Part shown: piece after piece, positions 1 to 64,000 of the stretch
Position numbering within the stretch: the first letter of the stretch is position 1
Layout of the letters: every line of letters starts with the position of its first letter
Sequence record: MH383160
From: Escherichia phage UB
Strand: one strand, 5' to 3'
DNA length: 64,000 nucleotides
The notes under the pieces: generated by a model
Databases searched by the model: none
Seen by the model: the letters and a program-made list of their open reading frames with translations, nothing else
Told to the model about the DNA's origin: nothing
Position numbers and translations under genes: made by a program

Positions 1-179
1 ATATATTCTGTGCAAAACTTATCTTGATATTGAGTCCCCATAAAGTACAGCAACCATAGCTCATTAACTTTAGCTCGCATTTGGTTCCATGTAAGGCTGG
101 GGTCACCGTAGACTATCCTTGTGATGGGGGTTAGTTTACGAATTATAGTTTCAAATTCATCATCAGTTAAGTGTTTCAT
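1..179 (-). CDS. Family-B small protein paralog, 5' part only (gene runs past window start)
   Basis: ATG at 179 overlaps the stop of the upstream gene (ATGA); N-terminus MKHLTDDEFETII resembles MKHLSNSEKNKII of 176..394. Confidence 0.45.
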   Translation of the reverse strand, partial: MKHLTDDEFETIIRKLTPITRIVYGDPSLTWNQMRAKVNELWLLYFMGTQYQDKFCTEY

Positions 180-394
180 TTACATTTGTCCCTTATTAGA
201 TCAGTGAGGGCAACTATGTGTGCAACAACATACTCTTCCTGAAAGTTCGTCCCCAGTACAGCCATCATGCGTATATCGGTGGTGTTTATCCTGTGTTCCC
301 TTACACATAAACCTTCTGTGTGAGGAAGTGTAAAATATTTGTTTATTGCAGCAACGATAATTTTATTCTTCTCGGAGTTACTTAAATGTTTCAT
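176..394 (-). CDS. Family-B small protein (72 aa)
   Basis: ORF; C-terminal motif LGTNFQE..V...I..L...I shared with neighbours; overlapping stop/start. Confidence 0.55.
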   Translation of the reverse strand: MKHLSNSEKNKIIVAAINKYFTLPHTEGLCVREHRINTTDIRMMAVLGTNFQEEYVVAHIVALTDLIRDKCK

Positions 395-603
395 AGTTTA
401 CTCCTGATATAATTCTGAAGTGCAATTAAGTATTCCCCTACATAATACACCTGAAAGTCTGTATCAAGGAATGCACCCATAAGTAAATCTTTTTCTAATA
501 CCCTTGATAAGTTAAGGTCTGCATTTGAAAGGTATATAAGTAAGATTTCACCCTGTGCGGAATTGAAACGTTTCTTATATTCTTCTGATGTTAAAAAAAT
601 CAT
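391..603 (-). CDS. Family-B small protein (70 aa)
   Basis: ORF; C-terminal ..GAFLDTDFQVYY...L..YIRSKL; ATGA overlap with neighbours. Confidence 0.55.
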   Translation of the reverse strand: MIFLTSEEYKKRFNSAQGEILLIYLSNADLNLSRVLEKDLLMGAFLDTDFQVYYVGEYLIALQNYIRSKL

Positions 604-815
604 AATTTGCTCCTGATATATTTCTCAAGAGATGACAAATACTTTTCCTCATAATACTTCTGATAGTCTGTTCCTAAGAATGCACCCAATAGTATATCAT
701 TTTCCAATACCTCGGCTAAGTTTAAATCAGAAGTCTCTTCGTATATTATGAGGATTTCAAGTTGTCTGGCAGCGATGCGTTCAGTATATTGATATGAGTT
801 TTCTATAATAATCAT
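600..815 (-). CDS. Family-B small protein (71 aa)
   Basis: ORF; close paralog of 391..603 (LLGAFLGTDYQKYY...YIRSKL). Confidence 0.55.
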   Translation of the reverse strand: MIIIENSYQYTERIAARQLEILIIYEETSDLNLAEVLENDILLGAFLGTDYQKYYEEKYLSSLEKYIRSKL

Positions 816-1021
816 AGTTTACTCTTAATATCTTCTATTAAAAATCGAATCCATTCTTCAACATAATCTTCCTGATGGTTTGTGTTCAGTACAGCCAACA
901 TGCGGATCTCTGCTCTTGCAACTTCAATTTCAGTTTTAGGAAGGTCTTTGCTGATATCCACCATTAAGTCCATGTATTTCAAGATAAGACCGTATGATTG
1001 GGTTCGTGTTATAGTTTTCAT
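812..1021 (-). CDS. Family-B small protein (69 aa)
   Basis: ORF; C-terminal LAVLNTNHQEDYV..WIRFLIEDIKSKL. Confidence 0.55.
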   Translation of the reverse strand: MKTITRTQSYGLILKYMDLMVDISKDLPKTEIEVARAEIRMLAVLNTNHQEDYVEEWIRFLIEDIKSKL

Positions 1022-1218
1022 TGTTTCCTCGTGGACAATATTTTATTTTTCAATGTATCCATATATTGAATCACCCATCTTTCCTGATAGTTAGTTCCCA
1101 AAGTAATCAAAAGGTATAACTCCATTCGTTCTACGTGTGTGTCTGTATTATAAATCTTTGTGAAGTTTTTACGTAACAGTGATTGATATTCTTCTTTATT
1201 TAAAATACGCATTTTCAT
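1018..1218 (-). CDS. Family-B small protein (about 64-66 aa; start 1218 or 1212)
   Basis: ORF; LITLGTNYQERWV motif. Confidence 0.5.
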   Translation of the reverse strand: MKMRILNKEEYQSLLRKNFTKIYNTDTHVERMELYLLITLGTNYQERWVIQYMDTLKNKILSTRKQ

Positions 1219-1412
1219 AGTTTACTCGTTATATCTTCAATTAAATACCAAATCCAATCGTTGACATACCTTTCCTGAAAGTTAGTTCCAATGAATAGTG
1301 CCATAATTAATTCACGCTTATAGGCAATACCACGGTCATGGGACTTATACATTATCATAGCCATGTTATTGATAAGTCTTTCGTGGTGCTGTTCTTTAGT
1401 TAAAATACGCAT
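1215..1412 (-). CDS. Family-B small protein (65 aa)
   Basis: ORF; LFIGTNFQERYVNDWIWYLIEDITSKL, paralog of 812..1021. Confidence 0.55.
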   Translation of the reverse strand: MRILTKEQHHERLINNMAMIMYKSHDRGIAYKRELIMALFIGTNFQERYVNDWIWYLIEDITSKL

Positions 1413-1661
1413 AGGGACTCCATTAAAAATAATATCAATCCTATAATATACGATTCGTATAAAAAATCAATAACATTTTATTCGTAATACCCCTTTATCG
1501 AAGTCGCTAAGGTTACCCGCCCTTTAGCCCCCTACGCATTTTGCCATAGTCCAATCCCTTTTATTTCAAAAAAGTCAAGGGATTACCTATGCATTTTTTT
1601 AACGCATAATTTTAAAAACGCCTTGACTTTTTTCTGAATCAGTACTAGATCCCTTTACGCA

Positions 1662-1871
1662 TTAATCCTTCGTTACGCTAACGATTATCTGTGTATCCCC
1701 GTAGTCCTGCCATACTTCCACGCCATCGGTCGCCCTGGTTAGTCGTGCTGTCATCTGCTTAATGGTCTTAGGCTTTAGTGGAACCTGTTGCAGTACTGTA
1801 CGCATAGCATCATTGACGTTATCATGTACGCCTGCAATAGTACCTAGAACGCTGTATACTGTATAGAACAT
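1662..1871 (-). CDS. hypothetical protein (69 aa)
   Basis: ORF with AGGAG SD upstream; GGCCGCT..AGCGGCC hairpin between it and the upstream gene. Confidence 0.5.
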   Translation of the reverse strand: MFYTVYSVLGTIAGVHDNVNDAMRTVLQQVPLKPKTIKQMTARLTRATDGVEVWQDYGDTQIIVSVTKD

Positions 1872-1939
1872 ATGTATGTACTCCTGATATAGTTAAGGCC
1901 GCTAGAGAGCGGCCTATGATGTTTGGTGATGTGTATTGC

Positions 1940-2341
1940 TTACAGCCCTAAGATAGTACGTGCTTCGTTACGTTCCGTACACAGCTGCATGATGTGAGCA
2001 AGTAAGTCCTTGCTAATGTATCCGGTGTTCATAGCTTCACGAATAGATACATCATAAGCACCGAACCCCGTGCGAACGATACGCACATCATTCAGGTTAG
2101 TATTATAGATACCGCCGAGATCAACGGCTTCGAATACTACATCAACAGAATATTCATTGTTGCCATCGTGGAAGTTTTCCAGTGCAATAGTATTGGATAC
2201 CGCCCAACGTTTGCAGTTTCCAATGATGCGGCACTGTTCCGGTTGGATAGTGCCATTACTTACAGCGTACTCCAGTGCATCTTTACCAAAAGTCCGAGCC
2301 AGTACTAAAACGTCAGCGAAGGAAGTGATTGAGAAGGTCAT
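1940..2341 (-). CDS. hypothetical protein (133 aa)
   Basis: Start moved to the ATG at 2341, which has an AAGGAG SD; the track start at 2404 lies inside the promoter/5'-UTR hairpin. Confidence 0.55.
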   Translation of the reverse strand: MTFSITSFADVLVLARTFGKDALEYAVSNGTIQPEQCRIIGNCKRWAVSNTIALENFHDGNNEYSVDVVFEAVDLGGIYNTNLNDVRIVRTGFGAYDVSIREAMNTGYISKDLLAHIMQLCTERNEARTILGL

Positions 2342-2430
2342 GATAAAACTCCTTAATTTAGGAGGGAGAACCATTTCCCCCTCTCTATGTAAAACATTAT
2401 ACATGAATCTAAGTACTATGCAAGTACTTT

Positions 2431-2763
2431 TTACATTTTGATACCTGGATTCAGGTAGCGGTGAGATCCATATTCTGGATCGGTTTCGGTCCAGTACTGT
2501 AAATCAATAGTGCCTTTAGCGTTAATCTTGTCTACCAGCTTATTCATCTTAGCGTATACTACATCGGCATCGATGCGTTTAAAGCCAGTAGCTTTAGTGA
2601 AGTAGTAGTGATTTGCTTCACTATCATTGAGGATATACCGAGCACCGTTTGCAGTCTGTGCGATAATGATTGAGTATTCTACTTCACGATCCAGTCCGTC
2701 GATGAATACAGATGAAACATTGGTACGGATGAAAGCTTTAACGATAGCGATTGAAGTACTCAT
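2431..2763 (-). CDS. hypothetical protein (110 aa)
   Basis: ORF; TTGACA-N16-TATAAT promoter upstream when read on the minus strand. Confidence 0.55.
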   Translation of the reverse strand: MSTSIAIVKAFIRTNVSSVFIDGLDREVEYSIIIAQTANGARYILNDSEANHYYFTKATGFKRIDADVVYAKMNKLVDKINAKGTIDLQYWTETDPEYGSHRYLNPGIKM

Positions 2764-2914
2764 TTTGAATCTCCTAACTTTGTGGGCCGTCGCACCATTG
2801 CCGCCCTACGAGATACATTATCGCAGTACTGATATACTTTGTCAATACTTTTTTATTAATAGTTTTAGTTCCACCAGCAGATAGTTACTCACCGTTATTA
2901 ACTATATATTTTGG

Positions 2915-2997
2915 ATACACCTATGCACCCTGTGGGCTAGTTTTTGTCTATGCGTATATAATAGCAAAGGGACTGACCGGAGTCAATCCTTTTTTTA
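2915..2997 (-). repeat. About 85-bp intergenic repeat, copy 1
   Basis: ATACAC..GCACCCTGTGGGC..TATATAATAGCAAAGGGACTGACCGGAGTCAATCCC plus T run; near-identical copies at 5168..5255, 8439..8521, 12461..12546. Confidence 0.6.
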
Positions 2998-3007
2998 TTC
3001 TTTTTTG

Positions 3008-3208
3008 TTAGATGATTCTCCAATCATCAACGATCATGGTAAGATACCGAACCAGTGATTCGAGTGATTCGTGTTCTCGATAGTCTGCCGCTCCACCAGC
3101 GGTACAAGTACAGCCGATTACGCCGTTTTGTAGTTCCTGGATCTTTACGTCGATCTGGTTGGCTTTAGCTTCTTTCAGTACTTCAACCAGGGCGATAGCG
3201 ATAGACAT
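3008..3208 (-). CDS. hypothetical protein (66 aa)
   Basis: ORF with SD, promoter plus hairpin upstream, hairpin terminator downstream. Confidence 0.55.
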   Translation of the reverse strand: MSIAIALVEVLKEAKANQIDVKIQELQNGVIGCTCTAGGAADYREHESLESLVRYLTMIVDDWRII

Positions 3209-3229
3209 AATGTTTTACTCCAAACTATT

Positions 3230-3292
3230 GGCGGGAGAACTATTCCCCCGCTCTATGTAAAACATTATACATTACTGGTTAGTACTGTCAAA
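3230..3292 (-). promoter_or_regulatory. Early promoter plus 5'-UTR stem-loop cassette (PeSL-like)
   Basis: On the minus strand: -35 TTGACA, 16-17 nt spacer, -10 TATAAT, then hairpin GCGGGGGAAtagTTCTCCCGC and SD of 3008..3208. Confidence 0.6.
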
Positions 3293-3298
3293 TAGTTT

Positions 3299-3556
3299 TT
3301 ATGAAATATCTTCGATGTAGTCGGCCCATTTCATTTTTTCAGTACTGTCAATGGCTACCGGATTATTTGGATCAAACCATTCACCATCCCCGCAATACAT
3401 ACCCACGGCAACGGTTTTATAGCCATCCTGGGCAGTACTCCACGACATAGCACGATAGATATGGCCTTTAACTGGTTGCAGTACTGGTAACGTTTTATGG
3501 TCTTCTACGTAGGCCATAGCTTGAGGATTTACCCGATATTGTGTGAATTGTTCCAT
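3299..3556 (-). CDS. hypothetical protein (85 aa)
   Basis: ORF; TTGACA/TAATGT-like promoter and GGGGAAA SD upstream. Confidence 0.5.
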   Translation of the reverse strand: MEQFTQYRVNPQAMAYVEDHKTLPVLQPVKGHIYRAMSWSTAQDGYKTVAVGMYCGDGEWFDPNNPVAIDSTEKMKWADYIEDIS

Positions 3557-3632
3557 TATGTTTCCCCTTGTTGTTAGTAAAGTTATTACATCAGTACTAT
3601 CAAGCTATGTCAATAGTACTGAAATAAAACTT

Positions 3633-3857
3633 TTAGATTAGATTATTGATGCCGTTGATGGTAGACTCGCTTTCTTCTTTCTCCCATTGGCGGTAGTACT
3701 TCCATGCTTCATGATATGTGGCGATTAGTTCATCTTTTTGATCCTGAGTACATGCCAGTACTGAATCACTGTAAGCGGTGTTATAGATAGAATCAAATGA
3801 TTTCTTATCTGCCGCCAGGTTTACTACTGCCCGGATCAGGTCATCGTGATTAGCCAT
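3633..3857 (-). CDS. hypothetical protein (74 aa)
   Basis: Start moved to MANHDDL (AGGAG SD); the track start lies in the 5'-UTR hairpin. Confidence 0.5.
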   Translation of the reverse strand: MANHDDLIRAVVNLAADKKSFDSIYNTAYSDSVLACTQDQKDELIATYHEAWKYYRQWEKEESESTINGINNLI

Positions 3858-3925
3858 CGTATTACTCCTTATTAGTGGGGGAGGATATCTCCCCCTATGC
3901 AAAACATTATACTTTGTTTTAGTTA

Positions 3926-4189
3926 TTATGCAAGTACTTTTTTCATATAAACATTAAATTCTACACCGCCGTAACCTTCTACGATGATATGTTTTGCGTT
4001 ATCACGTTTGCACATAGTGAAACCGTTGTTGATATGTTCTGCATTTTCCAGGGATACATCACCGATTGCAGCACATACGGCACTAATAACAGTATTCCGC
4101 AAAGTACTGGTATCATTAGCGGTCATAGTAGTTTGCAGTACTACGTTGTCGTATACGTGTGCATTGATAGTGATTTCGATAGTGTTCAT
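3926..4189 (-). CDS. hypothetical protein (87 aa)
   Basis: ORF; promoter plus hairpin cassette and SD upstream. Confidence 0.55.
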   Translation of the reverse strand: MNTIEITINAHVYDNVVLQTTMTANDTSTLRNTVISAVCAAIGDVSLENAEHINNGFTMCKRDNAKHIIVEGYGGVEFNVYMKKVLA

Positions 4190-4275
4190 GGTGTATCTCC
4201 TGGACTAGCGGGAGAACTATTCCCCCGCTCTATGTAAAACATTATACGTTAATCTAACTACAATGCAAGTACTTT

Positions 4276-4467
4276 TTAAATTTTATTTCCGATATAGTCC
4301 GGCCTGTTCTTTTCGGTCATACGCTTAAGCATTTTTTGCATATGGCTTATTGCTTGTAGTGTATCCTCTTCCAGGGATGAATCGAGATAATCAGGATCAT
4401 TCTTTACCTTGCAATGATTATGATAGCGTAGTACTGCCAGTACTTTTTTAACTTCTTCAACTGTCAT
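4276..4467 (-). CDS. hypothetical protein (63 aa)
   Basis: ORF; start overlaps the stop of 4464..4736, so translationally coupled. Confidence 0.5.
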   Translation of the reverse strand: MTVEEVKKVLAVLRYHNHCKVKNDPDYLDSSLEEDTLQAISHMQKMLKRMTEKNRPDYIGNKI

Positions 4468-4736
4468 AATAAGTACTCCACTTCGTTAGCTTTCAGGTTA
4501 GTATCAATCATCAGTGGTTTTTTGTAGTCCACAAAACGATTAGTTTTCTCGATGGCGAATCCCATATAATCCAGCTTACTTACCGTGCATTCATTCTTAA
4601 AAACTTCTTTCGCTGCATTGATGGCTGATTCAATTGATAACCGACCATCTAAGTTAATGTTTCCAAATGATCCACCAGCAGAAGTAGGATTACCGTTCAT
4701 ATCTTTAATGATCATAGTAGCGGAGTAGCTAGACAT
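4464..4736 (-). CDS. hypothetical protein (90 aa)
   Basis: ORF; promoter plus hairpin cassette upstream. Confidence 0.55.
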   Translation of the reverse strand: MSSYSATMIIKDMNGNPTSAGGSFGNINLDGRLSIESAINAAKEVFKNECTVSKLDYMGFAIEKTNRFVDYKKPLMIDTNLKANEVEYLL

Positions 4737-4758
4737 AATTTTGTTTCCTTTTATTGGT

Positions 4759-4817
4759 GGGGAGAACTATTCTCCCCTTGATGTAAACTATTATACAGTA
4801 CTGATATACTTTGTCAA
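4759..4817 (-). promoter_or_regulatory. Early promoter plus 5'-UTR stem-loop cassette (PeSL-like)
   Basis: Minus strand: GTATTGACAAAG, spacer, TATAAT, AGTTTACATCAA, hairpin GGGGAGAAtagTTCTCCCC; same architecture repeats upstream of about 30 genes between 2.3 and 19.6 kb. Confidence 0.6.
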
Positions 4818-4820
4818 TAC

Positions 4821-5042
4821 TTAATTACGTTTAAAATGATATGTGCCTTTATCATCCTGTACGCCCCATACTGATTTACCATCAACACCAGTGAAACCGG
4901 ATTGTAATTCAATATGGAAACCATTATTATCAACTACAAAAACTTTTTTATTTTCATCCCGATAACATTGATATTCTGAATCAACATTAAAGGCCGCATC
5001 ATTCAGAAGATTGGAAGCGTAAATGCAAGTCATTGTAGTCAT
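4821..5042 (-). CDS. hypothetical protein (about 73 aa)
   Basis: Start moved downstream of the 5'-UTR hairpin (MTTMTCIY). Confidence 0.45.
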   Translation of the reverse strand: MTTMTCIYASNLLNDAAFNVDSEYQCYRDENKKVFVVDNNGFHIELQSGFTGVDGKSVWGVQDDKGTYHFKRN

Positions 5043-5167
5043 GATTTTATTCCTTATTGCCAGGGAGAACCATTTCCCCCTCTCGATATAAAACATTATA
5101 CTTGATTCTAAGTACAATGCAAGTACTTTTTAAAAATAGTTTTCAGTACTGAATACTTATATAATAG

Positions 5168-5255
5168 ATACACTTATGCACCCTATGGGTCAGTGAGTTA
5201 TCTCTCAATGGATATATAATATCAAAGGGACTGACCGGAGTCAATCCCTTTTTTA
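5168..5255 (-). repeat. About 85-bp intergenic repeat, copy 2
   Basis: Direct comparison with 2915..2997. Confidence 0.6.
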
Positions 5256-5262
5256 ATCTTTT

Positions 5263-5847
5263 TTATCGTGTTATAGTTACGGCTTTTACATCACGCTTTT
5301 TATAGTACTGATTCCAGATATTGCGGGTTAAACCGTAATCAAGTACTTTAATAAGTCCATTACGATCCTGGCCGATATTCTGTTTTCTGATATCTCTTAT
5401 CGTTAGTGTTGATAATGTATCATCAACGTGTTGTAGTGCATCAGCAAAGCGGTGCTGGCGTTCGATTGCATTACGTTTAATATTGTACTTTAATTCATTG
5501 CACGCGTTTACGTGCTTCACACTGCCTTTGCTTGCAGTACTCAACCGATCCATAACGATAAACATATTATCAGGATCGCATAAATGCATATGCACTTTAG
5601 CAAAATACTGTTTCAACTGAGGGCGGTCATAGTCTAAAAAATTCCATACCTTACATTCAGTTTCATTTTGTTCTACACCCGCATCACAATTAGCGACCTT
5701 AATCACTAACCGATCATTTAAAGCGAATACAATACGGGAAGAACCCGCACCGATGATCTCCAGACCAGCTAACCGACAAGCTGAAAGGATCTCTTTGTTG
5801 GTTTCCATTTCTGACAGGGTACGGATGAATTTAGTATAATTACGCAT
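5263..5847 (-). CDS. putative protein-kinase-like protein (194 aa)
   Basis: IGAGSSRIVF...VIKV resembles a glycine-rich loop plus catalytic Lys; DIRKQNIGQDRNG and VLDYG resemble catalytic and DFG-like motifs; AGGAGAA SD at corrected start. Confidence 0.5.
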   Translation of the reverse strand: MRNYTKFIRTLSEMETNKEILSACRLAGLEIIGAGSSRIVFALNDRLVIKVANCDAGVEQNETECKVWNFLDYDRPQLKQYFAKVHMHLCDPDNMFIVMDRLSTASKGSVKHVNACNELKYNIKRNAIERQHRFADALQHVDDTLSTLTIRDIRKQNIGQDRNGLIKVLDYGLTRNIWNQYYKKRDVKAVTITR

Positions 5848-5878
5848 TGCATGTTCTCCTTGAGTTAATGAAACTATC

Positions 5879-6121
5879 TTACAGTACTTTACTATCAATG
5901 GCAACTACTTTTTTCACACTAACCGCGTGAATCACTTCCTTAGTGTTTTTAGTACTGAATACTTTCGCCGTGCCTTGTTCTACTGCAATACGATAACGAC
6001 CGTTAACATCAACCATATTAATAAAGTCCGGTGTACTAAACCGAGTAGTTTTACATTTCAGTACTGTTAACAGTTCCACCAGTGATGTAGTTTCTTTGAT
6101 ACGTTTTTCTAAAGTAATCAT
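5879..6121 (-). CDS. hypothetical protein (80 aa), paralog of 6179..6397 at DNA level upstream
   Basis: Start moved to MITLEKRIKE; 5' region nearly identical to that of the next gene. Confidence 0.5.
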   Translation of the reverse strand: MITLEKRIKETTSLVELLTVLKCKTTRFSTPDFINMVDVNGRYRIAVEQGTAKVFSTKNTKEVIHAVSVKKVVAIDSKVL

Positions 6122-6178
6122 TTTGTTTTCCCCGTGTTGGTATGTACATATAGTACTAAAACATTTGAGTACTGTCAA

Positions 6179-6397
6179 TTAGATAATATTATATTTCTTA
6201 AAATAAAATGCGTCCTGTGTTGGTTGATACTCAATGCCATTGCCGTTATTGACTTCAACTAATAAACCTTTGTCAATAAGTTTTTTAATAGTACGATACC
6301 CTTGTTGAAAATTGGTAAAATGTGAATCATTACGAAAGGTATAACCGTGCTTAACTGCTTCATCAATAGTTTTCTTTTCGATTTTAGATAATTTCAT
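6179..6397 (-). CDS. hypothetical protein (72 aa)
   Basis: Start moved to MKLSKIEKK; TTGACA promoter and GGGAGAAAC SD upstream. Confidence 0.5.
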   Translation of the reverse strand: MKLSKIEKKTIDEAVKHGYTFRNDSHFTNFQQGYRTIKKLIDKGLLVEVNNGNGIEYQPTQDAFYFKKYNII

Positions 6398-6450
6398 TTT
6401 GTTTCTCCCGTGTTGGTATAGATATATAATACTAAAACATTTGAGTACTG

Positions 6451-6705
6451 TCAACGTGATATTAGTTTTATTTTCTTATTATACTGTTGATGCTCATAAA
6501 GGTTTATCTTTCCAGTATTCTCAATTACTATTCTGTTGTTGGTGTCCACGTCGATTACACGTAGTTTCCCGTTGCTTAACTTCCTAGGCAATAGGTTACC
6601 ATTAATAAACTCATTAGCAAGCTGTACGGCCTTTGTGATGATTCTCTGAGGTGCTTTATAGTGTACCCGTAAGATGTTATCTTTATATAGTTGAACCTTA
6701 ATCAT
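6451..6705 (-). CDS. hypothetical protein (84 aa)
   Basis: ORF; SD-like AGGACAAAC upstream. Confidence 0.5.
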   Translation of the reverse strand: MIKVQLYKDNILRVHYKAPQRIITKAVQLANEFINGNLLPRKLSNGKLRVIDVDTNNRIVIENTGKINLYEHQQYNKKIKLISR

Positions 6706-6716
6706 TTTGTTTGTCC

Positions 6717-6744
6717 TATAAAAAAGGCGGGAACTGATCCCGCC
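6717..6744 (-). terminator. Rho-independent terminator
   Basis: Minus strand GGCGGGAtcagTTCCCGCC followed by a T run, just 3' of gene 6767..7171. Confidence 0.6.
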
Positions 6745-6766
6745 GTGTTGTTAGTACTGCAAGTTA

Positions 6767-7171
6767 TTAGATAACCTGGCGGCGTTTACTGTATACTGTT
6801 ACACGATTACCCTTACGATCATGTCGGATCTCTTTCTGGTTGCGAATCAGTTCACTTGGACGCTTAAGGTTTGCCAGGTGATCCGCGTGAGTCCATGCGG
6901 TGTGGTTTACCTGTACTTTGATATCAGAATCAGCGATAAACTCATCTTGTGCATCAAGTATTGACGCCAGTAAATCCGCTCGTTTTAGTTCTGCTGCTGT
7001 TAGTACTGGCTCCGGTGAATTCACAATATCAGAGATCTCTTTGAACTGTACGGCCCAGCGTTGACCTTTCGGTGCATCTTTGCCCATGTCTTTAAATGTT
7101 TCGCCTTCCTCGCGTGCAACAATACGGGCAGCTTCACGGGTAGCGTAAAATTTAGTAATCATGGTATACAT
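6767..7171 (-). CDS. hypothetical protein, paralog of 18477..18743
   Basis: Shares YFATRE.AR..AR..G.TFKDMG..RWAV and C-terminal HDRKGNRVTVYS with 18477..18743. Confidence 0.55.
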   Translation of the reverse strand: MYTMITKFYATREAARIVAREEGETFKDMGKDAPKGQRWAVQFKEISDIVNSPEPVLTAAELKRADLLASILDAQDEFIADSDIKVQVNHTAWTHADHLANLKRPSELIRNQKEIRHDRKGNRVTVYSKRRQVI

Positions 7172-7257
7172 CCTATTAGTTAAGTTAGTACTACAAGTTA
7201 GAGTCTATTATAAAGTACTATCTGGGCAATGTCAAATAGTACTTTAAATGGATTCTA

Positions 7258-7581
7258 TTACATGTCTTTCTTACGTTTTACATCGTGGTAGCGAACTGTT
7301 ATTTCTTTGTTGATCTCTTCCTCGATGCGGTGAATAACTTTTTCTTTCGGGTTGAAACCTATAACGGTTTCTTTAATGATCTCCAAGCCCGTGTATTCGC
7401 CTTGTGTACCGTAACCGTATGTAAAGGTTTCGTGTCCCAGGTCTTCCCAGCGGTCGCCAATTAACGCAGACACGTAGCAAGAGTGGTAAGTATTGCCGTG
7501 TGAATCAGTCCACCGATTAACATTAATGTCAAAGGAGGTTACAATTTTCAGTTCCACTTTCTGGGCAAGGATCATAGCCAT
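7258..7581 (-). CDS. hypothetical protein (107 aa)
   Basis: Start moved to MAMILAQ; the track start lies in the 5'-UTR hairpin. Confidence 0.5.
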   Translation of the reverse strand: MAMILAQKVELKIVTSFDINVNRWTDSHGNTYHSCYVSALIGDRWEDLGHETFTYGYGTQGEYTGLEIIKETVIGFNPKEKVIHRIEEEINKEITVRYHDVKRKKDM

Positions 7582-7669
7582 TTTTATTTCTCTCTCTTTG
7601 TTAGGAGGGGAACCGTTTCCCCTCACTTGATGTAAACTATTATACAGTACTAAGATACTTTGTCAATAC

Positions 7670-7852
7670 TTATTTTTTGGAAAGTTTACGCATTAATTCT
7701 ACGCTTTCTTGTGAACGTTTTGCTACCTGGCAAGCTGTATGGGTAGTAAACATTTTTGTATAGTCTGACGCTTTGCCACCGAACCGAGCGGCACGTTCAC
7801 GGGCACTTGGAACTAATACTATTTCTTTCTTGCAGATAGTGCACTTAGCCAT
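7670..7852 (-). CDS. hypothetical small basic protein (60 aa)
   Basis: ORF; promoter plus hairpin cassette upstream, near-identical to that of the neighbouring gene. Confidence 0.5.
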   Translation of the reverse strand: MAKCTICKKEIVLVPSARERAARFGGKASDYTKMFTTHTACQVAKRSQESVELMRKLSKK

Positions 7853-7939
7853 TTTTATTTCTCTCTTTTAGTTAGGAGGGGAACCATTCCCCTCGCTTGA
7901 TGTAAACTATTATACAGTACTAAGATACTTTGTCAATAC

Positions 7940-8215
7940 TTAATTATTGTAAATGTCGTGAATAGTGATAAAGTTTTTACGACCGTAAACCTGCAAATCA
8001 GTATCAATAAAGTGCTTATCTAGTACATCCTCGACGCTTAACGCGGTGTCGTGGATATCTTCGTAGAATTGAGGATCTACAATCTTGCTTAAGTCATCCG
8101 GCGTTAACTTATCATTTAACCATTGAACCGCCTGGATATCTGCTTCACGTTTCCAGTCTTCCAGGTTAGTAGTCAGTACTTGCTCGATTTCGTTAGCTGT
8201 CAGTAGAATCCGCAT
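7940..8215 (-). CDS. hypothetical acidic protein (91 aa)
   Basis: ORF; promoter cassette upstream. Confidence 0.5.
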   Translation of the reverse strand: MRILLTANEIEQVLTTNLEDWKREADIQAVQWLNDKLTPDDLSKIVDPQFYEDIHDTALSVEDVLDKHFIDTDLQVYGRKNFITIHDIYNN

Positions 8216-8438
8216 TTTTATGTTTCCTTATCAGTGGTTGATGTAAGTATTATACTCTTTTACTTTCTATTGTCAAACTATTTTATCAGGGGAGGTTTTC
8301 TTATGTCTTACTCCTGGACTACTTAACGGGGTTACTTGTTTCGTTCCCCGTCCTGATGTAAAACATTATACTTGATTCTAAGTACAATGCAAGTACTTTT
8401 TAAAAATAGTTTTCAGTACTAGCCACCAGCATATAATA

Positions 8439-8521
8439 GATACATTTATGCACCCGGTGGGCTGAATTGTTTCTATGCGTATATAATAGCAAAGGGACTG
8501 ACCGGAGTCAATCCCTTTTTC
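8439..8521 (-). repeat. About 85-bp intergenic repeat, copy 3
   Basis: Direct comparison with 2915..2997. Confidence 0.6.
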
Positions 8522-8955
8522 AAATATTTTTAAACTTCTTTCGGGTTGCGATATGTGATAGCGTTCGGGTACATTTGTTTAATGTTATTCCATGCCTGGT
8601 TAACATTGTAACCACTTGAGCGAATCAGTTGGTTACTACCGACACCTTGAAACACTACTTCGAATAAGAATTCTTTCATGCTTTCACCTCGCGATCTGCT
8701 TTACCTTTACGCCAGGACATTACTAATTGTTCGCGTTGCCATAAGTCGAGTGATACAAAAAGTTTTGCGGTATCACTTTTAGGATACTCTCCAGTAGTAC
8801 CTAACCGATAAAACAGATCTTTCAGTACTGATAATTCTACTTGAATCATTTTATTACTCCTGATTGCGTTAATACTTCTACAATTGCATGAATGATCATA
8901 AGTACAGCTAAAACAATAATCATCGGATTCATTTGCATAAGCTGTACTCCTTCTA

Positions 8956-9168
8956 TTAATCTTTCAGCCAATGATCTTGAATGAATTTTTCACAGAATCC
9001 CTGTTTCATGGATTCTAACAGGCGTTCGCGGTGAGCGGCGGCATATTGCTCAGTACTATGCGTTACGCCAGGCTGATAACGTGATACCCCATCCGGTCCG
9101 ATGTATTGTACATCCCACGGTTTTTCGTTAGTATCAGACCATTTACGAACGATTAGTTGACCTTGCAT
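8956..9168 (-). CDS. hypothetical protein (70 aa)
   Basis: ORF; promoter plus hairpin cassette and AGAGGAAAG SD upstream. Confidence 0.55.
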   Translation of the reverse strand: MQGQLIVRKWSDTNEKPWDVQYIGPDGVSRYQPGVTHSTEQYAAAHRERLLESMKQGFCEKFIQDHWLKD

Positions 9169-9251
9169 TTTTCTTTCCTCTCAGTGGGGAGAATCATTTC
9201 TCCCCTTCATGTAAACTATTATACAGTACTGGGTTGCATTGTCAATAGTTT

Positions 9252-9575
9252 TTATTCACCTTGTTTGAATTTAGTTTTCTGCATTGATTCCATGATTGCA
9301 ACCAATACGCCGTGGATCTCGCTTAACGCGGAATCACTAAAAGCATTAATGAATAGTCGATCATTCTCGCGAATATTTTTAATGTACTTTTCAGCAGTAG
9401 TTGCGAATTCATTCAACGGTAGATCAAATGCTTTATCCCATGATGGATGGCGTAATTGTAACAGTACTGGATTATCACGATCACCAGGGGAAAACGTACC
9501 AGTGATGAAACATACGCCCGGAATACTTTCGAACTGGCAACGGACTTCCTTTGTGATAGTAGTATGAATGTACAT
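9252..9575 (-). CDS. hypothetical protein (107 aa)
   Basis: ORF; GAGGATAA SD upstream; co-transcribed with 9603..9791. Confidence 0.5.
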   Translation of the reverse strand: MYIHTTITKEVRCQFESIPGVCFITGTFSPGDRDNPVLLQLRHPSWDKAFDLPLNEFATTAEKYIKNIRENDRLFINAFSDSALSEIHGVLVAIMESMQKTKFKQGE

Positions 9576-9602
9576 TTATTGTTATCCTCTATTAAATTAA
9601 TA

Positions 9603-9791
9603 TTACAGTTTATGAATCAATTCTTTATCTAAGCGATAGCGTACATTATTAATAGTAACGGCATTGTTTTTAATGCTACGCTGTACAGGTCCACCAGCAA
9701 TAACAAATGTTGCTTTATTGCCCCGAACAATGATAGCACTTCCAGGATTACCGAAATCATCTTGTACTAAAATACTTGATAAGTTTTCCAT
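9603..9791 (-). CDS. hypothetical protein (62 aa)
   Basis: ORF; promoter plus hairpin cassette upstream. Confidence 0.5.
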   Translation of the reverse strand: MENLSSILVQDDFGNPGSAIIVRGNKATFVIAGGPVQRSIKNNAVTINNVRYRLDKELIHKL

Positions 9792-9870
9792 TTTTTATTT
9801 CCTCTTAGTAGGGGAAGATGTTTCCCCTTGATGCAAGTACTATAACAGTACTGAAAACTAAATGCAAGTA

Positions 9871-10227
9871 CTATGATAAAATCATGATAGGATATTCACT
9901 ATCGATCAGTACCTCGAATCCGAAACCTTCGTACCATTCTTTAAGATTAAAGGCGTTATCTTCTCCCGTATCGCATTCTAAAATGATACAATCTGAATCA
10001 TCGGCGGCATCAATAAAGGCATTCATTAATTCGTTACCTTCACCATTGCCCCGACTATCAGGATCAACATAAAGAGAATCAATAAACGCTACACGGTCAT
10101 AATCAAGATCCGGTGCAATGATTCCACGTTTAACAAACCAGTACTGCAATTGTGCTACTTTGCCCTGTACTTGATAGCCAGTGATCTCGCCATTGTCAGT
10201 AGTACGCGTGATATGTTGTATTCCCAT
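9871..10227 (-). CDS. putative GNAT-family N-acetyltransferase (118 aa)
   Basis: VDPDSRGNGEGNELMNA resembles the acetyl-CoA-binding motif A (Q/R-x-x-G-x-G/A) of GNAT enzymes; size fits a minimal GNAT fold. Confidence 0.45.
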   Translation of the reverse strand: MGIQHITRTTDNGEITGYQVQGKVAQLQYWFVKRGIIAPDLDYDRVAFIDSLYVDPDSRGNGEGNELMNAFIDAADDSDCIILECDTGEDNAFNLKEWYEGFGFEVLIDSEYPIMILS

Positions 10228-10290
10228 GATTTCAATCCTCAGTTAAGATATAAAATATTATAAACTATCTTTCAGTACTGTCAATACTTT

Positions 10291-10548
10291 TTATCTCATA
10301 GATCTATGCCAACAATTACGCGGATCTCTTTTAAAAGTACTATCATGATCCTCCTGGCAAGTAATACAATACATGCACCCTATAACGGCCTGGCGTCGAT
10401 TCTCAGGAATTTTATCGCCGCAGTCGAGGCAATGTACCAGTGATTCTCTTTGTGCGTTAATTTGCTTTCTAGCGTGGTTAACGGCGGCCTGAATCACTGC
10501 GTTAATCTCGTCTTGTTCGGCCCCATCTTTCGCGAATCCTACAGCCAT
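10291..10548 (-). CDS. DksA/TraR-family C4 zinc-finger protein (85 aa)
   Basis: C-x2-C-x17-C-x2-C (CLDCGDKIPENRRQAVIGCMYCITC) with RRQA, typical of TraR/DksA C4-type fingers. Confidence 0.6.
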   Translation of the reverse strand: MAVGFAKDGAEQDEINAVIQAAVNHARKQINAQRESLVHCLDCGDKIPENRRQAVIGCMYCITCQEDHDSTFKRDPRNCWHRSMR

Positions 10549-10879
10549 TATTTTAACCTCATTATAAAAATACTATAGTACTGTAATGCGACAATAATAT
10601 TACTTGTTCTTACTTTTTCCAATCCACATGATACCACATATTCATCCCCATATGTGCGGAACGATACACCATGAAAATTTTTATACACTTGCACTACTAA
10701 TCATAACCTTTCGTCTAACCAACTGCATAGAATTATACTACTTTACGCAAATTGATCAAGTATTGATCAGATCATTTTTTGATCAATATTATACAGTTAC
10801 ATTTGTGCACCCTATGGGTTAGTGACGTTCTCGTCTTGATGTAAGTATTATGCCAGTACTGGATGATATTGTCAATAGT

Positions 10880-11077
10880 TTATTTTAATTTTTTTCTGTC
10901 ATTGATTAATGCTTTCAGTACTATACTAATGATTTGCAATGATTCATCAATGACTATAAAATTATTTTCTTTCATTAGATGATAGTTACCATTGATTGTA
11001 TATTCTAAGGAGTACTGTTTACGTTTAATTTTTGATAATGTTTCTATTTGTTTTTGTACTGATTTCATGCTAATCAT
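10880..11077 (-). CDS. hypothetical protein (65 aa)
   Basis: ORF; very AT-rich; start context weak. Confidence 0.4.
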   Translation of the reverse strand: MISMKSVQKQIETLSKIKRKQYSLEYTINGNYHLMKENNFIVIDESLQIISIVLKALINDRKKLK

Positions 11078-11688
11078 TGTTAAACGTCCTGTAACGCATT
11101 CTAACGAGATAAACGGTTGAGTACTGGCATTGTATAGGGTAATGAATTAAAGCCCACCAGCGTTAACCAGTGGGCTATAATCTTACATCTTGCGGATAAT
11201 CTTAACAGTATCTTTCACCGATTTACCGTCTTGCTGACATTGCTCGATCATTGCGTATTGTTCTGCGGTCAGATCCTCGCCAGTTTTTGCCAGTACTGCG
11301 TCGATGAATGAATCCAGTGCGATCATTTTGTTTCTCTCTTAGGTTAAGTTAACTACTGTTGATAAAACTTATTATACAGTACTATCAAACTATGTCAATA
11401 ACTTTAATAGTACTGGTAATATATTTTAGCGGTAGTCGTCGTATGCTTTATTCACCTGGCGAATGTAACTTTCAAAGGCTTCGTCTACCGTTTCATACTC
11501 CCGAACATAATCACCATAGGAAACTACATACATACCTTTTTGATCTTCAAACGTCATGATGATAGAATCCAGACCAACGATTTCAGTTTTTGCGATGATA
11601 GCCATTTTTTAATTCCTTAGTAGTGTAGTTGATAAAACTTATTATGCCAGTACTATCAAACTATGTCAATAGCACTGTGATAATATTT

Positions 11689-11901
11689 TTAGTTAATAAT
11701 AGTCAGTGTAAAATTGTAATCCCCTGCCTGGTATAGTACTTTATCGCCGAACGTGCCGACACGTTTCATATTGCAATAGATACCCATAACACTTTTTACA
11801 TCTTTGATATTCCGAACGCCTGTAATATCTTTATTAAAATAATCGTGGTCAGAAAATAAAACTTGTTTTGCATTTTTCAGTACAGTGCGGATATTAGCCA
11901 T
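11689..11901 (-). CDS. hypothetical protein (70 aa)
   Basis: ORF; promoter plus hairpin cassette upstream. Confidence 0.5.
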   Translation of the reverse strand: MANIRTVLKNAKQVLFSDHDYFNKDITGVRNIKDVKSVMGIYCNMKRVGTFGDKVLYQAGDYNFTLTIIN

Positions 11902-11994
11902 TTTGTTTTCTCTCTGTTAGTGGGGAGAACTATTCTCCCCTTGATGTAAACTATTATACAGTACTATAATCTATTGTCAAACTATTTTTTTATA

Positions 11995-12336
11995 TTATTC
12001 GAAATCTTCTGGACCGGACTGATAATCATCTTCACCGTATGCACTTTCTAACCGCTCACCAGTGTAATCATCAGTTAAGCTATCATCCTCATAGTTCACG
12101 TCTACGCCTGTGATGTAAAACTGGCTATCGTCTGGATCATTGAAATTAATTTTTTGGATGTTTACAATAACTGTATTGATGCCCAGGACACCGCCATCAG
12201 CCGTTACAAAGTACTGATAGTTTTCACAACCGCCTGAATTGAAACCGTAATTAATTTCGGCCCGACCATCATTTAAACGCAGTGCCTGGGCAATGATTTC
12301 ATTTTCAAAGTTAGATTGAGCAATTGAGATAGTCAT
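11995..12336 (-). CDS. hypothetical acidic protein (113 aa)
   Basis: ORF; promoter plus hairpin cassette and AAGGAAAC SD upstream. Confidence 0.55.
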   Translation of the reverse strand: MTISIAQSNFENEIIAQALRLNDGRAEINYGFNSGGCENYQYFVTADGGVLGINTVIVNIQKINFNDPDDSQFYITGVDVNYEDDSLTDDYTGERLESAYGEDDYQSGPEDFE

Positions 12337-12460
12337 GATTCGTTTCCTTATTACCAGGGGAAACCGTTTCCCCTTGCGATGTAAAACATTATACGCTTAT
12401 TGAGATAGTTTGCAAGTACTTTTTAAAAATAGTTTTCAGTACTCAAACATTATACAATAG

Positions 12461-12546
12461 ATACACTCCTGCACCCTGTGGGCTAGTGAGCTATCTCTCA
12501 ATGAATATATAATAGCAAACTGGCTGACCGAAGTCAACCACTTTTT
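12461..12546 (-). repeat. About 85-bp intergenic repeat, copy 4 (hairpin variant GGCTGACCGAAGTCAACC)
   Basis: Direct comparison; the hairpin resembles the type found in the 44-59 kb region. Confidence 0.55.
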
Positions 12547-12769
12547 CATTTATTTTTAGCTTTTAGAATCGCCGCCTTTCGCGTCATGCCTTGCTTGATG
12601 TACTCATTTACTTTCGCTTTTTTAGCGTTTACCTTGTCTGCTTTCGTTTTAGGAGTACTGTAAATTATACCGTTAGGATTCATTTAAATCACCATAAAGA
12701 ATAGATAGGTTACTAACAATGCCGCGATCATTGCACCGACCAGGGCCGAACTGTAATAAGCTAATGATT

Positions 12770-12922
12770 TCATTTTTTAGCCTGAAAATAATGTTTAATT
12801 TGAGCGGCGGTCAGTGCACAATTACGCAGGAAGTTTTCTGTATAACTGCGTCGAGTACTGAAAGAAAATTGACCTTTACCGTTCCCGATAGTAACATCAA
12901 ACCGAGCATTATATTGTTTCAT
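12770..12922 (-). CDS. hypothetical small protein (50 aa)
   Basis: Start moved to MKQYNARF (GGAGA SD); the track's first Met is encoded by the hairpin loop. Confidence 0.45.
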   Translation of the reverse strand: MKQYNARFDVTIGNGKGQFSFSTRRSYTENFLRNCALTAAQIKHYFQAKK

Positions 12923-13219
12923 TTTGTTTCTCCTGTTCTTGGGGAGAATCATTTCTCCCCTTCATGTAAACTATTATACAGTACTAAAAACTAATTGCAA
13001 GTATTATTTTTTAGATTTACGTAAACTTTCTACCATCTCAGGAGTAAGCCCCAGCGGGTAGGAAACCACTTCATCCACAAAACGCAAAGGGAATACCCCA
13101 TCTAAAGTTGAACGTGCTTTCTTATTAGTACTCTTTTTTGATGCTTTCATTTCATATTCCTTAATTAGTGGGGAGAACTATTTCTCCACTTCATGTAAAC
13201 TATTATACAGTACTAAAAA

Positions 13220-13429
13220 CTAATTGCAAGTATTATTTTCTAAAAAATGTTTGTATGCTGAATCAACCACTCTTTCGATAACATACGCTAACGGCACGTA
13301 TCCAACTACATGACTACAATAAAAAGGACTACGATTAGAATCATCGTATGCAAATACTTTTTCAGGATCTGCATCAATCACATACATATTAACCTTTAAG
13401 ATGTCGATCTTATCCTGTACAGTAAGCAT
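13220..13429 (-). CDS. hypothetical protein (69 aa)
   Basis: ORF; co-transcribed with 13435..13707. Confidence 0.5.
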   Translation of the reverse strand: MLTVQDKIDILKVNMYVIDADPEKVFAYDDSNRSPFYCSHVVGYVPLAYVIERVVDSAYKHFLENNTCN

Positions 13430-13434
13430 ATTAA

Positions 13435-13707
13435 TTAACCTTTTAAGTACTGGCTTAAGTAGTCTTTTTGATCTTCGGTGATTGCAGTCATCTTCCCTAG
13501 TACTGGGTTGATGATATAATCCCCTGTAACGTCCTGTGACGCATTCTCAGGGTGTTTAACGGCTGGGGTAGCCATAGCCATTGCCTGGACTTGTTCGACG
13601 CTGTAACGCTCATAAAGGCGGCATTCTTCCGGTGTTAACATAGCATCAGTACGCTTCATCGGTTTAATGATGCTTTCGATCTCATTCAGTACTTGATTAA
13701 CGTTCAT
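13435..13707 (-). CDS. hypothetical protein (90 aa)
   Basis: ORF immediately downstream of 13759..14028. Confidence 0.5.
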   Translation of the reverse strand: MNVNQVLNEIESIIKPMKRTDAMLTPEECRLYERYSVEQVQAMAMATPAVKHPENASQDVTGDYIINPVLGKMTAITEDQKDYLSQYLKG

Positions 13708-13758
13708 GGTATAATCCCCAATATAAGCGGCCTAAAACGACCGCTAACGATGTTTTGA

Positions 13759-14028
13759 TTAATAGGTGTAAGGTTGACGCTCAAACAATGATTGCACGTT
13801 GTACGCCCCGCTAATGGGCTTTGCTGGCAAATCGATTTTATATTGTTCACGCTTAAAGATAATAAAACGGCAATTGTTTTTAACATCAAAATTGATTGAA
13901 CGTTCCAGGAGTTTTCCATCGTGCACAAATACAAGATAACCGCTTGGTACTTGTTTTGTAGTACTGGTTGCAACCATAGACCGACGAACATGAGTACCTG
14001 CATCGATTAAAGTACTGATATTTTTCAT
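13759..14028 (-). CDS. hypothetical protein (89 aa)
   Basis: AGGAAA SD and promoter upstream; preferred over the overlapping frame 13704..14003, which has neither. Confidence 0.5.
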   Translation of the reverse strand: MKNISTLIDAGTHVRRSMVATSTTKQVPSGYLVFVHDGKLLERSINFDVKNNCRFIIFKREQYKIDLPAKPISGAYNVQSLFERQPYTY

Positions 14029-14336
14029 TTTAGTTTCCTTAGTTGTCTTGATAAAATCTATTATGCCAGTACTATCAAACTATGTCAATAGTACTGTGAT
14101 AATATTTTTACTTACTTTTTGCTTTCTTAATTGCTTCCACCTGGTCGGCCCATTCTTTACCCCATACTTGTAAATTATAATGGTACTGGCAAAGAGCAAC
14201 GCCCCGCTTTAAACCAGTAATAGATTTTTTACCACATTGACAAGTTTTCATATTAGTTTCCTTGTAGTGGGGAGAATCATTTCTCCCCTTGATGTAATGT
14301 ATTATACTTTATTCGATTTACTTTGCAAGTACTTTT

Positions 14337-14564
14337 TTAATTTAATTCATCCAGGCAAAGGATACGCTCAACGCCCAAATCAGTTAAACTAATGGTCGGC
14401 ACTTGATAGGTTTCAATGTATGCTACAGTTGCCCACTGACCGAACTCATTAACGGCCCAGGTATTCATTGCATTTTGCAATTCCGCACCTGCCTTGTTAG
14501 TAATGACTGCAACTACTTGTTCGTTGCCAGTAGTACCAGATACGCGAGTAATGATAATAGCCAT
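14337..14564 (-). CDS. hypothetical protein (75 aa)
   Basis: Start moved to MAIIITRVSG, downstream of the 5'-UTR hairpin. Confidence 0.5.
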   Translation of the reverse strand: MAIIITRVSGTTGNEQVVAVITNKAGAELQNAMNTWAVNEFGQWATVAYIETYQVPTISLTDLGVERILCLDELN

Positions 14565-14801
14565 TGTTTTGATTCCTTTGATTTGGAAGGAGAACCGTTT
14601 TCCCCTCTCGATGTAAAACATTATACGCTAATCTATTAATCATGCAAGTACTTTTTATTACTTTTTGCAAAATACTTTAAACGCTCTCAATCGCATTCTA
14701 ACGACCTTAACGCCACCAGCTAGGGCGATGTATCAGATAATCAGTTTAATGCGTTAGAATCGATTATAGGCGGTGCTAGTGGACTGGAATACTATAGACA
14801 C

Positions 14802-14828
14802 AAAAAAGCCCACTGTTTAAGGTGGGCT
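14802..14828 (-). terminator. Rho-independent terminator
   Basis: Minus strand AGCCCACCttaaacaGTGGGCT plus TTTTTTG, 3' of 14850..15332; an identical hairpin sits at 15536..15564. Confidence 0.6.
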
Positions 14829-14849
14829 ATTGATTCAGTACTTTAATTG

Positions 14850-15332
14850 TTATGCTTCAACTTTGCGATGAGCTTCGATCCATTCCTCGCGAGTCATACC
14901 GCTTTCTTTGATAGCGTCCAGTACTACCGCAATGCAGTTACCGCGTACAGGAATCAAATGTTCTTCACCGTTATCAAGTACTACAGTAACACGTTCTTGA
15001 ATCCATTTTTTAGGTTTAGATTCTGGCTTATCTTCACCATACTTAACCGCCAGGGCTTTATGTGCCATTTCTACAACTACTTCCAGATCCAATCCAGACA
15101 CTGCCGCCTGGATACTGTCAATTGTTGCTTGCAGTTCGGCTTCACGGGCTTTTTTCTGTTCTTCCAGTTCTGCTACCTTTTTGGCTTGTAATTCTTTCGC
15201 TTCACTGTACGCAATGTTAAAATTGTTGCGTACTGCTTTCATGGTATCGTTATCCAGGTCAGCCAGCAATTCAGCAGCAATAACAGTATCGTTTGAAATC
15301 AGTGCTTTCAGGAATGATTTTACATTAGCCAT
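14850..15332 (-). CDS. hypothetical coiled-coil protein (160 aa)
   Basis: Start at MANVKSF; Ala/Glu/Lys-rich helical middle; hairpin terminator downstream at 14802..14828. Confidence 0.55.
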   Translation of the reverse strand: MANVKSFLKALISNDTVIAAELLADLDNDTMKAVRNNFNIAYSEAKELQAKKVAELEEQKKAREAELQATIDSIQAAVSGLDLEVVVEMAHKALAVKYGEDKPESKPKKWIQERVTVVLDNGEEHLIPVRGNCIAVVLDAIKESGMTREEWIEAHRKVEA

Positions 15333-15535
15333 TTTATAAATCCTCAATTAAAGTTTAGTTTACGTTTATTAGTGTATCAAAGTTTTTTTGACGTGTCCAG
15401 TTTTTCGTTCGACTTACTGGCGGTCTACTTAGTGCTCCCCGTCTTGATGTAATACATTCTACGCCTTTTTGCGGTATTGTCAACTACTTTTTTAAAACTA
15501 TTTTCAAAGTATCTCAGTACTACAATACTACAAAA

Positions 15536-15564
15536 ATAAAAAAGCCCACTGTTTAAGGTGGGCT
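15536..15564 (-). terminator. Rho-independent terminator
   Basis: Same hairpin as 14802..14828, followed by a T run on the minus strand, 3' of 15582..15881. Confidence 0.6.
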
Positions 15565-15581
15565 AGTGATTCAGTACTATA

Positions 15582-15881
15582 TTATAAACAGTTAATTACT
15601 CCGGTGTGCGTTACTTTCTCAGTATCCATAACCGTGACCGATCCACGCTTAGTACTTGCATCATAATAAATTGTTGTGCTACCGTTTTCGTCTTCTTCAT
15701 GGAACGGGCCGTTTTTAAATGCTTCTGGTTGGATCTCTAAATCCTTTAAAACAATCTCGCCCGTACTTTCATTGGTCATCGCAACAGTGCACTGAATGAA
15801 TTTTTCACTACTCACATCTAACGACGCATTAACAGCGAAAGAGGAAACAGATAAAGCCAGGGCGATGATTGCAATTTTCAT
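15582..15881 (-). CDS. putative secreted protein with signal peptide (99 aa)
   Basis: N-terminus MKIAIIALALSVSSFAVNA is a typical Sec signal peptide; terminator downstream. Confidence 0.55.
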   Translation of the reverse strand: MKIAIIALALSVSSFAVNASLDVSSEKFIQCTVAMTNESTGEIVLKDLEIQPEAFKNGPFHEEDENGSTTIYYDASTKRGSVTVMDTEKVTHTGVINCL

Positions 15882-15965
15882 TTGATTATCCTTAGTTACT
15901 AGGGGGAACCTCTCCCCCGTGCTATGTAAAATATTATACAGTACTAAAAACTAATTGCAAGTACT

Positions 15966-16202
15966 TTATGATTTTTTATAAAACATTTCGGCAGTGATAT
16001 TTTTACCCGTTGGTTGTACTTTATCCAGAATTTTTTGATGCCCAGGCCGTCCAAATGAATATGATCCGTAAACCGTAAACCAGTAGTTACCCTCAGTGTT
16101 TACATGTACAGCACAATAGGGAACGCCCCGCGATTCATCACTAGTAAAGTGTGCTACCGTTCCCGTTACATTCGAAGTCGTTGATTTGATTTGTTCAAGC
16201 AT
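15966..16202 (-). CDS. hypothetical protein (78 aa)
   Basis: ORF; promoter plus hairpin cassette upstream. Confidence 0.5.
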   Translation of the reverse strand: MLEQIKSTTSNVTGTVAHFTSDESRGVPYCAVHVNTEGNYWFTVYGSYSFGRPGHQKILDKVQPTGKNITAEMFYKKS

Positions 16203-16445
16203 TTTCTTATTCCTTAGTTACCAGGGGAACCGCTCCCCCTATGCAAAACATTATACGCGTTTAAAAACTAATAGCAAGTATTTTAATAAAAAGTATTTGA
16301 AAAATAATTGTTGACAACTGCATCCAGTACTGGCATAATACTTATATAAAGACGATACAGTCACTAACCCACAGGGTGCCGAGATCCGTCTATTAAATGA
16401 TTCAGTACTGAAAAAGTAACGGGGAGTTATTATCTCCCCGCGTTG

Positions 16446-16667
16446 TTATTTGGTAAGGTATAAACAGAAGTCACCTTTATTTGCTACGCCGCCAGTGTAA
16501 CGCGATGAATAGTTAGAAATATCTTGTACTTCTGCTATTACCAGTGTATCATCATTCATTTCGTCGCAGAAGCAAACGGCTGGATCTTTAACGCCGATAT
16601 TGTCGGCATGTTCCCGCATAGATTTAACCAGTGCTTCCAGTTGAGAAAGAGTAGTGATATTAGCCAT
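16446..16667 (-). CDS. hypothetical protein (73 aa)
   Basis: Start moved to MANITTL, downstream of the hairpin. Confidence 0.5.
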   Translation of the reverse strand: MANITTLSQLEALVKSMREHADNIGVKDPAVCFCDEMNDDTLVIAEVQDISNYSSRYTGGVANKGDFCLYLTK

Positions 16668-16752
16668 TGTATTTTCCTCATTACCAGGGAGAACCATTTC
16701 TCCCCTCTATGTAAAACATTATACAGTACTAAAAACTAATTGCAAGTACTTT

Positions 16753-16941
16753 TTAATTAAATTCCATAAAATCATTCTCAACGTGCACAACAATCTGATT
16801 ATTTTTAAAGTCCGCAGAAAACTCAATACAATCATATACTGCTTTTTCTGTTACCATACTATGAGTACCAATCGGATTAATAGGGGATTGAATTGTTTCA
16901 ATCTCGTTACCTTGTTCATTAACAATTAAAATATTAAACAT
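16753..16941 (-). CDS. hypothetical protein (62 aa)
   Basis: ORF; GGAGTAAAAG SD and TATAAT-containing promoter upstream. Confidence 0.5.
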   Translation of the reverse strand: MFNILIVNEQGNEIETIQSPINPIGTHSMVTEKAVYDCIEFSADFKNNQIVVHVENDFMEFN

Positions 16942-16996
16942 AACTTTTACTCCTGATAGTGTTTACCTGATATAAAGTATTATACGCCTTTATTGC

Positions 16997-17203
16997 TTAG
17001 TGTCCAGTACTTTTTAAAACATAATCAAAGACACTTCTCACATCATTGATCATCGCCTGGCGGTTAGCAGGTAAAGCATCAGGATCACCACTATCCCAAG
17101 CCTGTATGAAGCCTCCAAGCTCTGAATAAACTTTATTACGCAATCCGATTAACTGTAATTCTTTTTCTTCAAGCTCTTTGATACGTTCAATTAAATCACT
17201 CAT
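16997..17203 (-). CDS. hypothetical protein (68 aa)
   Basis: Start moved to MSDLIERIKEL with AAGGA SD. Confidence 0.45.
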   Translation of the reverse strand: MSDLIERIKELEEKELQLIGLRNKVYSELGGFIQAWDSGDPDALPANRQAMINDVRSVFDYVLKSTGH

Positions 17204-17220
17204 TAGATAATCCTTAGTAC

Positions 17221-17508
17221 TTAACTGTAAGATCCGCAACGGTCGCAGTAGTGCCCGTCTTCCTCGTCATCGTCAACGAATTGCCCGACGAAATGATCTA
17301 CTTTCGCTTTCAGGTTATTATAATCGTTTTCTACTTCCTTTAATCGTTCCTGGTAGTATTCCAGTGCCTCAAGATACGCCGCCTCAGCAGTTTTTGCACG
17401 CATAGCTAAATTCATGCCACGCGATTCATCATAAAGCCAATAACCATCAGTGCACTGGCTAATAGATAATGACTTGCTTAATACTGTATAGCTAATTACT
17501 TTGCTCAT
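17221..17508 (-). CDS. hypothetical protein with C-terminal CxxC (95 aa)
   Basis: Start moved to MSKVISY with GAGGAA SD; C-terminal HYCDRCGSYS. Confidence 0.5.
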   Translation of the reverse strand: MSKVISYTVLSKSLSISQCTDGYWLYDESRGMNLAMRAKTAEAAYLEALEYYQERLKEVENDYNNLKAKVDHFVGQFVDDDEEDGHYCDRCGSYS

Positions 17509-17563
17509 TAGATATTCCTCAGTAAAGGCGGGAACCATTCCCCGCCATTATCTCAGTACTAAA

Positions 17564-18175
17564 TTAATATGCGATTGATTCTACTACGCCATCAATAACA
17601 TTGAATTGATACTCGTTACCCTCGATCAGTGCCGTGATGTTCTCAGTAGTGAATTGATCCTCATATGCATTCTCTAAATCACGGTACAACTTGCGGGATA
17701 ATTCACGAATAGTTTCAGTGAGTAGTTCCTCAAGCTCATTAACTAACGTTTCTTGTTTTGCGGTTAAATCAGTGTAAGCCGATTCAATGTACCCGCTTAC
17801 AGTATTCTCATGCGAGTAGTGGGAGTGAGAACGCTTTACACTCATCGGCAAATCATCTTCATTCAGCAGGTGACGGATTGAGCGATACTTAGTTAATGCT
17901 CTTACCTTGCGTAAAAACTTCACTGCGTCAACGTGGTCAGTACTGATTGATGCACCGTCACCTTGCGACCAAAAACCACTGAATCGTAAATCTGCGTCAT
18001 TAATGCCATATTCCGGTAGTACTGTTTCTTTATAGTATTCAATTTCACTTTCAGAAAAATAATCATCGTTTAAGTTTTTTTCACGTTCCCGAACCAGTTC
18101 GATAGCTGACGTTTGTTGTTCTGCGTTCAATTCAGAAAAAGCCATAACATAAGTAGTAGTAGTGATAGTTTTCAT
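17564..18175 (-). CDS. hypothetical acidic protein (203 aa)
   Basis: ORF; promoter upstream; strongly acidic. Confidence 0.55.
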   Translation of the reverse strand: MKTITTTTYVMAFSELNAEQQTSAIELVREREKNLNDDYFSESEIEYYKETVLPEYGINDADLRFSGFWSQGDGASISTDHVDAVKFLRKVRALTKYRSIRHLLNEDDLPMSVKRSHSHYSHENTVSGYIESAYTDLTAKQETLVNELEELLTETIRELSRKLYRDLENAYEDQFTTENITALIEGNEYQFNVIDGVVESIAY

Positions 18176-18476
18176 TTTGTAACCCTCATTCAGTAGTTGA
18201 TGTAAGTATTATACGCTTTTAAAAACAATTGTCAAACTATTTTATCAGGGGAGTTTTTCGTGTGCCTTACTCCTGGGCTACTTAACGGGGAGTTACTTAT
18301 TTCGTCCCCCGTCCTGATGTAAAACATTATACGCCTTTAAACATAGTTTGCAAGTACTTTTTGAAAAATAGTTTTTAATCACTTTTATATAGATACACTC
18401 CCGCACCCTATGGGCTATCGCCTTGTGTCCGGCTTGTAAGTATTATCTCACTAAGCCGGATAATGGTCAAGTACTT

Positions 18477-18743
18477 TTATTCAAGTACTGCTATCTTTTT
18501 AGTACTGTACACAGTAACACGGTTGCCCTTGCGGTCGTGCTTTATTTCTACCACTCGACGCGATACACTATCAGGACTTTTTAACGCCGATAACCAGTAC
18601 TGTAAGGATCTGGCTGTACTTTGCTTTACTACCGCCCAACGTTTACCACGTTCCGATTGCACGCCCATATCTTTAAACGTTGCCCCGTCCTGGCGAGCGG
18701 CGATCCGAGCTTGTTCACGCGTTGCAAAGTATATAATATTCAT
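18477..18743 (-). CDS. hypothetical protein, paralog of 6767..7171 (88 aa)
   Basis: Start moved to MNIIYFATREQ; shares FATRE..AR and HDRKGNRVTVYS with 6767..7171. Confidence 0.5.
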   Translation of the reverse strand: MNIIYFATREQARIAARQDGATFKDMGVQSERGKRWAVVKQSTARSLQYWLSALKSPDSVSRRVVEIKHDRKGNRVTVYSTKKIAVLE

Positions 18744-18825
18744 GCTGTTATCCCATCGTTGATGTATGAATAAAATCCTATTATAAAGTACTATCACCGT
18801 GCAATAGTACTTTAAATAAATTCTA

Positions 18826-19065
18826 TTACATTCCAACCATTGCAGCACGGATCGCCGTAGTGCTATATTTGAATCCGTCCGGCGTTTTATCTTGTCCAGT
18901 CTGTTCTAAAAATAGCATCATATGACGGGCCGCATCATTGCGATTAGTGTTAGCGGCAATAAAGTCCTGGGCCAACCGGTATAATGATTCATCGTTATTA
19001 ATCCAAAGGCTTACATTCCATTGAGTTTTGTTAGCGTGACCTAAGAACATTTTTGATTTAGCCAT
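18826..19065 (-). CDS. hypothetical protein (79 aa)
   Basis: ORF; promoter plus hairpin cassette upstream. Confidence 0.5.
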   Translation of the reverse strand: MAKSKMFLGHANKTQWNVSLWINNDESLYRLAQDFIAANTNRNDAARHMMLFLEQTGQDKTPDGFKYSTTAIRAAMVGM

Positions 19066-19163
19066 TTTTAAATCCTCGTTTGATTTGAGGCGGGAATAGT
19101 TCCCGCTCTCGATGTAAAGTATTATACGCTATTTGTTAGTACTGTCAAACTACTTTTTAAAAC

Positions 19164-19526
19164 TTATTCGTAAATCTTGCCACTGTCAGCCCATACCAGG
19201 AAACGAGGCATATTATCCCATGCATCTTGTTTTAAATTTAAACCGTGTAATACTTCTGTACTTTCCATTCCTGGTACTGGTTTACTATACACCGCGAACA
19301 ATTCACCCATATACTGATAAGCCATCGTTAAATCACTTGCGATCATCTTATGGATCATCGCATCAAGCATCACGGTAGCGGCGTATTGTTCACGCTTAAG
19401 CGGTAACATTGCAATAAGTTCCCGATAAGCTGAAATGTGAATTTTTACCGTTTCTGCCGGAAGATCTTTCATCTCGTCGCGGAAGTTAACCAGGTTAGCA
19501 ATAATTTTATTGATTTGAGTAGCCAT
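19164..19526 (-). CDS. hypothetical protein (120 aa)
   Basis: Start moved to MATQINKII, downstream of the hairpin. Confidence 0.5.
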   Translation of the reverse strand: MATQINKIIANLVNFRDEMKDLPAETVKIHISAYRELIAMLPLKREQYAATVMLDAMIHKMIASDLTMAYQYMGELFAVYSKPVPGMESTEVLHGLNLKQDAWDNMPRFLVWADSGKIYE

Positions 19527-20299
19527 CGTTTTAATCTCTCTTAAAGTGTAGCGGGAAGTGTTCCCGCTCTCGATGTAAAACATTCTACACCTTTCCCAAT
19601 ACTTTGCAAGTACTTTCTACAAATACTTTTAAAATAGTTTTCTTTCTATATAGGAGTACTATCATTCAGTACTGCTACACTAGAATCAATCAACCAAATC
19701 ACTACTATACCCCATAAAACGGCCTCAGACGCATTCTAACGCATTAATACACCTAAGCTATACATTTGCACCGCCACCAGCTAACCAGGGCTTTACGATG
19801 CGTTTAAACGCGTTAAATTATTTTCAATTATTTTGTTTTTTGCTATTGACTCAGTACTAAAAAAGCGTATAATTACTACATAGACGCGAGAAAGCGGATA
19901 TCCCAAGGGGTGCGGAATTGTGCCCAAAATTCAAGATATAAAAAAAAGGATACACTCCCGCACCCTAGCAGGTCAAAGCACTTTCTCAGTACTGAATCAT
20001 AGTACCATAGTACGCCCCAGGATGGCAAGCAAATTAATTAAAACTTTTTTCATCCAGGGTATTGCTTTATTTTTCCAGTACTGTATAATAGTTTCATCAA
20101 GTCGAGAAAGACTATAGCCCACCGGGTGCATAGTTACGCCCAAAATTTCAGTACTAGATTATTTTTTAAAAATATTCATCCAGGCGGTTGACATTGCCCC
20201 CAGTTTATTAGATAATGATTCCAGATTCAGAAAAATCTAACTCCAGATACTGCGGGGAAACTATCCCCACGCGGTAGGGGAACTATTGGAAAAAAACAA

Positions 20300-20470
20300 A
20301 ATAAAATTTTGATTTAGCCGTCTATACTTCCAGACGTGTAACCATCTAGCCGTTTAGCCGTCCAAACGTCTAGCCATACAGCCATCCAGAAATCTAGCCG
20401 TTTAGCCGTCTAGATAGATAGCCATCTTTACTTCCAGACTTCTGGAGGGCTAGACATATCTACGTCCAAA
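20300..20470. repeat. Iteron-like short direct repeats
   Basis: TCTAGCCGTTTAGCCGTC twice, TAGCCAT twice, TACTTCCAGAC twice, CGCCCAAAAT three times, within a 1.9-kb stretch free of ORFs. Confidence 0.5.
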
Positions 20471-21492
20471 ATCCATCCAGGGTAACTACGCCCAAAATCC
20501 GTCAGTACTATACCATAGATCTATCTTTTGAAAGGGAGTATTCAGTACTGCCACAATAGCCCTCACTGTTACTGTAGGAGGATGAAGACTATCATGTAGT
20601 ACTGAATACTGTTAGAGGGAACCCACCAGCTTGTGCTGGTGGCATAATGCTTTAGATTAAAATCAGTACTAATACCATTCTGTTAATATCAGTACTGTTA
20701 TTACGATTTTCATATGAGGTTCAAAAAGATGTACCACCACAGGAGGAACTATCTTTTCTGTACTGTCTCACGACAGGAGGTAGAGTAAATGAATTGTTCG
20801 CAGCAACTCATCTCTCTATGTAGAACATTATACAGTACTGAATCATAATGTCAATAGCTTTCTTTCATTATTCAGTACTGATATTCTTGAGAACTACCCG
20901 ACTACAAACATCATTATATCCCACAAATCATAAACGTCCCAACGTAAATTTCAACTTTCGAAGATCCAACTTTTATTTCATAGGTACTCCAAAATTTTTA
21001 GGATCGAGATTTAGGATGGAGTACTAACCAACTTTTTGCTGGAGCCTCAAGGGGTAATGGAATTTTACCCCGAAGGGTAAAGGGGTAATTGAAATTAAGG
21101 TGAAAGTAATAATTCAGTACTAATCATTGCGTGATTACTTTTGATTACATTTGATGTAATTTGAAAAATGGAAAAGGAGCTTGGAAACTACAAAGTACGG
21201 CAGACTTCCTCTGCCTACTTAGTGGCATATTAGTACTGAATCATTCACACACATTTCCGTGCATTCTTGAGCAATCTTGTCTATACTAATCAGTACTGAA
21301 TCATATATAATCATTCTGTGATTCTACGGTGCTCATATAAATGTTTATATATGATTACTTATGACTACCTATGATTACGGGGTTTAGCCTGGGGAGAATC
21401 CTAGTGATCGCATTTGTCCAGGCTGAATTTTAACAATTCGCCTGTACATAAAGGTTGTTCACTAGGAGCTTCCCCTGTCTACTTGTGTTTAA

Positions 21493-21693
21493 TTACTTCC
21501 TATATATAAGCATTAAGATATAGTAGTACTGATTGTACTGTACATTCTCTTTAATATTATAAGGGTCTATAGCAATCTCGGTACATCTGTTAAATGCATA
21601 TCTATTAAATGCCAGTGGAATTATAGATCTAATCCATACTTGTTCATTTTCTTTTAGTTTACTTATATAGAAGTTTTTATACTCTTTATGCAT
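21493..21693 (-). CDS. Family-A small protein (66 aa)
   Basis: N-terminus MHKEYKNFY and C-terminal YYILMLIYRK as in the neighbouring paralogs. Confidence 0.55.
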   Translation of the reverse strand: MHKEYKNFYISKLKENEQVWIRSIIPLAFNRYAFNRCTEIAIDPYNIKENVQYNQYYYILMLIYRK

Positions 21694-21706
21694 AGTATTA
21701 TGTCTA

Positions 21707-21889
21707 TTAATATGATAGTACTAGTGTTAGTACTGAGCACAATTTTTCTTTATAGTTCTTAGGGTATATAGAATCTTTTATGCACTCATTGAAGTGCCAT
21801 AGGTATAATCTTGGGTCGCATTCTTTATATATTCTTACGGGGACGAATGTTAGTTTTCTTATATAGAATTCTTTATGTTCTTTATTCAT
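21707..21889 (-). CDS. Family-A small protein (60 aa)
   Basis: MNKEHKEFYIRKL; C-terminal hydrophobic tail. Confidence 0.55.
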   Translation of the reverse strand: MNKEHKEFYIRKLTFVPVRIYKECDPRLYLWHFNECIKDSIYPKNYKEKLCSVLTLVLSY

Positions 21890-21890
21890 A

Positions 21891-22079
21891 TTAGTACCTG
21901 AATATAAGTAGGATTATGTTATAGTACTGGTTAGTACTGCAATGATTCTCTATACATCGATTAACAGTTATGGAATAGCTATATCTGGCGTAAGCATTAT
22001 CCAGCGGGATTTTACATTGAGCACTTAGAGAAAGTACAGTAGGTAGTGTATTCAAATAGAAGTCTTTGTAATTATTCAT
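21891..22079 (-). CDS. Family-A small protein (62 aa)
   Basis: MNNYKDFYLNTL ... YYNIILLIFRY. Confidence 0.55.
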   Translation of the reverse strand: MNNYKDFYLNTLPTVLSLSAQCKIPLDNAYARYSYSITVNRCIENHCSTNQYYNIILLIFRY

Positions 22080-22281
22080 ACAGGAATAGTATACCTATGA
22101 TGCCGGAGTACAGGTTAGTACTGTTACCATCTTCATTTGCGTTTAAAGTCATTTGAATACAATTATTGTAGCATACTCTGCCGAAATATGTATTAGTACT
22201 TAAAGGTGGTGTAGTCCTTAGAAACATTTGTTCTGAGGGGCTTATGTATTTGGAGTAGAATTCTTTATGTTCTTTATTCAT
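22072..22281 (-). CDS. Family-A small protein (69 aa), close paralog of 25255..25464
   Basis: MNKEHKEFYSKYISPSEQMFLR ... matches MNTEHKEFYTKYLSNEEQLFLR of 25255..25464. Confidence 0.6.
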   Translation of the reverse strand: MNKEHKEFYSKYISPSEQMFLRTTPPLSTNTYFGRVCYNNCIQMTLNANEDGNSTNLYSGIIGILFLYE

Positions 22282-22286
22282 ATTAG

Positions 22287-22472
22287 TTAGTGTCTGTATA
22301 TAAGTAATAGTAAGAATACGTACTGCACATCTTCATCTTTAGTATTGAGTACTGTACGTATTGCGTCATGGAACAAGAATATAGTACTTGGGTCATGAAA
22401 ATTTAAAGGGGTTCTGGGTACGGCACATTTGTAGTTCCCTTTAACAAATTGTGTGTAGTATTCTCTATGCAT
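22287..22472 (-). CDS. Family-A small protein (61 aa)
   Basis: MHREYYTQF ... LLLLIYRH. Confidence 0.55.
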   Translation of the reverse strand: MHREYYTQFVKGNYKCAVPRTPLNFHDPSTIFLFHDAIRTVLNTKDEDVQYVFLLLLIYRH

Positions 22473-22473
22473 A

Positions 22474-22659
22474 TTAGTACCTATATATTAGGGCGAGAAT
22501 GTAGTACAATTCATATGGAATGTAATTTGGGGTGATCGCACACTGTGTATGGTAAATGAATTGTTCGGTATTTTTCTTATCCTTGATATCTATTGGGATT
22601 TGTGGTATAAGCATTTGGGAGTTTAGATCGAGATGGCTTAAGTAGAATTCTTTATGCAT
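22474..22659 (-). CDS. Family-A small protein (61 aa)
   Basis: MHKEFYLSHL ... YYILALIYRY. Confidence 0.55.
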   Translation of the reverse strand: MHKEFYLSHLDLNSQMLIPQIPIDIKDKKNTEQFIYHTQCAITPNYIPYELYYILALIYRY

Positions 22660-22668
22660 ATTGTTCTC

Positions 22669-22857
22669 TTAGAATACGAAAGCTAGGTACAGGGTATGAT
22701 ACAGTACTCGATGATAGCTGTCAAAATCTAGTATACATGCTTTAGTACACATAGTAAAATACACTTTATCATTTTGTGCATTGATACCGCGAGGTTTATC
22801 TAATAGATTAGTTCTGAGGTACATTGGGAAATATTTTGTGTAGTATTCTTTATGCAT
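22669..22857 (-). CDS. Family-A small protein (about 62 aa)
   Basis: Start moved to the internal MHKEYYTKYF that matches the family N-terminus. Confidence 0.5.
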   Translation of the reverse strand: MHKEYYTKYFPMYLRTNLLDKPRGINAQNDKVYFTMCTKACILDFDSYHRVLYHTLYLAFVF

Positions 22858-22858
22858 G

Positions 22859-23041
22859 TTAGTACCTGAATATAAGTAGGATAGTGTTATATAGCTGGTC
22901 ATAACTACTACTATTTTCTATACTTCGTTCTATGCAGTTATTGAATCCAAGTACTGCCAAATCGTTATCCAGAGGGACTTTATATCTGGCGTAGTGTTCA
23001 AAAATGCTGGGGAGAAATTGTTTGTAGTATTCTTTGTGCAT
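22859..23041 (-). CDS. Family-A small protein (60 aa)
   Basis: MHKEYYKQF ... ILLIFRY. Confidence 0.55.
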   Translation of the reverse strand: MHKEYYKQFLPSIFEHYARYKVPLDNDLAVLGFNNCIERSIENSSSYDQLYNTILLIFRY

Positions 23042-23051
23042 ATTGTTCTCT

Positions 23052-23240
23052 TTAGTACTTGAATATTAGGGCGAGGATGTAATACAGTTTATATGTTCTA
23101 TCCTCGTACATTAGGGTGTACTTAGTACATTCTTGGAACATTGTTTTTGCGTCATCTTTTATGCCCAATGTAACGTTTGGTATAAGGCTTTGTAGATACA
23201 TTGGGAGTTTCTCTATGTAGTATTCTTTATAGTTGTTCAT
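23052..23240 (-). CDS. Family-A small protein (62 aa)
   Basis: MNNYKEYYIEKLPMYLQ ... YYILALIFKY. Confidence 0.55.
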   Translation of the reverse strand: MNNYKEYYIEKLPMYLQSLIPNVTLGIKDDAKTMFQECTKYTLMYEDRTYKLYYILALIFKY

Positions 23241-23248
23241 ATTATGTG

Positions 23249-23428
23249 TTATTTCGTGAAAACAAGGGTTAGTACTGCATAGTACAAGTCATACGTATCT
23301 TTAGGGTTAATAGCACCTTTAATACATTCTTTCATTAATTCATTATAGATAATTTTAGTACTGAAGGTATTGGATGTTACTATATCGGAATTAAGGTACG
23401 ACAAGTAGAATTCTTTATGTTTGTGCAT
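23249..23428 (-). CDS. Family-A small protein (59 aa; absent from the ORF track, below its size cut-off)
   Basis: Hand translation of the minus strand gives MHKHKEFYLSYL...DLYYAVLTLVFTK. Confidence 0.45.
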   Translation of the reverse strand: MHKHKEFYLSYLNSDIVTSNTFSTKIIYNELMKECIKGAINPKDTYDLYYAVLTLVFTK

Positions 23429-23429
23429 A

Positions 23430-23615
23430 TTAGTACTTATATATTAGTAAAAGGATGTGATACAGTACTCGATTATAGTCTTCAATATATATCGAGGATT
23501 TAGTGCACTGAATGAAGTAGTCTTTTTCGTAGTTTTTTTCTATACCCAATGGTTCTGTTGGTAGAAGGTGTTGGAGATACATTGGGAGTTTCTCTATGTA
23601 GTATTCTTTATGCAT
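23430..23615 (-). CDS. Family-A small protein (61 aa)
   Basis: Start moved to MHKEYYIEKLPMYLQ; paralog of 23052..23240. Confidence 0.5.
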   Translation of the reverse strand: MHKEYYIEKLPMYLQHLLPTEPLGIEKNYEKDYFIQCTKSSIYIEDYNRVLYHILLLIYKY

Positions 23616-24273
23616 AGTTTGTAATATACGTAATGAGGTGATGCATTTTCTTATTAGTACTGATAATTTCCTGTACATGTTTTGTCAGATTGTACGCGTT
23701 TTTATAGAGTACTGGATTATCGATTACAGTACTGTACATGAATAGTTCTTCTTCCTGTAGTTCTTTGTGTTCTAGTTCTTTGAGGAATTGCAGTACTGTA
23801 TCAGTTTCGTCAGTAGGTTGTGCTTGCCAGAAGTGCATTTTCTCGTGTACTTTTTCTGATCCTACGTAGTATCCATCACCGATTTGGAATTGAGCACTAC
23901 TGATATCATTTGGTGTATTACAATTCACGAATAGGTATACGTTTCCATAAGAGATATTCAAAACACACGGGATACCATTTAACTGTATAGTTAAGCCGAA
24001 ATATACGTTTTTTATATTTTTAGTACTAGTATTAGTACTCAATACTTTTAAATCAGTATTATAGATATTCGCATAATCAATAGAGATATTATTTTTCTTC
24101 AAGTACGATTTGAGGTTCTTAGATACGAGAACTGTACTGAATTTATCCTTTTTATTTCGTTTCTTTAGTACATTAGGGTGATAAGTATATGAAGATGTAA
24201 CTGATTCTGCTTGAATACTGTTGAGGTACTTAAAGTGCTTAAGGTATTGTTTACTGTGTGCATTAAGTTTCAT
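23608..24273 (-). CDS. hypothetical protein (221 aa) inserted in the Family-A array
   Basis: Long ORF, no family motifs, no recognisable domain. Confidence 0.55.
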   Translation of the reverse strand: MKLNAHSKQYLKHFKYLNSIQAESVTSSYTYHPNVLKKRNKKDKFSTVLVSKNLKSYLKKNNISIDYANIYNTDLKVLSTNTSTKNIKNVYFGLTIQLNGIPCVLNISYGNVYLFVNCNTPNDISSAQFQIGDGYYVGSEKVHEKMHFWQAQPTDETDTVLQFLKELEHKELQEEELFMYSTVIDNPVLYKNAYNLTKHVQEIISTNKKMHHLITYITNYA

Positions 24274-24283
24274 TTGGTTTCCT

Positions 24284-24463
24284 TTATATAGATGCCAGGG
24301 CGAGGATTTCCCTGTAGGGATTATCTTGTGTTAGTACAGAATAAATGCAGCTATTGAGATTAATATTTTTAGTACTTTTTGTTCCTAGTTTGTAGTAATC
24401 AACGAATGTGTCGTACATGAAACGGTCTTTTATGGTTATACGTTCTATATAGAATTGTTGCAT
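24284..24463 (-). CDS. Family-A-like small protein (59 aa; absent from the ORF track)
   Basis: Hand translation MQQFYIERITIKDRFMYDTFVDYYKL... Confidence 0.4.
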   Translation of the reverse strand: MQQFYIERITIKDRFMYDTFVDYYKLGTKSTKNINLNSCIYSVLTQDNPYREILALASI

Positions 24464-24471
24464 AGTATTCC

Positions 24472-24654
24472 TTATATAGAGATTAGTTTCATTACTTCTC
24501 TGTATGTGTACTTTTCGTTTTGTGCATCTCTTGTGACGACATATAGGAAGGTGTGTTTATCTTTTTTGTTCCCGCAATTGTAGAAAATATTGAACTTATT
24601 GAAGTTGAATCTTTCGGCGTGTTGTAGTTTAGTTAAATAGAATTCTATGTTCAT
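24472..24654 (-). CDS. Family-A small protein, subtype KYTYR (60 aa)
   Basis: MNIEFYLTKL ... KYTYREVMKLISI; paralog of 24663..24848. Confidence 0.55.
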   Translation of the reverse strand: MNIEFYLTKLQHAERFNFNKFNIFYNCGNKKDKHTFLYVVTRDAQNEKYTYREVMKLISI

Positions 24655-24662
24655 TTTATTCC

Positions 24663-24848
24663 TTACATTTCAATAAGTTTAAGTACTGCTCGGTACGTGT
24701 ACTTAGTTGTCAGTGCTTCTTTAATAGAAACACAGAAGTAATGTTTTTTGTCTCTTATACTGCCGCGTTTGTAGTACCACACATGGGAGTTGTGACTGTA
24801 CTTGTCTCTGTCGGATAGTTGTTGGTAGTAGTAGCTTATATGATTCAT
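24663..24848 (-). CDS. Family-A small protein, subtype KYTYR (61 aa)
   Basis: MNHISYYYQQL ... KYTYRAVLKLIEM. Confidence 0.55.
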   Translation of the reverse strand: MNHISYYYQQLSDRDKYSHNSHVWYYKRGSIRDKKHYFCVSIKEALTTKYTYRAVLKLIEM

Positions 24849-25057
24849 TATAATGTAATTAGCCTTACTATATTAAAGTACTCGGTTCCTGGTGTACCTT
24901 GTAGTATATTACGCACGACATTTTTTTGGTGCTGGATGATTGCTGAAGGTGCGGTTCTTTTTAGTTTTTTTAAAGTACTGAATTCTTGTTTAAGTATGAA
25001 CTGTACATCTTTAGGGAGAATATCTATGTAGTACTGATGAATGTTTGTAGTTTTCAT
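24848..25057 (-). CDS. Family-A small protein, subtype YYID (69 aa)
   Basis: ..QYYIDILPKDVQ.. paralog of 25466..25669. Confidence 0.55.
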   Translation of the reverse strand: MKTTNIHQYYIDILPKDVQFILKQEFSTLKKLKRTAPSAIIQHQKNVVRNILQGTPGTEYFNIVRLITL

Positions 25058-25067
25058 ATAGCACCTT

Positions 25068-25262
25068 TTAGAACTTAAAGATGAGGTTCAGGATAGAGCG
25101 GTACTTAGTTTCAGGGAACTGATGTTCTATTGCATAACGTGTCGCCATCCTGAAATCGTAATTGTAATATAGATTATCCTTTCTCATAGGTGGTGCTAAA
25201 GAGAATGATAGCTGGTCTTGCTTGTGTAGTTTACTACCATAGAAATCTTTATGATTATTCAT
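25068..25262 (-). CDS. Family-A small protein (64 aa)
   Basis: MNNHKDFYGSKL ... ILNLIFKF. Confidence 0.55.
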   Translation of the reverse strand: MNNHKDFYGSKLHKQDQLSFSLAPPMRKDNLYYNYDFRMATRYAIEHQFPETKYRSILNLIFKF

Positions 25263-25464
25263 AGAAGTAGATTAGTCCTATTAAACCTGAGTACATAATA
25301 TTTTTGTTATTGCATTCGATTGCTTCTAGAGTACTACGTATACAATTATTAAAGCAATCTCTACCGAATTGAGTATTGGTACTTACAGGTGATACACTCC
25401 TTAGAAACAATTGTTCTTCGTTGCTAAGGTATTTGGTGTAGAATTCTTTATGTTCAGTATTCAT
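25255..25464 (-). CDS. Family-A small protein (69 aa), close paralog of 22072..22281
   Basis: Alignable over its full length with 22072..22281. Confidence 0.6.
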   Translation of the reverse strand: MNTEHKEFYTKYLSNEEQLFLRSVSPVSTNTQFGRDCFNNCIRSTLEAIECNNKNIMYSGLIGLIYFYE

Positions 25465-25465
25465 A

Positions 25466-25669
25466 TTAGTACTCGATTAATAGGGTAAGGATGTAATAGT
25501 ATTGCATACATTCTACCCCTTGTAAAGCATTTCTTATGTTATTATTCCTGTACGAGTTCAGGAGTTTAGGGCTACGTTTGAGGTGTTTGAAATTAGTTTG
25601 TGTATGCAGTAGGCTTTCACGTAGACCTTTTGTTGGTAGTGCATCGATGTAGTACTGTTCGATATTCAT
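25466..25669 (-). CDS. Family-A small protein, subtype YYID (67 aa)
   Basis: MNIEQYYIDALPTKGL ... YYILTLLIEY. Confidence 0.55.
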   Translation of the reverse strand: MNIEQYYIDALPTKGLRESLLHTQTNFKHLKRSPKLLNSYRNNNIRNALQGVECMQYYYILTLLIEY

Positions 25670-25893
25670 ATAGATAGCAGTACTAAGATTTTTGATAATT
25701 GTTTATTGCTATCCCCGCAGATGTTGCTGTGTAAAATACTCACAATGAGGGTATCAATTGCATTGTTCATCATAAGGGTGCATCCTGGACTATTATAATT
25801 TTTTAGCTCAATTAGCCACGAACTATCCGAGAGAAATTCCCCGTACTCTAGTTCATTTAGAGTATTGAGGTAGTACTTAAGAGTATTTGTCAT
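25666..25893 (-). CDS. Family-A-like small protein (75 aa), first gene of the array
   Basis: MTNTLKYYLNTL...; AAGGAG SD and TTGACA promoter upstream on the minus strand. Confidence 0.5.
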   Translation of the reverse strand: MTNTLKYYLNTLNELEYGEFLSDSSWLIELKNYNSPGCTLMMNNAIDTLIVSILHSNICGDSNKQLSKILVLLSI

Positions 25894-25995
25894 GTGTAGT
25901 TCTCCTTATATTCCTTCTATAGTACACCAGTACTGAAAGGATGTCAAGGGTTTTCTTTATGGGGTAAATATGATATAATGAATAAGGAGGGAAAT
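25894..25995. promoter_or_regulatory. Divergent promoter region between the Family-A array (-) and the leader-tagged array (+)
   Basis: Minus strand TTGACA...AAGGAG...ATG; plus strand TATAAT (25974..25979), AAGGAGG SD (25984..25990), ATG 25996. Confidence 0.55.
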
Positions 25996-27132
25996 ATGTT
26001 ACCTTTTGCAAGAATGATGAATTATGGGAACGTAGCACCAGATAAACTAAAAATACGTGATATTGTTGCAGGTGCTAATTCATTATTACTAATAACAGAG
26101 GATAATGAATTATGGGTGCGTGGTAATAATGCGTATGGCAAATTAGGTATAGGAACTGATACTATAGTGAATGTAACCGAGTGGACTAAAGTTAGAGATG
26201 ATGTTAAGTTTGCTTGTGCTAGTAATTTAGTATGCGTTGTATTAACTGTAGATAATAAAATTTTATACTGTGGTGATGAATGGTTTGAATCTGGTGGTTC
26301 GACAAGTTCTAAAGTTGTTACATGGAAAGATGTTACGACACAATTTAGTGCAGTGAATCTAAGCACAGTTCGTGAAATGAAAATAACTTATTATTGTGTA
26401 GGATTACTTACAAATGATAATAGATTATATGCTAAAGGATATGATAATAACCAATCATTTGGTGGTTCAACAAGCAAAGTTAATGCTGTATTAGTTGCGT
26501 CAAATGTTTCAAAATTCTACACTTCTCTATCTGGTACTATATATTCTAGTACTACTGGTGGTTACTATCGCTGTGGTATAAGCAATACTGGAGCATTGGG
26601 TACTAGCACAAATTTAACTTCTTATAATTTGTACTCTGCTCCCGAATTTGCATCCGAATGTGCAGTTGGTATGTCAACATTAAACTCTGGTATATTATAT
26701 TATGATACTAATGGTATCACTAGATATGTTATAGCAGGTCAAAATAGAAATTATCAACTAGGTAATTCTTCTTCAAATACCACAAACGTATATTCGTATA
26801 CAGAATTAACCGGATATAGAGGCAGGTTTAGGGATTTGTGGAGTGATATGAATAACTCTGTTCTTTCTTTTGCTATAAGCACAGATGGCAATACTTTATA
26901 TTATGCTGGTACTAACAATACACTATCTTCTGGTGATCCTGGTGTTGAATATTCATCTGCATTCAAAGAAGTACCACACGGGTTTAATGATATAACAAAG
27001 GCGGCATCGTTAGCATATCTATCTATAGTGCAAGATTCAACGGGATGGTATTATTCTGGAAATGCAACTACGTTATATGGTTTGCCATCGAGTGGTGAAT
27101 TTATACCATTACCATTACCAACATTAATTTAA
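25996..27132 (+). CDS. Leader-tagged RCC1-like repeat protein, paralog 1 (378 aa)
   Basis: Start at MLPFARMMNYGN, preceded by AAGGAGG; repeated Y..G.N..GQLG-type motifs (KLGIGTD, YAKGYDNNQSFGGST, NYQLGNSS). Confidence 0.85.
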   Translation: MLPFARMMNYGNVAPDKLKIRDIVAGANSLLLITEDNELWVRGNNAYGKLGIGTDTIVNVTEWTKVRDDVKFACASNLVCVVLTVDNKILYCGDEWFESGGSTSSKVVTWKDVTTQFSAVNLSTVREMKITYYCVGLLTNDNRLYAKGYDNNQSFGGSTSKVNAVLVASNVSKFYTSLSGTIYSSTTGGYYRCGISNTGALGTSTNLTSYNLYSAPEFASECAVGMSTLNSGILYYDTNGITRYVIAGQNRNYQLGNSSSNTTNVYSYTELTGYRGRFRDLWSDMNNSVLSFAISTDGNTLYYAGTNNTLSSGDPGVEYSSAFKEVPHGFNDITKAASLAYLSIVQDSTGWYYSGNATTLYGLPSSGEFIPLPLPTLI

Positions 27133-27138
27133 ATATAG

Positions 27139-27169
27139 GCCAGTACTTGATACTGGCTTTCTTTTTTTT
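27139..27169 (+). terminator. Rho-independent terminator of the cassette
   Basis: GCCAGTACttgaTACTGGC followed by TTTCTTTTTTTT; recurs with near-identical sequence after paralogs 2, 3, 4, 5, 6, 8, 10 and 11. Confidence 0.7.
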
Positions 27170-27170
27170 G

Positions 27171-27204
27171 TATTAAATATAGTATAATGAATAAGGAGGG
27201 ATTT
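27171..27204 (+). promoter_or_regulatory. Cassette promoter (-10 TATAAT) plus SD
   Basis: TATTAAATATAGTATAATGAATAAGGAGG then ATG; no clear TTGACA -35; identical module before most paralogs. Confidence 0.55.
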
Positions 27205-47227: not shown

Positions 47228-47422
47228 CTAATCCTCGCTGAAGACAACAATAAGGAATGACACGAACAATGCCGCATAACAAGGAGCTATCTTCATGTAC
47301 CACGGGACTTCATAATACCATGTACCCAATTCATCCCACGAAAAGAGTATACTCAAACCGAAGCCGATTAGCGATAGTACAATAAAAGAAATCCAGAAAC
47401 GCTTTGAATATACTAATAACAT
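47228..47422 (-). CDS. small membrane protein (64 aa)
   Basis: Two hydrophobic segments. Confidence 0.45.
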   Translation of the reverse strand: MLLVYSKRFWISFIVLSLIGFGLSILFSWDELGTWYYEVPWYMKIAPCYAALFVSFLIVVFSED

Positions 47423-47460
47423 GTTATGTTCCTTTGTGTAACCGAAGTCAACCCTTTCCT

Positions 47461-47976
47461 TTAATAATTATTCATTTCATCTTTGATTTGTTCTTCAATT
47501 TCGTCGAACATATCAGTACTAGATTCGTTCTTACTACTTACGTTCTGCATATCTTTAACGTACTGTGGACATTCAACATCAGTAAACTTATACCACGTAG
47601 GCTTCATCTGGAGCTTCTCAATCAAACGATCACGAGACATTTTAATCTCTGACTCCGTTGGTACGTAGTCATTACAAAACTCAGCAGGGAAGCCGCTAAT
47701 GTCGTTTACTTCAGTGTTTTGAATCTTCATACCACGACGCAGACATTCGTTGACAATATCAATATGACGCTTCTGTAAGTACAATAACTTGTTGTAGAAG
47801 AATGTTACATGACCTGAACCCAACAGGTAAGTACTGTTAATTTTGAAATCACGAACTCGCTTACGTGCTTGAACGTGTTTTTGTACAGCACCAAATACAC
47901 GTGGGAGTTCACGATATTCAGCCATCAGATGTTGGTCAGCAAGTTCTTTAACGTGTACTAAGTTAATGCGTGTCAT
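47461..47976 (-). CDS. denV: Endonuclease V (pyrimidine-dimer DNA glycosylase), T4 DenV homolog with a C-terminal extension (171 aa)
   Basis: N-terminal about 135 aa closely match recalled T4 DenV ([47 protein letters not shown]). Confidence 0.9.
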
Positions 47977-48011
47977 GTATTCATCCTCTCGTTTCGATGA
48001 AATGATTATAG

Positions 48012-48037
48012 CAAAAAGGGCTGACCGTAGTCAACCC
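48012..48037 (-). terminator. Hairpin terminator/promoter cassette
   Basis: GGGCTGACCGTAGTCAACCC; the stop codon of 48031..48444 lies within the hairpin. Confidence 0.5.
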
Positions 48038-48444
48038 TTTTTTCTTTCAATTAAACATAATCTACCAGCATGTACCATGCGATGGTGATTAGAACAAAGA
48101 ATTACACACTTTCGAATTTCATCTTTGATAGATTCTCGACTTTTACTGAACATAGAACTTGGTGTATGTTCTTTGGTATTAGGTTCAAGATGATGAAAGT
48201 CTAAACATTCTGGATACTTCATCATGCAAATACTACAACCATAAAATGATTTAACTCTGGTCATGAAATCTTTATTTTTTCTTTTGATTTCTTCAAGTTT
48301 TTTTACATCAGTTTTTTTATTTCTGGTTTTCTTACTGGTAATATTACTACAACATTTGCATGTATTTCTTTGTTTCCCAGTATCACTTCTTATACCAAAT
48401 TCACTAATGTCTTTTTCAATATTACACGTGATACACTTCTTCAT
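48031..48444 (-). CDS. HNH-family endonuclease (137 aa)
   Basis: N-terminal CITCN..C..CC zinc ribbon; DFHHLEP....N..ILCSNHHRMVH matches the HNH motif. Confidence 0.65.
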   Translation of the reverse strand: MKKCITCNIEKDISEFGIRSDTGKQRNTCKCCSNITSKKTRNKKTDVKKLEEIKRKNKDFMTRVKSFYGCSICMMKYPECLDFHHLEPNTKEHTPSSMFSKSRESIKDEIRKCVILCSNHHRMVHAGRLCLIERKKG

Positions 48445-48746
48445 GGTTTAACCCATTTATTCAACAATTCACCCAACTTCACAATCTCATACCCATCCAG
48501 ATAGCCATAGGAACACTCAGGTGTTTCATAAGTTGAACCATCATGGATACCTTGACATTGGCTTTTGGAACGTTCAAGCAATCGTTGCAGTACTGATACG
48601 TCATCAAGAACGTAATACAAGTTAGCATATGGGTCCGTCACAATACAGTACTTAAACATGCCAAATGTATCAATCGATTTTTCAACCTTAGCAAATTGTT
48701 TCTTTTCTTTATTATACAATGCGTACATATTAATCTCCATAATCAA
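48441..48746 (-). CDS. hypothetical protein (101 aa)
   Basis: ORF; overlapping stop/start with neighbours. Confidence 0.5.
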   Translation of the reverse strand: MIMEINMYALYNKEKKQFAKVEKSIDTFGMFKYCIVTDPYANLYYVLDDVSVLQRLLERSKSQCQGIHDGSTYETPECSYGYLDGYEIVKLGELLNKWVKP

Positions 48747-49101
48747 GTTTAACTAACTTACCATCCAGATACCCAAAGTTTTCTGGCTTCGCATCTGAAT
48801 AGAAGAAGTCAGTACTTAACTCTGAATTCAATGCTAAAGCACACAACTCCACCCAAAATAAACCCCTATGTTGCACTGGCTTACAACGTTTCTGTACAGT
48901 TACTAGTCCAGTACATGATGACCACAATGTAGGACAGATACTACTATCACTACGATTAGAGTACTGCATCCACGAACGTTCATTGAGGTTAGCTATCATT
49001 CCCGTTAAGAATAACTTCCAGCTTTTGAAGGTTGGAATCTTGATAGCGTATTCCCCAATGAGGATAACAGTTCGGGTTGCACCTTTCAAATCTATATTCA
49101 T
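48730..49101 (-). CDS. hypothetical protein (123 aa)
   Basis: ORF. Confidence 0.5.
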   Translation of the reverse strand: MNIDLKGATRTVILIGEYAIKIPTFKSWKLFLTGMIANLNERSWMQYSNRSDSSICPTLWSSCTGLVTVQKRCKPVQHRGLFWVELCALALNSELSTDFFYSDAKPENFGYLDGKLVKLDYGD

Positions 49102-49293
49102 AATATTAGTACGAATCAGATTCCCAGTACTCGATTGCTTCTTTCAGCAATTCTTTAGCACGTTGTTTTGCAATGCGAGCGGGTAACAGATATGTGTACA
49201 TTAACTGACGCTTCACTTCATTCAGTGAAAGCTGTTCATGGTACAGTGCATCCATCAGTCGATTACGAGTACGTAGTTTCATATAAGTTATCC

Positions 49294-49848
49294 TTATTTC
49301 AAAGAATCATAGTAAGCAGTGTCAAAGATTGGAGTCATAATAACATAGTCAATACGGTCAATGTAAGTTGAACTCCACATTTCTGGTTTGTCATATAACT
49401 GACGCTCGCGTTCATTCATACGAGTCAGTACTTCTTCCAATTTACTACGTGAATCCATCAATGTATTACTCGAACCATAAGTGAAGTACTCAGTCCAATG
49501 ATATTCATATTCAGTACTGATAGATTGAATAGTACCATCTTTGAAATGAGCTAAGGCATAACCTTTCTCTACAAAGTTATCAGGTGGAAGAACACCATCT
49601 GGATTAGTTTTCAATGCTTGTGCTAACTTTTCTTTAATTTCAGTTAACGTGCATACTGAACGAATGTTCTTCAGGTTTGATACTTGAAAATCACTGTACT
49701 TTCCAAAGAAAAAGACACGCCAATCTTTAGGTTCATTATCAGATACGGTAGCATCAGGGTGATGGGCGAGTAAACGAAGAAGGCCAGCTTTGTGACCGTT
49801 AATGTAGATTTCATGGATGTGGTTAGCAGTTTTCTTAAAAGTAATCAT
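49294..49848 (-). CDS. hypothetical protein (184 aa)
   Basis: ORF; hairpin GGGGATGAACTTCTCATCCC just upstream. Confidence 0.55.
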   Translation of the reverse strand: MITFKKTANHIHEIYINGHKAGLLRLLAHHPDATVSDNEPKDWRVFFFGKYSDFQVSNLKNIRSVCTLTEIKEKLAQALKTNPDGVLPPDNFVEKGYALAHFKDGTIQSISTEYEYHWTEYFTYGSSNTLMDSRSKLEEVLTRMNERERQLYDKPEMWSSTYIDRIDYVIMTPIFDTAYYDSLK

Positions 49849-49924
49849 GGTAGATCCTCGATTGTAGGGATGAGAAGTTCATCCCCTTGATAAGCATTAT
49901 ACAGTACTGAATGTGTTTGTCAAC

Positions 49925-50305
49925 TCAAAATAAATTCATTTCATGTGCGTATTGTGGTTCAAGATAAGATAAGTTTTTGAAACTGTCTTTCAATTCTGCA
50001 TCATCTACGTACACAGTACCAGGTACATTCCCCATAGTGAAGCCAACCCAAACAGTCATGTTTCCAGTTCCTAAGCGGGGCATTGATAGCGTCCCGTCAG
50101 GTGAAACATCAAACGCTACACTAAAGTCATCCGTTACAACTTCCGAACCATTTTCCAGAATAATACAACCACGTTCTTTAAGCTTCTGAATGTGGATAGC
50201 AGCCTCTACAGCACGTTTAAAGTTATAATAAGACTCTTTATCCTCGAACATTGATTGTTTAACCAGACGCTTGTTTAGCTCGGTTACTTTGTGCATTTGA
50301 CGCAT
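49925..50305 (-). CDS. hypothetical protein (about 126 aa)
   Basis: ORF; start assumed at MRQMHKV adjacent to the upstream stop. Confidence 0.5.
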   Translation of the reverse strand: MRQMHKVTELNKRLVKQSMFEDKESYYNFKRAVEAAIHIQKLKERGCIILENGSEVVTDDFSVAFDVSPDGTLSMPRLGTGNMTVWVGFTMGNVPGTVYVDDAELKDSFKNLSYLEPQYAHEMNLF

Positions 50306-50559
50306 TACTTCAACTCCCACAGTTGTAGAATTTCATAAGAGCCTGGTGGTGCTGGATTGATAATCTCAGGGTATTCAGTACTGTTAGGATTACCACCAGC
50401 ATTGAACTCAGCAAGTAATAATTCGAGTTCATTCCTATCATGAACAACAAACACGCAATATCCAGTTCCTTCTTCAAGAACTGTAGTTGATCCCGCACAA
50501 TCCCATACGGTATCAATACATAATAATTCTTTAGTGTTTTTATTACGCAACGCAAACAT
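50305..50559 (-). CDS. hypothetical protein (84 aa)
   Basis: ORF. Confidence 0.5.
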   Translation of the reverse strand: MFALRNKNTKELLCIDTVWDCAGSTTVLEEGTGYCVFVVHDRNELELLLAEFNAGGNPNSTEYPEIINPAPPGSYEILQLWELK

Positions 50560-50568
50560 ATATGTCTC

Positions 50569-50937
50569 CTATCGATTCGGCATATTCTTTCGTAGTCGCA
50601 AGAGAAATTCAACCACTGACCATGTTGTAATGAAGGCAATATAAGTTGCAAGGAATCCAGTAAGAATGAATGCAACCAGCGTACTACCATTTGGGGAATC
50701 AGTTTTAATGCCGATGACACCATCGGCTACAGTGAAACATGTAGCCATTAATGTGTAACCTACGTACAACACAAAGAAAAACTCATTCTCCATTGAAGGA
50801 TAGAAACGGTTAAACACTTTATAAAATTTAAAGTACAGTAGGATTATACCAACAAAGGCATAGAATGTAAACAGTGTTGTTATAATATATGAGATTAGGT
50901 TCAAATTATACATATCAACGCTCCGGTAGATTATCAC
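50569..50937 (-). CDS. small membrane protein (122 aa), same family as 40907..43687
   Basis: Hydrophobic segments plus C-terminal LRLRKNMPNR tail. Confidence 0.55.
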   Translation of the reverse strand: MIIYRSVDMYNLNLISYIITTLFTFYAFVGIILLYFKFYKVFNRFYPSMENEFFFVLYVGYTLMATCFTVADGVIGIKTDSPNGSTLVAFILTGFLATYIAFITTWSVVEFLLRLRKNMPNR

Positions 50938-51262
50938 GTAATGTTTTAATTCGATGATACATTTTCATACCAATATTACCAAAGATACCATATCCAAGTA
51001 CTAAAATGTATGCAATAAGCATAGTAATAATTACTATAGTGCCAAAACTATAATGTACACTACTGATACCCATTGTAGTTTCAACGATTATTTGAGAAAC
51101 TGAAAGAATCAAAAGTACAACTACAATTGGATGATTTGGGTACATTCGGTTGAACAACGTTTTGTACTTAAAGAAGCACAGTACTCCACCGAATAAGAAG
51201 TAAACAATGTAAATGCAAGCAACAGCATAGGCAAACATGTTAGTGTAATAAATCATTACCAA
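50915..51262 (-). CDS. small membrane protein (about 110 aa)
   Basis: Hydrophobic; C-terminal IKTLRDNLPER. Confidence 0.55.
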   Translation of the reverse strand: MVMIYYTNMFAYAVACIYIVYFLFGGVLCFFKYKTLFNRMYPNHPIVVVLLILSVSQIIVETTMGISSVHYSFGTIVIITMLIAYILVLGYGIFGNIGMKMYHRIKTLRDNLPER

Positions 51263-51265
51263 TCC

Positions 51266-51604
51266 TTACTTTTCAGGGATATTAGAACGCCATATATCAA
51301 TGCGATGAACTAGTCCAAAGAACAACCATACTGGAACGGCAGCTATCATAACAACAAATGAAAACCCAGTCAAGACCGATACCAGATTTAATTCATCAGT
51401 ACTATACCCACATATCAGTACTTCTAATATTCCCCACGTACATGCACAAAACATCAAGAATGAAATTGGGGCATCATAGTAGATACGTTCATATAAAGTA
51501 GTGTATCGGAAGAATGCAATAATGTAGCAAAACATATAATACACCCAAACCAAAGATACTACATAAAATGATACTTTGTTTATTAATTCAAAATATTGTT
51601 CCAT
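51266..51604 (-). CDS. small membrane protein (112 aa)
   Basis: Hydrophobic; C-terminal IDIWRSNIPEK. Confidence 0.55.
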   Translation of the reverse strand: MEQYFELINKVSFYVVSLVWVYYMFCYIIAFFRYTTLYERIYYDAPISFLMFCACTWGILEVLICGYSTDELNLVSVLTGFSFVVMIAAVPVWLFFGLVHRIDIWRSNIPEK

Positions 51605-51606
51605 TT

Positions 51607-51888
51607 TTACCCCAATATATATTCAGAGAGTAATGTATTAGCTTCATCTTTGTTCTTAAGGTAATACATGTAATATAGATTCGGTTCACCATCTTTAGCA
51701 CTCAAATCGAAGTACTTTAAACTATGTACTTTCATAGTAAAAACAAATAATGACTTAAAACCAATTTCACCGTACTTAATAAACAGTTCATCCAAATGAA
51801 TGTAACTTTTTGATTTGGATAATTCTTTAACGTCTGCATCAATTTCAGATAAAAGATGCTTACCTATTAAGTTTTCAAATGAACGCAT
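51607..51888 (-). CDS. hypothetical protein (93 aa)
   Basis: ORF. Confidence 0.5.
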   Translation of the reverse strand: MRSFENLIGKHLLSEIDADVKELSKSKSYIHLDELFIKYGEIGFKSLFVFTMKVHSLKYFDLSAKDGEPNLYYMYYLKNKDEANTLLSEYILG

Positions 51889-51949
51889 GATTTTATCCTT
51901 TACCGCAATTTTTATGGTTTATTAAGAATACACCAGAACATCAGTTCTG

Positions 51950-52591
51950 TCAATAAAAAACTGGATCTTCTTCAGTAATTGGTATTTCTCTACGCACATC
52001 ACACGAAAGAGGATCAGTAATGAATACATTCCCATCTTTATCCATCATCACATTACTTGAATGAATGTCTGGTACAAAACGCCCGTGAAACTCTTTCATG
52101 ATGTTAGCAGCGACCGTTGCAATAGCAATCTCTTCAGAATTTCCACGCATATCATTCACTGAAGTAGCGTACTGACCAGCATGTGCATAAGAATATAAAT
52201 CTCCAATTTTAGTACTAACAAAGTCATCATAATTATTTTTTTGTTTAATTATAGGATAGTACTTGTCCATCTCATACCATCCAAAGTTTCCTTGTTCGTT
52301 TGCACTGTAAATCACTGGAAGAAACTTGGTTCCTGCGTTTTCAATGCAGTACTTTGCATAAGCACGAAAACCATCCCAGCGTGAAGTGGTTACTTTAAAT
52401 GCACGTCCAGGATAGTTTTTATGTTCAACTACTACAGAGTACATCCCCATTCCAAGCAAAGTAAGTCCAGCAGCTTTAACTTGTGGAAAGATTACGCGTT
52501 CAGCATAAGGAATATCAAACTCCATCGCACAACGAGTTTTTGATGGACGCAAAATGTCAATTAAAGTTTTGAATATTTCTTGCTTAGTCAT
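51950..52591 (-). CDS. putative kinase-like protein (213 aa)
   Basis: Start at MTKQEIF; GMGMYSVV...AFKV resembles a nucleotide-binding loop plus Lys; DIHSSNVMMDKDGNVFITDP resembles a kinase catalytic loop. Confidence 0.45.
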   Translation of the reverse strand: MTKQEIFKTLIDILRPSKTRCAMEFDIPYAERVIFPQVKAAGLTLLGMGMYSVVVEHKNYPGRAFKVTTSRWDGFRAYAKYCIENAGTKFLPVIYSANEQGNFGWYEMDKYYPIIKQKNNYDDFVSTKIGDLYSYAHAGQYATSVNDMRGNSEEIAIATVAANIMKEFHGRFVPDIHSSNVMMDKDGNVFITDPLSCDVRREIPITEEDPVFY

Positions 52592-52625
52592 TACTTTATC
52601 CTCTGTAGTTAATATCAACATCATA

Positions 52626-52653
52626 ACAAAAAAGGCTGACCGAAGTCAACCCT
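52626..52653 (-). terminator. Hairpin terminator/promoter cassette
   Basis: AAAAAAGGCTGACCGAAGTCAACCC between 52661..53080 and 51950..52591. Confidence 0.55.
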
Positions 52654-52660
52654 TTTATTA

Positions 52661-53080
52661 TCATTTACAGTTTTCTATAACTATTGCACGTTTTAGTATT
52701 TTACTTTCATAAACATACTTAAGATGACCTTCTTCACGAATACGATTGAACACATATCCTAGTTTATCTTTTAGTACTGAAGCGGTATCAATGTCAAGAT
52801 TAACTTCAACCCCTCCTGTTAATTTAACTTTATATGTAAAGCTAAAAGCATCACCAGATTCAACCAATGGGACTACTTGTTCATACGTATTCAACATAAC
52901 TCGTTCATCATTAACTAAATTATATATTACTATATCACAAGTTTTTACCCCAATTTCCTCTAATGTAGGAGCATTATCTACTATAACATCTTTTACTGTA
53001 TTTGCAACCTGTTTAGCATCTGCTGCATATACATTAAAACTAAAAAGTACTAAAATAATACTTAAAAAAATCTTTTTCAT
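52661..53080 (-). CDS. putative secreted protein with signal peptide (139 aa)
   Basis: MKKIFLSIILVLFSFNVYAADA. Confidence 0.55.
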   Translation of the reverse strand: MKKIFLSIILVLFSFNVYAADAKQVANTVKDVIVDNAPTLEEIGVKTCDIVIYNLVNDERVMLNTYEQVVPLVESGDAFSFTYKVKLTGGVEVNLDIDTASVLKDKLGYVFNRIREEGHLKYVYESKILKRAIVIENCK

Positions 53081-53089
53081 TATATATCC

Positions 53090-53413
53090 TTATTTTATTT
53101 TACATGTCATATCGGGTTGTGCTTGTTTATTATTTTTAAACGGATTAGGTTTTTTATCTTTCTTTTTATCTTTTAAAGGTTTTTTGTCTTCTTTTTTATC
53201 TTTATCTTTGTCTTTTTTATTTTTATCAGGTTCAGAGGGAGTATTACATTGTGCTGGGGGTTGATTAGTTGGAGTACAGCTATTGTCTGATGGGAGTATT
53301 ACTTCTTTACAATTGTAAAATAGTAAACTTTTATTTGTGGTTAAATTATGAAAACGATAGTTACGTTCATTATTATAATAAATTGTTTTAGTACTTTCAA
53401 TGTCATTGCACAT
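53090..53413 (-). CDS. hypothetical Lys-rich protein (107 aa)
   Basis: ORF; C-terminal KDKDKDKK low-complexity region. Confidence 0.45.
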   Translation of the reverse strand: MCNDIESTKTIYYNNERNYRFHNLTTNKSLLFYNCKEVILPSDNSCTPTNQPPAQCNTPSEPDKNKKDKDKDKKEDKKPLKDKKKDKKPNPFKNNKQAQPDMTCKIK

Positions 53414-53423
53414 TGCTACTGAA

Positions 53424-53675
53424 TCACCGGAACTCTTTTTCTATTCCCATTACATCAGTCTTACGCTCAGATAGTATACCTGAAGTATATGAATCTTTGT
53501 TGTCAAACGCATTAAATCCAATAGTTCTGTCGGTGTCGTGTATTATTCCTTTTGTATATGAGGTAGTATAGAACTCCCCATTTCTGAAATCCTGCCTTGC
53601 TACGGAGCAATGATAATCTGCACCATAAGCAGTACTGGAAAATAATACAATTCCAAATATAATATATTTTTTCAT
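53424..53675 (-). CDS. putative secreted protein with signal peptide (about 83 aa)
   Basis: Start moved to MKKYIIFGIVLFSSTAYGADY. Confidence 0.5.
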   Translation of the reverse strand: MKKYIIFGIVLFSSTAYGADYHCSVARQDFRNGEFYTTSYTKGIIHDTDRTIGFNAFDNKDSYTSGILSERKTDVMGIEKEFR

Positions 53676-53711
53676 TGTAATCCCTCTTCTTAATTCCTCT
53701 TTTGTATTTAC

Positions 53712-53737
53712 AAAAAAAGGCTGACCGAAGTCAACCT
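53712..53737 (-). terminator. Hairpin terminator/promoter cassette
   Basis: AAAAAAAGGCTGACCGAAGTCAACC between 53747..55294 and 53424..53675. Confidence 0.55.
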
Positions 53738-53746
53738 TTTGTTTTA

Positions 53747-55294
53747 TCATTTACCGTATTTGCTCATGATGTCCTTTTCCCAAGGAGTTACATTTCCATT
53801 TTCGTAATCACGGAAAGAGTCATCAAGTGTAGTCAATGCATAATCATATGCCTCACCGGATTCAACATCAATATCAACAGCACCATTCACTACATCAGTC
53901 CACGCTTTTTGTAGTTTACGAGCGTTGTTACCAACTTTATCTTTAATCCAACTAAGATTTCGGTTTATACTCTTCTTATCAGCACCAGCTTTTTCACCAA
54001 CATCTGCAACCCATTGCATTAATTTCTGTAGTTCGTTATGGGATTTTTCAGTCATTTGGCGGTCTTGTGACAGTTCAGCTTCCATGTCATCAATTTCTTC
54101 GTCTGAATGAACATCTTTCTGTTCAACTGCACCTTCTTCATCTGCACGCTTTAGATAACCATCTGGTGTTACCTTCTCACCATGTTCAGCTTCATACTTT
54201 TTCATAGTGTTGAATGCAGCATCCATAGCTGTTACGAAGCGGCTTTTCTCACCTTGTACATAAGATTTAAGTACGCTGTTAACAGCGTCAGATACGAGCT
54301 TAACCTTATCGTCTTTACCTTCTAAACGGTTTTCAAGTTTAGCTAGTACATTCTTGACTTGCTGTGCATTAGCACGGTCTGCTTTACCAATACTATCAAA
54401 AGTTTTAAGAATACTTTCCAGATTAACATCATCGTGTGAGTGTTCATCAAACTCAATATCATTATTTTCGTCTTCATCCTTGAGCGTTAATCCCATTGAT
54501 GTGAGGTCATCAGCAGCACTTGACATTGACATACGAACTGCACGAGAATCATTTACATCATCTACATTTTCAATTGCCATATCAATAATGTACAGTGCTT
54601 TCTCTAAGTCTGTATATTGTTTAGCTTGATTGATAATATCGTTCACAAACTTAGCACCTAAGTAATCATTTACTTCACGGAATTCGTCTTCAGACATTCT
54701 TCCACTAGGTTTGCTTGGTTGTTGATCGGTCTTTTGTGGTAAGGATTTCTGTTTACCTTCAAGTGCACGCATGATAGTACTGAATACTTCAGTAGGTTCA
54801 GTACTGGTATTTCCACTCATTGCATCAAGTACAGCTTGTGCTTTGACTTTTAATTCTTCTTTAGGTACAGATTGCAATTCTTTCACAATACCTTGGATAA
54901 GTTGTGGTTTATTAGCAAAAATCTTACCTAACTTATCAGACAGTTCTTTGACAGGGTTAACCGCCTTTGGTGCTTCTTGTTTTGGTTCTTCTTTCGCAGG
55001 AGCAGACTTTTCTTTTTCTTCACGTTCCATATCAGCTAGGCGTTGTTTTTGTGTAGCATTAAGAAGTCCCAATGAATTAACATAACGTAGCTTTTCTAGC
55101 TCAGTCATATTGGAAGTATCAGTGCCTTGTGTTGCTACTGTGTTTGCTTTACCAGCTTCACCAGTCCCCATGTTTCTAGAACCTTTAGAACCTTGACCTG
55201 CCATATGTGAATTAGGTCTGCGATTTTTTTCTGACCACTTCTCGCTGTGTCCAGAAATGGTAGCACCATTTTTTGATTTGAAATTATCTGGCAT
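53747..55294 (-). CDS. large hydrophilic acidic protein (515 aa), function unknown
   Basis: GGAGA SD; Gly/Ser-rich N-terminus; LEKLRYVNSLGLL module shared with 56185..56568. Confidence 0.6.
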   Translation of the reverse strand: MPDNFKSKNGATISGHSEKWSEKNRRPNSHMAGQGSKGSRNMGTGEAGKANTVATQGTDTSNMTELEKLRYVNSLGLLNATQKQRLADMEREEKEKSAPAKEEPKQEAPKAVNPVKELSDKLGKIFANKPQLIQGIVKELQSVPKEELKVKAQAVLDAMSGNTSTEPTEVFSTIMRALEGKQKSLPQKTDQQPSKPSGRMSEDEFREVNDYLGAKFVNDIINQAKQYTDLEKALYIIDMAIENVDDVNDSRAVRMSMSSAADDLTSMGLTLKDEDENNDIEFDEHSHDDVNLESILKTFDSIGKADRANAQQVKNVLAKLENRLEGKDDKVKLVSDAVNSVLKSYVQGEKSRFVTAMDAAFNTMKKYEAEHGEKVTPDGYLKRADEEGAVEQKDVHSDEEIDDMEAELSQDRQMTEKSHNELQKLMQWVADVGEKAGADKKSINRNLSWIKDKVGNNARKLQKAWTDVVNGAVDIDVESGEAYDYALTTLDDSFRDYENGNVTPWEKDIMSKYGK

Positions 55295-55333
55295 ATCTAT
55301 TTCTCCATAAAATAATAATACCTATGATTTTAT

Positions 55334-56107
55334 TTATATATTACCATAGATATCCATCCTAGTCAATCTATATTTGTCATTATCAATGATAGTTAATAAT
55401 CTATCTATATCTTTTACGTCTATTGTTTCTGTATAACCACATTTAAACACTGATTTGTTCAAAAACTTACATTTTATTTCTTTTTTAATTATTTTTTCTA
55501 ATTCATTAATTAAATTTCCGTCATTGGAAAAATAACAAATATAAGGAACTGATCGATATTTGTTGGCATTATATTTTCTAAATCTATTTTTACAATTTCC
55601 TGTAATGCCAAATTTATATGATACTAAATTACCAATAGTATCATAAATTTCATTTATATATAAAAATCCAGGTTTGTTGATATCATAACCAGTCTTACTA
55701 CATGATGGACAATTTGTATTAGTATTAATAAAATGATTATAAGAACATTTCCAAGAAGGATGATCAATTATATCACAGTTCAATTCAAGAATAGTGTTTA
55801 TAGAGCCATTAAAAATATATTCTTTACAAGTATATTTTTTCTCTTTACATTTTTGTATAACTCTATCACGGGCAGTTTGTTCTTTGAGAATGTTTCTCCC
55901 ATTACATTCAGGACACCCAGTTCCTTTGTAAATAAACTTTTTAAAAGAACAATTCCATCGTTCGTGTTCTGGATTGGGGCATTTTAAAATTAGTCTTGTG
56001 TTCGTGTTTATATAAACAAATTCTTCACATTTGTAGTTTTTGTCATTGCATATTTTATATACTTTTTCTTCAGCTTCTTTTTGTGTCAATTTAATACCAC
56101 TAGCCAT
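55334..56107 (-). CDS. Cys-rich protein with possible GIY-YIG-like segment (257 aa)
   Basis: Two CP..E..W.CS...F......CP.C modules; C-terminal GFLYINEIYDTIGNLVSYKFGITG..R loosely resembles GIY..YIG..R. Confidence 0.5.
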   Translation of the reverse strand: MASGIKLTQKEAEEKVYKICNDKNYKCEEFVYINTNTRLILKCPNPEHERWNCSFKKFIYKGTGCPECNGRNILKEQTARDRVIQKCKEKKYTCKEYIFNGSINTILELNCDIIDHPSWKCSYNHFINTNTNCPSCSKTGYDINKPGFLYINEIYDTIGNLVSYKFGITGNCKNRFRKYNANKYRSVPYICYFSNDGNLINELEKIIKKEIKCKFLNKSVFKCGYTETIDVKDIDRLLTIIDNDKYRLTRMDIYGNI

Positions 56108-56152
56108 GAAATATCATCCTTGAATCTTTGTTATTTCATATATTTACTATAT

Positions 56153-56180
56153 AAAAAAAGGTTGACCTTAGTCAACCCTT
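56153..56180 (-). terminator. Hairpin terminator/promoter cassette
   Basis: AAAAAAAGGTTGACcttaGTCAACCC, perfect 7-bp arms. Confidence 0.55.
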
Positions 56181-56184
56181 TTTA

Positions 56185-56568
56185 TTACTTCTTGAACTTA
56201 TGTTTTTCACTTTCGATTGCATTCACGATTTCATCATGAATTTTACGAAGATTGTGAGTTTTCTTTAGAGATTCATGTAATGCACGGAATGCAGAGTGTA
56301 CAGTTGCTTTAAAGTGCTCTTTAGGAGTTACTTTAAGTTTCTCGATAATATCACGTACATAAATTGGGTGATCTTCAAACACACGATTTAGCTCATGGCC
56401 TAGTGATTCTAGACTGAATGCTTTTTCACGTGAAGGGCGATCATGTGCAAGACTTTGGTCCGGTTTTAGAAGACCTAGTGAATCTAGATACTTGTGCTTA
56501 TGTGCATTGTCTAGACCAGAAATATCAACATCATGTGATGGATCTTTCTTATTCCATTTATCAACCAT
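56185..56568 (-). CDS. hypothetical protein (127 aa)
   Basis: ORF; KYLDSLGLL module shared with 53747..55294. Confidence 0.5.
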   Translation of the reverse strand: MVDKWNKKDPSHDVDISGLDNAHKHKYLDSLGLLKPDQSLAHDRPSREKAFSLESLGHELNRVFEDHPIYVRDIIEKLKVTPKEHFKATVHSAFRALHESLKKTHNLRKIHDEIVNAIESEKHKFKK

Positions 56569-56683
56569 TTTTATAACTCCTATAAGAGATAAATTTTACT
56601 ATAATATTTATAGTTCCGTTGTCATTTATATCGAATGACATAAAACATTATATCATAATAAGAATGGTTGTCCCAAAGTTAAA

Positions 56684-64000: not shown

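What the first reader, a model, noticed from the sequence alone, without database searches (positions are those of the whole stretch)
1..1412. Second small-protein paralog family: seven translationally coupled genes
Seven consecutive 65-72-aa genes share a C-terminal L-G-T-N-[FY]-Q-E..V....I..L...I-[RK]-SKL module and overlap stop to start (ATGA), i.e. one operon of diverged duplicates. The array runs off the window start, so it is probably longer.
Basis: seen in the sequence. Interest (0 to 1): 0.5.

Follow-up and report, generated by a model that had tools for sequence, protein, structure and literature searches.

The report
Tandem small-protein gene array in jumbo phage
The seven small genes are the first part of a tightly packed operon of about 27 diverged copies of one roughly 70-residue four-helix protein, found beside the terminal repeat of Asteriusvirus jumbo coliphages. 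The gene family is real and evolves quickly, has not been described in the papers searched, and has no known function; a set of early host-manipulating proteins is the best guess.

Summary
On the minus strand, six complete genes (65-72 aa) and one gene cut by the window start are homologous, and every junction is an ATGA stop/start overlap.

The window comes from an Asteriusvirus jumbo coliphage (99.3% identical to phage BAU.Micro_ELP-22). In relatives the array continues past the window start to 27 contiguous copies, with 28-31 family members per genome.

The family is phrog_4148 (unknown function). It has no Pfam, PDB or fold relatives. It is confined to RaK2-like jumbo phages: 81 clusters among 1.84 billion representative proteins.

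AlphaFold models of two paralogs (pLDDT 97.6 and 95.5) give the same four-helix fold. The conserved residues are the hydrophobic core and two motifs I read as helix caps (L-T-x-x-E and G-T-N-Y-Q-E). Surface residues and charge vary widely (pI 4.4-9.9). The "[RK]-SKL" tail overlaps the next gene's ribosome-binding site.

The operon starts about 100 nt inside the inner boundary of the 21-kb direct terminal repeat. It lies behind a terminator-like hairpin and a conserved sigma-70-type promoter. The proteins are absent from the phAPEC6 virion proteome.

dN/dS is 0.40-0.44, against 0.14-0.19 for flanking genes, and copies are gained, lost, swapped or replaced between phages.

The most likely role, which is inferred and not shown, is an early-expressed set of small binding proteins for host takeover or counter-defence.

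The parts
1215..1412 (-). Copy 1 (65 aa), the first gene of the operon. It is the most variable between phages.
   Evidence: ORF. phrog_4148 at E 7e-20. Only 58% aa identity to its positional counterpart in vB_Ec-M-J, WPEC3 and Ecwhy_1.
1018..1218 (-). Copy 2 (66 aa, pI 9.7). ATGA overlap with copy 1.
   Evidence: AF2 model pLDDT 95.5 with the family fold. dN is about equal to dS against Ecwhy_1 and vB_Ec-M-J.
812..1021 (-). Copy 3 (69 aa). ATGA overlap with copy 2.
   Evidence: dN 0.056 against dS 0.051 versus three other species.
600..815 (-). Copy 4 (71 aa, pI 4.4). ATGA overlap with copy 3.
   Evidence: 53% identical to copy 5. Its position is swapped with copy 5 in SP27, vB_Ec-M-J, WPEC3 and Ecwhy_1.
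391..603 (-). Copy 5 (70 aa). ATGA overlap with copy 4.
   Evidence: AF2 model pLDDT 97.6 with helices at residues 6-15, 17-26, 30-44 and 51-69.
176..394 (-). Copy 6 (72 aa). ATGA overlap with copy 5.
1..179 (-). Copy 7: the N-terminal 59 codons, cut by the window start. The full gene is 85 aa in ELP-22.
   Evidence: Translation. Identical to L001 11922..12179. HMM E 8e-20.
1418..1421 (-). Shine-Dalgarno GGAG, 5 nt upstream of the copy 1 start codon.
   Evidence: Sequence. Invariant in six phages.
1443..1470 (-). Sigma-70-type promoter-like site, TTGATT-16 nt-TATTAT (9 of 12). It is the candidate operon promoter.
   Evidence: The -10 hexamer and five of six -35 positions (TTGA[TC]T) are invariant in six phages, within a 96%-conserved intergenic region.
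1505..1525 (.). Approximate inner boundary of the roughly 21-kb direct terminal repeat (about position 1514), inside a G+C-rich conserved box. The array lies just outside the repeat.
   Evidence: The vB_Ec-M-J repeat_region 1..21525 was mapped through L002 onto the window. DTR sizes of 20.7-21.5 kb are reported in PMC11895373 and PMC13070987.
1568..1633 (-). Stable hairpin flanked by an A-run and a U-run, after the last DTR gene (1662..1871). It is terminator-like and would separate the array from upstream transcription.
   Evidence: RNA fold -27 kcal/mol, z = -3.76, 0 of 200 shuffles as stable.
389..410 (-). Junction module (reverse complement ATATCAGGAGTAAACTATGAAA): the upstream C-terminal codons, the SD and the ATGA overlap. 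It recurs at 598-619, 810-831 and 1213-1234.
   Evidence: Direct-repeat family D4, 82-91% identity at a spacing of about 210 nt. Codon reading.

Best explanation
SHOWN.
- The seven genes are the promoter-proximal part of one long, gap-free, minus-strand operon of about 27 tandem paralogs (28-31 family members per genome).
- The phage is an Asteriusvirus (RaK2-like) jumbo coliphage.
- Each gene encodes a soluble protein of about 70 residues. Two AlphaFold models give the same fold: an N-terminal residue bridged to the L-G-T loop, followed by four helices.
- Conservation is limited to the hydrophobic core and two motifs that I read as helix-capping boxes (L-T-x-x-E and G-T-N-Y-Q-E). Exposed positions and net charge differ greatly between copies.
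- Neighbouring copies are more alike than distant ones, which fits growth by tandem duplication. The array is still being remodelled: copies are gained, lost, swapped in order or replaced between phages.
- Most copies are nevertheless kept as positional orthologues across the genus.
- The operon begins about 100 nt inside the inner edge of the left direct terminal repeat, after a terminator-like hairpin and a conserved sigma-70-type promoter. It points the same way as the repeat's genes, which carry consensus host-type promoters.
- The proteins were not detected in the phAPEC6 virion proteome.

INFERRED.
- The operon is transcribed by host RNA polymerase early in infection.
- The copies are translated in series through stop/start overlaps.
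- They act as a panel of small intracellular binding proteins built on one stable scaffold. Each binds a different host or competitor target, for host takeover or counter-defence.
- The family would then be a phage counterpart of the multigene families that sit near the genome ends of large eukaryotic DNA viruses.
For: Anatomy and homology.

Array length and copy number: 28-31 members in six Asteriusvirus genomes. Related arrays: 12 copies in RaK2, and 16 and 11 in two metagenomic relatives.

Fold: AF2 pLDDT 97.6 and 95.5 with the same secondary-structure plan for two copies that are 27% identical. Independent BFVD models of 121Q and PBECO4 paralogs superpose at TM 0.76-0.91.

Conserved core and variable surface: pI 4.4-9.9 and net charge -6 to +8.

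Tandem duplication signal: neighbours 31% identical against 24.7% for all pairs, p=1e-4.

Faster evolution than flanking genes: pooled dN/dS 0.40-0.44 against 0.14-0.19 for eight neighbouring genes. Two copies have dN about equal to dS, and copy 1 is only 58% identical between species. By contrast, the upstream intergenic region is 96% conserved.

Turnover: order swaps, replacements and extra copies.

Context:
- DTR boundary, hairpin, promoter.
- 13 perfect TTGACA-16/17-TATAAT promoters lie in the adjacent DTR, all on the same strand as the array.
- In the related phage PA5oct, DTR genes are highly transcribed early and the phage relies on host RNA polymerase (PMC7318152).
- In phage CBB, the regions of short genes with RpoD-like promoters are interpreted as early host-takeover genes (PMC5259590).

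Non-structural: phAPEC6 gp467c-gp489c are absent from the 62-protein virion table, which does include a 4.7-kDa protein.
Against: - No expression data exist for any Asteriusvirus, so 'early' rests on position, a 9-of-12 promoter match and analogy.
- The array lies outside the repeat, and its promoter is much weaker than the perfect-consensus promoters inside the repeat.
- Nothing links the fold or sequence to any known anti-defence, host-shutoff or regulatory protein.
- dN/dS stays below 1 overall, and about 90% of copies have an orthologue of at least 70% identity in conserved order. That looks more like long-term maintenance of about 30 distinct functions than a fast arms race.
- Equal, coupled expression of about 27 paralogs would also suit subunits of one assembly.
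Confidence: 0.4

Rival explanations
1. The paralogs are subunits of one hetero-oligomeric intracellular assembly, such as a scaffold, coat or filament. Translational coupling would serve to make them in fixed proportions.
For: 24 of 26 junctions in the ELP-22 array overlap, which is typical of operons for complex subunits. Copy order and most individual copies are conserved across the genus. All copies share one compact fold.
Against: Charge ranges from -6 to +8 and exposed positions are highly variable, with no conserved surface patch. Copies are swapped, lost, added or replaced between phages without the array collapsing. RaK2 has only about 12 copies, and they are dispersed. Monomer models are very confident without a partner. 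None was detected in virions.
Confidence: 0.1
2. They are small nucleic-acid-binding regulators, such as transcription factors, RNA chaperones or translation factors, that retune host or phage gene expression.
For: 17 of 29 copies have pI of 8.6 or higher. Small helical early phage proteins often act on the transcription machinery (general knowledge). A roughly 35-copy zinc-ribbon expansion in phage G has been proposed to be transcription factors or DNA-binding proteins (PMC7824862).
Confidence: 0.15
3. The array has little or no protein function. It would be a neutral product of replication or recombination slippage beside the terminal repeat, or the ORFs are over-called.
For: It lies next to a recombination-prone repeat boundary. 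The junction module is the best-conserved DNA segment and could promote unequal crossing-over. Selection is relaxed compared with flanking genes.
Against: All 28-31 copies keep intact frames in six independently sequenced phages. dN/dS is about 0.4, which is below 1. Core residues are nearly invariant in copies that are about 25% identical. The family persists in distant RaK2-like phages and metagenomic relatives with different G+C content. AF2 confidence is very high. No alternative-frame ORFs or RNA families explain the region.
Confidence: 0.05

Closest known systems
PHROG family phrog_4148 (unknown function)
   Same: All six complete window copies match over their full length at E 7e-14 to 3e-22. 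The fused versions in EC.P1 and RaK2 also match.
   Different: The PHROG entry has no function, no structure, and no mention of the tandem array. No paper in the searched library cites it.
Lineage-specific expansions in jumbo phages, such as the roughly 35-copy zinc-ribbon family of Bacillus phage G (Iyer et al. 2021, PMC7824862)
   Same: Dozens of copies of one small domain in a single jumbo-phage genome, with function only guessed.
   Different: The fold differs (all-helical, no metal ligands) and so does the phage lineage. This family is one contiguous, overlapping operon at the repeat boundary, and it is not mentioned in that survey.
Early small-gene regions in or next to long terminal repeats of large phages: PA5oct DTR early genes (PMC7318152), the CBB early region (PMC5259590), and, from my own knowledge, the Bacillus phage SPO1 host-takeover module and the phage T5 pre-early region
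   Same: Many short genes of unknown function at a genome end, on one strand, read from host-type promoters. Where tested, they are expressed first and used to take over the host.
   Different: Those regions are mostly collections of unrelated genes, each with its own promoter. Here about 27 genes are paralogs of one another, share one weak promoter, overlap stop-to-start, and lie just outside the repeat.
Multigene families of large eukaryotic DNA viruses (African swine fever virus MGF families; poxvirus 'genomic accordions'). From my own knowledge, not tested here.
   Same: Tandem paralog arrays near genome termini. Copy number and content vary between isolates. Evolution is faster than in core genes.
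   Different: There is no sequence or structural relationship. The hosts and protein sizes differ. A role in host range or immune evasion is established for those families and is only hypothesised here.
The 'array of closely related genes' noted in phAPEC6 (PMC7247149)
   Same: Same phage genus. It is cited as evidence that jumbo genomes grew by tandem duplication.
   Different: That remark appears in the tail-reconstruction section, next to the tail 'whiskers', and the paper does not say which genes it means; I take it to be virion genes. The small-protein array gp467c-gp489c is not discussed and is absent from the virion proteome.

Membership tests
phrog_4148 | Significant full-length match to the family profile | tested here: met
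   E 7e-14 to 3e-22, covering profile positions 1-72 of 74, for all six complete copies.
Tandem multigene family (lineage-specific expansion) | Copies are mutually homologous | tested here: met
   Leave-window-out HMM at E 7e-11 to 4e-17, with no other window ORF scoring. BLASTP with composition correction.
Tandem multigene family (lineage-specific expansion) | Copies are adjacent, neighbours are more alike than distant copies, and copy number varies between genomes | tested here: met
   27 contiguous copies. Neighbour identity 0.31 against 0.247, p=1e-4. 28-31 copies in six genomes, with swaps and replacements.
Tandem multigene family (lineage-specific expansion) | Restricted taxonomic range | tested here: met
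   81 clusters at E<=1e-3 among 1.84 billion representatives.
Translationally coupled operon | Stop codon of each gene overlaps or abuts the next start codon | tested here: met
   6 of 6 junctions in the window are ATGA. 24 of 26 junctions overlap in ELP-22.
Translationally coupled operon | Ribosome-binding site embedded in the upstream coding sequence | tested here: met
   AGGAG, AAGAG, GAGG or GAG lies 5-6 nt before the start at five window junctions, and AGGG 10 nt before the sixth. AGG Arg codons are enriched in the last six codons, Fisher p=0.027. The motif is weaker in the distal part of the array.
Translationally coupled operon | Downstream translation depends on upstream translation; the genes share one transcript | not testable with these tools
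   Needs reporter fusions, ribosome profiling or RNA-seq. The only evidence here is the lack of predicted internal terminators.
Immediate-early / host-takeover gene set of large terminally redundant phages | Located in or at the terminal repeat and read from host sigma-70 promoters | tested here: inconclusive
   The array starts about 100 nt outside the repeat. Its promoter is a conserved 9-of-12 match, whereas the repeat itself has 13 perfect promoters.
Immediate-early / host-takeover gene set of large terminally redundant phages | Expressed in the first minutes of infection and acting on host functions | not testable with these tools
   No transcriptome or functional study of an Asteriusvirus was found.
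Known defence-related protein families (PADLOC) and any Pfam family, including Hha/YmoA-like small helical regulators (recalled from memory because of the N-terminal 'LTxxEY..RL') | Significant profile or fold match | tested here: not met
Virion (structural or injected) proteins | Detected in purified particles | tested here: not met
   phAPEC6 gp467c-gp489c are absent from the 62-protein ESI-MS/MS table in PMC7247149. This is negative evidence from a single study.

The most novel reading that the evidence does not exclude
The roughly 30 paralogs co-assemble, in proportions fixed by translational coupling, into a mixed-subunit intracellular structure that forms early in infection. One example would be a protective or organising coat for the incoming 350-kb genome in a jumbo phage that is reported to lack a phage nucleus (Sharanji paper). 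This would be a new kind of phage-built cellular structure. The evidence neither supports nor excludes it.
Probability: 0.05. Interest if true: 0.85.

Novelty: new member of a known kind. Interest (0 to 1): 0.45.

Why it matters
- The roughly 6-kb array of about 27 copies of one small protein accounts for about 4-5% of the genes of a 350-kb phage. Even so, it is annotated only as 'hypothetical protein' and is not discussed in any paper found.
- With 27 contiguous copies and 28-31 members per genome, it is comparable to the roughly 35-copy phage G zinc-ribbon family, the only other phage expansion of this size I found in the literature searched.
- It shows how jumbo genomes grow by tandem duplication, and it does so at a defined place: the inner edge of the terminal repeat.
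- If the copies are diversified binders of host or defence proteins, the array offers about 30 ready-made candidates per phage, and hundreds across the genus. They share one small, confidently modelled scaffold and could be screened for new inhibitors of E. coli functions.
- That would also bear on host range in phages now being promoted for therapy against pathogenic E. coli.
- The overlap between the C-terminal codons and the next gene's ribosome-binding site is a caution for motif-based reading of such arrays.

Tried and rejected
- **Pfam, PADLOC.** Scans of all 29 copies gave only scattered sub-threshold single hits.
- **UniRef label.** The 'DUF3885' label on one orthologue was not reproduced by Pfam.
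- **PDB by sequence profile.** The only hits are repeats in designed alpha-Rep proteins at E>=0.07, which I take as chance.
- **Guilt by fusion.** The C-terminal domains fused to this module in EC.P1 (269 aa) and in RaK2 ORF362/ORF372 have no Pfam or informative PHROG match.
- **Relation to the other small-gene array** at 21493-25893: rejected (hhalign probability 0.3%; HMM silent).
- **RNA or DNA-repeat explanation.** No Rfam hit and no TRF tandem repeat. DNA-level repeats are only the coding motif and the junction module.
- **tRNAs.** None in the window.
- **Literature.** No mention of the family, and no Asteriusvirus transcriptome.
- **CMSTMSU locus.** Not used for dN/dS because the record is frameshift-ridden and flagged UNVERIFIED.
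- **Model coordinates.** They were not available to scripts. The capping-box and core/surface assignments therefore rest on DSSP strings and alignment patterns, not on measured solvent exposure.
Full report
**What is in the window.**
The genes lie on the minus strand. There are six complete ORFs: 1215..1412, 1018..1218, 812..1021, 600..815, 391..603 and 176..394, of 65-72 aa. A seventh begins at 179 and runs off the window start, with 59 codons visible. Every successive pair shares the four bases ATGA, so each stop overlaps the next start. No competing long ORFs, tRNAs, Rfam families or TRF tandem repeats explain the region.

**Are the copies homologous beyond chance?**
Yes.
- All six complete copies match one PHROG profile, phrog_4148, over its full length at E 7e-14 to 3e-22.
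- A profile built only from the 22 copies that lie outside the window in a relative recovers the six complete window copies at E 7e-11 to 4e-17. The truncated copy also scores, but its identical orthologue is in that profile. None of the other 946 window ORFs scores.
- Composition-corrected BLASTP links every copy into one connected set, although not every pair scores.
In a 29-copy alignment the nearly invariant positions are M1, T and Q of G-T-N-Y-Q-E, and a Leu in the last helix. Further conserved hydrophobic positions and an N-terminal L-T-x-x-E-Y are also present.

**One correction to the motif.**
The '[RK]-S-K-L-stop' tail is encoded by ATC AGG AGT AAA CTA TGA. That string contains the Shine-Dalgarno sequence AGGAG, the spacer, and the ATG of the next gene.
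- This 22-nt junction module is the best-conserved DNA in the array: 82-91% identity at four junctions.
- AGG arginine codons are enriched in the last six codons (7 of 15 against 19 of 98, p=0.027).
- The tail is found in only about a quarter of the family.
Its conservation is therefore at least partly a translation-initiation constraint and not a protein feature.

**Where the window comes from, and how long the array is.**
The first 3 kb are 99.3% identical to Escherichia phage BAU.Micro_ELP-22 and 89-99% identical to about 40 other Asteriusvirus jumbo phages (PBECO4, 121Q, phAPEC6, G17, Sharanji and others). In ELP-22 the chain of small overlapping genes continues beyond the window start, giving 27 contiguous family members over about 6 kb, plus two more a little further on. 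All are annotated 'hypothetical protein'.

A family HMM counts these members per genome:

| Phage | Members |
|---|---|
| ELP-22 | 29 |
| vB_Ec-M-J | 29 |
| phAPEC6 | 30 |
| Ecwhy_1 | 30 |
| WPEC3 | 31 |
| SP27 | 28 |

In ELP-22, 24 of 26 junctions overlap (13 by ATGA, the rest by 8-32 nt). The two gaps are 1 and 29 nt.

**Distribution.**
An exhaustive HMMER scan of 1.84 billion representative proteins found only 81 clusters at E<=1e-3, nearly all 52-96 aa long.
- RaK2 has about 12 copies in small clusters, not one array. Two of them are fused to a C-terminal domain of about 55 aa.
- Phage EC.P1 has one copy fused to a 200-aa domain.
- Two low-G+C metagenomic contigs from uncultivated relatives carry 16 and 11 copies in similar overlapping arrays.
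- No Pfam, PADLOC or PDB sequence relative exists.

**Structure.**
AlphaFold2 models of copy 5 (pLDDT 97.6) and of copy 2 (27% identical to it; pLDDT 95.5) show the same plan. An N-terminal residue forms a beta-bridge with the L-G-T loop, and four helices follow, the last about 20 residues long. Independent BFVD models of 121Q and PBECO4 paralogs superpose at TM 0.76-0.91.

From the alignment, the conserved positions form the i/i+3/i+4 hydrophobic stripes of the helices. The conserved polar residues sit where helices 1 and 4 begin (T-x-x-E and T-x-x-Q). I read these as N-capping boxes; this is an inference from the DSSP strings and the alignment. Other positions have entropies above 3 bits. 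pI spans 4.4-9.9 and net charge -6 to +8. The family is therefore a fixed scaffold with a free surface.

**Genomic setting.**
Asteriusvirus genomes have direct terminal repeats of about 21 kb (PMC11895373 and PMC13070987). The annotated repeat of vB_Ec-M-J (1..21525) ends at window position about 1514, roughly 100 nt upstream of the first array gene.

Reading along the minus strand, the order is:
1. The last repeat gene (1662..1871).
2. A stable hairpin flanked by A- and U-runs (1633..1568; -27 kcal/mol, z = -3.76).
3. A G+C-rich box containing the repeat boundary.
4. A sigma-70-like site, TTGATT-16-TATTAT (1470..1443).
5. GGAG.
6. The ATG at 1412.

This 250-nt spacer is 96% identical across six phages. 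The first array gene, by contrast, is only 58% identical in protein between species.

The repeat itself (window about 1.5-21 kb) carries 13 perfect TTGACA-16/17-TATAAT promoters. All are on the minus strand, which is the array's strand. The whole window has 15, none on the plus strand. That marks the repeat as host-RNA-polymerase territory.

In the related phage PA5oct, repeat genes are the highly transcribed early genes and the phage depends on host polymerase (PMC7318152). For phage CBB, similar regions of short genes were interpreted as early host-takeover genes (PMC5259590).

In phAPEC6 the array is gp467c-gp489c. None of these is among the 62 proteins detected in virions, although that list includes a 4.7-kDa protein.

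**Evolution.**
- Neighbouring copies are more alike than random pairs (31% against 24.7% identity, p=1e-4), as expected from stepwise tandem duplication.
- About 90% of ELP-22 copies have a counterpart of at least 70% identity in each other genome, mostly in the same order. Most duplications therefore predate the genus, and the individual copies are retained.
- There is also clear turnover. Copies 4 and 5 are in the opposite order in SP27, vB_Ec-M-J, WPEC3 and Ecwhy_1. Single copies are replaced by 47-54% relatives in one phage while being 98-100% identical in the others. WPEC3 and phAPEC6 have extra copies.
- Against three other species, pooled Nei-Gojobori dN/dS for the seven window genes is 0.40-0.44. 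The value for eight neighbouring repeat genes is 0.14-0.19. Copies 2 and 3 have dN about equal to dS.
This pattern shows purifying selection on the scaffold with relaxed or diversifying pressure on the rest. A formal site-model test was not run.

**Interpretation.**
Shown: a real, protein-coding, lineage-restricted multigene family, arranged as one overlapping operon at the inner edge of the terminal repeat, not detected in virions, and evolving faster than its neighbours.

Inferred: early transcription by host polymerase, serial coupled translation, and a role as a panel of small binding proteins aimed at different host or competitor targets (host takeover or counter-defence). I put this functional reading at about 0.4.

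Reasons for caution:
- There are no expression data.
- The promoter is much weaker than those inside the repeat.
- No similarity to any characterised inhibitor was found.
- The copies are well conserved across the genus.

Rivals are nucleic-acid-binding regulators (0.15; most copies are basic, but several are strongly acidic and no such fold is seen), a mixed-subunit assembly (0.1), and functionless duplicates (0.05; contradicted by intact frames, dN/dS below 1 and conservation in distant relatives).

**Comparison with known systems, and novelty.**
The phenomenon is known: lineage-specific tandem expansions of small genes in large viruses. One example is the roughly 35-copy zinc-ribbon family of phage G (PMC7824862). 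From my own knowledge, the terminal multigene families of African swine fever virus and of poxviruses are others.

This particular family has no described function, structure or literature. Its size, strict operon packing and position at the repeat boundary are distinctive. I rate it a new member of a known kind, of moderate interest (0.45). It is mainly a well-defined, experimentally tractable candidate set for phage-host interaction factors.

Noticed in passing
window 3264-20854, minus strand: 13 perfect-consensus sigma-70 promoters (TTGACA-16/17-TATAAT) lie in intergenic gaps of the terminal-repeat region, all on the coding strand. The whole 64-kb window has 15, and none on the plus strand. 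This is a strong signature of host-polymerase-driven immediate-early genes.
   Followed up: partly
window about 1514 and about 21200; ORF-poor stretch 20118-21492: The window appears to contain one collapsed copy of the roughly 21-kb direct terminal repeat. Its inner boundary maps to about 1514 (from vB_Ec-M-J). The physical left end maps to about 21.2 kb (from fEgEco12 coordinates), inside a 1.4-kb stretch with no ORF of 60 aa or more.
   Followed up: partly
window 21493-23240 and 24472-25893, minus strand: A different family of 16 small (60-77 aa) tandem genes with an N-terminal H-K-E-F-Y motif. It is unrelated to the family studied here (hhalign probability 0.3%).
   Followed up: partly
window 25978-40222, plus strand: About a dozen tandem paralogs of 250-450 aa. 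In relatives they are annotated as 'DNA condensation protein' or 'regulator of chromosome condensation'. Several phAPEC6 proteins carrying that annotation (gp003, gp005, gp007, gp009, gp549, gp551) are in its virion proteome; I assume, without aligning them, that they correspond to these window genes.
   Followed up: no
window 8491-8518, 5224-5251, 2970-2989, 12521-12540, minus strand: A repeated hairpin (AAAGGGATTGACTCCGGTCAGTCCCTTT) has a TTGACT -35-like hexamer in its stem and is followed by TATTAT. From memory, this resembles the promoter-early stem-loop cassettes of T4-type phages. A related CCCTTGACT...AGGGA element lies in the hairpin upstream of the array (1568-1633).
   Followed up: no
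L008 (RaK2) 20169-20534 and 23813-24160; phage EC.P1 338002-338808 (P0302): The 70-aa module also occurs fused to C-terminal domains: about 55 aa in RaK2 ORF362 and ORF372, and about 200 aa in EC.P1, where the extension is homologous to the free-standing RaK2 ORF380. None of these domains has a known function.
   Followed up: partly
L001 1-5000; L008 38000-50000; L009 11266-20198; L010 10243-20246: Downstream of the small-gene arrays, all relatives carry a second long run of overlapping genes of 150-200 aa that look like another paralog family.
   Followed up: no
Protein hits P0004-P0100: Many family members are labelled 'Escherichia coli' in NCBI but sit on contigs of about 345-360 kb. These are Asteriusvirus genomes inside bacterial assemblies, consistent with reports of lytic phage genomes in bacterial assemblies (PMC12768965).
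   Followed up: no
window 1940-2404, minus strand: The ORF list gives 154 aa from an upstream ATG. ELP-22, phAPEC6 and SP27 annotate a 133-aa product for this gene (phAPEC6 notes similarity to phage RB49), while Ecwhy_1 annotates the longer form. The start site is ambiguous.
   Followed up: no

What the first reader, a model, noticed from the sequence alone, without database searches (positions are those of the whole stretch)
1415..1660. Structured ORF-free spacer with 13-bp inverted repeats
AAAAAAGTCAAGG at about 1567 and its complement CCTTGACTTTTTT at about 1621 bracket ATGCATTTTTTTAACGCAT; three TACGCATT-containing repeats lie nearby. The spacer sits between the Family-B operon and the upstream gene and could be a bidirectional terminator or regulator site.
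Basis: seen in the sequence. Interest (0 to 1): 0.35.

Follow-up and report, generated by a model that had tools for sequence, protein, structure and literature searches.

The report
Jumbo-phage terminal-repeat boundary with hairpin
This gene-free stretch is where the roughly 20-kb repeat carried at both ends of a giant E. coli virus's DNA stops. The physical end of the packaged chromosome falls at base 1509/1510. The inverted repeat is a real hairpin 58 bases inside that end, found only in some lineages and probably a transcription stop. It is a known kind of landmark and only modestly surprising.

Summary
The window comes from an Asteriusvirus (PBECO4/121Q/G17-like) jumbo coliphage, with all local genes on the minus strand. 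The 13-bp perfect inverted repeat (1568-1580 / 1621-1633) is real and unlikely by chance (P about 5e-4).

The spacer is the junction between the long direct terminal repeat (DTR, window 1510..21219, 19.7 kb) and unique DNA. Seven independent GenBank records end exactly at window 1510. One of them (fEgEco12) was mapped by PhageTerm plus restriction digests.

In another genus, Klebsiella phage fENko-Kae01, the PhageTerm-mapped DTR ends after a homologue of the same 69-aa gene. It shares an invariant module with the window: TGGACTATG, 35 nt, then CCT|TAGC.

Just outside the DTR, every lineage with an intact leader has a sigma-70-like promoter.

The repeat lies in the 152-nt non-coding DTR tail. 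As RNA its core hairpin (-15.9 kcal/mol) runs straight into U6, so it looks like a terminator. It has a 40-nt branched loop, no predictor calls it, and it is missing in several relatives. Its function is therefore unsettled: terminator about 0.4, packaging accessory about 0.25, relic about 0.25.

The parts
1510..21219 (-). Long direct terminal repeat (DTR), 19,710 bp, present once in this collapsed assembly. Position 21219 is the genome's left end and 1510 is the right boundary of the repeat.
   Evidence: The ends of records G17, E9.1, fEgEco12, BF17, WPEC3 and CRJP21, and the annotated DTR feature of vB_Ec-M-J, all map to window 1510. The opposite ends of G17, vB_Ec-M-J, E9.1 and fEgEco12 all map to 21219. 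fEgEco12 was mapped by PhageTerm plus restriction digests and G17 by read coverage.
1506..1512 (-). Terminus motif CCT|TAGC. The virion DNA end falls between 1510 and 1509.
   Evidence: It is 6-7/7 identical in Asteriusvirus (two alleles), fENko-Kae01, L147 and L148, against a 28-58% background. About 12 nt on the unique side (TAGCGACTTCGA) stay conserved even where the flanks beyond are unrelated, as in PBECO4, SD-2_S15 and Turkey5.
1545..1556 (-). Conserved block GATTGGACTATG. Its core TGGACTATG sits at -44..-36 from the cut.
   Evidence: The core is 9/9 identical at the same distance (35 nt between block and cut) in five lineages spanning at least two genera. It is the only exact copy in the 64-kb window.
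1568..1580 (.). Inverted-repeat arm 1 (plus strand AAAAAAGTCAAGG). On the sense strand it reads CCTTGACTTTTTT and is the 3' arm, containing a -35-like TTGACT followed by the U/T run.
1621..1633 (.). Inverted-repeat arm 2 (plus strand CCTTGACTTTTTT). On the sense strand it is the 5' arm, AAAAAAGTCAAGG.
1589..1607 (.). Inner imperfect hairpin (ATGCAT..ACGCAT) at the apex of the long hairpin.
   Evidence: A 9-bp apical stem appears in the minimum-free-energy fold of the sense RNA.
1533..1540 (+). TACGCATT repeat (sense strand AATGCGTA), 23 nt inside the terminus.
   Evidence: ATGCGT(A/G)GGGGG is kept in the divergent JNE01/Turkey5 allele.
1656..1663 (+). TACGCATT repeat overlapping the stop codon of the last DTR gene (sense strand TAATGCGTA).
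1639..1646 (+). One copy of the genome-wide TCAGTACT box.
   Evidence: 92 copies in the window against 2.3 expected. It is kept in all Asteriusvirus alleles.
1443..1470 (-). Sigma-70-like promoter for the paralog operon, just outside the DTR. It reads TTGATT-16-TATTAT here; most relatives have TTGACT.
   Evidence: Equivalent promoters sit 30-60 nt outside the DTR in JNE01 (10/12), fENko (11/12) and L148 (11/12).
1418..1421 (-). Shine-Dalgarno GGAG for the first paralog gene (ATG at 1412-1410).
   Evidence: Read directly from the sequence.
1662..1871 (-). Last gene of the DTR (69 aa, phrog_17833, function unknown).
   Evidence: The 37.5%-identical homologue ENKO_050 is also the last gene of the fENko-Kae01 DTR.
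1215..1412 (-). First gene of the unique region, the first of six tandem paralogs (phrog_4148).

Best explanation
The spacer is the junction between the phage's roughly 19.7-kb direct terminal repeat and unique DNA. Shown: the packaged chromosome ends between window 1510 and 1509 (sense strand ...GGGTAACCT|TAGCGAC...). The 152 nt between the last DTR gene and that end form a non-coding 'end module'. The only parts of it invariant across genera are TGGACTATG at -44..-36 and CCT|TAGC at the cut. The 97 nt beyond the cut carry the sigma-70-like promoter and ribosome-binding site of the first unique-region operon. Inferred: the TGGACTATG-N35-CCT|TAGC module is the sequence read by the end-forming (terminase) machinery. 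Inferred, about 0.4: the 13-bp inverted repeat, 58-123 nt inside the end, acts on the sense transcript as a long three-tier hairpin (GUCAAGG...CCUUGAC, -15.9 kcal/mol) followed directly by U6. In this reading it is a non-canonical intrinsic terminator or attenuator. It would close the last early operon of the repeat before the terminus and before the next promoter. Its flanking A6 and U6 tracts give it a bidirectional look that nothing here requires.
For: Identity of the window: 41 Asteriusvirus records match at 91-98%. Boundary: seven records end at exactly window 1510, and four of them have their other end at 21219. PhageTerm plus restriction digests support the fEgEco12 termini, coverage supports G17, and PhageTerm supports fENko-Kae01. 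Cross-genus support: a homologue of the 69-aa gene is the last DTR gene in fENko-Kae01, and its DTR ends 145 nt after the stop codon. TGGACTATG and CCT|TAGC are 9/9 and 6-7/7 identical at fixed spacing in five lineages, against a 28-58% background. Homology to phages with different unique-side flanks breaks 12-20 nt outside the cut. Terminator reading: the sense RNA folds to -29.4 kcal/mol with z = -4.0. The core hairpin is -15.9 kcal/mol followed by U6, compared with -12 to -16 for canonical terminators in the same DTR. A promoter follows in every lineage with an intact leader. fENko has a hairpin plus T-run in the same gene-to-promoter interval, though just outside the DTR.
Against: No reads or RNA data exist for this phage. 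The boundary is transferred from relatives that are 93-100% identical in the spacer, and some of those records may have been oriented by homology rather than mapped independently. ELP-22 ends at window 1638 instead. For the terminator reading: the loop is 40 nt and branched. Neither the scan nor ARNOLD in the G17 record calls it. A one-sided A-to-T change shortens the repeat to 11 bp in five phages with no compensating change. The repeat is absent in Turkey5/JNE01, L147 and L148, and the JNE01 allele has no sense-strand hairpin followed by a U-run. SD-2_S15 lacks the downstream promoter, so its paralog genes would depend on read-through across the hairpin.
Confidence: 0.75

Rival explanations
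1. The inverted repeat works at the DNA level as part of the packaging site, like cosB next to cosN. Its two arms sit 53 bp apart centre to centre, about five helical turns. Together with the ATGCGTA repeats, they would bind the small terminase subunit or an accessory protein. That protein would position the nuclease at CCT|TAGC, 58 nt away.
For: The repeat lies 58-123 nt inside a mapped physical end. The non-coding tail keeps a length of 137-152 nt across genera, far more than the 45 nt that the invariant module occupies. An inverted AGTCAA...TTGACT pair recurs in fENko (L142 428-444/468-484) and A4 (L143 381-392/400-411). Short repeats cluster in the tail.
Against: Arm spacing differs between lineages (40, 23 and 7 nt between the arms), which fits a hairpin better than a fixed protein footprint. 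The pair is lost in Turkey5/JNE01, L147 and L148 although the terminus module is intact there. No binding data exist.
Confidence: 0.25
2. The inverted repeat has no function of its own. It is a relic of duplicated or inverted promoter -35 cassettes (TTGACTTTTT) that litter this early region, tolerated in a non-coding tail.
For: The sense-strand arm CCTTGACTTTTTT shares the 10-mer TTGACTTTTT with the real promoter 100 nt downstream in relatives. Hairpins carrying a -35 (AAGGGATTGAC...GTCAGTCCCTT) recur at 2967-2992, 5225-5250 and 8492-8517. Neither arm has a usable -10. The repeat is not conserved in several lineages and shows no compensatory change.
Against: A perfect 13-bp repeat is improbable by chance (P about 5e-4). 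It is kept intact in most of the phages inspected, and the AAGTCAAG/TTGACTT core is shared with a different genus.
Confidence: 0.25
3. The structured tail is an injection-stop or transfer-pause signal like the T5 first-step-transfer stop. It would hold DNA entry at the end of the early-gene repeat until early proteins are made.
For: By analogy only. As in T5 (from my own knowledge of T5; not tested here), the repeat is packed with small early genes behind sigma-70 promoters, and a repeat-rich, palindrome-rich non-coding stretch sits at its inner end.
Against: There is no evidence of two-step injection in these phages. The tail is 152 nt against more than 1 kb in T5. The structures are not conserved between lineages.
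Confidence: 0.04
4. The two arms are back-to-back -35 boxes of divergent promoters. One would drive an antisense RNA into the repeat.
For: TTGACT is present on both strands. The plus-strand copy is followed by TCAGTACT, as in early-promoter spacers.
Against: Neither has an acceptable -10 at 16-18 nt (ATTGGA on the sense strand, TAGATC on the plus strand). The scan reports no such promoter.
Confidence: 0.04

Closest known systems
Long direct terminal repeats of Rak2-like jumbo phages (fEgEco12, vB_Ec-M-J, G17, fENko-Kae01, CBB)
   Same: Same element. The annotated or published DTR ends of these genomes map to window 1510 and 21219. The repeat holds about 50 small early genes behind RpoD-type promoters.
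   Different: The papers I could read report only the length of the repeat. None describes the boundary sequence, the TGGACTATG-N35-CCT|TAGC module or the inverted repeat.
Lambda cos (cosN cut site plus adjacent cosB binding region) and T3/T7 concatemer-junction pac sites
   Same: A defined cut, with a conserved recognition block and short repeats within about 150 bp on the packaged side.
   Different: Here the ends carry a 20-kb repeat, not 12-nt cohesive ends or a 160-bp repeat. No terminase binding has been shown. There is no sequence similarity. This comparison rests on my own knowledge of lambda and T7.
Bidirectional Rho-independent terminators
   Same: A-tract, then stem, then U-tract. 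The hairpin energy is comparable to canonical terminators in the same genome.
   Different: A 54-nt three-tier hairpin with a 40-nt branched 'loop' instead of a 3-10-nt loop. The stem next to the U-run is only 7 bp with 4 G-C pairs. Predictors do not call it.
T5 terminal repeat with its injection-stop region
   Same: A pre-early or early gene block inside a long DTR, with a structured non-coding stretch at its inner end.
   Different: Much shorter here, and no evidence of two-step DNA transfer. The resemblance comes from memory only.
PeSL (promoter-early stem-loops) of T4-type phages
   Same: Stem-loops that carry a TTGAC -35 box occur in this early region (2967-2992, 5225-5250, 8492-8517). 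The unique-side promoter in fENko is overlapped by such a hairpin.
   Different: The arm of the inverted repeat in this finding has a -35-like box but no -10, so it is not a promoter stem-loop.

Membership tests
DTR boundary (physical genome end) of Asteriusvirus / Rak2-like jumbo phages | The site coincides with the end of linear virion-form genome records of close relatives | tested here: met
   Seven records end at window 1510, and four of them have their other end at 21219.
DTR boundary (physical genome end) of Asteriusvirus / Rak2-like jumbo phages | Read-start pile-up, doubled coverage or end restriction fragments in the phage itself | not testable with these tools
   No reads are available for the window's phage. 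This was done for relatives: fEgEco12 by PhageTerm plus digests, G17 by coverage, fENko-Kae01 by PhageTerm.
DTR boundary (physical genome end) of Asteriusvirus / Rak2-like jumbo phages | Same architecture at an independently mapped end in another genus | tested here: met
   In fENko-Kae01 a homologous last gene is followed by a 145-nt tail, with TGGACTATG-N35-CCT|TAGC at the mapped end.
Rho-independent terminator | Stable stem immediately followed by a U-run of at least 5 | tested here: met
   The core hairpin is -15.9 kcal/mol, followed by UUUUUU.
Rho-independent terminator | Compact hairpin with a short loop (3-10 nt), recognised by standard predictors | tested here: not met
   The loop is 40 nt and branched. 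It is absent from the scan output, and the ARNOLD-annotated G17 record has no terminator there.
Rho-independent terminator | Structure kept in relatives, ideally with compensatory changes | tested here: not met
   A one-sided change shortens the repeat to 11 bp in five phages. It is absent in Turkey5/JNE01, L147 and L148.
Rho-independent terminator | Transcript 3' ends at the U-run | not testable with these tools
   I found no transcriptome study of Asteriusvirus.
Terminase recognition site (cos/pac type) | Sequence-specific cut at a fixed position with a conserved flanking recognition sequence | tested here: met
   The end position is identical in seven records. The invariant blocks lie at -44..-36 and -3..+4 across genera.
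Terminase recognition site (cos/pac type) | Binding of the small terminase subunit to the adjacent repeats or inverted repeat | not testable with these tools
   No biochemical data. The variable arm spacing in relatives argues weakly against it.
PeSL promoter stem-loop | Stem-loop containing a complete early promoter (-35 and -10) | tested here: not met
   TTGACT is present in the arm, but no -10 lies at 16-18 nt on either strand.
Any Rfam RNA family | Covariance-model score at or above the gathering threshold | tested here: not met
   The only hit was bglG-cis-reg at 28 bits against a gathering score of 80.

The most novel reading that the evidence does not exclude
TGGACTATG-N35-CCT|TAGC, with the repeat-rich tail around it, would be the sequence-specific end-forming site of the Rak2-like jumbo phages, the first defined for any long-DTR jumbo phage. 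Both DTR boundaries carry the same short motif in inverted orientation just outside the repeat: C-R-CTA^AG in Asteriusvirus and GCTA^ in fENko. This arrangement is what a single strand-specific nickase would need. It could make staggered nicks 20 kb apart, followed by strand-displacement synthesis that duplicates the whole repeat, which is the T7 model at about 100 times the scale. The inverted-repeat arms would then be accessory binding sites.
Probability: 0.2. Interest if true: 0.6.

Novelty: new member of a known kind. Interest (0 to 1): 0.35.

Why it matters
How phages with 10-60-kb terminal repeats cut and duplicate their ends is poorly understood. For the Rak2-like jumbo phages, only repeat lengths have been published. 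Placing the end at nucleotide resolution on a conserved bipartite motif gives three things. It gives a concrete target for terminase or nickase biochemistry. It gives a rule for orienting the many circularly permuted or collapsed Asteriusvirus assemblies in GenBank. It also gives a candidate cis-element for engineering these phages. The inverted repeat alone is a small matter: a probable terminator, or a relic, in one sub-lineage.

Tried and rejected
(1) Rfam on 1200-2000 at a permissive threshold gave one sub-threshold chance hit.

(2) IMG/VR scans for the 14-mers AGCTAAGGTTACCC and CGCTAAGGTTACCC returned 114 loci. Only the 121Q contig was homologous and the rest were chance matches.

(3) An IMG/VR scan for GATTGGACTATG-N33-37-CCTTAG gave one hit, inside what looks like an adenovirus fibre gene, so it is chance. 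The scan also failed to return the 121Q contig, so this negative result is weak.

(4) I considered a covariation test of the inverted repeat and dropped it. The 34 records are 93-100% identical, and the only arm variant is one-sided.

(5) JNE01 and Turkey5 have their own 12-nt inverted repeat with one mismatch, at the same 53-bp arm spacing. It reaches only P = 0.05 in shuffles, so I do not count it as conserved structure.

(6) vB_Ec-M-J has one extra A at both DTR junctions. This looked like covariation of the cut motif. An off-by-one duplication of the terminal base when the linear record was built explains it equally well, so I did not use it.

(7) I looked for the TGGACTATG block, or its complement, at the matching distance inside the left end. 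Only a loose TAGTTTCCAA is there, at a different offset, and fENko has nothing.

(8) C-R-CTAAG-K alone does not define the ends. It occurs four times in the window, with 5.8 expected.

(9) One literature search was mis-specified and returned nothing useful.

Full report
WHAT THE WINDOW IS. The first 4 kb match 41 phage records at 91-98% identity. All are Asteriusvirus jumbo coliphages or Salmonella phages of 310-386 kb, such as PBECO4, 121Q, phAPEC6 and G17. Around the finding every plausible gene is on the minus strand, so the minus strand is the sense strand here. The spacer 1413-1661 lies after the stop codon of a 69-aa gene (1662..1871; phrog_17833, function unknown). It lies before the first of six tandem paralogs (1215..1412 onward; phrog_4148).

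THE OBSERVATION.
- The 13-bp inverted repeat is exact: 1568-1580 AAAAAAGTCAAGG and 1621-1633 CCTTGACTTTTTT, with 40 nt between the arms.
- It brackets ATGCATTTTTTTAACGCAT at 1589-1607.
- One of 2000 dinucleotide-preserving shuffles of the spacer gave a perfect inverted repeat this long. Only three loci in the 64-kb window have one.
- There are two exact TACGCATT copies in the spacer, not three (1533, 1656). A TACGCATA sits at the start codon of the first paralog, and there are two one-mismatch variants.
- Only a 27-aa ORF clips the edge of the spacer.
- No Rfam family matches.

WHAT THE SPACER REALLY IS. In vB_Ec-M-J the annotated feature 'Direct Terminal Repeats 1..21525' ends inside this spacer. 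I fetched the ends of linear records that contain the region twice. G17 (start), E9.1, fEgEco12, BF17 and CRJP21 (ends) and WPEC3 (start) all begin or end with AGGTTACCCGCCC..., which is window 1510. The opposite ends of G17, vB_Ec-M-J, E9.1 and fEgEco12 all map to window 21219.

The repeat is therefore window 1510..21219 (19,710 bp), present once in this collapsed assembly. Because its genes read on the minus strand, 21219 is the genome's left end and 1510 is the inner, right boundary.

The fEgEco12 termini came from PhageTerm and were checked with restriction digests (PMC13070987). G17's came from read coverage (PMC6563267). ELP-22 ends at window 1638 instead. I cannot say whether that is a different mapping or an assembly choice.

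CROSS-GENUS CONFIRMATION. A tblastn search with the 69-aa protein finds a 37.5%-identical homologue (ENKO_050) in Klebsiella phage fENko-Kae01. That phage is classified outside Asteriusvirus, and PhageTerm gave it a 19,736-bp DTR (PMC11218385). The homologue is again the last gene of the repeat, and the repeat ends 145 nt after its stop codon. Two IMG/VR jumbo-phage contigs (L147, L148; 31-36% protein identity) have the same layout.

I anchored all lineages at the cut on the sense strand and compared them without gaps.
- TGGACTATG at -44..-36 is 9/9 identical in every comparison.
- CCT|TAGC at -3..+4 is 6-7/7 identical.
- Neighbouring segments are 28-58% identical, close to background for AT-rich DNA.
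- The distance from the start of GGACTATG to the start of CTTAGC is 41 nt in all seven sequences examined.
- TGGACTATG occurs exactly once in the window. CCTTAGC occurs four times, at chance level.
- The tail from stop codon to cut is 137-152 nt in all lineages.

Phages whose unique-side flank is unrelated (PBECO4, BF17, the SD Salmonella phages, Turkey5) keep about 12 nt beyond the cut (TAGCGACTTCGA) before diverging.

I infer that this bipartite module is what the end-forming machinery reads. Phage A4 has a further allele that lacks TGGACTATG. Its end is unmapped.

OUTSIDE THE REPEAT. Every lineage with an intact leader has a sigma-70-like promoter 30-60 nt beyond the cut:
- TTGACT-16-TAAAAT in G17, JNE01 and Turkey5;
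- TTGACA-17-TATACT (11/12) in fENko and L148;
- a weaker TTGATT-16-TATTAT in the window itself.

SD-2_S15 has this leader deleted, so its paralog gene begins 16 nt after the cut.

THE INVERTED REPEAT ITSELF. It lies 58-123 nt inside the end. The sense RNA of 1545-1665 folds to -29.4 kcal/mol (z = -4.0). The antisense RNA folds to -17.6 (z = -2.05). The core hairpin GUCAAGG...CCUUGAC is 54 nt, in three tiers with a 5-nt apical loop, at -15.9 kcal/mol. It runs directly into U6. Three canonical GC-rich terminators in the same repeat score -12.4 to -16.1. That favours a terminator or attenuator closing the last DTR operon ahead of the next promoter.

Several points count against this.
- The geometry is atypical.
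- The scan does not call it.
- The ARNOLD annotation of G17, where the spacer is near-identical, does not call it either.
- Five phages (vB_Ec-M-J, Turkey3, EC.P1, CMSTMSU, fEgEco12) carry a one-sided A-to-T change that shortens the repeat to 11 bp without compensation.
- Turkey5/JNE01, L147 and L148 lack it altogether.
- JNE01 has no sense-strand hairpin followed by a U-run.

On the other side, fENko shares the core AAGTCAAG...TTGACTT, and A4 has a perfect 12-bp TAATTGAGTCAA/TTGACTCAATTA. The spacing between arms is 23 nt in fENko and 7 nt in A4. fENko also has a separate hairpin plus T-run just outside the repeat.

So some hairpin recurs between the last DTR gene and the next promoter, but it is not the same one each time. 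My weights are: terminator or attenuator about 0.4, packaging accessory site about 0.25, relic of -35 cassettes about 0.25, and other readings about 0.1.

THE TWO ENDS COMPARED. Reading from outside into the repeat, the left junction is GCCACTA|AGTAGG and the right junction is GTCGCTA|AGGTTA. The shared motif is C-R-CTA|AG in inverted orientation. In fENko the junctions are CCGCTA|TATC and TGGCTA|AGGC. This fits a strand-specific nick on opposite strands at the two boundaries, as in the T7 model of repeat duplication. But the motif is short, and on its own it occurs at chance frequency in the window. I treat this as a lead only.

COMPARISON WITH WHAT IS KNOWN. The existence and length of the DTR in this group are published. 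The CBB paper states that the physical nature of its genome ends remains unknown. I found no description of the boundary sequence, and no transcriptome study for the genus.

The element works like a cos/pac-type end site next to a terminator-like hairpin. Membership as a DTR boundary is met on the tests I could run. Membership as a canonical intrinsic terminator fails on loop size, predictor recognition and conservation.

VERDICT. The spacer's identity as the DTR boundary is well supported and is of a known kind. The conserved terminus module is a useful new detail. The function of the inverted repeat remains unsettled. Interest is modest.

Noticed in passing
whole window, e.g. 1639-1646, 2825-2832, 4797-4804, and a dense cluster at 20148-21532: The palindromic hexamer AGTACT occurs 275 times in 64 kb against about 22 expected (12.6-fold). 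Every one of the 25 commonest 8-mers contains it. CAGTACTG has 51 sites, and TCAGTACT has 92 hits against 2.3 expected. It is found in coding and non-coding DNA on both strands. It forms the spacer of early promoters (TTGACA-N7-TCAGTACTG-TATAAT) and is densest in the DTR. It also abounds near the fENko left end. I found no paper pairing 'AGTACT' with 'jumbo phage'. This may be more interesting than the finding itself.
   Followed up: partly
window 21194-21219 (minus strand); L144 301-323: The genome's left end starts with a hairpin-capable inverted repeat from nucleotide 1 in both genera, with unrelated sequences: AGTAGGCAGAggaagTCTGCCgTACT in Asteriusvirus and TATCTTCTctgtataAGAAGATA in fENko-Kae01.
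   Followed up: partly
window 21132-21165 and 21342-21375: Two clusters of TGATTAC-type repeats (sense strand GTAATCA) with 10-bp periodicity flank the left terminus, one inside and one outside the repeat. vB_Ec-M-J has one extra unit. About 1.3 kb around the left end (roughly 20150-21490) has no minus-strand ORF of 40 aa or more.
   Followed up: no
window 2967-2992, 5225-5250, 8492-8517: A recurring hairpin AAGGGATTGACTCCGGTCAGTCCCTT has a 5' arm that carries the -35 (TTGACT) of a downstream promoter. This arrangement resembles the promoter stem-loops (PeSL) of T4-type phages.
   Followed up: partly
window about 5113-5180, 8383-8450, 12406-12470: A repeated intergenic cassette of about 60 nt: GCAAGTACTTTTTAAAAATAGTTTTCAGTACT...TATAATAGATACA (plus-strand text).
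   Followed up: no
L002 (Turkey5), about 1667-1826: An 80-nt tandem duplication of the proximal part of the DTR tail (TTTTTTGCGTAG...CAGTACTAAATCCTTTTACGCATTAATCCTTCGTTA), absent from its close relative JNE01.
   Followed up: no
L006 pos 711-712 and L027 (vB_Ec-M-J): This record has one extra A at both DTR junctions (CTAA|AG instead of CTA|AG). Most likely this is an off-by-one duplication of the terminal base made when the linear record was assembled.
   Followed up: partly
L014 (ELP-22 record end), equal to window 1638: ELP-22 ends 128 nt further inside the repeat than the seven other records, exactly at the start of ATCAGTACT.
   Followed up: no
L011 (SD-2_S15) 541-620; L004 (PBECO4) 1023-1500: The unique side of the boundary is a hot spot for rearrangement. 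The SD Salmonella phages have the promoter leader deleted. PBECO4 and BF17 have a different 366-nt gene inserted. Turkey5 and JNE01 have a different first gene. In every case homology resumes within 12-20 nt of the cut.
   Followed up: partly
window 1465-1470 (minus strand): The window's own promoter -35 is TTGATT, where nearly all relatives have TTGACT. This single C-to-T change weakens the match to 9/12.
   Followed up: no

What the first reader, a model, noticed from the sequence alone, without database searches (positions are those of the whole stretch)
1872..19600. About 30 early-promoter plus 5'-UTR stem-loop cassettes (PeSL-like)
Most small genes in this block are preceded on the minus strand by TTGACA, a 16-17 nt spacer containing CAGTACTG, TATAAT, GTTTTACAT, then a GGGGAGAA-loop-TTCTCCCC hairpin, an SD and the ATG. 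Where the arms differ, the mismatch is a G-U wobble on the minus-strand RNA but an A-C clash on the plus strand, so the hairpin is selected as an RNA element of the minus transcript, not a terminator. This matches my recollection of mobile promoter-early stem-loop cassettes reported for T4-type phages.
Basis: partly seen in the sequence, partly recalled or inferred. Interest (0 to 1): 0.55.

Follow-up and report, generated by a model that had tools for sequence, protein, structure and literature searches.

The report
Jumbo-phage early promoter plus leader-hairpin cassettes
The terminal-repeat early region of this Asteriusvirus-type jumbo coliphage holds 21 repeated ~85-bp cassettes, each a strong host-type promoter followed by a conserved RNA hairpin at the start of the mRNA, a ribosome site and a small gene; they resemble the PeSL cassettes of T4-type phages but are built differently.

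Summary
The window is an Asteriusvirus (Rak2-like jumbo coliphage, about 95% identical to vB_EcoM_CRJP21). The block lies in what relatives annotate as a ~21-kb direct terminal repeat.

There are 21 full cassettes on the minus strand between 2339 and 19609, and one more at 49846-49923. Each has an A-tract, a -35 (TTGACA or TTGCAA/T), a 16-nt spacer, TATAAT, a conserved discriminator ending ACAT, a 6-10-bp G-rich hairpin, a Shine-Dalgarno site and ATG. About 20 further promoters in the block lack this hairpin.

Evidence that the hairpin is a selected structure:
- It follows 19 of 26 perfect promoters, against 2-3% expected by chance.
- It starts 12.3±1.5 nt after the -10 hexamer.
- Stems differ but stay paired across genera (Klebsiella phage Muenster, Salmonella phage Munch).
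- Internal G·U outnumber A·C 11:1, and 5' arms are 93% purine.
- No copy has a U-tract, whereas true terminators in the same block do.

So it is a transcribed 5'-leader hairpin, not an intrinsic terminator. I infer that it stabilises or insulates the mRNA. Homology breakpoints between relatives cluster in cassettes, as with PeSLs, but the hairpin position and phage lineage fail PeSL membership. I rate it a new variant of a known kind, of moderate interest.

Side findings: AGTACT is 13-fold over-represented genome-wide, the terminal repeat carries an array of Chi sites, and there are two candidate non-coding leader elements.

The parts
2339..2423 (-). Cassette: -35 TTGCAT, 16 nt, TATAAT, hairpin 2362-2383 (GAGGGGGAA-augg-UUCUCCCUC, one G.U), SD, ATG 2341
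3206..3291 (-). Cassette: TTGACA/TATAAT, hairpin 3231-3251 (GCGGGGGAA-uag-UUCUCCCGC), ATG 3208
3855..3933 (-). Cassette: TTGCAT/TATAAT, hairpin 3877-3895 (GGGGGAG-auauc-CUCCCCC), ATG 3857
4187..4268 (-). Cassette: TTGCAT/TATAAT, hairpin 4207-4229 (AGCGGGGGAA-uag-UUCUCCCGCU), ATG 4189
4734..4817 (-). Cassette: TTGACA/TATAAT, hairpin 4759-4777 (GGGGAGAA-uag-UUCUCCCC), ATG 4736
5040..5122 (-). Cassette: TTGCAT/TATAAT, hairpin 5062-5081 (AGGGGGAA-augg-UUCUCCCU), ATG 5042
7579..7666 (-). Cassette: TTGACA/TATAAT, hairpin 7605-7624 (GAGGGGAA-acgg-UUCCCCUC), ATG 7581
7850..7936 (-). Cassette: TTGACA/TATAAT, hairpin 7876-7894 (GAGGGGAA-ugg-UUCCCCUC), ATG 7852
9166..9245 (-). Cassette: TTGACA/TATAAT, hairpin 9186-9205 (GGGGAGAA-auga-UUCUCCCC), ATG 9168
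9789..9867 (-). Cassette: TTGCAT, 17 nt, TATAGT, hairpin 9810-9828 (AGGGGAA-acauc-UUCCCCU), ATG 9791
11899..11980 (-). Cassette: TTGACA/TATAAT, hairpin 11922-11940 (GGGGAGAA-uag-UUCUCCCC), ATG 11901
12334..12415 (-). Cassette: TTGCAA/TATAAT, hairpin 12356-12374 (AGGGGAAA-cgg-UUUCCCCU), ATG 12336
12920..13000 (-). Cassette: TTGCAA/TATAAT, hairpin 12941-12960 (GGGGAGAA-auga-UUCUCCCC), ATG 12922
13148..13229 (-). Cassette with a degraded hairpin 13172-13187 (GGAGAA-auag-UUCUCC; outer pairs interrupted), gene ATG 13150
14249..14328 (-). Cassette: TTGCAA/TATAAT, hairpin 14269-14288 (GGGGAGAA-auga-UUCUCCCC), ATG 14251
14562..14647 (-). Cassette: TTGCAT/TATAAT, hairpin 14587-14607 (GAGGGGAA-aacgg-UUCUCCUU, two G.U), ATG 14564
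15879..15960 (-). Cassette: TTGCAA/TATAAT, hairpin 15902-15918 (GGGGGAG-agg-UUCCCCC), ATG 15881
16200..16277 (-). Cassette: TTGCTA/TATAAT, hairpin 16222-16241 (UAGGGGGA-gcgg-UUCCCCUG), ATG 16202
16665..16745 (-). Cassette: TTGCAA/TATAAT, hairpin 16686-16705 (GGGGAGAA-augg-UUCUCCCU), ATG 16667
19063..19148 (-). Cassette: TTGACA/TATAAT, hairpin 19090-19106 (GCGGGAA-cua-UUCCCGC), ATG 19065
19524..19609 (-). Cassette: TTGCAA/TAGAAT, hairpin 19550-19568 (AGCGGGAA-cac-UUCCCGCU), ATG 19526
49846..49923 (-). Isolated cassette of the same design outside the flagged block: TTGACA/TATAAT, hairpin 49866-49886 (GGGGAUGA-acuuc-UCAUCCCU), ATG 49848
10225..10284 (-). Same promoter family without hairpin (TTGACA-16-TATAAT, short leader, ATG 10227). 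Similar hairpin-less promoters have -10 hexamers starting at 6431, 7212, 8254, 11376, 16984 and 18213

Best explanation
These are expression cassettes for early (host-takeover) genes in the ~21-kb direct terminal repeat of a Rak2-like jumbo coliphage (genus Asteriusvirus).

Anatomy of each ~85-bp cassette, which fills the gap between two small genes:
- The upstream stop codon sits in an A-rich UP-like tract.
- A near-consensus sigma-70 promoter follows (-35 TTGACA or TTGCAA/T, 16-nt spacer, TATAAT).
- The conserved discriminator (G/A)NTTTACAT places the predicted start at the A of ACAT.
- The transcript therefore begins with 3-6 unpaired nucleotides, then a 6-10-bp G/C-rich hairpin (purine-rich 5' arm, 3-5-nt loop). 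An A-rich linker, a Shine-Dalgarno site and the AUG follow about 20 nt later.

Shown here: the hairpin is selected as a structure on the sense strand and is not an intrinsic terminator.

Inferred: host RNA polymerase fires these promoters immediately after DNA entry. The 5'-proximal hairpin then acts on the mRNA itself. It most likely slows 5'-end-dependent decay (RppH/RNase E access), both for primary transcripts and for read-through transcripts cut in the AU-rich promoter RNA upstream. It may also keep the leader from pairing with the ribosome-binding site whichever gene the cassette is joined to. The closest analogues are the 5' stem-loops of T7 phi10 and ompA mRNAs.

Secondarily, the repeated cassettes act as patches of homology at which gene-sized modules are exchanged between related phages.
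For: Identity and setting:
- The block is 95% identical to Asteriusvirus CRJP21 at genome positions 1225-19862.
- Direct terminal repeats of about 20-21 kb are reported for relatives (Muenster 1-20030; fEgEco12 20,993 bp).

Promoters:
- Thirteen promoters match the consensus 12 of 12, and all are on the minus strand.
- RpoD-like early promoters with UP elements were predicted for the related phage CBB (PMC5259590).

Hairpin enrichment and position:
- The hairpin follows 19 of 26 perfect promoters, against 1.7-3% in controls.
- Mean fold z-score is -2.9 against dinucleotide shuffles.
- The hairpin starts 12.3±1.5 nt after the -10 and ends about 20 nt before the AUG, while its distance to the upstream stop varies from 30 to 428 nt.

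Structure conserved while sequence changes:
- Muenster, Munch and a metagenomic relative carry hairpins at the same place with other stems (GGAGAUUCCA/UGGAAUCUCC, GGGAAUGAA/UUCAUUCCC, GGGGCAA/UUGCCCC).
- Seven of 8 pairs show changes on both sides, and 96.9% of cells are paired against 78% in shuffles and 50-66% with slid partners.
- In orthologues, most one-sided changes are Watson-Crick to G·U or the reverse, and several changes are doubly compensatory.
- Stem identity across orthologues is 94.5%, against 85.3% for loops.

Strand specificity:
- Internal G·U:A·C is 11:1.
- The 5' arms are 93% purine.

Not a terminator:
- No hairpin has a T-run.
- About eight canonical terminator-like hairpins with T-runs divide the same block.

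Recombination:
- 35 of 61 homology breakpoints fall in cassette intervals that cover 21% of the region (p≈8e-10).
- Cassettes plus genes are shared with a Vequintavirinae phage.
Against: - The transcription start is inferred only from promoter geometry.
- With 3-6 unpaired 5' nucleotides, the hairpin is at or beyond the limit reported for protection by 5'-terminal stem-loops (about 2-4 nt; my recollection of Emory/Bouvet/Belasco work, not checked here).
- RNase E is reported to bypass simple stem-loops orthogonal to its scanning path (PMC9943677). An internal hairpin in read-through RNA may therefore protect little.
- Roughly half of the promoters in the block work without a hairpin.
- Sense and antisense folding energies do not differ significantly in the window.
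- The sequences used for pair counts were chosen because they form hairpins, so the percentage paired is partly circular. The enrichment test carries the weight.
- G·T wobble would also be tolerated in single-stranded non-template DNA.
- Breakpoints in intergenic cassettes would be expected for any gene-wise mosaicism.
Confidence: 0.55

Rival explanations
1. PeSL-type function. The stem-loop attenuates or terminates transcription coming from the upstream cassette, so that promoter traffic does not pile up along the array. The cassette's main evolutionary role would be as a recombination site (mini-circle formation).
For: - PeSL stem-loops of RB49/phi1 are G(n)-loop-C(n), like these. One of them reduced downstream lacZ as strongly as rrnB T1 (PMC2839356).
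- Breakpoints cluster in cassettes.
- The array has a strong promoter about every 300-400 bp.
Against: - No hairpin is followed by a U-tract; the tails are A-rich.
- The block has its own canonical terminators with T-runs.
- The hairpin position is tied to the -10 and the AUG, not to the upstream stop.
- The hairpin lies after the cassette's own predicted start, so it would also attenuate its own transcript.
Confidence: 0.12
2. Translation-level element. The hairpin sits at the 5' edge of the 30S footprint and acts as an insulator or standby platform. This would keep the SD single-stranded and make initiation independent of the shuffled upstream context, with little effect on mRNA stability.
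For: - The spacing from hairpin end to AUG is narrow, 16-25 nt in 97 of 98 cassettes from 7 loci.
- The linker is A-rich and unstructured.
- The 5' arms are SD-like (GGAG/GGGG) and the 3' arms are anti-SD-like.
Against: - Hairpin-less cassettes with the same SD types exist in the same array.
- Alternative pairing of the 3' arm with the SD is plausible in only a few cassettes (by eye).
- The distance to the -10 is even tighter than the distance to the AUG.
Confidence: 0.15
3. Recognition tag. The invariant start (ACAU…) plus the G-rich hairpin would be bound by a phage or host protein that marks early phage mRNAs. Possible purposes are sparing them from a phage-induced shut-off nuclease, timing their shut-off, or 5'-end modification.
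For: - The element is conserved across three or more genera of Rak2-like phages at one position, always with G-rich 5' arms that begin GGG/GGAG/GAG.
- The hairpin is optional, which defines two classes of early mRNA.
Against: - Stems and loops vary widely within one genome: about 12 stem variants, and loops UAG, AUGG, AUGA, ACGG, CAC, CUA and AUAUC. That argues against sequence-specific recognition.
- No candidate protein was identified.
Confidence: 0.1
4. DNA-level palindrome. The inverted repeat would be an operator for a dimeric repressor of early promoters, or a cruciform.
For: It is an inverted repeat placed at about +5 to +25 of strong promoters.
Against: - The arms co-vary rather than keeping one sequence, and many variants coexist in one genome.
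- The G·U:A·C bias of 11:1 and the purine/pyrimidine arm asymmetry are strand-specific.
Confidence: 0.03

Closest known systems
PeSLs (promoter-early stem-loops) of T4-type phages RB49/phi1, PST/T4 and nt-1/KVP40 (Arbiol et al. 2010, PMC2839356; Comeau et al. 2014, PMC4122927)
   Same: - Repeated intergenic modules: AT-rich tract holding the upstream stop, near-consensus sigma-70 early promoter, G-rich/C-rich stem-loop, SD and start codon.
- They are concentrated among small ORFans in a hyperplastic region.
- Junctions of insertions and replacements between close relatives fall in them.
   Different: - PeSL stem-loops lie upstream of, within, or just before the start site, and are described as terminators or attenuators. 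Here the hairpin is inside the 5' UTR at a fixed distance and has no U-tract.
- The host phage is a Rak2-like jumbo phage, not a T4-type phage.
- Mini-circles were not tested.
5'-terminal mRNA stabiliser stem-loops (T7 phi10 leader GGGAGACC-ACAAC-GGUUUCCC, ompA 5' UTR hp1, T4 gene 32 leader). From my own knowledge; the T4 gene 32 case is also cited in PMC8948821
   Same: - A G-rich 5' arm hairpin at the start of a phage mRNA, followed by an unstructured A/U-rich linker and a strong SD.
- Some Munch-like copies even have the ACAAC loop.
   Different: - The T7 hairpin starts at +1 of a T7-RNAP transcript. Here 3-6 unpaired nucleotides are predicted before the stem, and the promoters are sigma-70 type.
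- A stabilising effect is not shown here.
RpoD-like early promoters with UP elements predicted in Rak2-like phages (CBB, GAP32; PMC5259590) and the TTGAC/TATAATA promoters of PA5oct (PMC7318152)
   Same: Same promoter type, same clustering in front of short hypothetical early genes including the terminal repeat.
   Different: Those papers report 18-32 promoters per genome and no leader hairpin. Here the density is about 40 promoters in 18 kb, and half carry the hairpin module.
T5 pre-early and early promoters in the terminal repeat (first-step-transfer DNA). From my own knowledge
   Same: Very strong sigma-70 promoters with an A-rich -43 region, a conserved region around +1 (TATAAT-AGATTCAT) and a purine-rich initial transcribed sequence, driving small host-takeover genes located in a long direct terminal repeat.
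   Different: No conserved leader hairpin is known to me for T5, and the phage family is unrelated.

Membership tests
PeSL (T4-type promoter-early stem-loop cassettes) | Near-consensus sigma-70 early promoter with an AT-rich upstream tract | tested here: met
   Thirteen 12/12 matches and many 10-11/12 matches on the minus strand, with an AAAAAGTAC upstream tract
PeSL (T4-type promoter-early stem-loop cassettes) | Stem-loop placed upstream of -35, overlapping -35 or -10, between them, or just before the transcription start | tested here: not met
   The hairpin starts 8-14 nt after the -10 (mean 12.3), which is downstream of the predicted +1. The start is predicted, not mapped. A different cassette type in the window (hairpin containing the -35) does meet this feature
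PeSL (T4-type promoter-early stem-loop cassettes) | Stem-loop acts as a transcription terminator or attenuator | tested here: inconclusive
   There is no U-tract after any of the 21 hairpins, while true terminators in the block have one. Function cannot be assayed here
PeSL (T4-type promoter-early stem-loop cassettes) | Located in hyperplastic regions next to ORFans and at indel or replacement junctions between close relatives | tested here: met
   35 of 61 breakpoints against three Asteriusvirus genomes fall in cassette intervals (21% expected). Coverage among 173 related records is patchy
PeSL (T4-type promoter-early stem-loop cassettes) | Recombination between cassettes yields encapsidated mini-circles | not testable with these tools
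   Needs inverse PCR on phage stocks
PeSL (T4-type promoter-early stem-loop cassettes) | Host genome is a T4-type myovirus | tested here: not met
   The closest records are all Asteriusvirus, jumbo phages of about 350-380 kb
5'-terminal stabiliser stem-loop (ompA / T7 phi10 type) | Stable hairpin within about 2-4 nt of the mRNA 5' end | tested here: inconclusive
   Stems are -7 to -16 kcal/mol. Three to 6 unpaired nucleotides are predicted if the start is the A of ACAT, and in some copies extra pairs reduce this to about 3. The start is not mapped
5'-terminal stabiliser stem-loop (ompA / T7 phi10 type) | Removal shortens mRNA half-life | not testable with these tools
   Needs rifampicin-chase experiments
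Intrinsic (Rho-independent) terminator | GC-rich hairpin immediately followed by a U-tract | tested here: not met
   None of the class-A hairpins is reported by the terminator scan on the sense strand. Their tails are ACUAA, ACCAA or CCUAA
Any Rfam family | Match to a curated covariance model | tested here: not met
   Window 1-23000, E≤1: only a chance mir-1000 hit at E=0.49

The most novel reading that the evidence does not exclude
The invariant transcript start plus the G-rich 5' hairpin is a clade-wide 'self' mark on a subset of early mRNAs of Rak2-like jumbo phages, read by a phage or host factor. The purpose could be to exempt these mRNAs from phage-induced mRNA shut-off or to time the early-to-middle switch. 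It would work together with the AGTACT palindromes that bracket the same promoters and saturate the whole genome.
Probability: 0.1. Interest if true: 0.7.

Novelty: new variant of a known kind. Interest (0 to 1): 0.4.

Why it matters
- Jumbo phages of the Rak2 group carry hundreds of unannotated small early genes, and how these are expressed has hardly been studied.
- The papers I could search on RaK2, CBB, PA5oct, fEgEco12 and Sharanji mention at most predicted promoters and no leader hairpin.
- A compact, portable module (strong sigma-70 promoter, structured leader, ribosome-binding site) conserved across genera gives a direct handle for annotating early transcription units. It also gives a way to test how early phage mRNAs are protected or timed, and could serve as an expression part for synthetic biology.
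- It extends the PeSL idea, regulatory cassettes acting as recombination joints, beyond T4-type phages.

Tried and rejected
- **Rfam and tRNA scans.** The Rfam scan of 1-23000 at E≤1 found nothing relevant. ARAGORN found no tRNA or tmRNA in the window.
- **Sense versus antisense folding energy as a strand test.** The difference is not significant. I replaced this test by counting G·U against A·C with a symmetric finder. A first symmetric finder over-extended stems into spurious A·C pairs.
- **Switch model in which the CU-rich 3' arm alternates between the 5' arm and the SD.** The complementarity is convincing in only a few cassettes (for example 12978), so I dropped it.
- **Operator or cruciform reading.** Rejected because of covariation and strand asymmetry.
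- **Exact-pattern scan of IMG/VR for promoter+hairpin.** It returned only 121Q itself and one Munch-like contig. This gave no evidence of wider spread, but the pattern was narrow.
- **Literature searches for a prior description in Asteriusvirus or Rak2-like phages.** None found.
- **Not run.** I did not build a covariance model, because position-anchored hairpin detection already recovered the copies. I did not use protein searches or structure prediction, because the finding concerns non-coding elements.

Full report
**What the window is.** Megablast of 1800-20000 finds 173 phage records, nearly all jumbo coliphages of the genus Asteriusvirus. The best is vB_EcoM_CRJP21: 93% covered, 94.9% identical, at genome positions 1225-19862 on the opposite strand. 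The window is not phage 121Q itself; the shared pieces are about 80-99% identical, mostly about 90%. In relatives this stretch lies in the direct terminal repeat. It is annotated as such in vB_Ec-M-J and in Klebsiella phage Muenster (1-20030), and is measured at 20,993 bp in fEgEco12 (PMC13070987). The genes are about 50 small 'hypothetical proteins' plus an acetyltransferase and a DksA-like zinc-finger protein; a protein kinase is annotated in some relatives. All are on the window's minus strand.

**Checking the observation.** The -10 plus discriminator motif TATAATGTTTTACAT (up to 3 mismatches) occurs 42 times against 14.5±3.8 expected. Twenty-seven copies are on the minus strand between 2387 and 20832. 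The literal GGGGAGAA-loop-TTCTCCCC pattern occurs 5 times against 0 expected. Reading every copy gives 21 complete cassettes between 2339 and 19609, plus one at 49846-49923.

The layout of a cassette is:
- A-rich tract
- -35 (TTGACA in 8; TTGCAA, TTGCAT or TTGCTA in 13)
- 16-nt spacer (17 in one)
- TATAAT (TATAGT and TAGAAT once each)
- (G/A)NTTTACAT
- hairpin of 6-10 bp with a 3-5-nt loop
- A-rich linker
- SD and ATG

About 20 further promoters in the block lack this simple hairpin:
- Seven have short unstructured leaders (-10 at 6431, 7212, 8254, 10262, 11376, 16984, 18213).
- Three are followed by a longer structured non-coding leader (8370, 15461, 18331).
- Several are CATAAT or GATAAT types.
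- Four are a different 'type-B' cassette.

So the description is right in kind, but 'about 30' and 'most small genes' overstate the full cassettes. TTGACA and GGGGAGAA are each only one of several variants.

**Is the hairpin more than chance?** I defined promoters by their hexamers alone. Of these, 19 of 26 perfect promoters and 22 of 52 relaxed ones carry a hairpin that meets the finder's threshold (at least 6 bp, stability score ≥15) and starts in a 10-nt window after the -10. The same test scores 1.7% of shuffled downstream segments and 3-4% of all other positions on either strand. The 36 nt after the start fold at a mean of -13.0 kcal/mol against -6.8 for dinucleotide shuffles, a mean z of -2.9.

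**Position.**
- Window cassettes: the hairpin starts 12.3±1.5 nt after the -10 hexamer and ends about 20 nt before the AUG. Its distance to the upstream stop codon ranges from 30 to 428 nt.
- 98 cassettes from seven loci: the start is 11-15 nt after the -10 in 92, and the gap to the AUG is 16-25 nt in 97.
- Predicted start: sigma-70 promoters usually start 7-8 nt after the -10 at a purine preceded by a pyrimidine (established knowledge). This places +1 at the A of ACAT. The transcript would then begin with about 3-6 unpaired nucleotides followed directly by the stem. This step is inferred, not measured.

**Covariation and strand.** Related phages give the strongest evidence. Klebsiella phage Muenster (Alcyoneusvirus), Salmonella phage Munch and a Munch-like metagenomic contig have the same promoter, hairpin, SD architecture in their first ~20 kb, but with different stems. 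Examples are GGAGAUUCCA/UGGAAUCUCC, GGGAAUGAA/UUCAUUCCC, GGGGAUACA/UGUAUCCCC, GGGGCAA/UUGCCCC and GGGGGAA/UUCCCCC.

- **Pair counts.** On 28 distinct hairpins with 3-nt loops, 7 of 8 pairs show changes on both sides. 96.9% of cells are paired, against 78.2% after shuffling partners and 50-66% after sliding them. The covariation score is 0.60 against 0.22. These sequences were picked because they form hairpins, so the percentage paired is partly circular. The enrichment test above is what shows the picks are not chance.
- **Orthologues.** Comparing cassettes between the window and CRJP21, UE-S1 and 121Q, most one-sided stem changes are Watson-Crick to G·U or the reverse (3269, 12393, 12978, 14625, 16723). 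Several are doubly compensatory or whole-stem replacements that keep pairing (4246, 11958, 15938, 19126). Four weaken a stem: a terminal mismatch (4246 vs CRJP21, 7644 vs 121Q), a one-base deletion at the stem base (7914 vs CRJP21) and an internal mismatch in the already degraded 13207.
- **Identity by element across orthologues.** The -10 is 99.6% identical, stems 94.5%, loops 85.3%, the discriminator 90.6% and coding sequence 92.7%.
- **Strand test.** With a finder that accepts G·U and A·C equally, internal G·U:A·C is 11:1 (p=0.006; some events share ancestry). The 5' arms are 93% purine and the 3' arms 93% pyrimidine. The cruder sense-versus-antisense energy test is not significant.

Together these results point to selection on the sense strand, most simply on the RNA.

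**Not a terminator.** None of the 21 hairpins is followed by a T-run; the tails read ACUAA, ACCAA or CCUAA. The terminator scan instead picks out other hairpins in the same block that do have T-runs:
- four type-B elements (2989, 5251, 8518, 12540)
- 6744-6726, 14828-14807, 15564-15543 and 16441-16419

Records of UE-S1, Muenster and Munch annotate terminators in this region; by position I take these to be such T-run hairpins, though I did not read their sequences. When this phage terminates transcription it uses canonical signals, and these split the array into several units.

**Mechanism.**
- *Shown:* a strong host-type promoter, a fixed structured leader, an SD and a small gene, repeated.
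- *Inferred:* the cassettes fire on entry of the terminal repeat. The 5'-proximal hairpin stabilises and/or insulates the mRNA. Read-through RNAs cut in the very AU-rich promoter-derived RNA would regain a hairpin-proximal 5' end.
- *Against:* 3-6 unpaired nucleotides is at or beyond the limit reported for protection by 5'-terminal stem-loops (my recollection of the Belasco work). RNase E can step over simple orthogonal stem-loops while scanning (PMC9943677). Many promoters in the array do without the hairpin.
- *Rivals:* a PeSL-type attenuator, a translation insulator or standby site, a recognition tag for a factor, and a DNA operator. The last is rejected by covariation and strand asymmetry.

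**Comparison with PeSLs.** I read both PeSL papers. Shared features:
- AT-rich tract holding the upstream stop
- near-consensus sigma-70 promoter
- G(n)-loop-C(n) stem
- SD and AUG
- clustering among ORFans in plastic regions
- association with indel junctions

The last feature holds here. 35 of 61 ends of homology blocks against three Asteriusvirus genomes fall in cassette intervals that cover 21% of the region (p≈8e-10), although any gene-wise mosaicism would favour intergenic junctions. Cassettes together with their genes also occur in a Vequintavirinae phage, A73.

Differences:
- PeSL stem-loops sit upstream of, within, or just before the start and are presented as terminators. Here the stem is transcribed from its own promoter at a fixed distance and lacks a U-tract.
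- The phage is not T4-type.

The design therefore works partly like a PeSL (portable promoter module, recombination joint) but fails two defining features. The hairpin itself is closer to the 5' stem-loops of T7 phi10 or ompA mRNAs. The promoter component alone is already known for the group (CBB, GAP32, PA5oct). I found no description of the leader hairpin in the searchable literature.

**Verdict.** This is a real, conserved regulatory cassette, and a new variant of a known kind. The anatomy is secure; the function is inferred. Interest is moderate (0.4).

**Things noticed in passing.**
- AGTACT is the most over-represented hexamer in the window: 275 copies against 21.5±4.7 expected. It occurs in coding and non-coding DNA and in all Rak2-like loci, but not in A73. 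Sites are better conserved than average hexamers, and the motif sits at two fixed places in the early promoters.
- Chi (GCTGGTGG) occurs 14 times against 0.5 expected. Nine copies are co-oriented in the early block, and an inverted pair lies at 20623-20642. The same pattern is seen in relatives and is confined to the first ~20 kb in Munch.
- Two conserved non-coding leader elements are described in the notebook.

Noticed in passing
whole window (e.g. 1641-1646 … 38138-38143 and beyond); also L001-L003, L005-L008: The palindrome AGTACT, extended (C)AGTACT(G), is the most over-represented hexamer: 275 copies against 21.5±4.7 expected (~13x, 4.3 per kb).
- It occurs in coding sequence (all frames) and non-coding DNA.
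- The density is the same in every Rak2-like locus (4.1-7.4 per kb) but not in Vequintavirinae A73 (0.5 per kb).
- Sites are more conserved than average hexamers (91.5% vs 80.6%; 88.3% vs 65.5%).
- In early promoters it sits at two fixed places 20 bp apart, overlapping the first T of the -35 and abutting the -10.
No paper was found. Possible roles are a binding site for a phage DNA-binding or nucleoid protein, or a DNA modification site.
   Followed up: partly
window minus strand 2871-20630 (nine sites), inverted pair 20623-20642; also 31043, 31298, 31556 (+), 50393 (-): Chi sites (GCTGGTGG) occur 14 times against 0.53 expected.
- Nine are co-oriented with early transcription inside the terminal-repeat block.
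- An inverted pair CCACCAGC-acaa-GCTGGTGG lies near the presumed genome end.
- Relatives show the same co-oriented arrays and terminal inverted pair in CRJP21, 121Q and Munch, and arrays without such a pair in the stretches fetched for UE-S1 and Muenster. In Munch all 13 sites lie in the first ~20.5 kb.
I infer that they protect the linear ends from RecBCD.
   Followed up: partly
window minus strand 2890-2989, 5148-5251, 8415-8518, 12441-12540; related copies without the leader at ~44557, 46728, 48010, 52625, 56151, 59393: A second cassette type. A terminator-like hairpin with a C(UUCG)G or C(UCCG)G loop contains the -35 (AAAGGGA-TTGACT-CCGG-TCAGTCCCTTT). A T-run and TATTAT follow.
- In the early block this is followed by a ~55-nt leader with the near-invariant motif RCCCACAGGGTGC…TGTATCTAT, conserved in Muenster and Munch. 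No covariation was seen.
- The same leader motif follows ordinary promoters at 10852 and 18447.
- This type fits published PeSL geometry better than the flagged cassettes.
   Followed up: partly
window minus strand 8285-8357, 18244-18318, 15375-15448; L004 5918-5992, L005 5309-5380, L006 3197-3270: Class-A promoters at 8370, 18331 and 15461 are followed not by a gene but by a ~75-nt structured leader.
- It has a conserved AAGUAG and a 4-bp covarying stem (GGAG/CUCC, CCAG/CUGG, CCUG/CAGG) that encloses a conserved 16-nt loop GUAAGNCNNANGAAAA.
- At 8370 and 18331 another promoter follows.
- It is conserved in Asteriusvirus, A73, Muenster and Munch.
- There is no Rfam or tRNA match.
It is a candidate phage non-coding RNA.
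   Followed up: partly
L004 (Escherichia phage A73, Vequintavirinae) 5905-6400 and 10085; Phapecoctavirus/Justusliebigvirus hits: Cassettes of the same design, with homologous downstream genes and the long-leader element, occur in rV5-like phages of ~140-150 kb. These phages are otherwise unrelated and lack the AGTACT and Chi enrichment. This points to horizontal transfer of early-gene modules between coliphage lineages.
   Followed up: partly
window plus strand 27137, 28321, 30819, 31627, 32843, 35297, 39005, 40878: In the plus-strand gene block the terminator-like hairpins are built from the same motif, (A)GCCAGTAC-loop-GTACTGGC(T) followed by T-runs. Several read as hairpins on both strands.
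   Followed up: no
window 19650-21000: A gene-poor stretch holds a perfect promoter (-10 at 20832) followed by a 14-bp AT-rich hairpin, the inverted Chi pair and several AGTACT sites. It probably lies next to the physical genome end or the terminal-repeat boundary.
   Followed up: no

Follow-up and report, generated by a model that had tools for sequence, protein, structure and literature searches.

Two kinase-like genes in a jumbo coliphage

Two short open reading frames (K1 and K2; Table 1) in the 64,000-nt stretch of phage DNA analysed here (the window) each encode a glycine-rich loop, followed by a Lys and then by a D-x4-N segment, and on these motifs an initial annotation had called their products small kinase-like proteins unrelated to each other. 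This raises the question of whether the motifs denote kinases and whether the two proteins are indeed unrelated. Both reading frames were present on the minus strand with unchanged boundaries, and an ORF search of the whole window detected no third kinase-like ORF. Nucleotide searches with 4500-6800 and 51000-53500 gave 95-99.5% identity to Asteriusvirus genomes (PBECO4, G17, Sharanji). The window is, in all likelihood, a terminal-repeat-proximal stretch of an Asteriusvirus jumbo coliphage of the PBECO4/G17/Sharanji type, in which K1 and K2 encode distinct minimal enzymes from the protein-kinase-like superfamily.

Table 1. Positions in the window of K1, K2 and the elements associated with them
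Feature	Position	Strand	Remarks
12-bp hairpin directly 3' of K1 stop	5224..5251	-	embedded TTGACT -35 box
K1 CDS	5263..5847	-	194 aa, PHROG 4301, minimal protein-kinase-like; ends 24 residues past DYG
K1 D170-Y-G, DFG equivalent	5332..5340	-	aligns to DFG of MKK4, MKK7, BTK, CDK2
K1 catalytic-loop equivalent D152-I-R-K-Q-N157	5377..5394	-	aligns to RDLKPQN (CDK2), RDIKPSN (MKK4)
K1 K50 (beta3 Lys, VIK) to E64 (alphaC Glu)	5656..5700	-	includes family-specific G57..Q60-N61 motif
K1 glycine-rich loop G33-A-G35-S36-S37-R38	5734..5751	-	aligns to CDK2 GEGTYG (hhalign)
K1 Shine-Dalgarno AAGGAG	5856..5861	-	8 nt upstream of ATG at 5847; read from sequence
Sigma-70-type promoter match TTGACA-17-TACTAT	6150..6178	-	promoter scan; putatively heads two-gene unit ORF 5879-6121 + K1
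Second sigma-70-type promoter match TTGACA-17-TATTAT	6426-6454		promoter scan
K2 CDS	51950..52591	-	213 aa; T7 gp0.7 (T7K)-family kinase domain without shut-off domain
K2 D193-P194-L195	52007..52015	-	counterpart of T7K DPV (213-215), which replaces DFG
K2 catalytic loop D175-I-H177-S-S-N180	52052..52069	-	corresponds to T7K D195..N200; D175, H177, N180 invariant
K2 K66, beta3 Lys	52394..52396	-	corresponds to T7K K93; invariant in jumbo-phage and T7-like kinases
K2 glycine-rich loop G47-M-G49	52445..52453	-	both Gly invariant; G49 corresponds to T7K G76
K2 Shine-Dalgarno GAGGA	52599..52603	-	7 nt upstream of ATG at 52591; read from sequence
Composite element upstream of K2	52620..52651	-	putative hairpin/terminator and promoter

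K2 belongs to the T7 kinase family

In the profile search K2 matched phrog_15752 at 4.7e-92 and phrog_2828 at 8.1e-17, the latter being the family of the T7 gp0.7 kinase (T7K; CDD PHA00451); T7 gp0.7 itself matched PHROG 15752, the family of K2, at 1.7e-46. Comparison of the K2 alignment (A2) with T7K by hhalign gave 98.5% probability and E 3.6e-15 over T7K residues 61-230. A tblastn search with K2 matched 773 phage records; approximately 700 of these had less than 60% identity and lacked full-length coverage, and the low-identity records that were sampled proved to be roughly 40-kb T7-like (Autographiviridae-type) genomes, for example T3 at 6e-8. No match to K2 was found in a local copy of Pfam. 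Structure prediction, which had been proposed as a check on the initial annotation, gave a confident kinase fold for K2 (AlphaFold2, pLDDT 92.4, pTM 0.87), and a Foldseek search of the PDB with this model returned 211 matches at E<=1e-3, the 50 listed being kinases or aminoglycoside phosphotransferases. Sequence homology to T7 gp0.7 and the predicted fold thus bear out the kinase-like label of K2, and place it clearly among the homologues of T7K, as an orthologue on the jumbophage branch.

The motifs of K2 are GMGMYSVV...AFK (G47, G49, K66), PDIHSSNVM (D175, N180) and ITDP (D193). Residues G47, G49, K66, D175, H177, N180, D193 and P194 were each conserved in 23/23 sequences of the K2 family and stayed invariant after the addition of six T7-like kinases. 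The identity of K2 to T7-like kinases is about 24-28%. The homology to T7K extends over T7K residues 6-230, with the N-terminal helices shared, and takes in the G-x-G loop (T7K G74/G76), K93, the D195-x-H-x-G-N200 loop and I-T-D213-P214. K2 differs from T7K in that the C-terminal shut-off/DNA-binding domain (T7K residues 243-359) is missing, that the third residue of the last motif is Leu instead of Val (DPL), and that its gene resides in a myovirus of 350 kb, not in a podovirus of 40 kb.

Bartolec et al. (Nature 2026, PMC13645617) described the DPV motif of T7K and the catalytic-dead mutant G76F, and assigned proteins of the jumbophages G17 (Escherichia) and Munch (Salmonella) to the T7K family; these jumbophage homologues have lost the shut-off domain, and the valine of DPV is less conserved. 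The G17 region that contains G17_00108, annotated as 'putative protein kinase' with the conserved domain PHA00451, showed 99.2% nucleotide identity to the K2 gene region. Judged by its sequence, K2 is the G17 jumbophage T7K homologue in a sister isolate, with no material difference.

All 22 homologues begin at the same Met as K2, and G17 annotates an identical 642-nt CDS. A longer ORF of 224 aa was rejected; its ATG falls within the predicted -10 box of the composite element upstream of the gene. Two parts make up this element. One is a 7-bp hairpin (GGTTGAC-TTCG-GTCAGCC) and T-run, which would terminate the upstream gene; the other is a putative sigma-70-type promoter (TTGACT-18-TATGAT, including TG), and the hairpin stem contains its -35 box. 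A terminator is annotated at this position in G17.

K1 is a divergent minimal kinase-like protein

K1 matched phrog_4301 at 7.9e-42 in the profile search, and Pfam Pkinase at E 0.0022 with 17.9 bits, below the gathering cut-off of 31.7. Its family comprises about 2,000 cluster representatives, proteins of roughly 200 aa mainly on jumbo-phage-sized genomes, and has neither a Pfam domain nor a name. Three K1-family profiles searched against the PDB retrieved essentially protein kinases alone (315 to 539 sequences, best E 4.6e-5), with MKK4, MKK7, BTK, FGFR and CDK2 as the best matches. The hhalign comparison of K1 with CDK2 gave 78% probability and E 1.8e-5, with the G-loop, E51, D127, N132 and D145 of CDK2 in register. 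Among Pfam and PADLOC families, those recurrently matching K1-family members were Pkinase (best 5.7e-6), ABC1, PK_Tyr_Ser-Thr and PD-T4-6; the few non-kinase matches (Pho88 and MksE in Pfam, Type I specificity subunit in PADLOC) were weak. The AlphaFold2 model of K1, built from an alignment of 12 sequences only, was poor (pLDDT 48.7), and Foldseek found no significant fold match for it (best E 0.73).

The motifs of K1 are GAGSSRIVF...VIK (G33, G35, K50), RDIRKQNIG (D152, N157) and VLDYG (D170). In the family alignment (A4), K50, G57, Q60, E64, D170 and G172 were each present in 102/102 sequences, as was R38 of the loop, in which G35 was found in 95/102 and S36 in 99/102; D152 was present in 101/102. 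N157 was kept in 11/12 close orthologues vs 29/102 sequences of the wider family, which otherwise have S, H, T or Q. E64 aligned to CDK2 E51 and, judging from the extent and limits of the match between K1 46-181 and the Pfam Pkinase profile 26-152, K50 falls on the VAIK Lys. G33/G35, K50, E64, D152, N157 and D170 are conserved in kinase-like order, and the kinase-like label of K1 is supported by the profile matches and by the register of the catalytic residues.

Could the motifs have arisen by chance in small phage proteins that are unrelated and have no kinase fold? The sub-threshold Pfam score and the low-confidence model of K1 leave room for this reading, which is refuted for K2 by the confident fold and the unambiguous T7K homology. 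In searches with three independent profiles for K1, the matches were hundreds of kinases with hardly any other protein, and six catalytic positions, in the right order and spacing, are the most conserved columns among 102 sequences. Since the loop, Lys and D-x4-N segments of both proteins coincide with invariant or near-invariant columns of their family alignments, we consider chance extremely improbable.

A weightier alternative, still an unlikely one, is that K1 is a small-molecule, nucleotide or antibiotic-type phosphotransferase, or a non-phosphorylating nucleotide-transfer enzyme, on a kinase-like scaffold rather than a protein kinase. K1 has none of the C-lobe elements that bind peptide substrates in canonical kinases, the family invariants R38, G57 and Q60 are not kinase hallmarks, the catalytic-loop Asn varies across the family and two family members matched the ABC1 atypical kinase-like domain. 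However, in the profile searches K1 matched protein kinases best, not small-molecule kinases, and T7K is equally short past its DFG equivalent, yet its kinase-domain-only form (1-242) is an active protein kinase (PMC13645617). The top Foldseek matches of K1, APH(2'') aminoglycoside phosphotransferases, carry no weight, since they were obtained at E>=0.7 with a model of pLDDT 49. We retain K1 as a divergent minimal kinase-like protein, of a family distinct from T7K.

K1 and K2 are distantly related to each other and to known kinases

The K1 and K2 families aligned collinearly in hhalign, each motif falling on its counterpart, but the scores were weak (E 0.007 to 6e-4, probability 5-28%), and at such probabilities K1 is not a member of the T7K family. 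Because of this collinearity the description of K1 and K2 as unrelated was too strong; the alignments point to separate families that are distant members of one superfamily. Both resemble Hanks-type kinases (PF00069) in the order of G-loop, VAIK Lys, alphaC Glu, D-x4-N and D-[FY]-G, an acidic partner for K66 not being found in K2, and K2 also in its predicted bilobal fold. Unlike Hanks-type kinases, both end soon after the DFG equivalent and lack the activation segment, APE and alphaF to alphaI, and K1 lacks the His-Arg of HRD, having I-R-D.

The minimal kinases of bacterial effectors (SteC, OspG/NleH and HopBF1) have cores of approximately 200 aa, with an N-lobe and catalytic loop and without an activation segment or most of the C-lobe. 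K1 resembles such cores in its reduced architecture, and a K1-family profile matched the SteC N-lobe (8jbi_D) weakly, at E 0.0015, short of family-level homology. The effector kinases are delivered by injection into eukaryotic cells, while the place of action of K1 is a bacterium.

Minimal folds without an activation segment, the variable catalytic-loop Asn in the wider K1 family and the DPL of K2 in place of DFG or DPV would also fit inactive pseudokinases, with K1, K2 or both serving as a scaffold or inhibitor that binds ATP or a host protein. This is improbable: all residues required for catalysis are kept within the orthologue sets of K1 and of K2, which runs counter to what pseudokinases usually show, and hyperactive T7K homologues carry the same motif set (PMC13645617). 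Active kinase-like enzymes remain the preferred reading.

The K1 orthologue is listed as hypothetical or without a function in most records, in PHROG 4301 and in the protein databases. The Sharanji genome paper calls gp063 (WNN14351.1), 97.9% identical to K1, another protein kinase. A kinase annotation covers the K1 orthologue under the match in the Turkey5, ph0011, SE_PL and fENko-Kae01 records, and lies within the region matching the K1 neighbourhood in Turkey3; in the corresponding region of fEgEco12 a 585-nt CDS, equal in length to K1, is named 'serine/threonine-protein kinase PRP4'. The specific names PRP4 and PknA for K1 orthologues overstate what is a weak match to a generic kinase domain. 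The kinase assignment of both proteins is correct and already public in GenBank records and two papers, and the finding is for this reason largely ordinary.

Genomic setting and proposed roles

The promoter scan found 12/12 promoter matches around K1 and, at a score of at least 11/12, 33 matches on the coding strand vs 5 on the opposite strand. The hairpin 3' of K1 represents a terminator/promoter element that occurs in several copies, and the K1 orthologue of phage vB_Ec-M-J lies within its annotated 21.5-kb direct terminal repeat. K1 thus appears to sit in a terminal-repeat array of tiny, putatively sigma-70-driven early-type genes; in the CBB paper the homologous promoter-rich region was read as early host-take-over genes. 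Because of this location and the consensus sigma-70 promoters, K1 is probably expressed right after DNA entry, a timing to which the promoter matches alone point.

Homology, residue conservation, the fold of K2 and the genomic setting are results of the analysis; activity, substrates, expression timing and biological role of both proteins are inferred. K1 is most likely an active ATP-dependent phosphotransferase. K2 consists of an N-terminal helical extension, an N-lobe and a C-lobe cut to alphaD/alphaE, the catalytic loop and DPL. By homology, G47/G49 and K66 are predicted to bind Mg-ATP, N180 and D193 to coordinate metal and D175 to act as catalytic base. Like T7K, K2 seems to be an early-type gene that is read from a host-type promoter. 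Its product is predicted to phosphorylate host and phage proteins on Ser/Thr, possibly Tyr, early in infection, and would do so without the bias to nucleic-acid-binding proteins that the shut-off domain directs in T7K. Such early phosphorylation by K2 may serve host take-over or anti-defence.

Gene calls and source region

From motifs in the translated sequence, the initial annotation had proposed two unrelated small kinase-like proteins, here called K1 and K2. Both open reading frames are present as claimed, and the kinase motifs ascribed to them exist; since these motifs form the best-conserved columns of each family alignment, they are not chance matches. The two regions searched, one gene in each, matched the Asteriusvirus jumbo coliphages (PBECO4, phAPEC6, G17, Sharanji, 121Q and others). 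In nucleotide sequence the K2 region is 99.1-99.5% identical to these phages and the K1 region about 95-96%. Nearly all genes in both flanking regions lie on the minus strand. For K2 we kept the 213-aa protein and rejected the 224-aa version beginning at the PBECO4 RefSeq start, because of the homologue starts, the Shine-Dalgarno spacing and the location of the upstream ATG within the predicted -10 hexamer. The 22 K2 homologues, all starting M-T/K-K, do not share the longer start, and the G17 annotation gives the 642-nt version.

Coordinates of the two kinase-like genes, their expression signals and other features of the window
Feature	Position	Strand	Remarks
K1 coding sequence	5263-5847	minus	194 aa
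K2 coding sequence	51950-52591	minus	213 aa
K1 Shine-Dalgarno, AAGGAG	8 nt 5' of ATG	minus	read from sequence
K2 Shine-Dalgarno, GAGGA	7 nt 5' of ATG	minus	read from sequence
Promoter match of K1 unit, TTGACA-17-TACTAT	6178	minus	heads a short unit in which K1 comes last
12-bp hairpin	directly 3' of K1	minus	
Promoter-like site of K2, TTGACT-18-TATGAT, TG extension	upstream of K2		-35 box inside terminator hairpin of upstream gene
Copies of TTGACTYCGGTCAG	2973, 5231, 8498, 12524, 14436, 44568, 46739, 47438, 48021, 52636, 53721, 53852, 59404	minus	
Regions of promoter strand and position bias	2800-22750; 44500-61200	minus	
Block of about ten genes	25978-40222	plus	most 250-450 aa
487-aa ORF	44950-46413	minus	phrog_681 'endonuclease', 3.1e-76
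Predicted membrane protein	50915-51262	minus	
Predicted membrane protein	51266-51604	minus	
515-aa virion structural protein	53747-55294	minus	phrog_20398; about 1.1 kb upstream of K2

K2 and the T7 gp0.7 kinase family

Judged by homology and predicted structure, K2 is a T7 gp0.7-family kinase. K2 matched PHROG 15752 ('protein kinase; inhibitor of host transcription...') at 4.7e-92 and PHROG 2828 ('serine-threonine kinase') at 8.1e-17; T7 gene 0.7 is itself a member of PHROG 2828 (1.6e-169), and its residues 6-222 match PHROG 15752 at 1.7e-46. Alignment of the K2-family profile (A2) with the T7 kinase by hhalign gave 98.5% probability and an E-value of 3.6e-15 over residues 61-230 of the 359 in the T7 protein. 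A tblastn search with K2 returned 773 phage records, about 700 of them below 60% identity and without full-length coverage, and those sampled from this low-identity group were roughly 40-kb T7-like genomes, T3 among them. When viral contigs were searched with the A2 profile, three jumbo-phage loci only were found. The K2 homologues P0014-P0040 all bear the precomputed Pfam accession PF27024.1, and no Pfam match was obtained for K2 here because that accession is missing from the Pfam copy searched; a newer Pfam family apparently covers K2. No meaningful NCBIfam match was obtained for K1, K2 or the T7 kinase.

The kinase-like character of K2 is borne out by this homology, by invariant catalytic residues and by a confident predicted kinase fold. 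The AlphaFold2 model (pLDDT 92.4, pTM 0.87) adopted a protein-kinase-like fold, and a non-kinase fold did not appear. Foldseek with this model gave 211 PDB matches at E<=1e-3, and those listed were all protein kinases or aminoglycoside phosphotransferases. In the model three N-terminal helices are followed by beta1-3, alphaC and beta4-5, and the C-lobe consists of two helices, the catalytic loop and strands around D193, with no counterpart of alphaF-alphaI. G47 and G49 never vary, either among the jumbo-phage sequences (23/23) or in the set that also takes in T7-like ones (21/21); in the hhalign register G49 corresponds to G76 of the T7 kinase, and the G76F mutant of that enzyme is catalytically dead (PMC13645617). 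The beta3 lysine K66 and the residues D175, H177 and N180 of the D-x-H-x-G-N catalytic loop are likewise invariant, while the Gly position of this loop is G in 21 of the 23 sequences and Ser in K2 itself. D193 and P194 are invariant and the third residue of the motif is Leu in 22/23 jumbo-phage sequences; D193-P194-L195 aligns with the DPV motif (213-215) that stands in for DFG in the T7 kinase. Across the jumbo-phage sequences and six T7-like kinases the invariant set comprises G47, G49, H57, K66, D73, Y78, P92, D175, H177, N180, M182 and I-T-D193-P194.

The C-terminal shut-off/DNA-binding domain of the T7 kinase (residues 243-359) is absent from K2: the alignment stops at residue 230 of 359, and K2 itself ends 18 residues past the DPL motif and therefore lacks that domain. 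Loss of this domain in jumbophage homologues has already been reported, as has the finding that kinase activity does not need it (PMC13645617).

K1 as a divergent kinase-like protein

Sequence evidence makes K1 a divergent kinase-like protein with an uncharacterised family of its own. Its PHROG is 4301 ('unknown function', 7.9e-42), and it scored below the Pfam gathering cut-off for PF00069 Pkinase (17.9 vs 31.7 bits, E 0.0022), a model that 5 of the 102 K1-family members matched at E<0.01 (best 5.7e-6). Its kinase-like nature is supported by profile matches to kinases of known structure together with conserved catalytic residues in the expected order. A profile of 12 close relatives matched 315 PDB sequences at E<=10; apart from two haemoglobin chains, the matches listed were kinases, headed by MKK4 and MKK7 (2e-4), and the alignment spanned the G-loop to the DFG motif. 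The 54- and 102-sequence profiles matched protein kinases only among the matches listed (best E 4.6e-5). Depending on the profile, the K1 family matched 315 to 539 PDB sequences, and nearly all of the listed ones were kinases. Against human CDK2, the 102-sequence profile gave 78% probability and an E-value of 1.8e-5 in hhalign. In the register of that alignment the K1 G-loop falls on GEGTYG, E64 on E51, R-D152-I-R-K-Q-N157 on R-D127-L-K-P-Q-N132 and D170-Y-G on D145-F-G. The recurrent Pfam matches of family members were Pkinase, PK_Tyr_Ser-Thr and ABC1, and PADLOC gave a weak match of K1 to PD-T4-6 kinase models; a few weak non-kinase matches were also seen, to Pho88 and MksE on the Pfam side and to a Type I specificity subunit on the PADLOC side. 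A phmmer search of PDB sequences with K1 residues 1-80 gave no match.

Among K1 and the 11 sequences closest to it, G33, G35, K50, E64, D152 and D170 do not vary, and N157 occurs in 11/12. Over 102 members of the wider family, K50, E64, D170, G172, R38, G57 and Q60 show no variation, and D152 is found in 101/102; the catalytic-loop Asn occurs in 29/102, the position being S, H, T or Q elsewhere. K1 ends 24 residues past D170, and the activation segment (APE) and helices alphaF to alphaI are missing; the T7 kinase and K2 are equally truncated. Since the sole AlphaFold2 model of K1, built from the 12-sequence alignment, had a pLDDT of 48.7 and found no significant fold match (best Foldseek E 0.73 against the PDB), the assignment draws on profile similarity and conservation rather than on fold.

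An exhaustive profile search of 1.84 billion representatives recovered 2,065 proteins at E<=1e-3, of which 248 reached E<=1e-10; the majority have a length of about 200 aa. The family numbers about 2,000 representatives (50% identity clustering) and has no Pfam model; no Pfam domain or name was attached to any of the 120 homologues listed of 544. Homologues in cultured phages were confined to Rak2-like jumbo phages (59 records): Asteriusvirus, RaK2/K64-1, Munch-like Salmonella phages, CBB, fHe-Yen9-04, Xanthomonas XbC2 and Erwinia Kaldavass. Many of the wider metagenomic members lie on 100-350 kb contigs, and most of the family is carried by jumbo-phage-sized genomes. One distant homologue lies on a 287-kb metagenomic contig among phage-like genes, and a tandem K1-like paralogue sought beside it was not found. 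Three other metagenomic relatives, P0048 (693 aa), P0050 (923 aa) and P0054 (468 aa), are single polypeptides in which two to about five kinase-like modules stand in tandem; GxGSSR, VxK, QNxxE and LDYG motifs recur in every module.

Relationship between K1 and K2

The description of the two proteins as unrelated was too strong, as their families align collinearly, motif on motif, with weak statistics. In the profile-profile alignments the G-loop, the Lys, the D-x4-N loop and the DFG-equivalent Asp were each matched to their counterparts, with E-values of 0.008, 0.007 and 6e-4 and probabilities of 5-28%. We also considered K1 as a member of the T7 kinase family. The K1-family alignment A1 aligned with the T7 kinase at a non-significant 6.8% probability in hhalign, and A1 or a second K1-family alignment, A3, reached about 5% against A2. 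Richer profiles, the 102-sequence K1-family alignment A4 and the K2/T7-side profile A5, gave 28% probability and an E-value of 6e-4 over the N-lobe only. With 28% as the best value obtained, membership was rejected and K1 was treated as a separate family. From these alignments K1 and K2 are best described as two independent families of one protein-kinase-like superfamily, and not as paralogues.

Within the window, A3 ranked the K2 ORF second (E 0.016) and A2 ranked the K1 ORF third (E 0.29); searching 372 six-frame ORFs with the A1, A2 and A3 HMMs revealed no further kinase paralogues. The weak second match of the K2-family HMM (E 0.1), to the 487-aa ORF with an endonuclease assignment, is probably spurious.

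Promoters and genomic setting

Sigma-70 promoter matches of at least 11/12 numbered 33 on the minus (coding) strand vs 5 on the plus strand of the window. Between 2.8 and 22.7 kb lie 22 of the 33, ahead of very small genes, and several 12/12 matches precede genes of 60-110 aa. The first ~22 kb of the window is probably the counterpart of the direct terminal repeat of related phages. In vB_Ec-M-J the K1 orthologue lies within the annotated 21.5-kb direct terminal repeat, and several related records contain two copies of it. In the paper on the related phage CBB, a promoter-rich region of short ORFs was read as an early host-take-over region that may extend into the terminal repeat. This promoter and terminal-repeat context makes early expression of K1 and K2 plausible. 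Transcription of K2 is predicted to begin at about 52612. The virion structural gene upstream of K2 means that the K2 neighbourhood is not purely early-type; its product matched phrog_20398 in four stretches and is therefore internally repetitive.

The sequence TTGACTYCGGTCAG occurs 13 times in the window, in every case on the coding strand, where 0.32 copies would be expected by chance. These include a copy just downstream of K1 and another just upstream of K2. The copies examined, at 5231 and 52636, each form a GC-rich hairpin with a -35-like TTGACT in the stem, followed at 52636 by a T-run and then a -10 box and at 5231 directly by a -10-like TATTAT. The element looks like a repeated composite of terminator and promoter.

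A few genes downstream of K2, two neighbouring genes encode predicted membrane proteins (about 112-115 aa) that look paralogous, having FF[RK]Y[TK]TL[YF]xR[IM]Y and a C-terminal NxPE[KR] in common; the one scanned matched phrog_19285, of unknown function. The plus-strand block is opposite in strand to all its surroundings, and the three of its products scanned are RCC1-repeat ('regulator of chromosome condensation') proteins, phrog_4219. Depletion of Ser, Thr and Tyr in early proteins has been reported for T7-like phages. Here the combined S+T+Y fraction was an unusually high 0.25-0.31 in most proteins of the RCC1 block vs 0.11-0.22 for most small minus-strand genes, with K1 at 0.134 and K2 at 0.174, in a raw comparison of these two groups.

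Prior identification and proposed roles

Public annotation and two papers had already recognised both proteins as kinases. The K2 orthologue of G17, G17_00108, is annotated 'putative protein kinase' with conserved domain PHA00451, the Sharanji genome paper names WNN14432.1, another K2 orthologue, as a T7 kinase homologue, and Bartolec et al. (PMC13645617) cover the jumbophage homologues of the T7 kinase, the group of K2. For K1, coding sequences in its neighbourhood in PP777464.1 (fEgEco12) and PQ471515.1 (Turkey3) are labelled 'serine/threonine-protein kinase PRP4' and 'PknA', the PRP4 one in fEgEco12 having 585 nt, the same length as K1. These names are over-annotations of weak generic kinase-domain similarity. 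K2 is a known member of a known family; the family of K1 is unstudied and belongs to a known superfamily.

Taking as observed the homology, the catalytic-residue conservation, the predicted K2 fold and the promoter and terminal-repeat context, we infer by analogy with the T7 enzyme that K2 would bind Mg-ATP and phosphorylate Ser/Thr, possibly Tyr, on host and phage proteins early in infection. It would do so without the DNA-directed targeting and the kinase-independent transcription shut-off that the missing C-terminal domain provides. K1 is probably an active phosphotransferase at the very start of infection. Its substrate would most likely be protein, because in the T7 kinase a core truncated in this way phosphorylates proteins. 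A substrate other than protein is possible.

Neither protein changes current concepts, and as both had already been flagged as kinases, the value of the analysis lies in sharper annotation and in the choice of experiments. K2 is a naturally occurring form of the T7 kinase that lacks the shut-off domain and is carried by a therapeutic-type jumbo coliphage. It therefore offers a ready test of what the kinase domain does when targeting is not DNA-directed. K1 poses the more open question: it belongs to a widespread kinase-like family, and its gene lies in a part of the genome that is probably the first to enter the cell and to be expressed. The T7 kinase was recently shown to disarm bacterial defence systems via mass phosphorylation (Bartolec et al. 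2026, PMC13645617). In a tentative and rather unlikely reading, the K1 family, a large, unnamed group of minimal kinase-like proteins of ~200 aa, would supply Asteriusviruses with a second take-over or anti-defence phosphotransferase, one mechanistically unlike the T7 kinase, marked by a G-loop Arg and a Q-N motif that are particular to it, and perhaps acting on a substrate other than protein. The K1 gene of these phages lies in the direct terminal repeat, among genes that would be immediate-early. If this reading is true, Asteriusviruses would deploy two different kinases at the onset of infection.

What the first reader, a model, noticed from the sequence alone, without database searches (positions are those of the whole stretch)
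11090..19800. Three copies of a roughly 70-bp element CGCATTCTAACG...GCCACCAGC
Copies at about 11095-11175, 14695-14770 and 19730-19800 share ACGCATTCTAACG and GCCACCAGC(T/G)(A/T)A(A/C)CCAG. In the 14.7-kb copy the element is closed by the inverted complement GCGTTAGAAT about 45 nt away, giving a potential 70-nt stem-bounded RNA. It is not a canonical tRNA (no T-loop consensus). Possibly a small structured RNA or a recombination site.
Basis: seen in the sequence. Interest (0 to 1): 0.45.

Follow-up and report, generated by a model that had tools for sequence, protein, structure and literature searches.

The report
Chi sites beside a widespread mobile-DNA motif
The "70-bp repeat" is two separate things lying side by side in a jumbo coliphage's terminal repeat: ordinary Chi recombination hotspots, and a short conserved DNA motif of unknown function that also sits in phage T5's injection-stop region and in hundreds of other phages and plasmids.

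Summary
The window comes from an Asteriusvirus (PBECO4/121Q-type jumbo coliphage). Positions ~230-21,219 correspond to its ~21-kb direct terminal repeat, with genes on the minus strand.

- **Observation.** It is real but mis-described. CGCATTCTAACG occurs exactly three times (0.15 expected). The shared unit is only ~27 nt, CGTTAGAATGCG-N4-AG-N2-CGTTT(T/A)A on the gene strand, not a uniform 70-bp element.
- **Second block.** GCCACCAGC is the complement of Chi (GCTGGTGG). It lies at variable distance from the first block. The window has 14 Chi sites against 0.5 expected; nine co-oriented sites in the repeat, mostly intergenic, face the right genome end.
- **Proposed RNA.** It is not supported: no covariation, broken pairs in relatives, no Rfam or tRNA hit.
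- **First block.** It belongs to a widespread non-coding module with core TTAGAATGCG…AG.GCGTTTTA. It occurs once per terminal repeat in T5-like phages, inside the annotated injection stop signal. It also occurs in about 640 phage records and about 1,900 plasmid records, both Gram-negative and Gram-positive, and in the four enterobacterial plasmids examined it lies next to replication genes or origins.
- **Mechanism.** Function is unknown. My best inference is a duplex-DNA recognition site built of 10-bp-phased units.

The papers I could search do not name it.

The parts
11080..11106 (-). Motif copy 1, long form: CGTTAGAATGCGTTACAGGACGTTTAA. Its 3' part supplies AGGA just before the ATG of ORF 10880-11077.
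   Evidence: (D11); conserved in 6 relatives.
14677..14703 (-). Motif copy 2, long form: CGTTAGAATGCGATTGAGAGCGTTTAA.
   Evidence: In EJP2, homology to the other Asteriusviruses begins at Chi plus this motif.
19705..19772 (-). Motif copy 3 (core 19715-19741) inside a ~65-nt near-invariant non-coding island, ~1.5 kb from the physical left genome end.
   Evidence: The 12-mer is invariant in 7 of 7 Asteriusviruses. The island is flanked by indel-rich DNA. Left end mapped.
13717..13749 (-). Short-form copy, CGTTAGCGGTCGTTTTAGGCCGCTTATATTGGG. It is 33/36 identical to T5 (AY543070) 6257-6290, in T5 'Repeat Region 2'.
13525..13551 (-). Degenerate copy (CCTGAGAATGCGTCACAGGACGTTACA) inside ORF 13435-13707.
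   Evidence: (D11).
14750..14761 (+). Inverted partial copy (GCGTTAGAATCG).
   Evidence: (I19). Pairing is not conserved.
11154..11161 (-). Chi (GCTGGTGG) inside the terminator hairpin 11151-11176 that follows ORF 11183-11326.
14713..14720 (-). Chi, 9 nt upstream of motif copy 2. It is conserved in all 8 Asteriusviruses aligned.
19774..19781 (-). Chi, 32 nt upstream of motif copy 3. It is present in this phage and 121Q but absent in six relatives.
2871..9698 (-). Five further co-oriented Chi sites in the terminal repeat (2871, 3093, 4672, 8423, 9691).
20623..20642 (.). Back-to-back Chi pair, CCACCAGC-ttgt-GCTGGTGG, ~0.58 kb from the left genome end. The + strand member is the only Chi in the repeat that faces that end.
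14807..14828 (-). Intrinsic terminator of the gene upstream of copy 2.
14620..14647 (-). Canonical sigma-70-type promoter (TTGCAT-16-TATAAT) just downstream of copy 2.
   Evidence: Read from the sequence. It belongs to the same promoter family as those listed.
19582..19609 (-). Sigma-70-type promoter (TTGCAA-16-TAGAAT) of the first gene, ~100 nt downstream of copy 3.

Best explanation
The finding is a composite of two unrelated features. They lie next to each other in three intergenic regions of the ~21-kb direct terminal repeat of an Asteriusvirus jumbo coliphage.

**(1) The GCCACCAGC block is Chi.**
- On the gene strand it reads 5'-GCTGGTGG-3', the RecBCD hotspot.
- It is part of a strong enrichment. 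Nine co-oriented sites in the repeat, at least four of them outside any ORF, are positioned to be recognised by RecBCD entering at the right genome end. One oppositely oriented site lies 0.6 kb inside the left end.
- Inferred role: these sites blunt RecBCD degradation of the linear genome and promote RecA loading.

**(2) The CGCATTCTAACG block is the core of a conserved module.**
- On the gene strand it reads CGTTAGAATGCG-N4-AG-N2-CGTTT(T/A)A, about 27 nt.
- It belongs to a very widespread, apparently unnamed family of non-coding modules on mobile DNA, with general core TTAGAATGCG-N4-AG-N-GCGTTTTA.
- The module reads as three or four units of about 10 bp (such as TTAGAATGCG, TTTGAGAGCG, TTTTAGAGC).

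**Inferred mechanism.** The module acts as a primary-sequence site on duplex DNA, presenting repeated contacts on one face of the helix. The factor that reads it is not encoded nearby, so it is probably a host protein or a broadly conserved machine. The module sits where mobile DNA starts its programme:
- inside terminal repeats or first-entering DNA in T5-type phages and Asteriusviruses;
- beside rep genes or oriV in the enterobacterial plasmids examined.

It is not a stem-bounded small RNA.
For: **Shown: context**
- The window is an Asteriusvirus.
- The region lies in the direct terminal repeat: OQ718158 annotates it as such, and fEgEco12 has a 20,993-bp repeat with confirmed termini (PMC13070987). 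Its position 1 maps to window 21,219.

**Shown: Chi**
- There are 14 sites against 0.53 expected, and no shuffle of 100 reached 14. Chi is the commonest of 168 same-composition 8-mers.
- The orientation switches at 20623/20635.
- Six of the ten sites in the repeat lie outside any ATG-started ORF of 45 aa or more.
- Relatives show the same orientation bias.

**Shown: the motif in Asteriusviruses and T5**
- The 12-mer occurs 3 times against 0.15 expected.
- The whole 348-kb 121Q genome holds exactly three strict copies, and T5-likes hold one per terminal repeat.
- The T5 copy lies at AY587007 9271-9282, inside the annotated injection stop signal. It is 58 nt after a terminator and 48 nt before palindrome D.
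- Copy 3 is a ~65-nt conserved island flanked by variable DNA.

**Shown: wider distribution**
- The motif occurs in unrelated phages (phiTE and others) that share no neighbouring proteins.
- All 30 metagenome loci checked are intergenic.
- A 50-nt consensus matches 643 phage records and 1,924 plasmid records. The plasmid hits include IncX1, IncX4 and small MOBQ/iteron plasmids, where it lies 0.3-1 kb from rep/oriV, and Gram-positive plasmids.
- A scan of 185,579 bacterial species genomes found the strict form only in one T5-like contaminant contig.

**Shown: no structure**
- No conserved pairing was found.

**Inferred**
Against: - No trans-acting factor is identified. The DNA-level reading rests on negative evidence (absence of RNA covariation) and on context.
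- Orientation is biased towards the downstream gene, roughly 3:1 in my rough tally. In three cases the motif sits 30-63 nt before a start codon (window copy 1, L206, L182). Both points would also fit a promoter or a 5'-leader role.
- In many non-Asteriusvirus copies AAAAC(C)GC and GCGTTTT can pair around a 7-nt loop TTAGAAT. A hairpin in single-stranded DNA or RNA therefore cannot be excluded for those lineages.
- Copies 1 and 2 carry substitutions in some relatives, and each is missing in one. Not every copy need be functional.
- BLAST hits at E-values up to 10 include weak partial matches, so the record counts are upper estimates.
- For Chi, co-orientation with transcription could partly reflect coding bias at the three or four sites that lie inside ORFs.
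Confidence: 0.4

Rival explanations
1. The motif is a promoter or promoter-proximal regulatory element for host RNA polymerase. In this reading TAGAAT is a -10 element, GCG a GC-rich discriminator and the conserved A/G the start site. Alternatively the motif occupies the -41 to -17 region upstream of a downstream TATAnT. It would launch early transcripts or origin-activating transcripts.
For: - TAGAAT followed by GCG resembles a -10 element plus a discriminator.
- The motif is always intergenic, often just after terminators or in divergent intergenic regions, and is mostly co-oriented with the next gene.
- Window ORF 10880-11077 has no other recognisable promoter between the upstream terminator and its ATG.
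- In L206 and L182 the gene starts 30-63 nt downstream.
- About one third of lineages have a TANNNT hexamer at a fixed offset of 25-30 nt.
- In the small MOBQ plasmids the motif points towards oriV/rep, about 0.5 kb away.
Against: - The consensus scan finds about 25 good sigma-70 promoters in the region but none at the motif. There is no -35 at 16-18 bp (inspection).
- The critical last T of TAGAAT is lost in several orthologues: TAGAAA in UE-S1, slurp01 and T5 Repeat Region 2, and TGTAAT in CMSTMSU. It is also lost in plasmid variants (TTACAGT, CTCACAGC).
- The most conserved part in plasmids is AGRGCGTTTTAGAG, which is not a hexamer pair.
- The motif is antisense to the flanking genes in phiTE, L059 and L195.
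- In T5 there is no gene downstream.
Confidence: 0.22
2. The motif is part of a single-strand initiation signal (sso/ssi type). On displaced or transferred single-stranded DNA it folds and recruits RNA polymerase or primase to prime the complementary strand.
For: - The motif spans phyla but is restricted to mobile elements: rolling-circle, mobilizable and conjugative plasmids, plus phages.
- It lies beside origins.
- In the 1.9-kb Pediococcus rolling-circle plasmid it lies in the only long non-coding stretch. It sits next to a long hairpin and a weak hit to Rfam 'Bacillus-plasmid RNA'.
- Inverted partner copies lie 45-70 nt away in some lineages (window copy 2, L203).
Against: - No conserved hairpin or covariation is seen around the motif.
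- Asteriusvirus and T5 copies lack the left arm.
- The ssoA signatures are absent from the window. RSB (TTATGCCGAGAAAATTT) is not found, and CS-6 (TAGCGT; sequences from PMC4598088) is not associated with any copy.
- Phage DNA enters as duplex.
- No Microviridae G4-type origin was hit.
Confidence: 0.13
3. The motif, with its adjacent Chi, is a recombination 'linker' or a miniature mobile cassette. Short conserved intergenic sequences of this kind let unrelated phages and plasmids exchange modules. It would persist because it spreads, not because it serves the host element.
For: - Homology breakpoints coincide with it. EJP2 diverges from the other Asteriusviruses immediately upstream of Chi plus copy 2.
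- L050 shares only a 72-nt stretch with T5-likes.
- Copies are gained and lost among relatives.
- T5-likes and Asteriusviruses share two further short islands in their repeats.
- One degenerate copy is embedded in an ORF.
- Chi sits directly beside copies 1-3.
Against: - The motif sits at orthologous positions with an invariant core throughout T5-like phages and throughout Asteriusviruses (copy 3 in 7 of 7 genomes). This argues for purifying selection on a function.
- There are only 1-3 copies per genome.
- No terminal inverted repeats, target duplications or associated transposase were seen.
Confidence: 0.12
4. One reading: a 60-80-nt stem-bounded small RNA (tRNA-like or T4-type sRNA) is encoded at each copy.
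For: - A 15-pair stem with one bulge can be drawn at copy 2.
- TTAGAAT resembles a 7-nt T-loop or anticodon-type loop, and in many non-Asteriusvirus copies it is flanked by short complementary arms.
Against: - The stem exists only at copy 2.
- It shows 0 compensatory pairs, and 7 of 15 pairs are broken in relatives.
- Folding z-scores are unremarkable.
- There is no covariation in 64 instances.
- ARAGORN and Rfam are negative.
Confidence: 0.04

Closest known systems
Chi (crossover hotspot instigator, 5'-GCTGGTGG-3') and RecBCD of E. coli
   Same: The octamer is identical. It is strongly over-represented, and its orientation bias relates to the DNA ends. This is as expected for a linear genome that must survive RecBCD.
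   Different: The sites are concentrated in the intergenic DNA of a phage terminal repeat. One lies in a terminator stem, and two form a back-to-back hairpin. Activity was not tested.
Phage T5 'injection stop signal' / untranslated Repeat Region 3 of the left terminal repeat (Davison, bioRxiv 10.1101/866236; annotations of AY543070 and AY587007)
   Same: The same 27-nt motif, including the CG-TTAGAATGCG sub-variant, lies in T5 at AY587007 9271-9282. It is inside the annotated iss, in a long terminal repeat full of small early genes, just after a terminator. Two other short islands are also shared between the T5 repeat and this repeat.
   Different: - The named T5 features are absent here: paired DnaA boxes, the IRC/IRD inverted repeats, the LexA-box-like palindrome D and the nick site.
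- No shared proteins were found.
- Here there are 3-4 copies spread over 1.5-10 kb from the left end, not one copy at the inner edge of the repeat.
- The motif is not among the elements Davison names in his section 3.3. It also occurs in phages and plasmids not known to transfer DNA in two steps.
Plasmid single-strand origins / ssi signals (ssoA with RSB and CS-6)
   Same: Both are conserved, orientation-carrying, non-coding elements of mobile DNA found across Gram-positive and Gram-negative hosts, next to replication functions.
   Different: RSB and CS-6 are absent. No conserved hairpin is present.
T4-type 'PeSL' promoter-early stem-loop cassettes (recalled from memory: Arbiol et al. 2010)
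   Same: Both are short conserved intergenic cassettes in early-gene regions at mosaic junctions. The window's abundant promoter-plus-hairpin repeats (D1-D5) look like this kind.
   Different: The motif itself lacks a sigma-70 promoter and a stem-loop. It is shared far beyond one phage family, including plasmids.
pSC101-type par/ori-proximal region
   Same: In small MOBQ/iteron plasmids the motif occupies the traD-to-ori interval that holds par in pSC101. Neighbouring sequence is homologous to pSC101 4838-4910.
   Different: pSC101 has only a reversed half-motif, TAAAACGCCCTGA at 4691-4703. Gyrase binding is a recollection about par and was not tested here.

Membership tests
Chi / RecBCD hotspot | Exact octamer 5'-GCTGGTGG-3' | tested here: met
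   Fourteen exact sites, including one next to each of the three copies.
Chi / RecBCD hotspot | Statistical over-representation and strand/orientation bias relative to DNA ends | tested here: met
   14 observed against 0.53 expected. Nine of ten sites in the repeat are on one strand, and the switch at 20623/20635 lies near the mapped left end at 21219. Relatives show the same bias.
Chi / RecBCD hotspot | Attenuates RecBCD nuclease and stimulates recombination in vivo | not testable with these tools
   Needs genetics or biochemistry. The host is taken to be E. coli from the hosts of close relatives.
   0 of 15 pairs are compensatory and 7 of 15 are broken in some genomes. There is no covariation in 64 instances.
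   z = -0.7, -1.8, -1.6 and +0.4 for the three copies and both strands of copy 2.
   ARAGORN found 0 genes. Rfam found nothing at gathering score and only chance-level hits elsewhere.
   No expression data are available.
Sigma-70 promoter | -35 and -10 hexamers, 16-18 bp apart, with A2 and T6 of the -10 conserved | tested here: not met
   No site was called at any copy, while many canonical promoters were called nearby. T6 of TAGAAT is lost in several orthologues and plasmid variants.
T5 injection stop signal (iss) | Lies in the long terminal repeat / first-entering DNA, in untranslated sequence after early genes | tested here: met
   The T5 copy is inside the annotated iss. The window copies lie inside the Asteriusvirus direct terminal repeat.
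T5 injection stop signal (iss) | Paired DnaA boxes and IRC/IRD inverted repeats, palindromes and nick site | tested here: not met
   No DnaA box (TTATNCACA) and no LexA-type palindrome occurs in window 1-22000.
T5 injection stop signal (iss) | Halts DNA transfer until pre-early proteins A1/A2 act | not testable with these tools
   No A1/A2 homologues were detected by tblastx against the T5 repeat. Function needs experiment.
ssoA-type single-strand origin | RSB (TTATGCCGAGAAAATTT) and CS-6 (TAGCGT) in a long hairpin | tested here: not met
   No RSB is found with up to 4 mismatches in the window. CS-6 is absent from the flanks of the copies, except once inside a promoter at 14625. Reference sequences come from PMC4598088.
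Integron attC-like site (considered for copy 2 only) | RYYYAAC ... GTTRRRY inverted core sites on a folded strand, next to cassettes and an integrase | tested here: inconclusive
   TTCTAAC ... GTTAGAA at 14696-14758 resembles the core sites apart from the outermost base. The pairing is not conserved, the other copies lack a partner, and no integrase was looked for. The attC consensus is recalled from memory.

The most novel reading that the evidence does not exclude
TTAGAATGCG...AG.GCGTTTTA(G) may be a previously unrecognised cis-acting signal of mobile DNA that works across phyla. A universal host machine (RNA polymerase, primase, gyrase or similar) would read it at the moment DNA enters a cell or starts to replicate. 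T5-type phages and Asteriusvirus jumbo phages share a special sub-variant plus two other short islands in their terminal repeats. This would mean the jumbo phage's 21-kb repeat is a T5-like 'first-entering DNA' control region, possibly with staged DNA entry.
Probability: 0.2. Interest if true: 0.85.

Novelty: new variant of a known kind. Interest (0 to 1): 0.55.

Why it matters
- **An unnamed, widespread motif.** A ~27-45-nt non-coding motif matches roughly 640 phage and 1,900 plasmid records, yet it has no Rfam family and its core strings occur in no relevant paper I could search. It is either an overlooked basic signal of mobile DNA or a very successful hitch-hiker. Both possibilities can be tested with one deletion in T5, in an Asteriusvirus or in an IncX plasmid.
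- **A lead on T5's injection stop signal.** The motif lies inside T5's injection-stop region, whose mechanism is unresolved (PMC13250531). It links that region to jumbo-phage terminal repeats and to plasmid origin-proximal DNA.
- **A testable Chi prediction.** The Chi arrangement predicts how these 350-kb linear genomes cope with RecBCD: nine sites face the right end and one hairpin pair lies 0.6 kb from the left end.

Tried and rejected
- **tRNA or known RNA.** ARAGORN and Rfam (gathering and E-value modes) on the window, phage loci and plasmid loci gave nothing relevant.
- **Hairpin RNA.** Rejected on folding and two covariation tests.
- **Host chromosomal site.** The strict-pattern scan of 185,579 species genomes returned one hit, a T5-like contaminant in a MAG.
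- **Shared trans-factor encoded nearby.** tblastx of the repeat against the T5 repeat, and all-against-all blastp of neighbouring ORFs, found no shared proteins outside T5-likes. Downstream genes have no common Pfam family.
- **Homologous downstream genes.** The genes after the three copies are not homologous.
- **phiTE pseudo-ToxI.** The phiTE copy (~58.5 kb) is not the pseudo-ToxI locus, which is at 106,714-106,772 (PMC3475682).
- **LexA-box anchor scan.** A scan meant to sample T5-likes without bias was swamped by temperate phages and gave nothing useful.
- **DnaA and LexA boxes in the window repeat.** None.
- **ssoA membership.** Not met.
- **pSC101 par.** Only a reversed half-motif is present.
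- **Literature string searches.** No relevant paper.
- **Resemblances from memory, not pursued.** None fitted all the invariant positions:
  - DeoR operator half-site (TGTTAGAA);
  - SPO1 late -35 element (CGTTAGA);
  - T4 MotA box;
  - boxA;
  - inner ends of Tn3-family inverted repeats;
  - attC core sites;
  - the 5' end of the Cas9 repeat (GTTTTAGAGCTA).

Full report

Yes in part. CGCATTCTAACG occurs exactly at 11095, 14692 and 19730 on the + strand. With up to one mismatch there are 3 matches against 0.15 expected, and no shuffle reached 3.

The repeat finder extends the similarity to about 36 nt (family D11). The shared part is AAACGnnCTnnnnCGCATTCTAACG. GCCACCAGC-like words do lie next to each copy.

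However, the spacing between the two blocks is about 47, 9 and 32 nt. The rest of the proposed 70 bp is not alike among the copies. Only the 14.7-kb copy has the inverted partner GCGTTAGAATCG.

Two further relatives were missed. One is a short form at 13717-13749. The other is a degenerate copy inside an ORF at 13525-13551.

**2. Context**

The window is an Asteriusvirus, a PBECO4/121Q-type jumbo coliphage of about 350 kb. Over 10.8-20.2 kb it is 90-94% identical to many such records.

All genes from about 1 to 24 kb are on the minus strand, so the element should be read on that strand.

The region is annotated as a direct terminal repeat in OQ718158. fEgEco12 has a 20,993-bp repeat with termini confirmed by PhageTerm and restriction mapping (PMC13070987). 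Its position 1 aligns to window 21,219. Measured from that left end:

| Copy | Distance from left end |
|---|---|
| Copy 3 | ~1.5 kb |
| Copy 2 | ~6.5 kb |
| Short form | ~7.5 kb |
| Copy 1 | ~10.1 kb |

The repeat is packed with small ORFs. Most are preceded by a near-consensus sigma-70 promoter and a 5'-UTR hairpin.

**3. The second block is Chi**

GCCACCAGC contains CCACCAGC, the complement of 5'-GCTGGTGG-3'.

- *Enrichment.* The window holds 14 exact Chi sites against 0.53 expected, and no shuffle of 100 reached 14. Chi is the most frequent of the 168 octamers with the same composition, whose mean count is 0.86.
- *Orientation.* Nine sites between 2,871 and 20,630 are on the minus strand. 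One at 20,635 is on the plus strand. The pair at 20623-20642 forms a back-to-back hairpin about 0.58 kb from the left end.
- *Position.* Six of the ten sites in the repeat lie outside any ATG-started ORF of 45 aa or more. One of them sits in the terminator stem beside copy 1.
- *Relatives.* They show the same strand bias.

By established knowledge, RecBCD recognises Chi when it approaches from the 3' side. The nine co-oriented sites would therefore act on enzyme entering at the right genome end, through the right copy of the repeat; the first site lies about 2.6 kb in. The 20,635 site would act on enzyme entering at the left end. This orientation argument is an inference.

The Chi beside copy 3 is absent in six relatives. 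Those beside copies 1 and 2 are conserved. Chi and the first block are therefore neighbours, not one element.

**4. The first block**

On the gene strand the three copies read:

| Copy | Sequence |
|---|---|
| 1 | CGTTAGAATGCG TTAC AG GA CGTTTAA |
| 2 | CGTTAGAATGCG ATTG AG AG CGTTTAA |
| 3 | CGTTAGAATGCG TCTG AG GC CGTTTTA |

The whole 348-kb genome of 121Q has exactly these three strict copies.

Across seven Asteriusviruses:

- Copy 3 is invariant and sits in a ~65-nt conserved island flanked by indel-rich DNA.
- Copy 2 carries substitutions in four genomes.
- Copy 1 carries substitutions in two genomes and is absent from EJP2.
- In EJP2, homology to the other genomes begins at Chi plus copy 2.

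**5. The T5 connection**

A pattern scan of viral contigs hit only 121Q and T5-like phages, with one copy per terminal repeat.

In T5 the motif is at AY587007 9271-9282 on the strand of the rightward pre-early genes. It lies 58 nt after terminator/palindrome C and 48 nt before palindrome D. This is inside the feature annotated 'injection stop signal'.

Davison's analysis of this region (bioRxiv 10.1101/866236) does not list this sequence among its named repeats. His figure starts at 9330.

T5 also has a short form in the opposite orientation at AY543070 6289.

Two further short islands are shared between the two kinds of terminal repeat:

- A 20/20 match, window 2796-2815 to T5 5020-5039. A collection scan found it only in T5-likes and 121Q.
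- A 33/36 match, window 13717-13750 to T5 6257-6290.

No protein similarity was found. The window repeat has no DnaA boxes and no LexA-type palindromes.

**6. A much wider family**

- *Other phages.* Relaxing the first two bases found the core TTAGAATGCG-N4-AG-N2-CGTTT in unrelated phage contigs. These include Pectobacterium phage phiTE, where it is antisense to the flanking genes and is not the pseudo-ToxI locus. They also include distant T5-likes with two tandem copies. Neighbouring proteins are not shared.
- *Metagenomes.* A scan gave 30 loci, all intergenic. Some are on plasmid-like contigs, one with a Mob_Pre relaxase and one with a cadmium-resistance cassette.
- *Plasmids.* A 50-nt consensus matched 1,924 plasmid records: Escherichia 991, Salmonella 285, Enterococcus 239, Klebsiella 119, Lactiplantibacillus 82 and Lactococcus 62.
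- *Phage records.* The same consensus matched 643 phage records. They include T5-likes of many hosts and Erwinia and Xanthomonas jumbo phages, where it lies about 2.5 kb from the record start. Certrevirus, SPN3US-like, Ea21-4-like and FelixO1-like phages are also hit. Many of these matches are partial, so the counts are upper estimates.
- *Position in plasmids.*
  - In IncX1 and IncX4 plasmids it lies 0.7-1 kb upstream of the rep genes.
  - In small MOBQ/iteron plasmids it lies between the traD terminator and the DnaA box, AT-rich region, iterons and rep.
  - In a 1.9-kb Pediococcus rolling-circle plasmid it is in the main non-coding stretch.
- *Bacterial chromosomes.* The strict form is absent from 185,579 species genomes, apart from one T5-like contaminant.
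- *Conserved core.* In plasmids the most conserved part is AGRGCGTTTTAGAG. The TTAGAATGCG part varies (TTAAAATGCG, TTACAGTGCG).
- *Periodicity.* The module reads as tandem units of about 10 bp (and inspection).

**7. Tests of the RNA idea**

- The copy-2 stem has 0 compensatory pairs among 8 genomes. Seven of its 15 pairs are broken in some genomes.
- Folding z-scores are unremarkable.
- Arms around TTAGAAT show no covariation in 64 distinct instances.
- ARAGORN and Rfam are negative.
- Orientation relative to neighbouring genes is mostly, but not always, sense. T5 carries two copies in opposite orientations.

**8. Tests of other memberships**

- *Sigma-70 promoter.* The scan lists many canonical promoters but none at the motif. 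The last T of TAGAAT is not conserved in several orthologues. A TANNNT hexamer at a fixed distance downstream occurs in only about a third of lineages.
- *ssoA.* The RSB and CS-6 signatures are absent.
- *pSC101.* It has only a reversed half-motif beside its par/ori region.

**9. Most likely mechanism**

Chi is the secure part. Its sequence, enrichment and orientation are shown; its activity is inferred.

For the motif, I commit to a site read on duplex DNA as primary sequence. It presents 10-bp-phased repeated contacts to a factor that is not encoded nearby. It sits at the start of early or terminal-repeat regions in phages and beside origins in plasmids.

This rests on four things: strict sequence conservation without structural covariation, mobile-element-only distribution across phyla, context, and periodicity. 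It is an inference with modest confidence (0.4 for the composite statement).

The rivals, in order of my confidence:

| Rival | Confidence |
|---|---|
| Promoter or leader element | 0.22 |
| Single-strand initiation signal | 0.13 |
| Recombination linker or miniature mobile cassette | 0.12 |

**10. Novelty**

Chi is known. Its arrangement in a jumbo-phage terminal repeat is a new instance of a known kind.

The motif family could not be placed in any family I could test. Its core strings occur in no relevant paper in the searchable library. I cannot exclude that it has a name in the older plasmid literature. I rate it a new variant of a known kind, namely a conserved cis-acting site of mobile DNA, with moderate-to-high interest.

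Noticed in passing
whole window, dense in 9000-21400: AGTACT occurs 275 times in 64 kb, against roughly 22 expected from base composition. It is built into the early promoters (AGTACTTGCAA-N16-TATAAT; CAGTACTGTATAAT). It also stands alone as TTCAGTACTGAA throughout the left-end leader.
   Followed up: partly
window 9173-20861 (repeat families D1-D5): About 15 near-consensus sigma-70 promoters lie on the minus strand. Many are followed by a 5'-UTR hairpin (GGGGAGAA-N4-TTCTCCCC) and an RBS. They form repeated promoter-plus-stem-loop cassettes between small early ORFs.
   Followed up: partly
window 20319-20470: An array with 8-bp periodicity, (G/A)ACGGCTA-like and iteron-like. It lies in the 1.6-kb non-coding leader between the physical left end (~21219) and the first gene.
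   Followed up: no
window 2796-2815: CATTGCCGCCCTACGAGATA is 20/20 identical to T5 (AY543070) 5020-5039. A collection scan finds it only in T5-like phages and 121Q. On the minus strand it lies directly after a TTGACA-17-GATAAT promoter-like pair, so it is probably the start of that transcript. It ends in an ATG, which is the start of T5.009 in T5 and of a 12-codon mini-ORF here.
   Followed up: partly
L035/L038 (T5) 9330-9349 in AY587007 coordinates; also L201, L048, L052: T5 'palindrome D' (TACTGTATAAATATACAGTA) fits the LexA box pattern CTGT-N8-ACAG (consensus recalled from memory). LexA-type boxes also follow the motif in an unrelated metagenomic contig and, degenerate, in distant T5-likes.
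   Followed up: partly
L038 (T5 AY543070) 8127 and 8689: The 10-kb T5 terminal repeat carries two co-oriented Chi sites on the + strand, facing the right genome end, and none in the other orientation.
   Followed up: no
L001 (fEgEco12) 7542 and 7604; also L039, L041: In some relatives the copy-2 locus has a second Chi on the opposite strand about 60 nt away. In this window that site is one mismatch off (GCTAGTGG).
   Followed up: no
window 31043-31563: Three + strand Chi sites fall in a glycine-rich coding stretch (GGTGGTGC and GGTGCTGG are also frequent). These are probably a by-product of the coding sequence rather than selected sites.
   Followed up: no
L048 and L052 (distant T5-like contigs): Upstream of each motif copy is GAGATCTATTTGTTTT. 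By my recollection this resembles the oriC 13-mer consensus GATCTnTTnTTTT. L050 has TGAGAGATCTC at the same place.
   Followed up: no
L209 (Pediococcus plasmid pDM59) 848-942: A weak, sub-threshold Rfam hit to 'Bacillus-plasmid RNA' (23.5 bits against a gathering score of 31). It covers a long hairpin that contains an inverted copy of the AGGGCGTTTTAGAG half-motif, immediately next to the main motif copy.
   Followed up: no

What the first reader, a model, noticed from the sequence alone, without database searches (positions are those of the whole stretch)
19584..21492. 1.9-kb ORF-free, repeat-rich island in a gene-dense genome
No ORF of 60 aa or more on either strand, in contrast to 100-300 bp spacing elsewhere. 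It holds iteron-like direct repeats (TCTAGCCGTTTAGCCGTC twice, TAGCCAT, TACTTCCAGAC, CGCCCAAAAT three times), five copies of AGTACTGAATCAT, several hairpins (CCACCAGCttgtGCTGGTGG) and at least one PeSL-like promoter (about 20815-20860) with no gene behind it. Candidates are a replication origin, a packaging or terminus site, or a cluster of small non-coding RNAs.
Basis: partly seen in the sequence, partly recalled or inferred. Interest (0 to 1): 0.65.

Follow-up and report, generated by a model that had tools for sequence, protein, structure and literature searches.

The report
Non-coding leader at phage terminal-repeat end
The gene-free island is the conserved non-coding control region at one end of a giant coliphage's 20-kb terminal repeat: it contains the physical end of the virus chromosome, a pair of host recombination (Chi) signals, strong early promoters and, unexpectedly, a 14-unit array of binding sites for the host methionine repressor MetJ.

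Summary
The window is an Asteriusvirus (PBECO4/121Q/G17-like jumbo coliphage). The island is real: no conserved ORF, yet 90-100% conserved across ten relatives. The termini mapped in two close relatives (G17; fEgEco12 by PhageTerm plus restriction digests) both align to window 1510 and 21219. The direct terminal repeat (DTR) is therefore 1510-21219, and one physical genome end lies inside the island (1,636 bp in the DTR, 273 bp outside). This mirrors phage T5's untranslated "Repeat Region 3". It passes the published MetJ operator matrix as 14 consecutive metboxes, the only such site in 64 kb. Similar arrays occur in T7-like, T5-like and other jumbo phages of MetJ-bearing hosts; Klebsiella relatives carry Fur-box-like arrays at that position. 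AGTACT is part of the phage's early promoter class and is over-represented window-wide. Phased TGATTAC repeats flank the terminus. An origin gets little support: no DnaA boxes, and the GC-skew minimum is explained by a neighbouring gene family. Small RNAs remain possible. Protein binding is inferred throughout.

The parts
1510..21219 (.). Direct terminal repeat (DTR), 19,710 bp in this genome. The island forms its last 1,636 bp.
   Evidence: The first base of G17 and the last base of fEgEco12 align to 1510. The last base of G17 and the first base of fEgEco12 align to 21219. Termini came from read coverage in G17 and from PhageTerm plus restriction digests in fEgEco12.
19582..19609 (-). Promoter-like site (TTGCAA-16-TAGAAT, preceded by AAAGTAC) for the first DTR gene (19583<-19164)
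   Evidence: The GCAAGTACTTT context recurs 10 times in the window and in the fENko-Kae01 and BF leaders.
19846..19873 (+). P1: near-consensus sigma70 promoter (TTGACT-16-TATAAT) facing the DTR end, with no ORF behind it
   Evidence: Conserved in Asteriusvirus, XbC2, fENko-Kae01, BF, Yen9-04 and pEa12.
19885..19966 (+). Conserved leader after P1: mini-hairpin CGC-GAGAAA-GCG (19885-19896), then a long helix GGGGTGCGG (19907-19915) / CCGCACCC (19958-19965) with a variable apex
   Evidence: Stem variants are CGC/GCG, GTC/GAC, CGA/TCG and CGG/CCG. 5 of 18 consensus pairs show a compensatory change.
20062..20112 (+). P2 (TTGCTT-16-TATAAT, with CAGTACTG abutting the -10), followed by mini-hairpin GTC-GAGAAA-GAC (20101-20112)
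20188..20216 (+). P3 (TTGACA-17-GATAAT). Its transcript would reach the metbox array about 90 nt downstream.
   Evidence: The same promoter-leader-array order is seen in fENko-Kae01 and Muenster, where the array is Fur-box-like.
20316..20451 (.). Tandem 8-bp array matching the MetJ operator (metbox, AGACGTCT). 14 consecutive passing boxes at 20316-20427; 16 of 17 units pass through 20451.
   Evidence: Published weight matrix and thresholds applied: 98.8 bits, the only qualifying site in 64 kb, none in a shuffled window. The column consensus is AGACGTCT. Positive control on E. coli metJ/metB/metF. Present in all 9 Asteriusvirus relatives.
20623..20642 (.). Inverted pair of Chi sites (CCACCAGC-ttgt-GCTGGTGG). 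The plus-strand Chi at 20635-20642 lies about 0.58 kb from the DTR end and is oriented to act on RecBCD entering there. G17 annotates it as a terminator.
   Evidence: Orientation rule. The pair is conserved in G17, 121Q, JNE01, PBECO4, SD-2_S15, fEgEco12 and in the different-genus fENko-Kae01. G17 terminator annotation.
20827..20854 (-). Perfect early promoter (TTGACA-TTATGATTCAGTACTG-TATAAT) 365-392 bp from the DTR end, pointing inward toward the array and the DTR genes
   Evidence: It has the same architecture as about 15 other DTR promoters.
20954..21043 (.). Almost invariant block containing GGTACTCC...GATTTAGGATGGAGTACT. Function unknown.
   Evidence: 97-100% identity across 10 genomes. 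The same motifs occur near the ends of fENko-Kae01 (twice) and BF.
21132..21165 (+). Phased (10-bp) TGATTAC repeats, 54-87 nt inside the terminus. Candidate terminase recognition element.
   Evidence: family D3. 4 of the 5 plus-strand TGATTAC in the window lie at 21132, 21142, 21352 and 21372. The block is conserved.
21199..21219 (.). Hairpin GGCAGA-cttcc-TCTGCC followed by TACT; the last base of the DTR (physical genome end) is 21219
   Evidence: 97% conserved. fENko-Kae01 also ends in a terminal hairpin.
21342..21378 (+). Second phased TGATTAC/TGACTAC/TGATTAC block, 123-159 nt outside the DTR
   Evidence: It is fully conserved, whereas 21224-21313 between it and the terminus is only about 74% identical.
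21385..21481 (.). Inverted repeat (23-nt arms, 51-nt spacer) just downstream of the last minus-strand gene of the unique region. Possible terminator.
   Evidence: I6.

Best explanation
The island is the non-coding, cis-acting leader at the 'B' end of the phage's roughly 20-kb direct terminal repeat (DTR). It straddles the point where the packaged chromosome ends (21219|21220). It is a composite of sites read by host and phage machinery.

(1) The terminal cleavage point sits just after a small hairpin. It lies between two conserved blocks of 10-bp-phased TGATTAC repeats. I infer these blocks are where terminase assembles.

(2) A back-to-back pair of Chi sites lies 0.58 kb in from the end. Nine further Chi sites in the DTR face the other end. 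I infer that RecBCD entering either free end is quickly converted from nuclease to RecA loader. That would promote DTR-by-DTR recombination, meaning circularisation, concatemers and recombination-primed replication.

(3) Consensus early sigma70 promoters are present. One points inward toward the roughly 40-70 small DTR genes. Three point outward with no ORF; two of these (P1, P2) are followed by a conserved structured leader, and the third (P3) reads into the array.

(4) An array of 14-16 MetJ operator boxes lies between the inward promoter and the genes, and about 90 nt downstream of outward promoter P3. I infer that it is coated by MetJ-SAM. It could act as a sponge for the repressor once the DNA is amplified, or as a SAM-dependent roadblock or gate on transcription across the leader.

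Shown: the position of the termini (by homology), the motifs, their statistics and their conservation. Inferred: every protein-DNA interaction and its consequence.
For: Identity and conservation.
- The window is an Asteriusvirus: 41 phage records match, 34 of them over at least 80% of the island.
- The island is 0.9-1.0 identical across 10 genomes, as conserved as the flanking genes. Its ORFs are not conserved.

Termini.
- The record ends of G17 and fEgEco12 both map to 1510 and 21219.
- The methods behind those ends are given.
- The 21,525-bp DTR of vB_Ec-M-J, combined with its coordinates, gives about 21228.
- The same layout holds in other genera. Muenster (DTR 1-20030) and fENko-Kae01 (DTR 1-19736) are gene-free for their first 1.3 kb or so (fENko-Kae01 has one doubtful 46-aa call). 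Serratia BF is gene-free for 1.8 kb. In all three the genes then run inward.

MetJ array.
- 14 in-phase boxes, 98.8 bits, unique in 64 kb, scored with the published matrix.
- Positive control.
- Arrays are present in PGT2, AhSzq-1, Pontus, BF, GAP32, Yen9-04, pEa12 and XbC2.
- MetJ exists only in the orders that host these phages, with one exception (see evidence against).

Chi.
- 14 octamers against about 0.4 expected. CCACCAGC is the top octamer of its composition class. 6 of those 10 CCACCAGC copies are intergenic.
- Orientation rule and precedents in P1 and LLS.

Promoters. TGATTAC clustering. T5 analogue (1.2 kb untranslated, overrunning the repeat by 270 bp).
Against: - No read-end or coverage data exist for this very phage. 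The terminus is transferred from relatives that are 84-91% identical over the aligned region.
- No binding data exist for MetJ, RecBCD or terminase.
- No unit of the array is a perfect AGACGTCT. The shared AGCCGTCT-AAACGTCT dimer could mean a different binder that reads 16 bp.
- XbC2 carries an array but is recorded on Xanthomonas, which lacks MetJ.
- A4 lacks the Chi pair and CMSTMSU keeps one Chi. Muenster and BF have none.
- The TGATTAC blocks are not seen in other genera.
- The A end (1510) shows no similar motif.
- T5-type phages degrade host DNA early, which argues against a simple sponge role for their arrays.
Confidence: 0.7

Rival explanations
1. It is a replication origin. Either the 8-bp repeats are iterons for an initiator, or the gene-less promoters P1-P3 prime replication through an R-loop, as at T4 oriF/oriG.
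For: - The cumulative G-C minimum of the window is at 20990, inside the island, with minus-strand genes on both sides.
- Three strong promoters have no ORF behind them.
- The leader sequence after P1/P2 is conserved.
- The related phage CBB has homologues of 5 of the 8 T4 replisome proteins, and T4 uses promoter-dependent origins.
Against: - The repeats are 8-bp contiguous units. They fit the MetJ matrix and occur in T7-like and T5-like phages with unrelated replication systems.
- There are no DnaA boxes.
- The ten flanking ORFs tested match no replication family.
- The skew flip is accounted for by the 17 small genes at 21.5-25.9 kb. Their G/E/D/V/A residues make up 18% against 27-33% elsewhere, and their third-position skew is -0.35.
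Confidence: 0.12
2. It is mainly a cluster of small non-coding RNAs transcribed from P1, P2, P3 and the minus-strand promoter at 20854. The conserved sequences would be RNA structures: regulatory sRNAs or put/nut-like antitermination elements.
For: - P1 plus a downstream sequence of about 90 nt is conserved from Asteriusvirus to Eneladusvirus.
- The mini-hairpin N3-GAGAAA-N3' keeps pairing through four different stems.
- RNAalifold finds 18 pairs, 5 of them with compensatory changes.
- No ORF is conserved.
Against: - No Rfam family or tRNA matches.
- The covariation term is small (-1.0 kcal/mol). Most pairs are invariant and the stems are only 3 bp.
- No clean intrinsic terminators follow P1-P3.
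- This reading does not explain the terminus, the Chi pair or the metbox array.
Confidence: 0.15
3. It is a T5-type injection-stop signal. DNA entry pauses when this region, loaded with host DNA-binding proteins, reaches the envelope, so that only the DTR enters in a first step.
For: - Position and layout match T5 Repeat Region 3: untranslated, repeat-rich, at the inner end of the repeat, and overrunning it by 270 bp against 273 bp here.
- T5-family phages AhSzq-1 and Pontus carry the same metbox arrays next to DnaA boxes.
Against: - There is no sequence similarity to T5 Repeat Region 3 and no DnaA boxes here.
- All DTR genes are transcribed away from the island. This fits the island end entering first (T7-like) rather than last.
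- Two-step transfer has not been reported for these phages in the papers read.
Confidence: 0.12
4. It encodes small unannotated proteins. Some GenBank records place 5-8 'hypothetical proteins' here.
For: - Automated annotations in SD-2_S15, JP4, E9.1 and others.
- A Shine-Dalgarno-like AGGAGG lies before a 19-codon ORF at 20789-20848.
Against: Every candidate ORF is broken by stops or frameshifts in some relatives. Substitutions show no third-position bias. Curated records (G17, 121Q, PBECO4, phAPEC6, A4) annotate no CDS here.
Confidence: 0.03

Closest known systems
Phage T5 untranslated 'Repeat Region 3' of the left terminal repeat (candidate injection stop signal, iss; Davison, bioRxiv 10.1101/866236)
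   Same: - An ORF-free region over 1 kb, packed with repeats and palindromes, at the inner end of a long exact terminal repeat. It overruns into unique DNA by 270 bp (here 273 bp).
- It is more conserved than the neighbouring small genes.
- It carries arrays of host-factor sites: DnaA boxes in T5. By my scan, T5's palindromes also match the Fur box at 14-15 of 19 positions.
   Different: - No sequence homology to T5.
- No DnaA or Fur boxes here; a MetJ-type array and a Chi pair instead.
- The repeat is twice as long.
- Gene orientation suggests the island end may lead rather than trail during entry.
Phage T7 left-end leader (terminal repeat, short-repeat arrays SRL, early promoters A1-A3). This comparison rests on my own knowledge of Dunn & Studier 1983.
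   Same: A non-coding stretch at a physical end, with short tandem repeat arrays followed by strong host-RNAP promoters pointing inward to early genes. The T7-relative PGT2 has the same metbox-type array 43-114 nt from its end.
   Different: T7's own repeats (CCTAAAG type) are not metboxes. T7's terminal repeat is 160 bp, not 20 kb.
Terminally clustered, oriented Chi sites of phage P1 and Chi-rich lambdoid phages such as LLS (Genome Res 2025, PMC12315714)
   Same: The exact E. coli Chi octamer is strongly over-represented, concentrated in or near the terminal repeat, and oriented to be active for RecBCD entering the nearest free end.
   Different: Here both ends are covered. The end-proximal site is an inverted Chi pair that also forms a hairpin. 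The phage is a virulent jumbo myovirus with a T4-like replisome.
E. coli MetJ operators (metJ/metBL, metF and others; Augustus & Spicer 2011, PMC3228920)
   Same: Contiguous in-phase 8-bp boxes with the consensus AGACGTCT. Per-box scores (3.2-10.7 bits) fall in the range of the natural boxes scored here (4.5-10.3 bits).
   Different: - 14-16 boxes (up to 28 in AhSzq-1) against 4 boxes in each of the two E. coli operators scored here.
- Not at a met-gene promoter.
- No perfect consensus unit.
- Located in a phage terminal repeat.
PeSL promoter-early stem-loop cassettes of T4-type phages (PMC2839356, PMC4122927)
   Same: A repeated early sigma70 promoter cassette between many small early genes. 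The promoter at 20854 belongs to this genome's cassette class.
   Different: The consensus is different (TTGACA-N8/9-AGTACTG-TATAAT), and here the cassette has no gene behind it. Homology to T4 PeSLs was not tested.

Membership tests
Boundary of a long exact direct terminal repeat (T5/SPO1/Rak2-like type) | Sequence coincides with experimentally mapped physical ends | tested here: met
   The ends of G17 (coverage) and fEgEco12 (PhageTerm plus digests) both align to 21219 and 1510. This is by homology, not measured on this phage.
Boundary of a long exact direct terminal repeat (T5/SPO1/Rak2-like type) | The region is present twice in full-length linear records, about 20 kb from or at an end | tested here: met
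   Most records of 366-384 kb (and a few shorter ones) hold two places, and in several the listed place lies about 19-21 kb from a record end. Most records of about 348 kb hold one.
Boundary of a long exact direct terminal repeat (T5/SPO1/Rak2-like type) | Two-fold read depth and read-start pile-ups in this genome | not testable with these tools
   No reads are available.
T5 Repeat Region 3 / injection stop signal | Untranslated repeat-rich region at the inner end of the terminal repeat, overrunning into unique DNA | tested here: met
   1,636 bp inside and 273 bp outside the repeat. T5 has 1.2 kb with a 270-bp overrun.
T5 Repeat Region 3 / injection stop signal | Paired DnaA boxes in the IRD'-spacer-IRC' arrangement | tested here: not met
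   No TTWTNCACA on either strand of the island.
T5 Repeat Region 3 / injection stop signal | Two-step DNA transfer | not testable with these tools
   Needs infection experiments.
MetJ operator (metbox array) | Two or more contiguous in-phase 8-bp boxes, each at least 1/4 of the consensus score, with a site total at least equal to the consensus (published matrix) | tested here: met
   14 boxes, 98.8 bits, at 20316-20427. No other site in the window and none in a shuffled window. The control finds the metJ/metB and metF operators only.
MetJ operator (metbox array) | Host possesses MetJ | tested here: met
   E. coli is the host. Among the phages read, all with arrays infect Enterobacterales, Vibrionales or Aeromonadales, except XbC2, which is recorded on Xanthomonas.
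MetJ operator (metbox array) | Overlaps the promoter of a methionine-regulon gene | tested here: not met
   The array lies in non-coding phage DNA, about 90 nt downstream of P3 and about 370 nt downstream of the minus-strand promoter.
MetJ operator (metbox array) | SAM-dependent binding by MetJ | not testable with these tools
   Needs a gel shift or ChIP.
Chi recombination hotspot (terminal, oriented cluster) | Exact 5'-GCTGGTGG-3', over-represented, oriented to be active for RecBCD entering the nearest end | tested here: met
   14 octamers against about 0.4 expected. Nine in the DTR face end A and one (20635) faces end B, about 0.58 kb in.
Iteron-type replication origin | Helically phased iterons of about 17-22 bp next to an AT-rich unwinding element and an initiator gene; DnaA boxes | tested here: not met
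   The units are 8 bp and contiguous. There are no DnaA boxes. The flanking ORFs have no family apart from DUF7249.
Iteron-type replication origin | Strand-composition inflection not explained by genes | tested here: inconclusive
   The minimum is at 20990, but the neighbouring gene family has atypical amino-acid and codon-position-3 composition. The whole-genome skew was not examined.
Known RNA families / tRNA | Match to an Rfam covariance model or an ARAGORN tRNA/tmRNA | tested here: not met
   No tRNA in the window. No Rfam match within the island at E up to 1; the single weak match in the scanned stretch lies outside it.

The most novel reading that the evidence does not exclude
Long-terminal-repeat phages of three unrelated families carry interchangeable 'super-operators' for host global regulators in the non-coding leader near a genome end. 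The families are jumbo Rak2-like myoviruses, T5-like Demerecviridae and a T7-like podovirus group. The arrays are 9-28 MetJ boxes in some, Fur-box-like arrays in Klebsiella relatives and T5, and DnaA boxes in T5-like phages.

These arrays are bound by the host proteins during infection. They either reprogramme host regulons by titration (methionine/SAM, iron, initiation control), or act as a metabolite-sensing gate or anchor on the first DNA to enter. If so, they would be the physical basis of the unexplained T5 injection-stop region.
Probability: 0.3. Interest if true: 0.85.

Novelty: new variant of a known kind. Interest (0 to 1): 0.66.

Why it matters
Non-coding regions at the ends of long terminal repeats are known from T5. 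Their function has stayed unresolved since the 1980s, and in jumbo Rak2-like phages they are simply left blank or filled with spurious ORFs.

This analysis places the physical end in the island and explains three of its 'mystery' repeats as sites for defined host machinery:
- Chi for RecBCD;
- metboxes for MetJ;
- a phage-specific sigma70 promoter class.

It also shows that the MetJ-type array recurs in T5-like and T7-like phages and is swapped for Fur-type arrays in Klebsiella relatives. That turns a vague 'repeat region' into concrete experiments using metJ, fur and recBCD hosts and array deletions.

The results bear on four questions: how giant phages protect and recombine their ends, whether they reprogramme host metabolism through DNA decoys, how entry is staged, and how to annotate and engineer these therapeutic-candidate phages correctly.

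Tried and rejected
- tRNA and Rfam scans: nothing in the island.
- Small ORFs: not conserved.
- T5 homology: the T5 Repeat Region 3 sequence was read directly. It has no metbox array and no shared repeats. T5 is therefore a positional analogue only.
- DnaA and Fur boxes in this island: none.
- GC skew as origin evidence: rejected as weak after a codon-position analysis of the adjacent gene family.
- AGTACT as SlmA-binding sites (GTGAGTACTCAC shares the core): the flanks do not fit. G at position -1 is depleted, and most sites match only 7 of 12 positions.
- AGTACT as an island-specific repeat: rejected, since it is window-wide.
- Exact 19-mer from the array in IMG/VR: only 9 loci, mostly the known isolates.
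- Degenerate 5-unit pattern in IMG/VR: dominated by perfect microsatellites in giant-virus bins. Only three T5-sized contigs had heterogeneous arrays, so it is not a usable survey.
It was replaced by the E. coli met-locus positive control.
- A common cut-site motif at the two DTR ends (1510 and 21219): none seen by eye.
- Whole-genome cumulative skew: not attempted, because it would have used most of the remaining region fetches.
Full report
**What the window is.** The island (19584-21492) matches 41 phage records at 80-99% identity. All but one are E. coli or Salmonella jumbo phages of the genus Asteriusvirus, such as PBECO4, 121Q, G17 and phAPEC6. 34 records cover at least 80% of the island. 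Curated records annotate no gene there. Some automated ones insert 3-8 'hypothetical proteins'.

**Checking the observation.**
- The ORF gap is real. A crude ORF tiling leaves only four gaps over 350 bp in the window.
- Two mechanical ORFs exist: 65 aa with a GTG start, and 59 aa with an ATG start. An alignment of ten Asteriusvirus genomes shows neither is conserved. The first is open only here. The second is frameshifted in four genomes, with substitutions spread 16/16/17 over the codon positions. Two micro-ORFs behind Shine-Dalgarno-like sequences are also broken in divergent members.
- The DNA is nonetheless 0.9-1.0 identical across those genomes. That equals or exceeds the flanking genes, and some blocks are invariant (20954-21043, 21404-21433).
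AGTACTGAATCAT has 4 exact copies, not 5. CGCCCAAAAT has 2 exact copies plus variants.
- There is no tRNA, and no Rfam match falls inside the island.

**The island contains a physical genome end.** Several related records are 366-384 kb long and hold the island twice. Two have mapped ends.
- fEgEco12: 20,993-bp direct terminal repeats from PhageTerm, confirmed by restriction digests.

I aligned their record ends to the window. The first base of G17 and the last base of fEgEco12 both align to 1510. The last base of G17 and the first base of fEgEco12 both align to 21219. A third phage, vB_Ec-M-J (21,525-bp repeat), gives about 21228 from the coordinates.

The terminal repeat is therefore 1510-21219. 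The island is its last 1,636 bp plus 273 bp of unique DNA. Conservation is 97% across 21194-21223 and falls to about 74% just past the boundary.

The same layout holds in other genera.
- Klebsiella phage Muenster: repeat 1-20030, first gene at 1304.
- fENko-Kae01: repeat 1-19736, first solid gene at 1296.
- Serratia BF: first gene at 1786.

All three start with a gene-free leader from which genes run inward. fENko-Kae01 and BF even share the terminal sequence GAGAAGATA.

**The closest described analogue.** In T5, 'Repeat Region 3' is 1.2 kb of untranslated repeats and palindromes. It lies mostly in the left terminal repeat, overruns into unique DNA by 270 bp, and is better conserved than the nearby ORFs. 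It is the candidate injection stop signal. The positional match with 273 bp here is striking. However, the T5 sequence itself shares nothing with the island.

**The 'iterons' are MetJ-type operator boxes.**
- A distant BLAST showed that the repeat block (about 20270-20440) hits sequences near the ends or terminal repeats of Eneladusvirus and Mimasvirus jumbo phages. It also hits unrelated phages: Autographiviridae PGT2/phiKT (43-114 nt from the end) and Demerecviridae AhSzq-1, AhSzw-1 and Pontus.
- Written in phase, all of these are contiguous 8-bp units. The column consensus in this window and in BF is AGACGTCT, the MetJ metbox.
- I applied the published information matrix and thresholds of Augustus & Spicer. 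The window has a single run of 14 consecutive passing boxes (20316-20427, 98.8 bits; 16 of 17 units pass through 20451). No other qualifying site exists in 64 kb, and none in a shuffled window.
- The same scan on 5.9 kb of E. coli K-12 finds exactly the metJ/metB and metF operator regions. Each has 4 boxes scoring 4.5-10.3 bits, the same per-box quality as the phage units.
- All nine Asteriusvirus relatives keep 12-15 boxes, split into shorter runs in some. PGT2 has 9, Pontus 15 and AhSzq-1 28.
- MetJ exists only in Enterobacterales, Pasteurellales, Vibrionales, Aeromonadales and Alteromonadales. That fits the hosts, with one exception: XbC2 is recorded on Xanthomonas.
- Muenster and fENko-Kae01 have no metboxes. 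At the same place, downstream of the same promoter, they carry arrays matching the Fur box at 14-16 of 19 positions. T5's palindromes match at 14-15 of 19. AhSzq-1 has metboxes, Fur-like boxes and six DnaA boxes together.
- Caveats: no unit is a perfect AGACGTCT, and an AGCCGTCT-AAACGTCT dimer is shared across families. A different binder is therefore not excluded.
- My literature searches found no paper linking MetJ sites to phage termini. Davison's T5 analysis mentions DnaA boxes only.

**The hairpin is an inverted pair of Chi sites.** CCACCAGC-ttgt-GCTGGTGG (20623-20642) carries the E. coli Chi octamer on both strands.
- The window holds 14 Chi octamers against about 0.4 expected.
- CCACCAGC occurs 10 times. 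The next most frequent octamer of the same composition occurs twice.
- Six of those ten CCACCAGC copies are intergenic, so this is not a coding artefact.
- By the orientation rule, nine DTR sites act on RecBCD entering at end A (the first is 1.36 kb in). The plus-strand site at 20635 acts on RecBCD entering at end B, about 0.58 kb in.
- The pair is conserved in most Asteriusvirus genomes and in the different-genus fENko-Kae01. It is lost in A4 and halved in CMSTMSU.
- Terminally clustered, oriented Chi sites are already known for P1 and Chi-rich lambdoid phages. This part is a new member of a known kind.

**Promoters and AGTACT.**
- AGTACT is the most over-represented hexamer in the window (275 against 22 expected; the next palindrome is 2-fold).
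- It belongs to the phage's early promoter class, TTGACA-N8/9-(C/T)AGTACTG-TATAAT, or it abuts the -35 element.
- 38 sites match the sigma70 consensus at 11 of 12 positions or better. 25 of them lie in the terminal repeat, almost all on the gene (minus) strand.
- The island has three such sites against 0.12 expected:
  - two outward promoters, P1 (19846) and P3 (20188).
- A weaker outward promoter, P2 (20062-20089), is also present.
- P1 and P2 are followed by a leader conserved across five genera. Its mini-hairpin N3-GAGAAA-N3' keeps pairing through four stem variants. After P1 only, a longer helix follows. RNAalifold gives 18 pairs, 5 with compensatory changes, but a small covariation term. 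A small RNA or a put/nut-like element is possible but unproven.

**Around the terminus.**
- The repeat ends four bases after a hairpin (GGCAGA-cttcc-TCTGCC).
- Four of the five plus-strand TGATTAC heptamers in the window lie in two 10-bp-phased blocks. One block is 54-87 nt inside the end and the other is 123-159 nt outside it.
- Both blocks are conserved, while the DNA between the terminus and the outer block is variable.
- I propose them as the terminase recognition elements. This is inference only, and other genera lack them.

**Origin hypothesis.** The cumulative G-C minimum falls at 20990 with minus-strand genes on both sides. The flip is due to 17 tandem small genes at 21.5-25.9 kb.
- Their proteins are Tyr/Asn-rich, and G/E/D/V/A residues make up only 18% against 27-33% elsewhere.
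- Their third-position skew is -0.35.

There are no DnaA boxes and no initiator gene. I rate a classical origin as unlikely. Chi-stimulated, recombination-primed replication from the repeat is a reasonable inference.

**Verdict.** The island is the cis-acting leader at a terminal-repeat end. The kind is known (T5, T7). The content is a new variant: a 14-box MetJ-type super-operator, exchanged for Fur-type arrays in sister genera and shared with T5-like and T7-like phages. It is testable and may bear on the old T5 injection-stop problem.

Noticed in passing
whole window (for example 2845, 4817, 7666, 9245, 11398, 20854, 49923, 61189): AGTACT is 12.7-fold over-represented (275 copies) and is the top hexamer. 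In many early promoters it sits as AGTACTG directly before TATAAT, or as AGTAC fused to TTGAC/TTGCAA. About two thirds of the copies fall inside crude ORF calls, so promoters may not explain them all. Its core equals the SlmA-binding-site core, but the flanks do not fit.
   Followed up: partly
window 2871, 3093, 4672, 8423, 9691, 11154, 14713, 19774 (CCACCAGC on the plus strand): Chi octamers are strongly enriched through the terminal repeat. All are oriented to act on RecBCD entering at the other repeat end (1510), and six of the ten CCACCAGC copies in the window are intergenic.
   Followed up: partly
window 21493-25893: 17 tandem minus-strand genes of about 60-77 aa have an inverted coding-strand GC skew (-0.18 overall, -0.35 at codon position 3). 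Their proteins are Tyr/Asn-rich and poor in Gly/Glu/Asp/Val/Ala. No Pfam family was found for the seven tested.
   Followed up: partly
window 176-1412: Six tandem minus-strand ORFs of 65-72 aa with overlapping stop and start codons lie just outside the other repeat boundary. They look like a paralogous array.
   Followed up: no
window 27133-28222; also 28321, 29561, 30820, 31621, 32843, 35298, 37729: A second ORF-poor gap of 1.09 kb. A repeated intergenic element of about 100 nt, annotated as a terminator region in G17, occurs at seven or more places among the plus-strand genes.
   Followed up: no
window 30866-31621: A Gly-rich plus-strand ORF contains three Chi octamers inside GGTGGTGCTGGTGG-type repeats. 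The local GC skew is +0.37.
   Followed up: no
L017 (Muenster) 2473-3010; L018 (fENko-Kae01) 2067-2350; L010 (T5) 1075-1135; L009 (AhSzq-1) 4521-5560: Fur-box-like sequences (14-16 of 19 matches to GATAATGATAATCATTATC) are clustered in the terminal-repeat leaders of Klebsiella jumbo phages, in T5 Repeat Region 3 palindromes and in AhSzq-1. The T5 paper read here does not describe them as Fur boxes.
   Followed up: partly
L018 and L019, last 12 bases: fENko-Kae01 and Serratia phage BF, from different genera, end with the same sequence ...GAGAAGATA. The BF record start is therefore probably a true physical end.
   Followed up: no
L030 (XbC2) 1797-1925: A phage recorded on Xanthomonas vesicatoria, an order without MetJ, carries an 8+4+2-box metbox array. 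Either the host record or host range is broader than stated, or the array does not need MetJ.
   Followed up: no
L057, L097, L099 (IMG/VR contigs of 118.5, 109.4 and 111.5 kb): Three T5-sized viral contigs carry heterogeneous 9-box arrays with even better metbox scores (7.6-9.8 bits per box).
   Followed up: no
window 20135-20146, 20461-20472, 20487-20498; L018 about 2470; L019 about 2187: The motif (T)AC(G/A)CCCAAAAT brackets the host-factor array in three genera. Its function is unknown.
   Followed up: no
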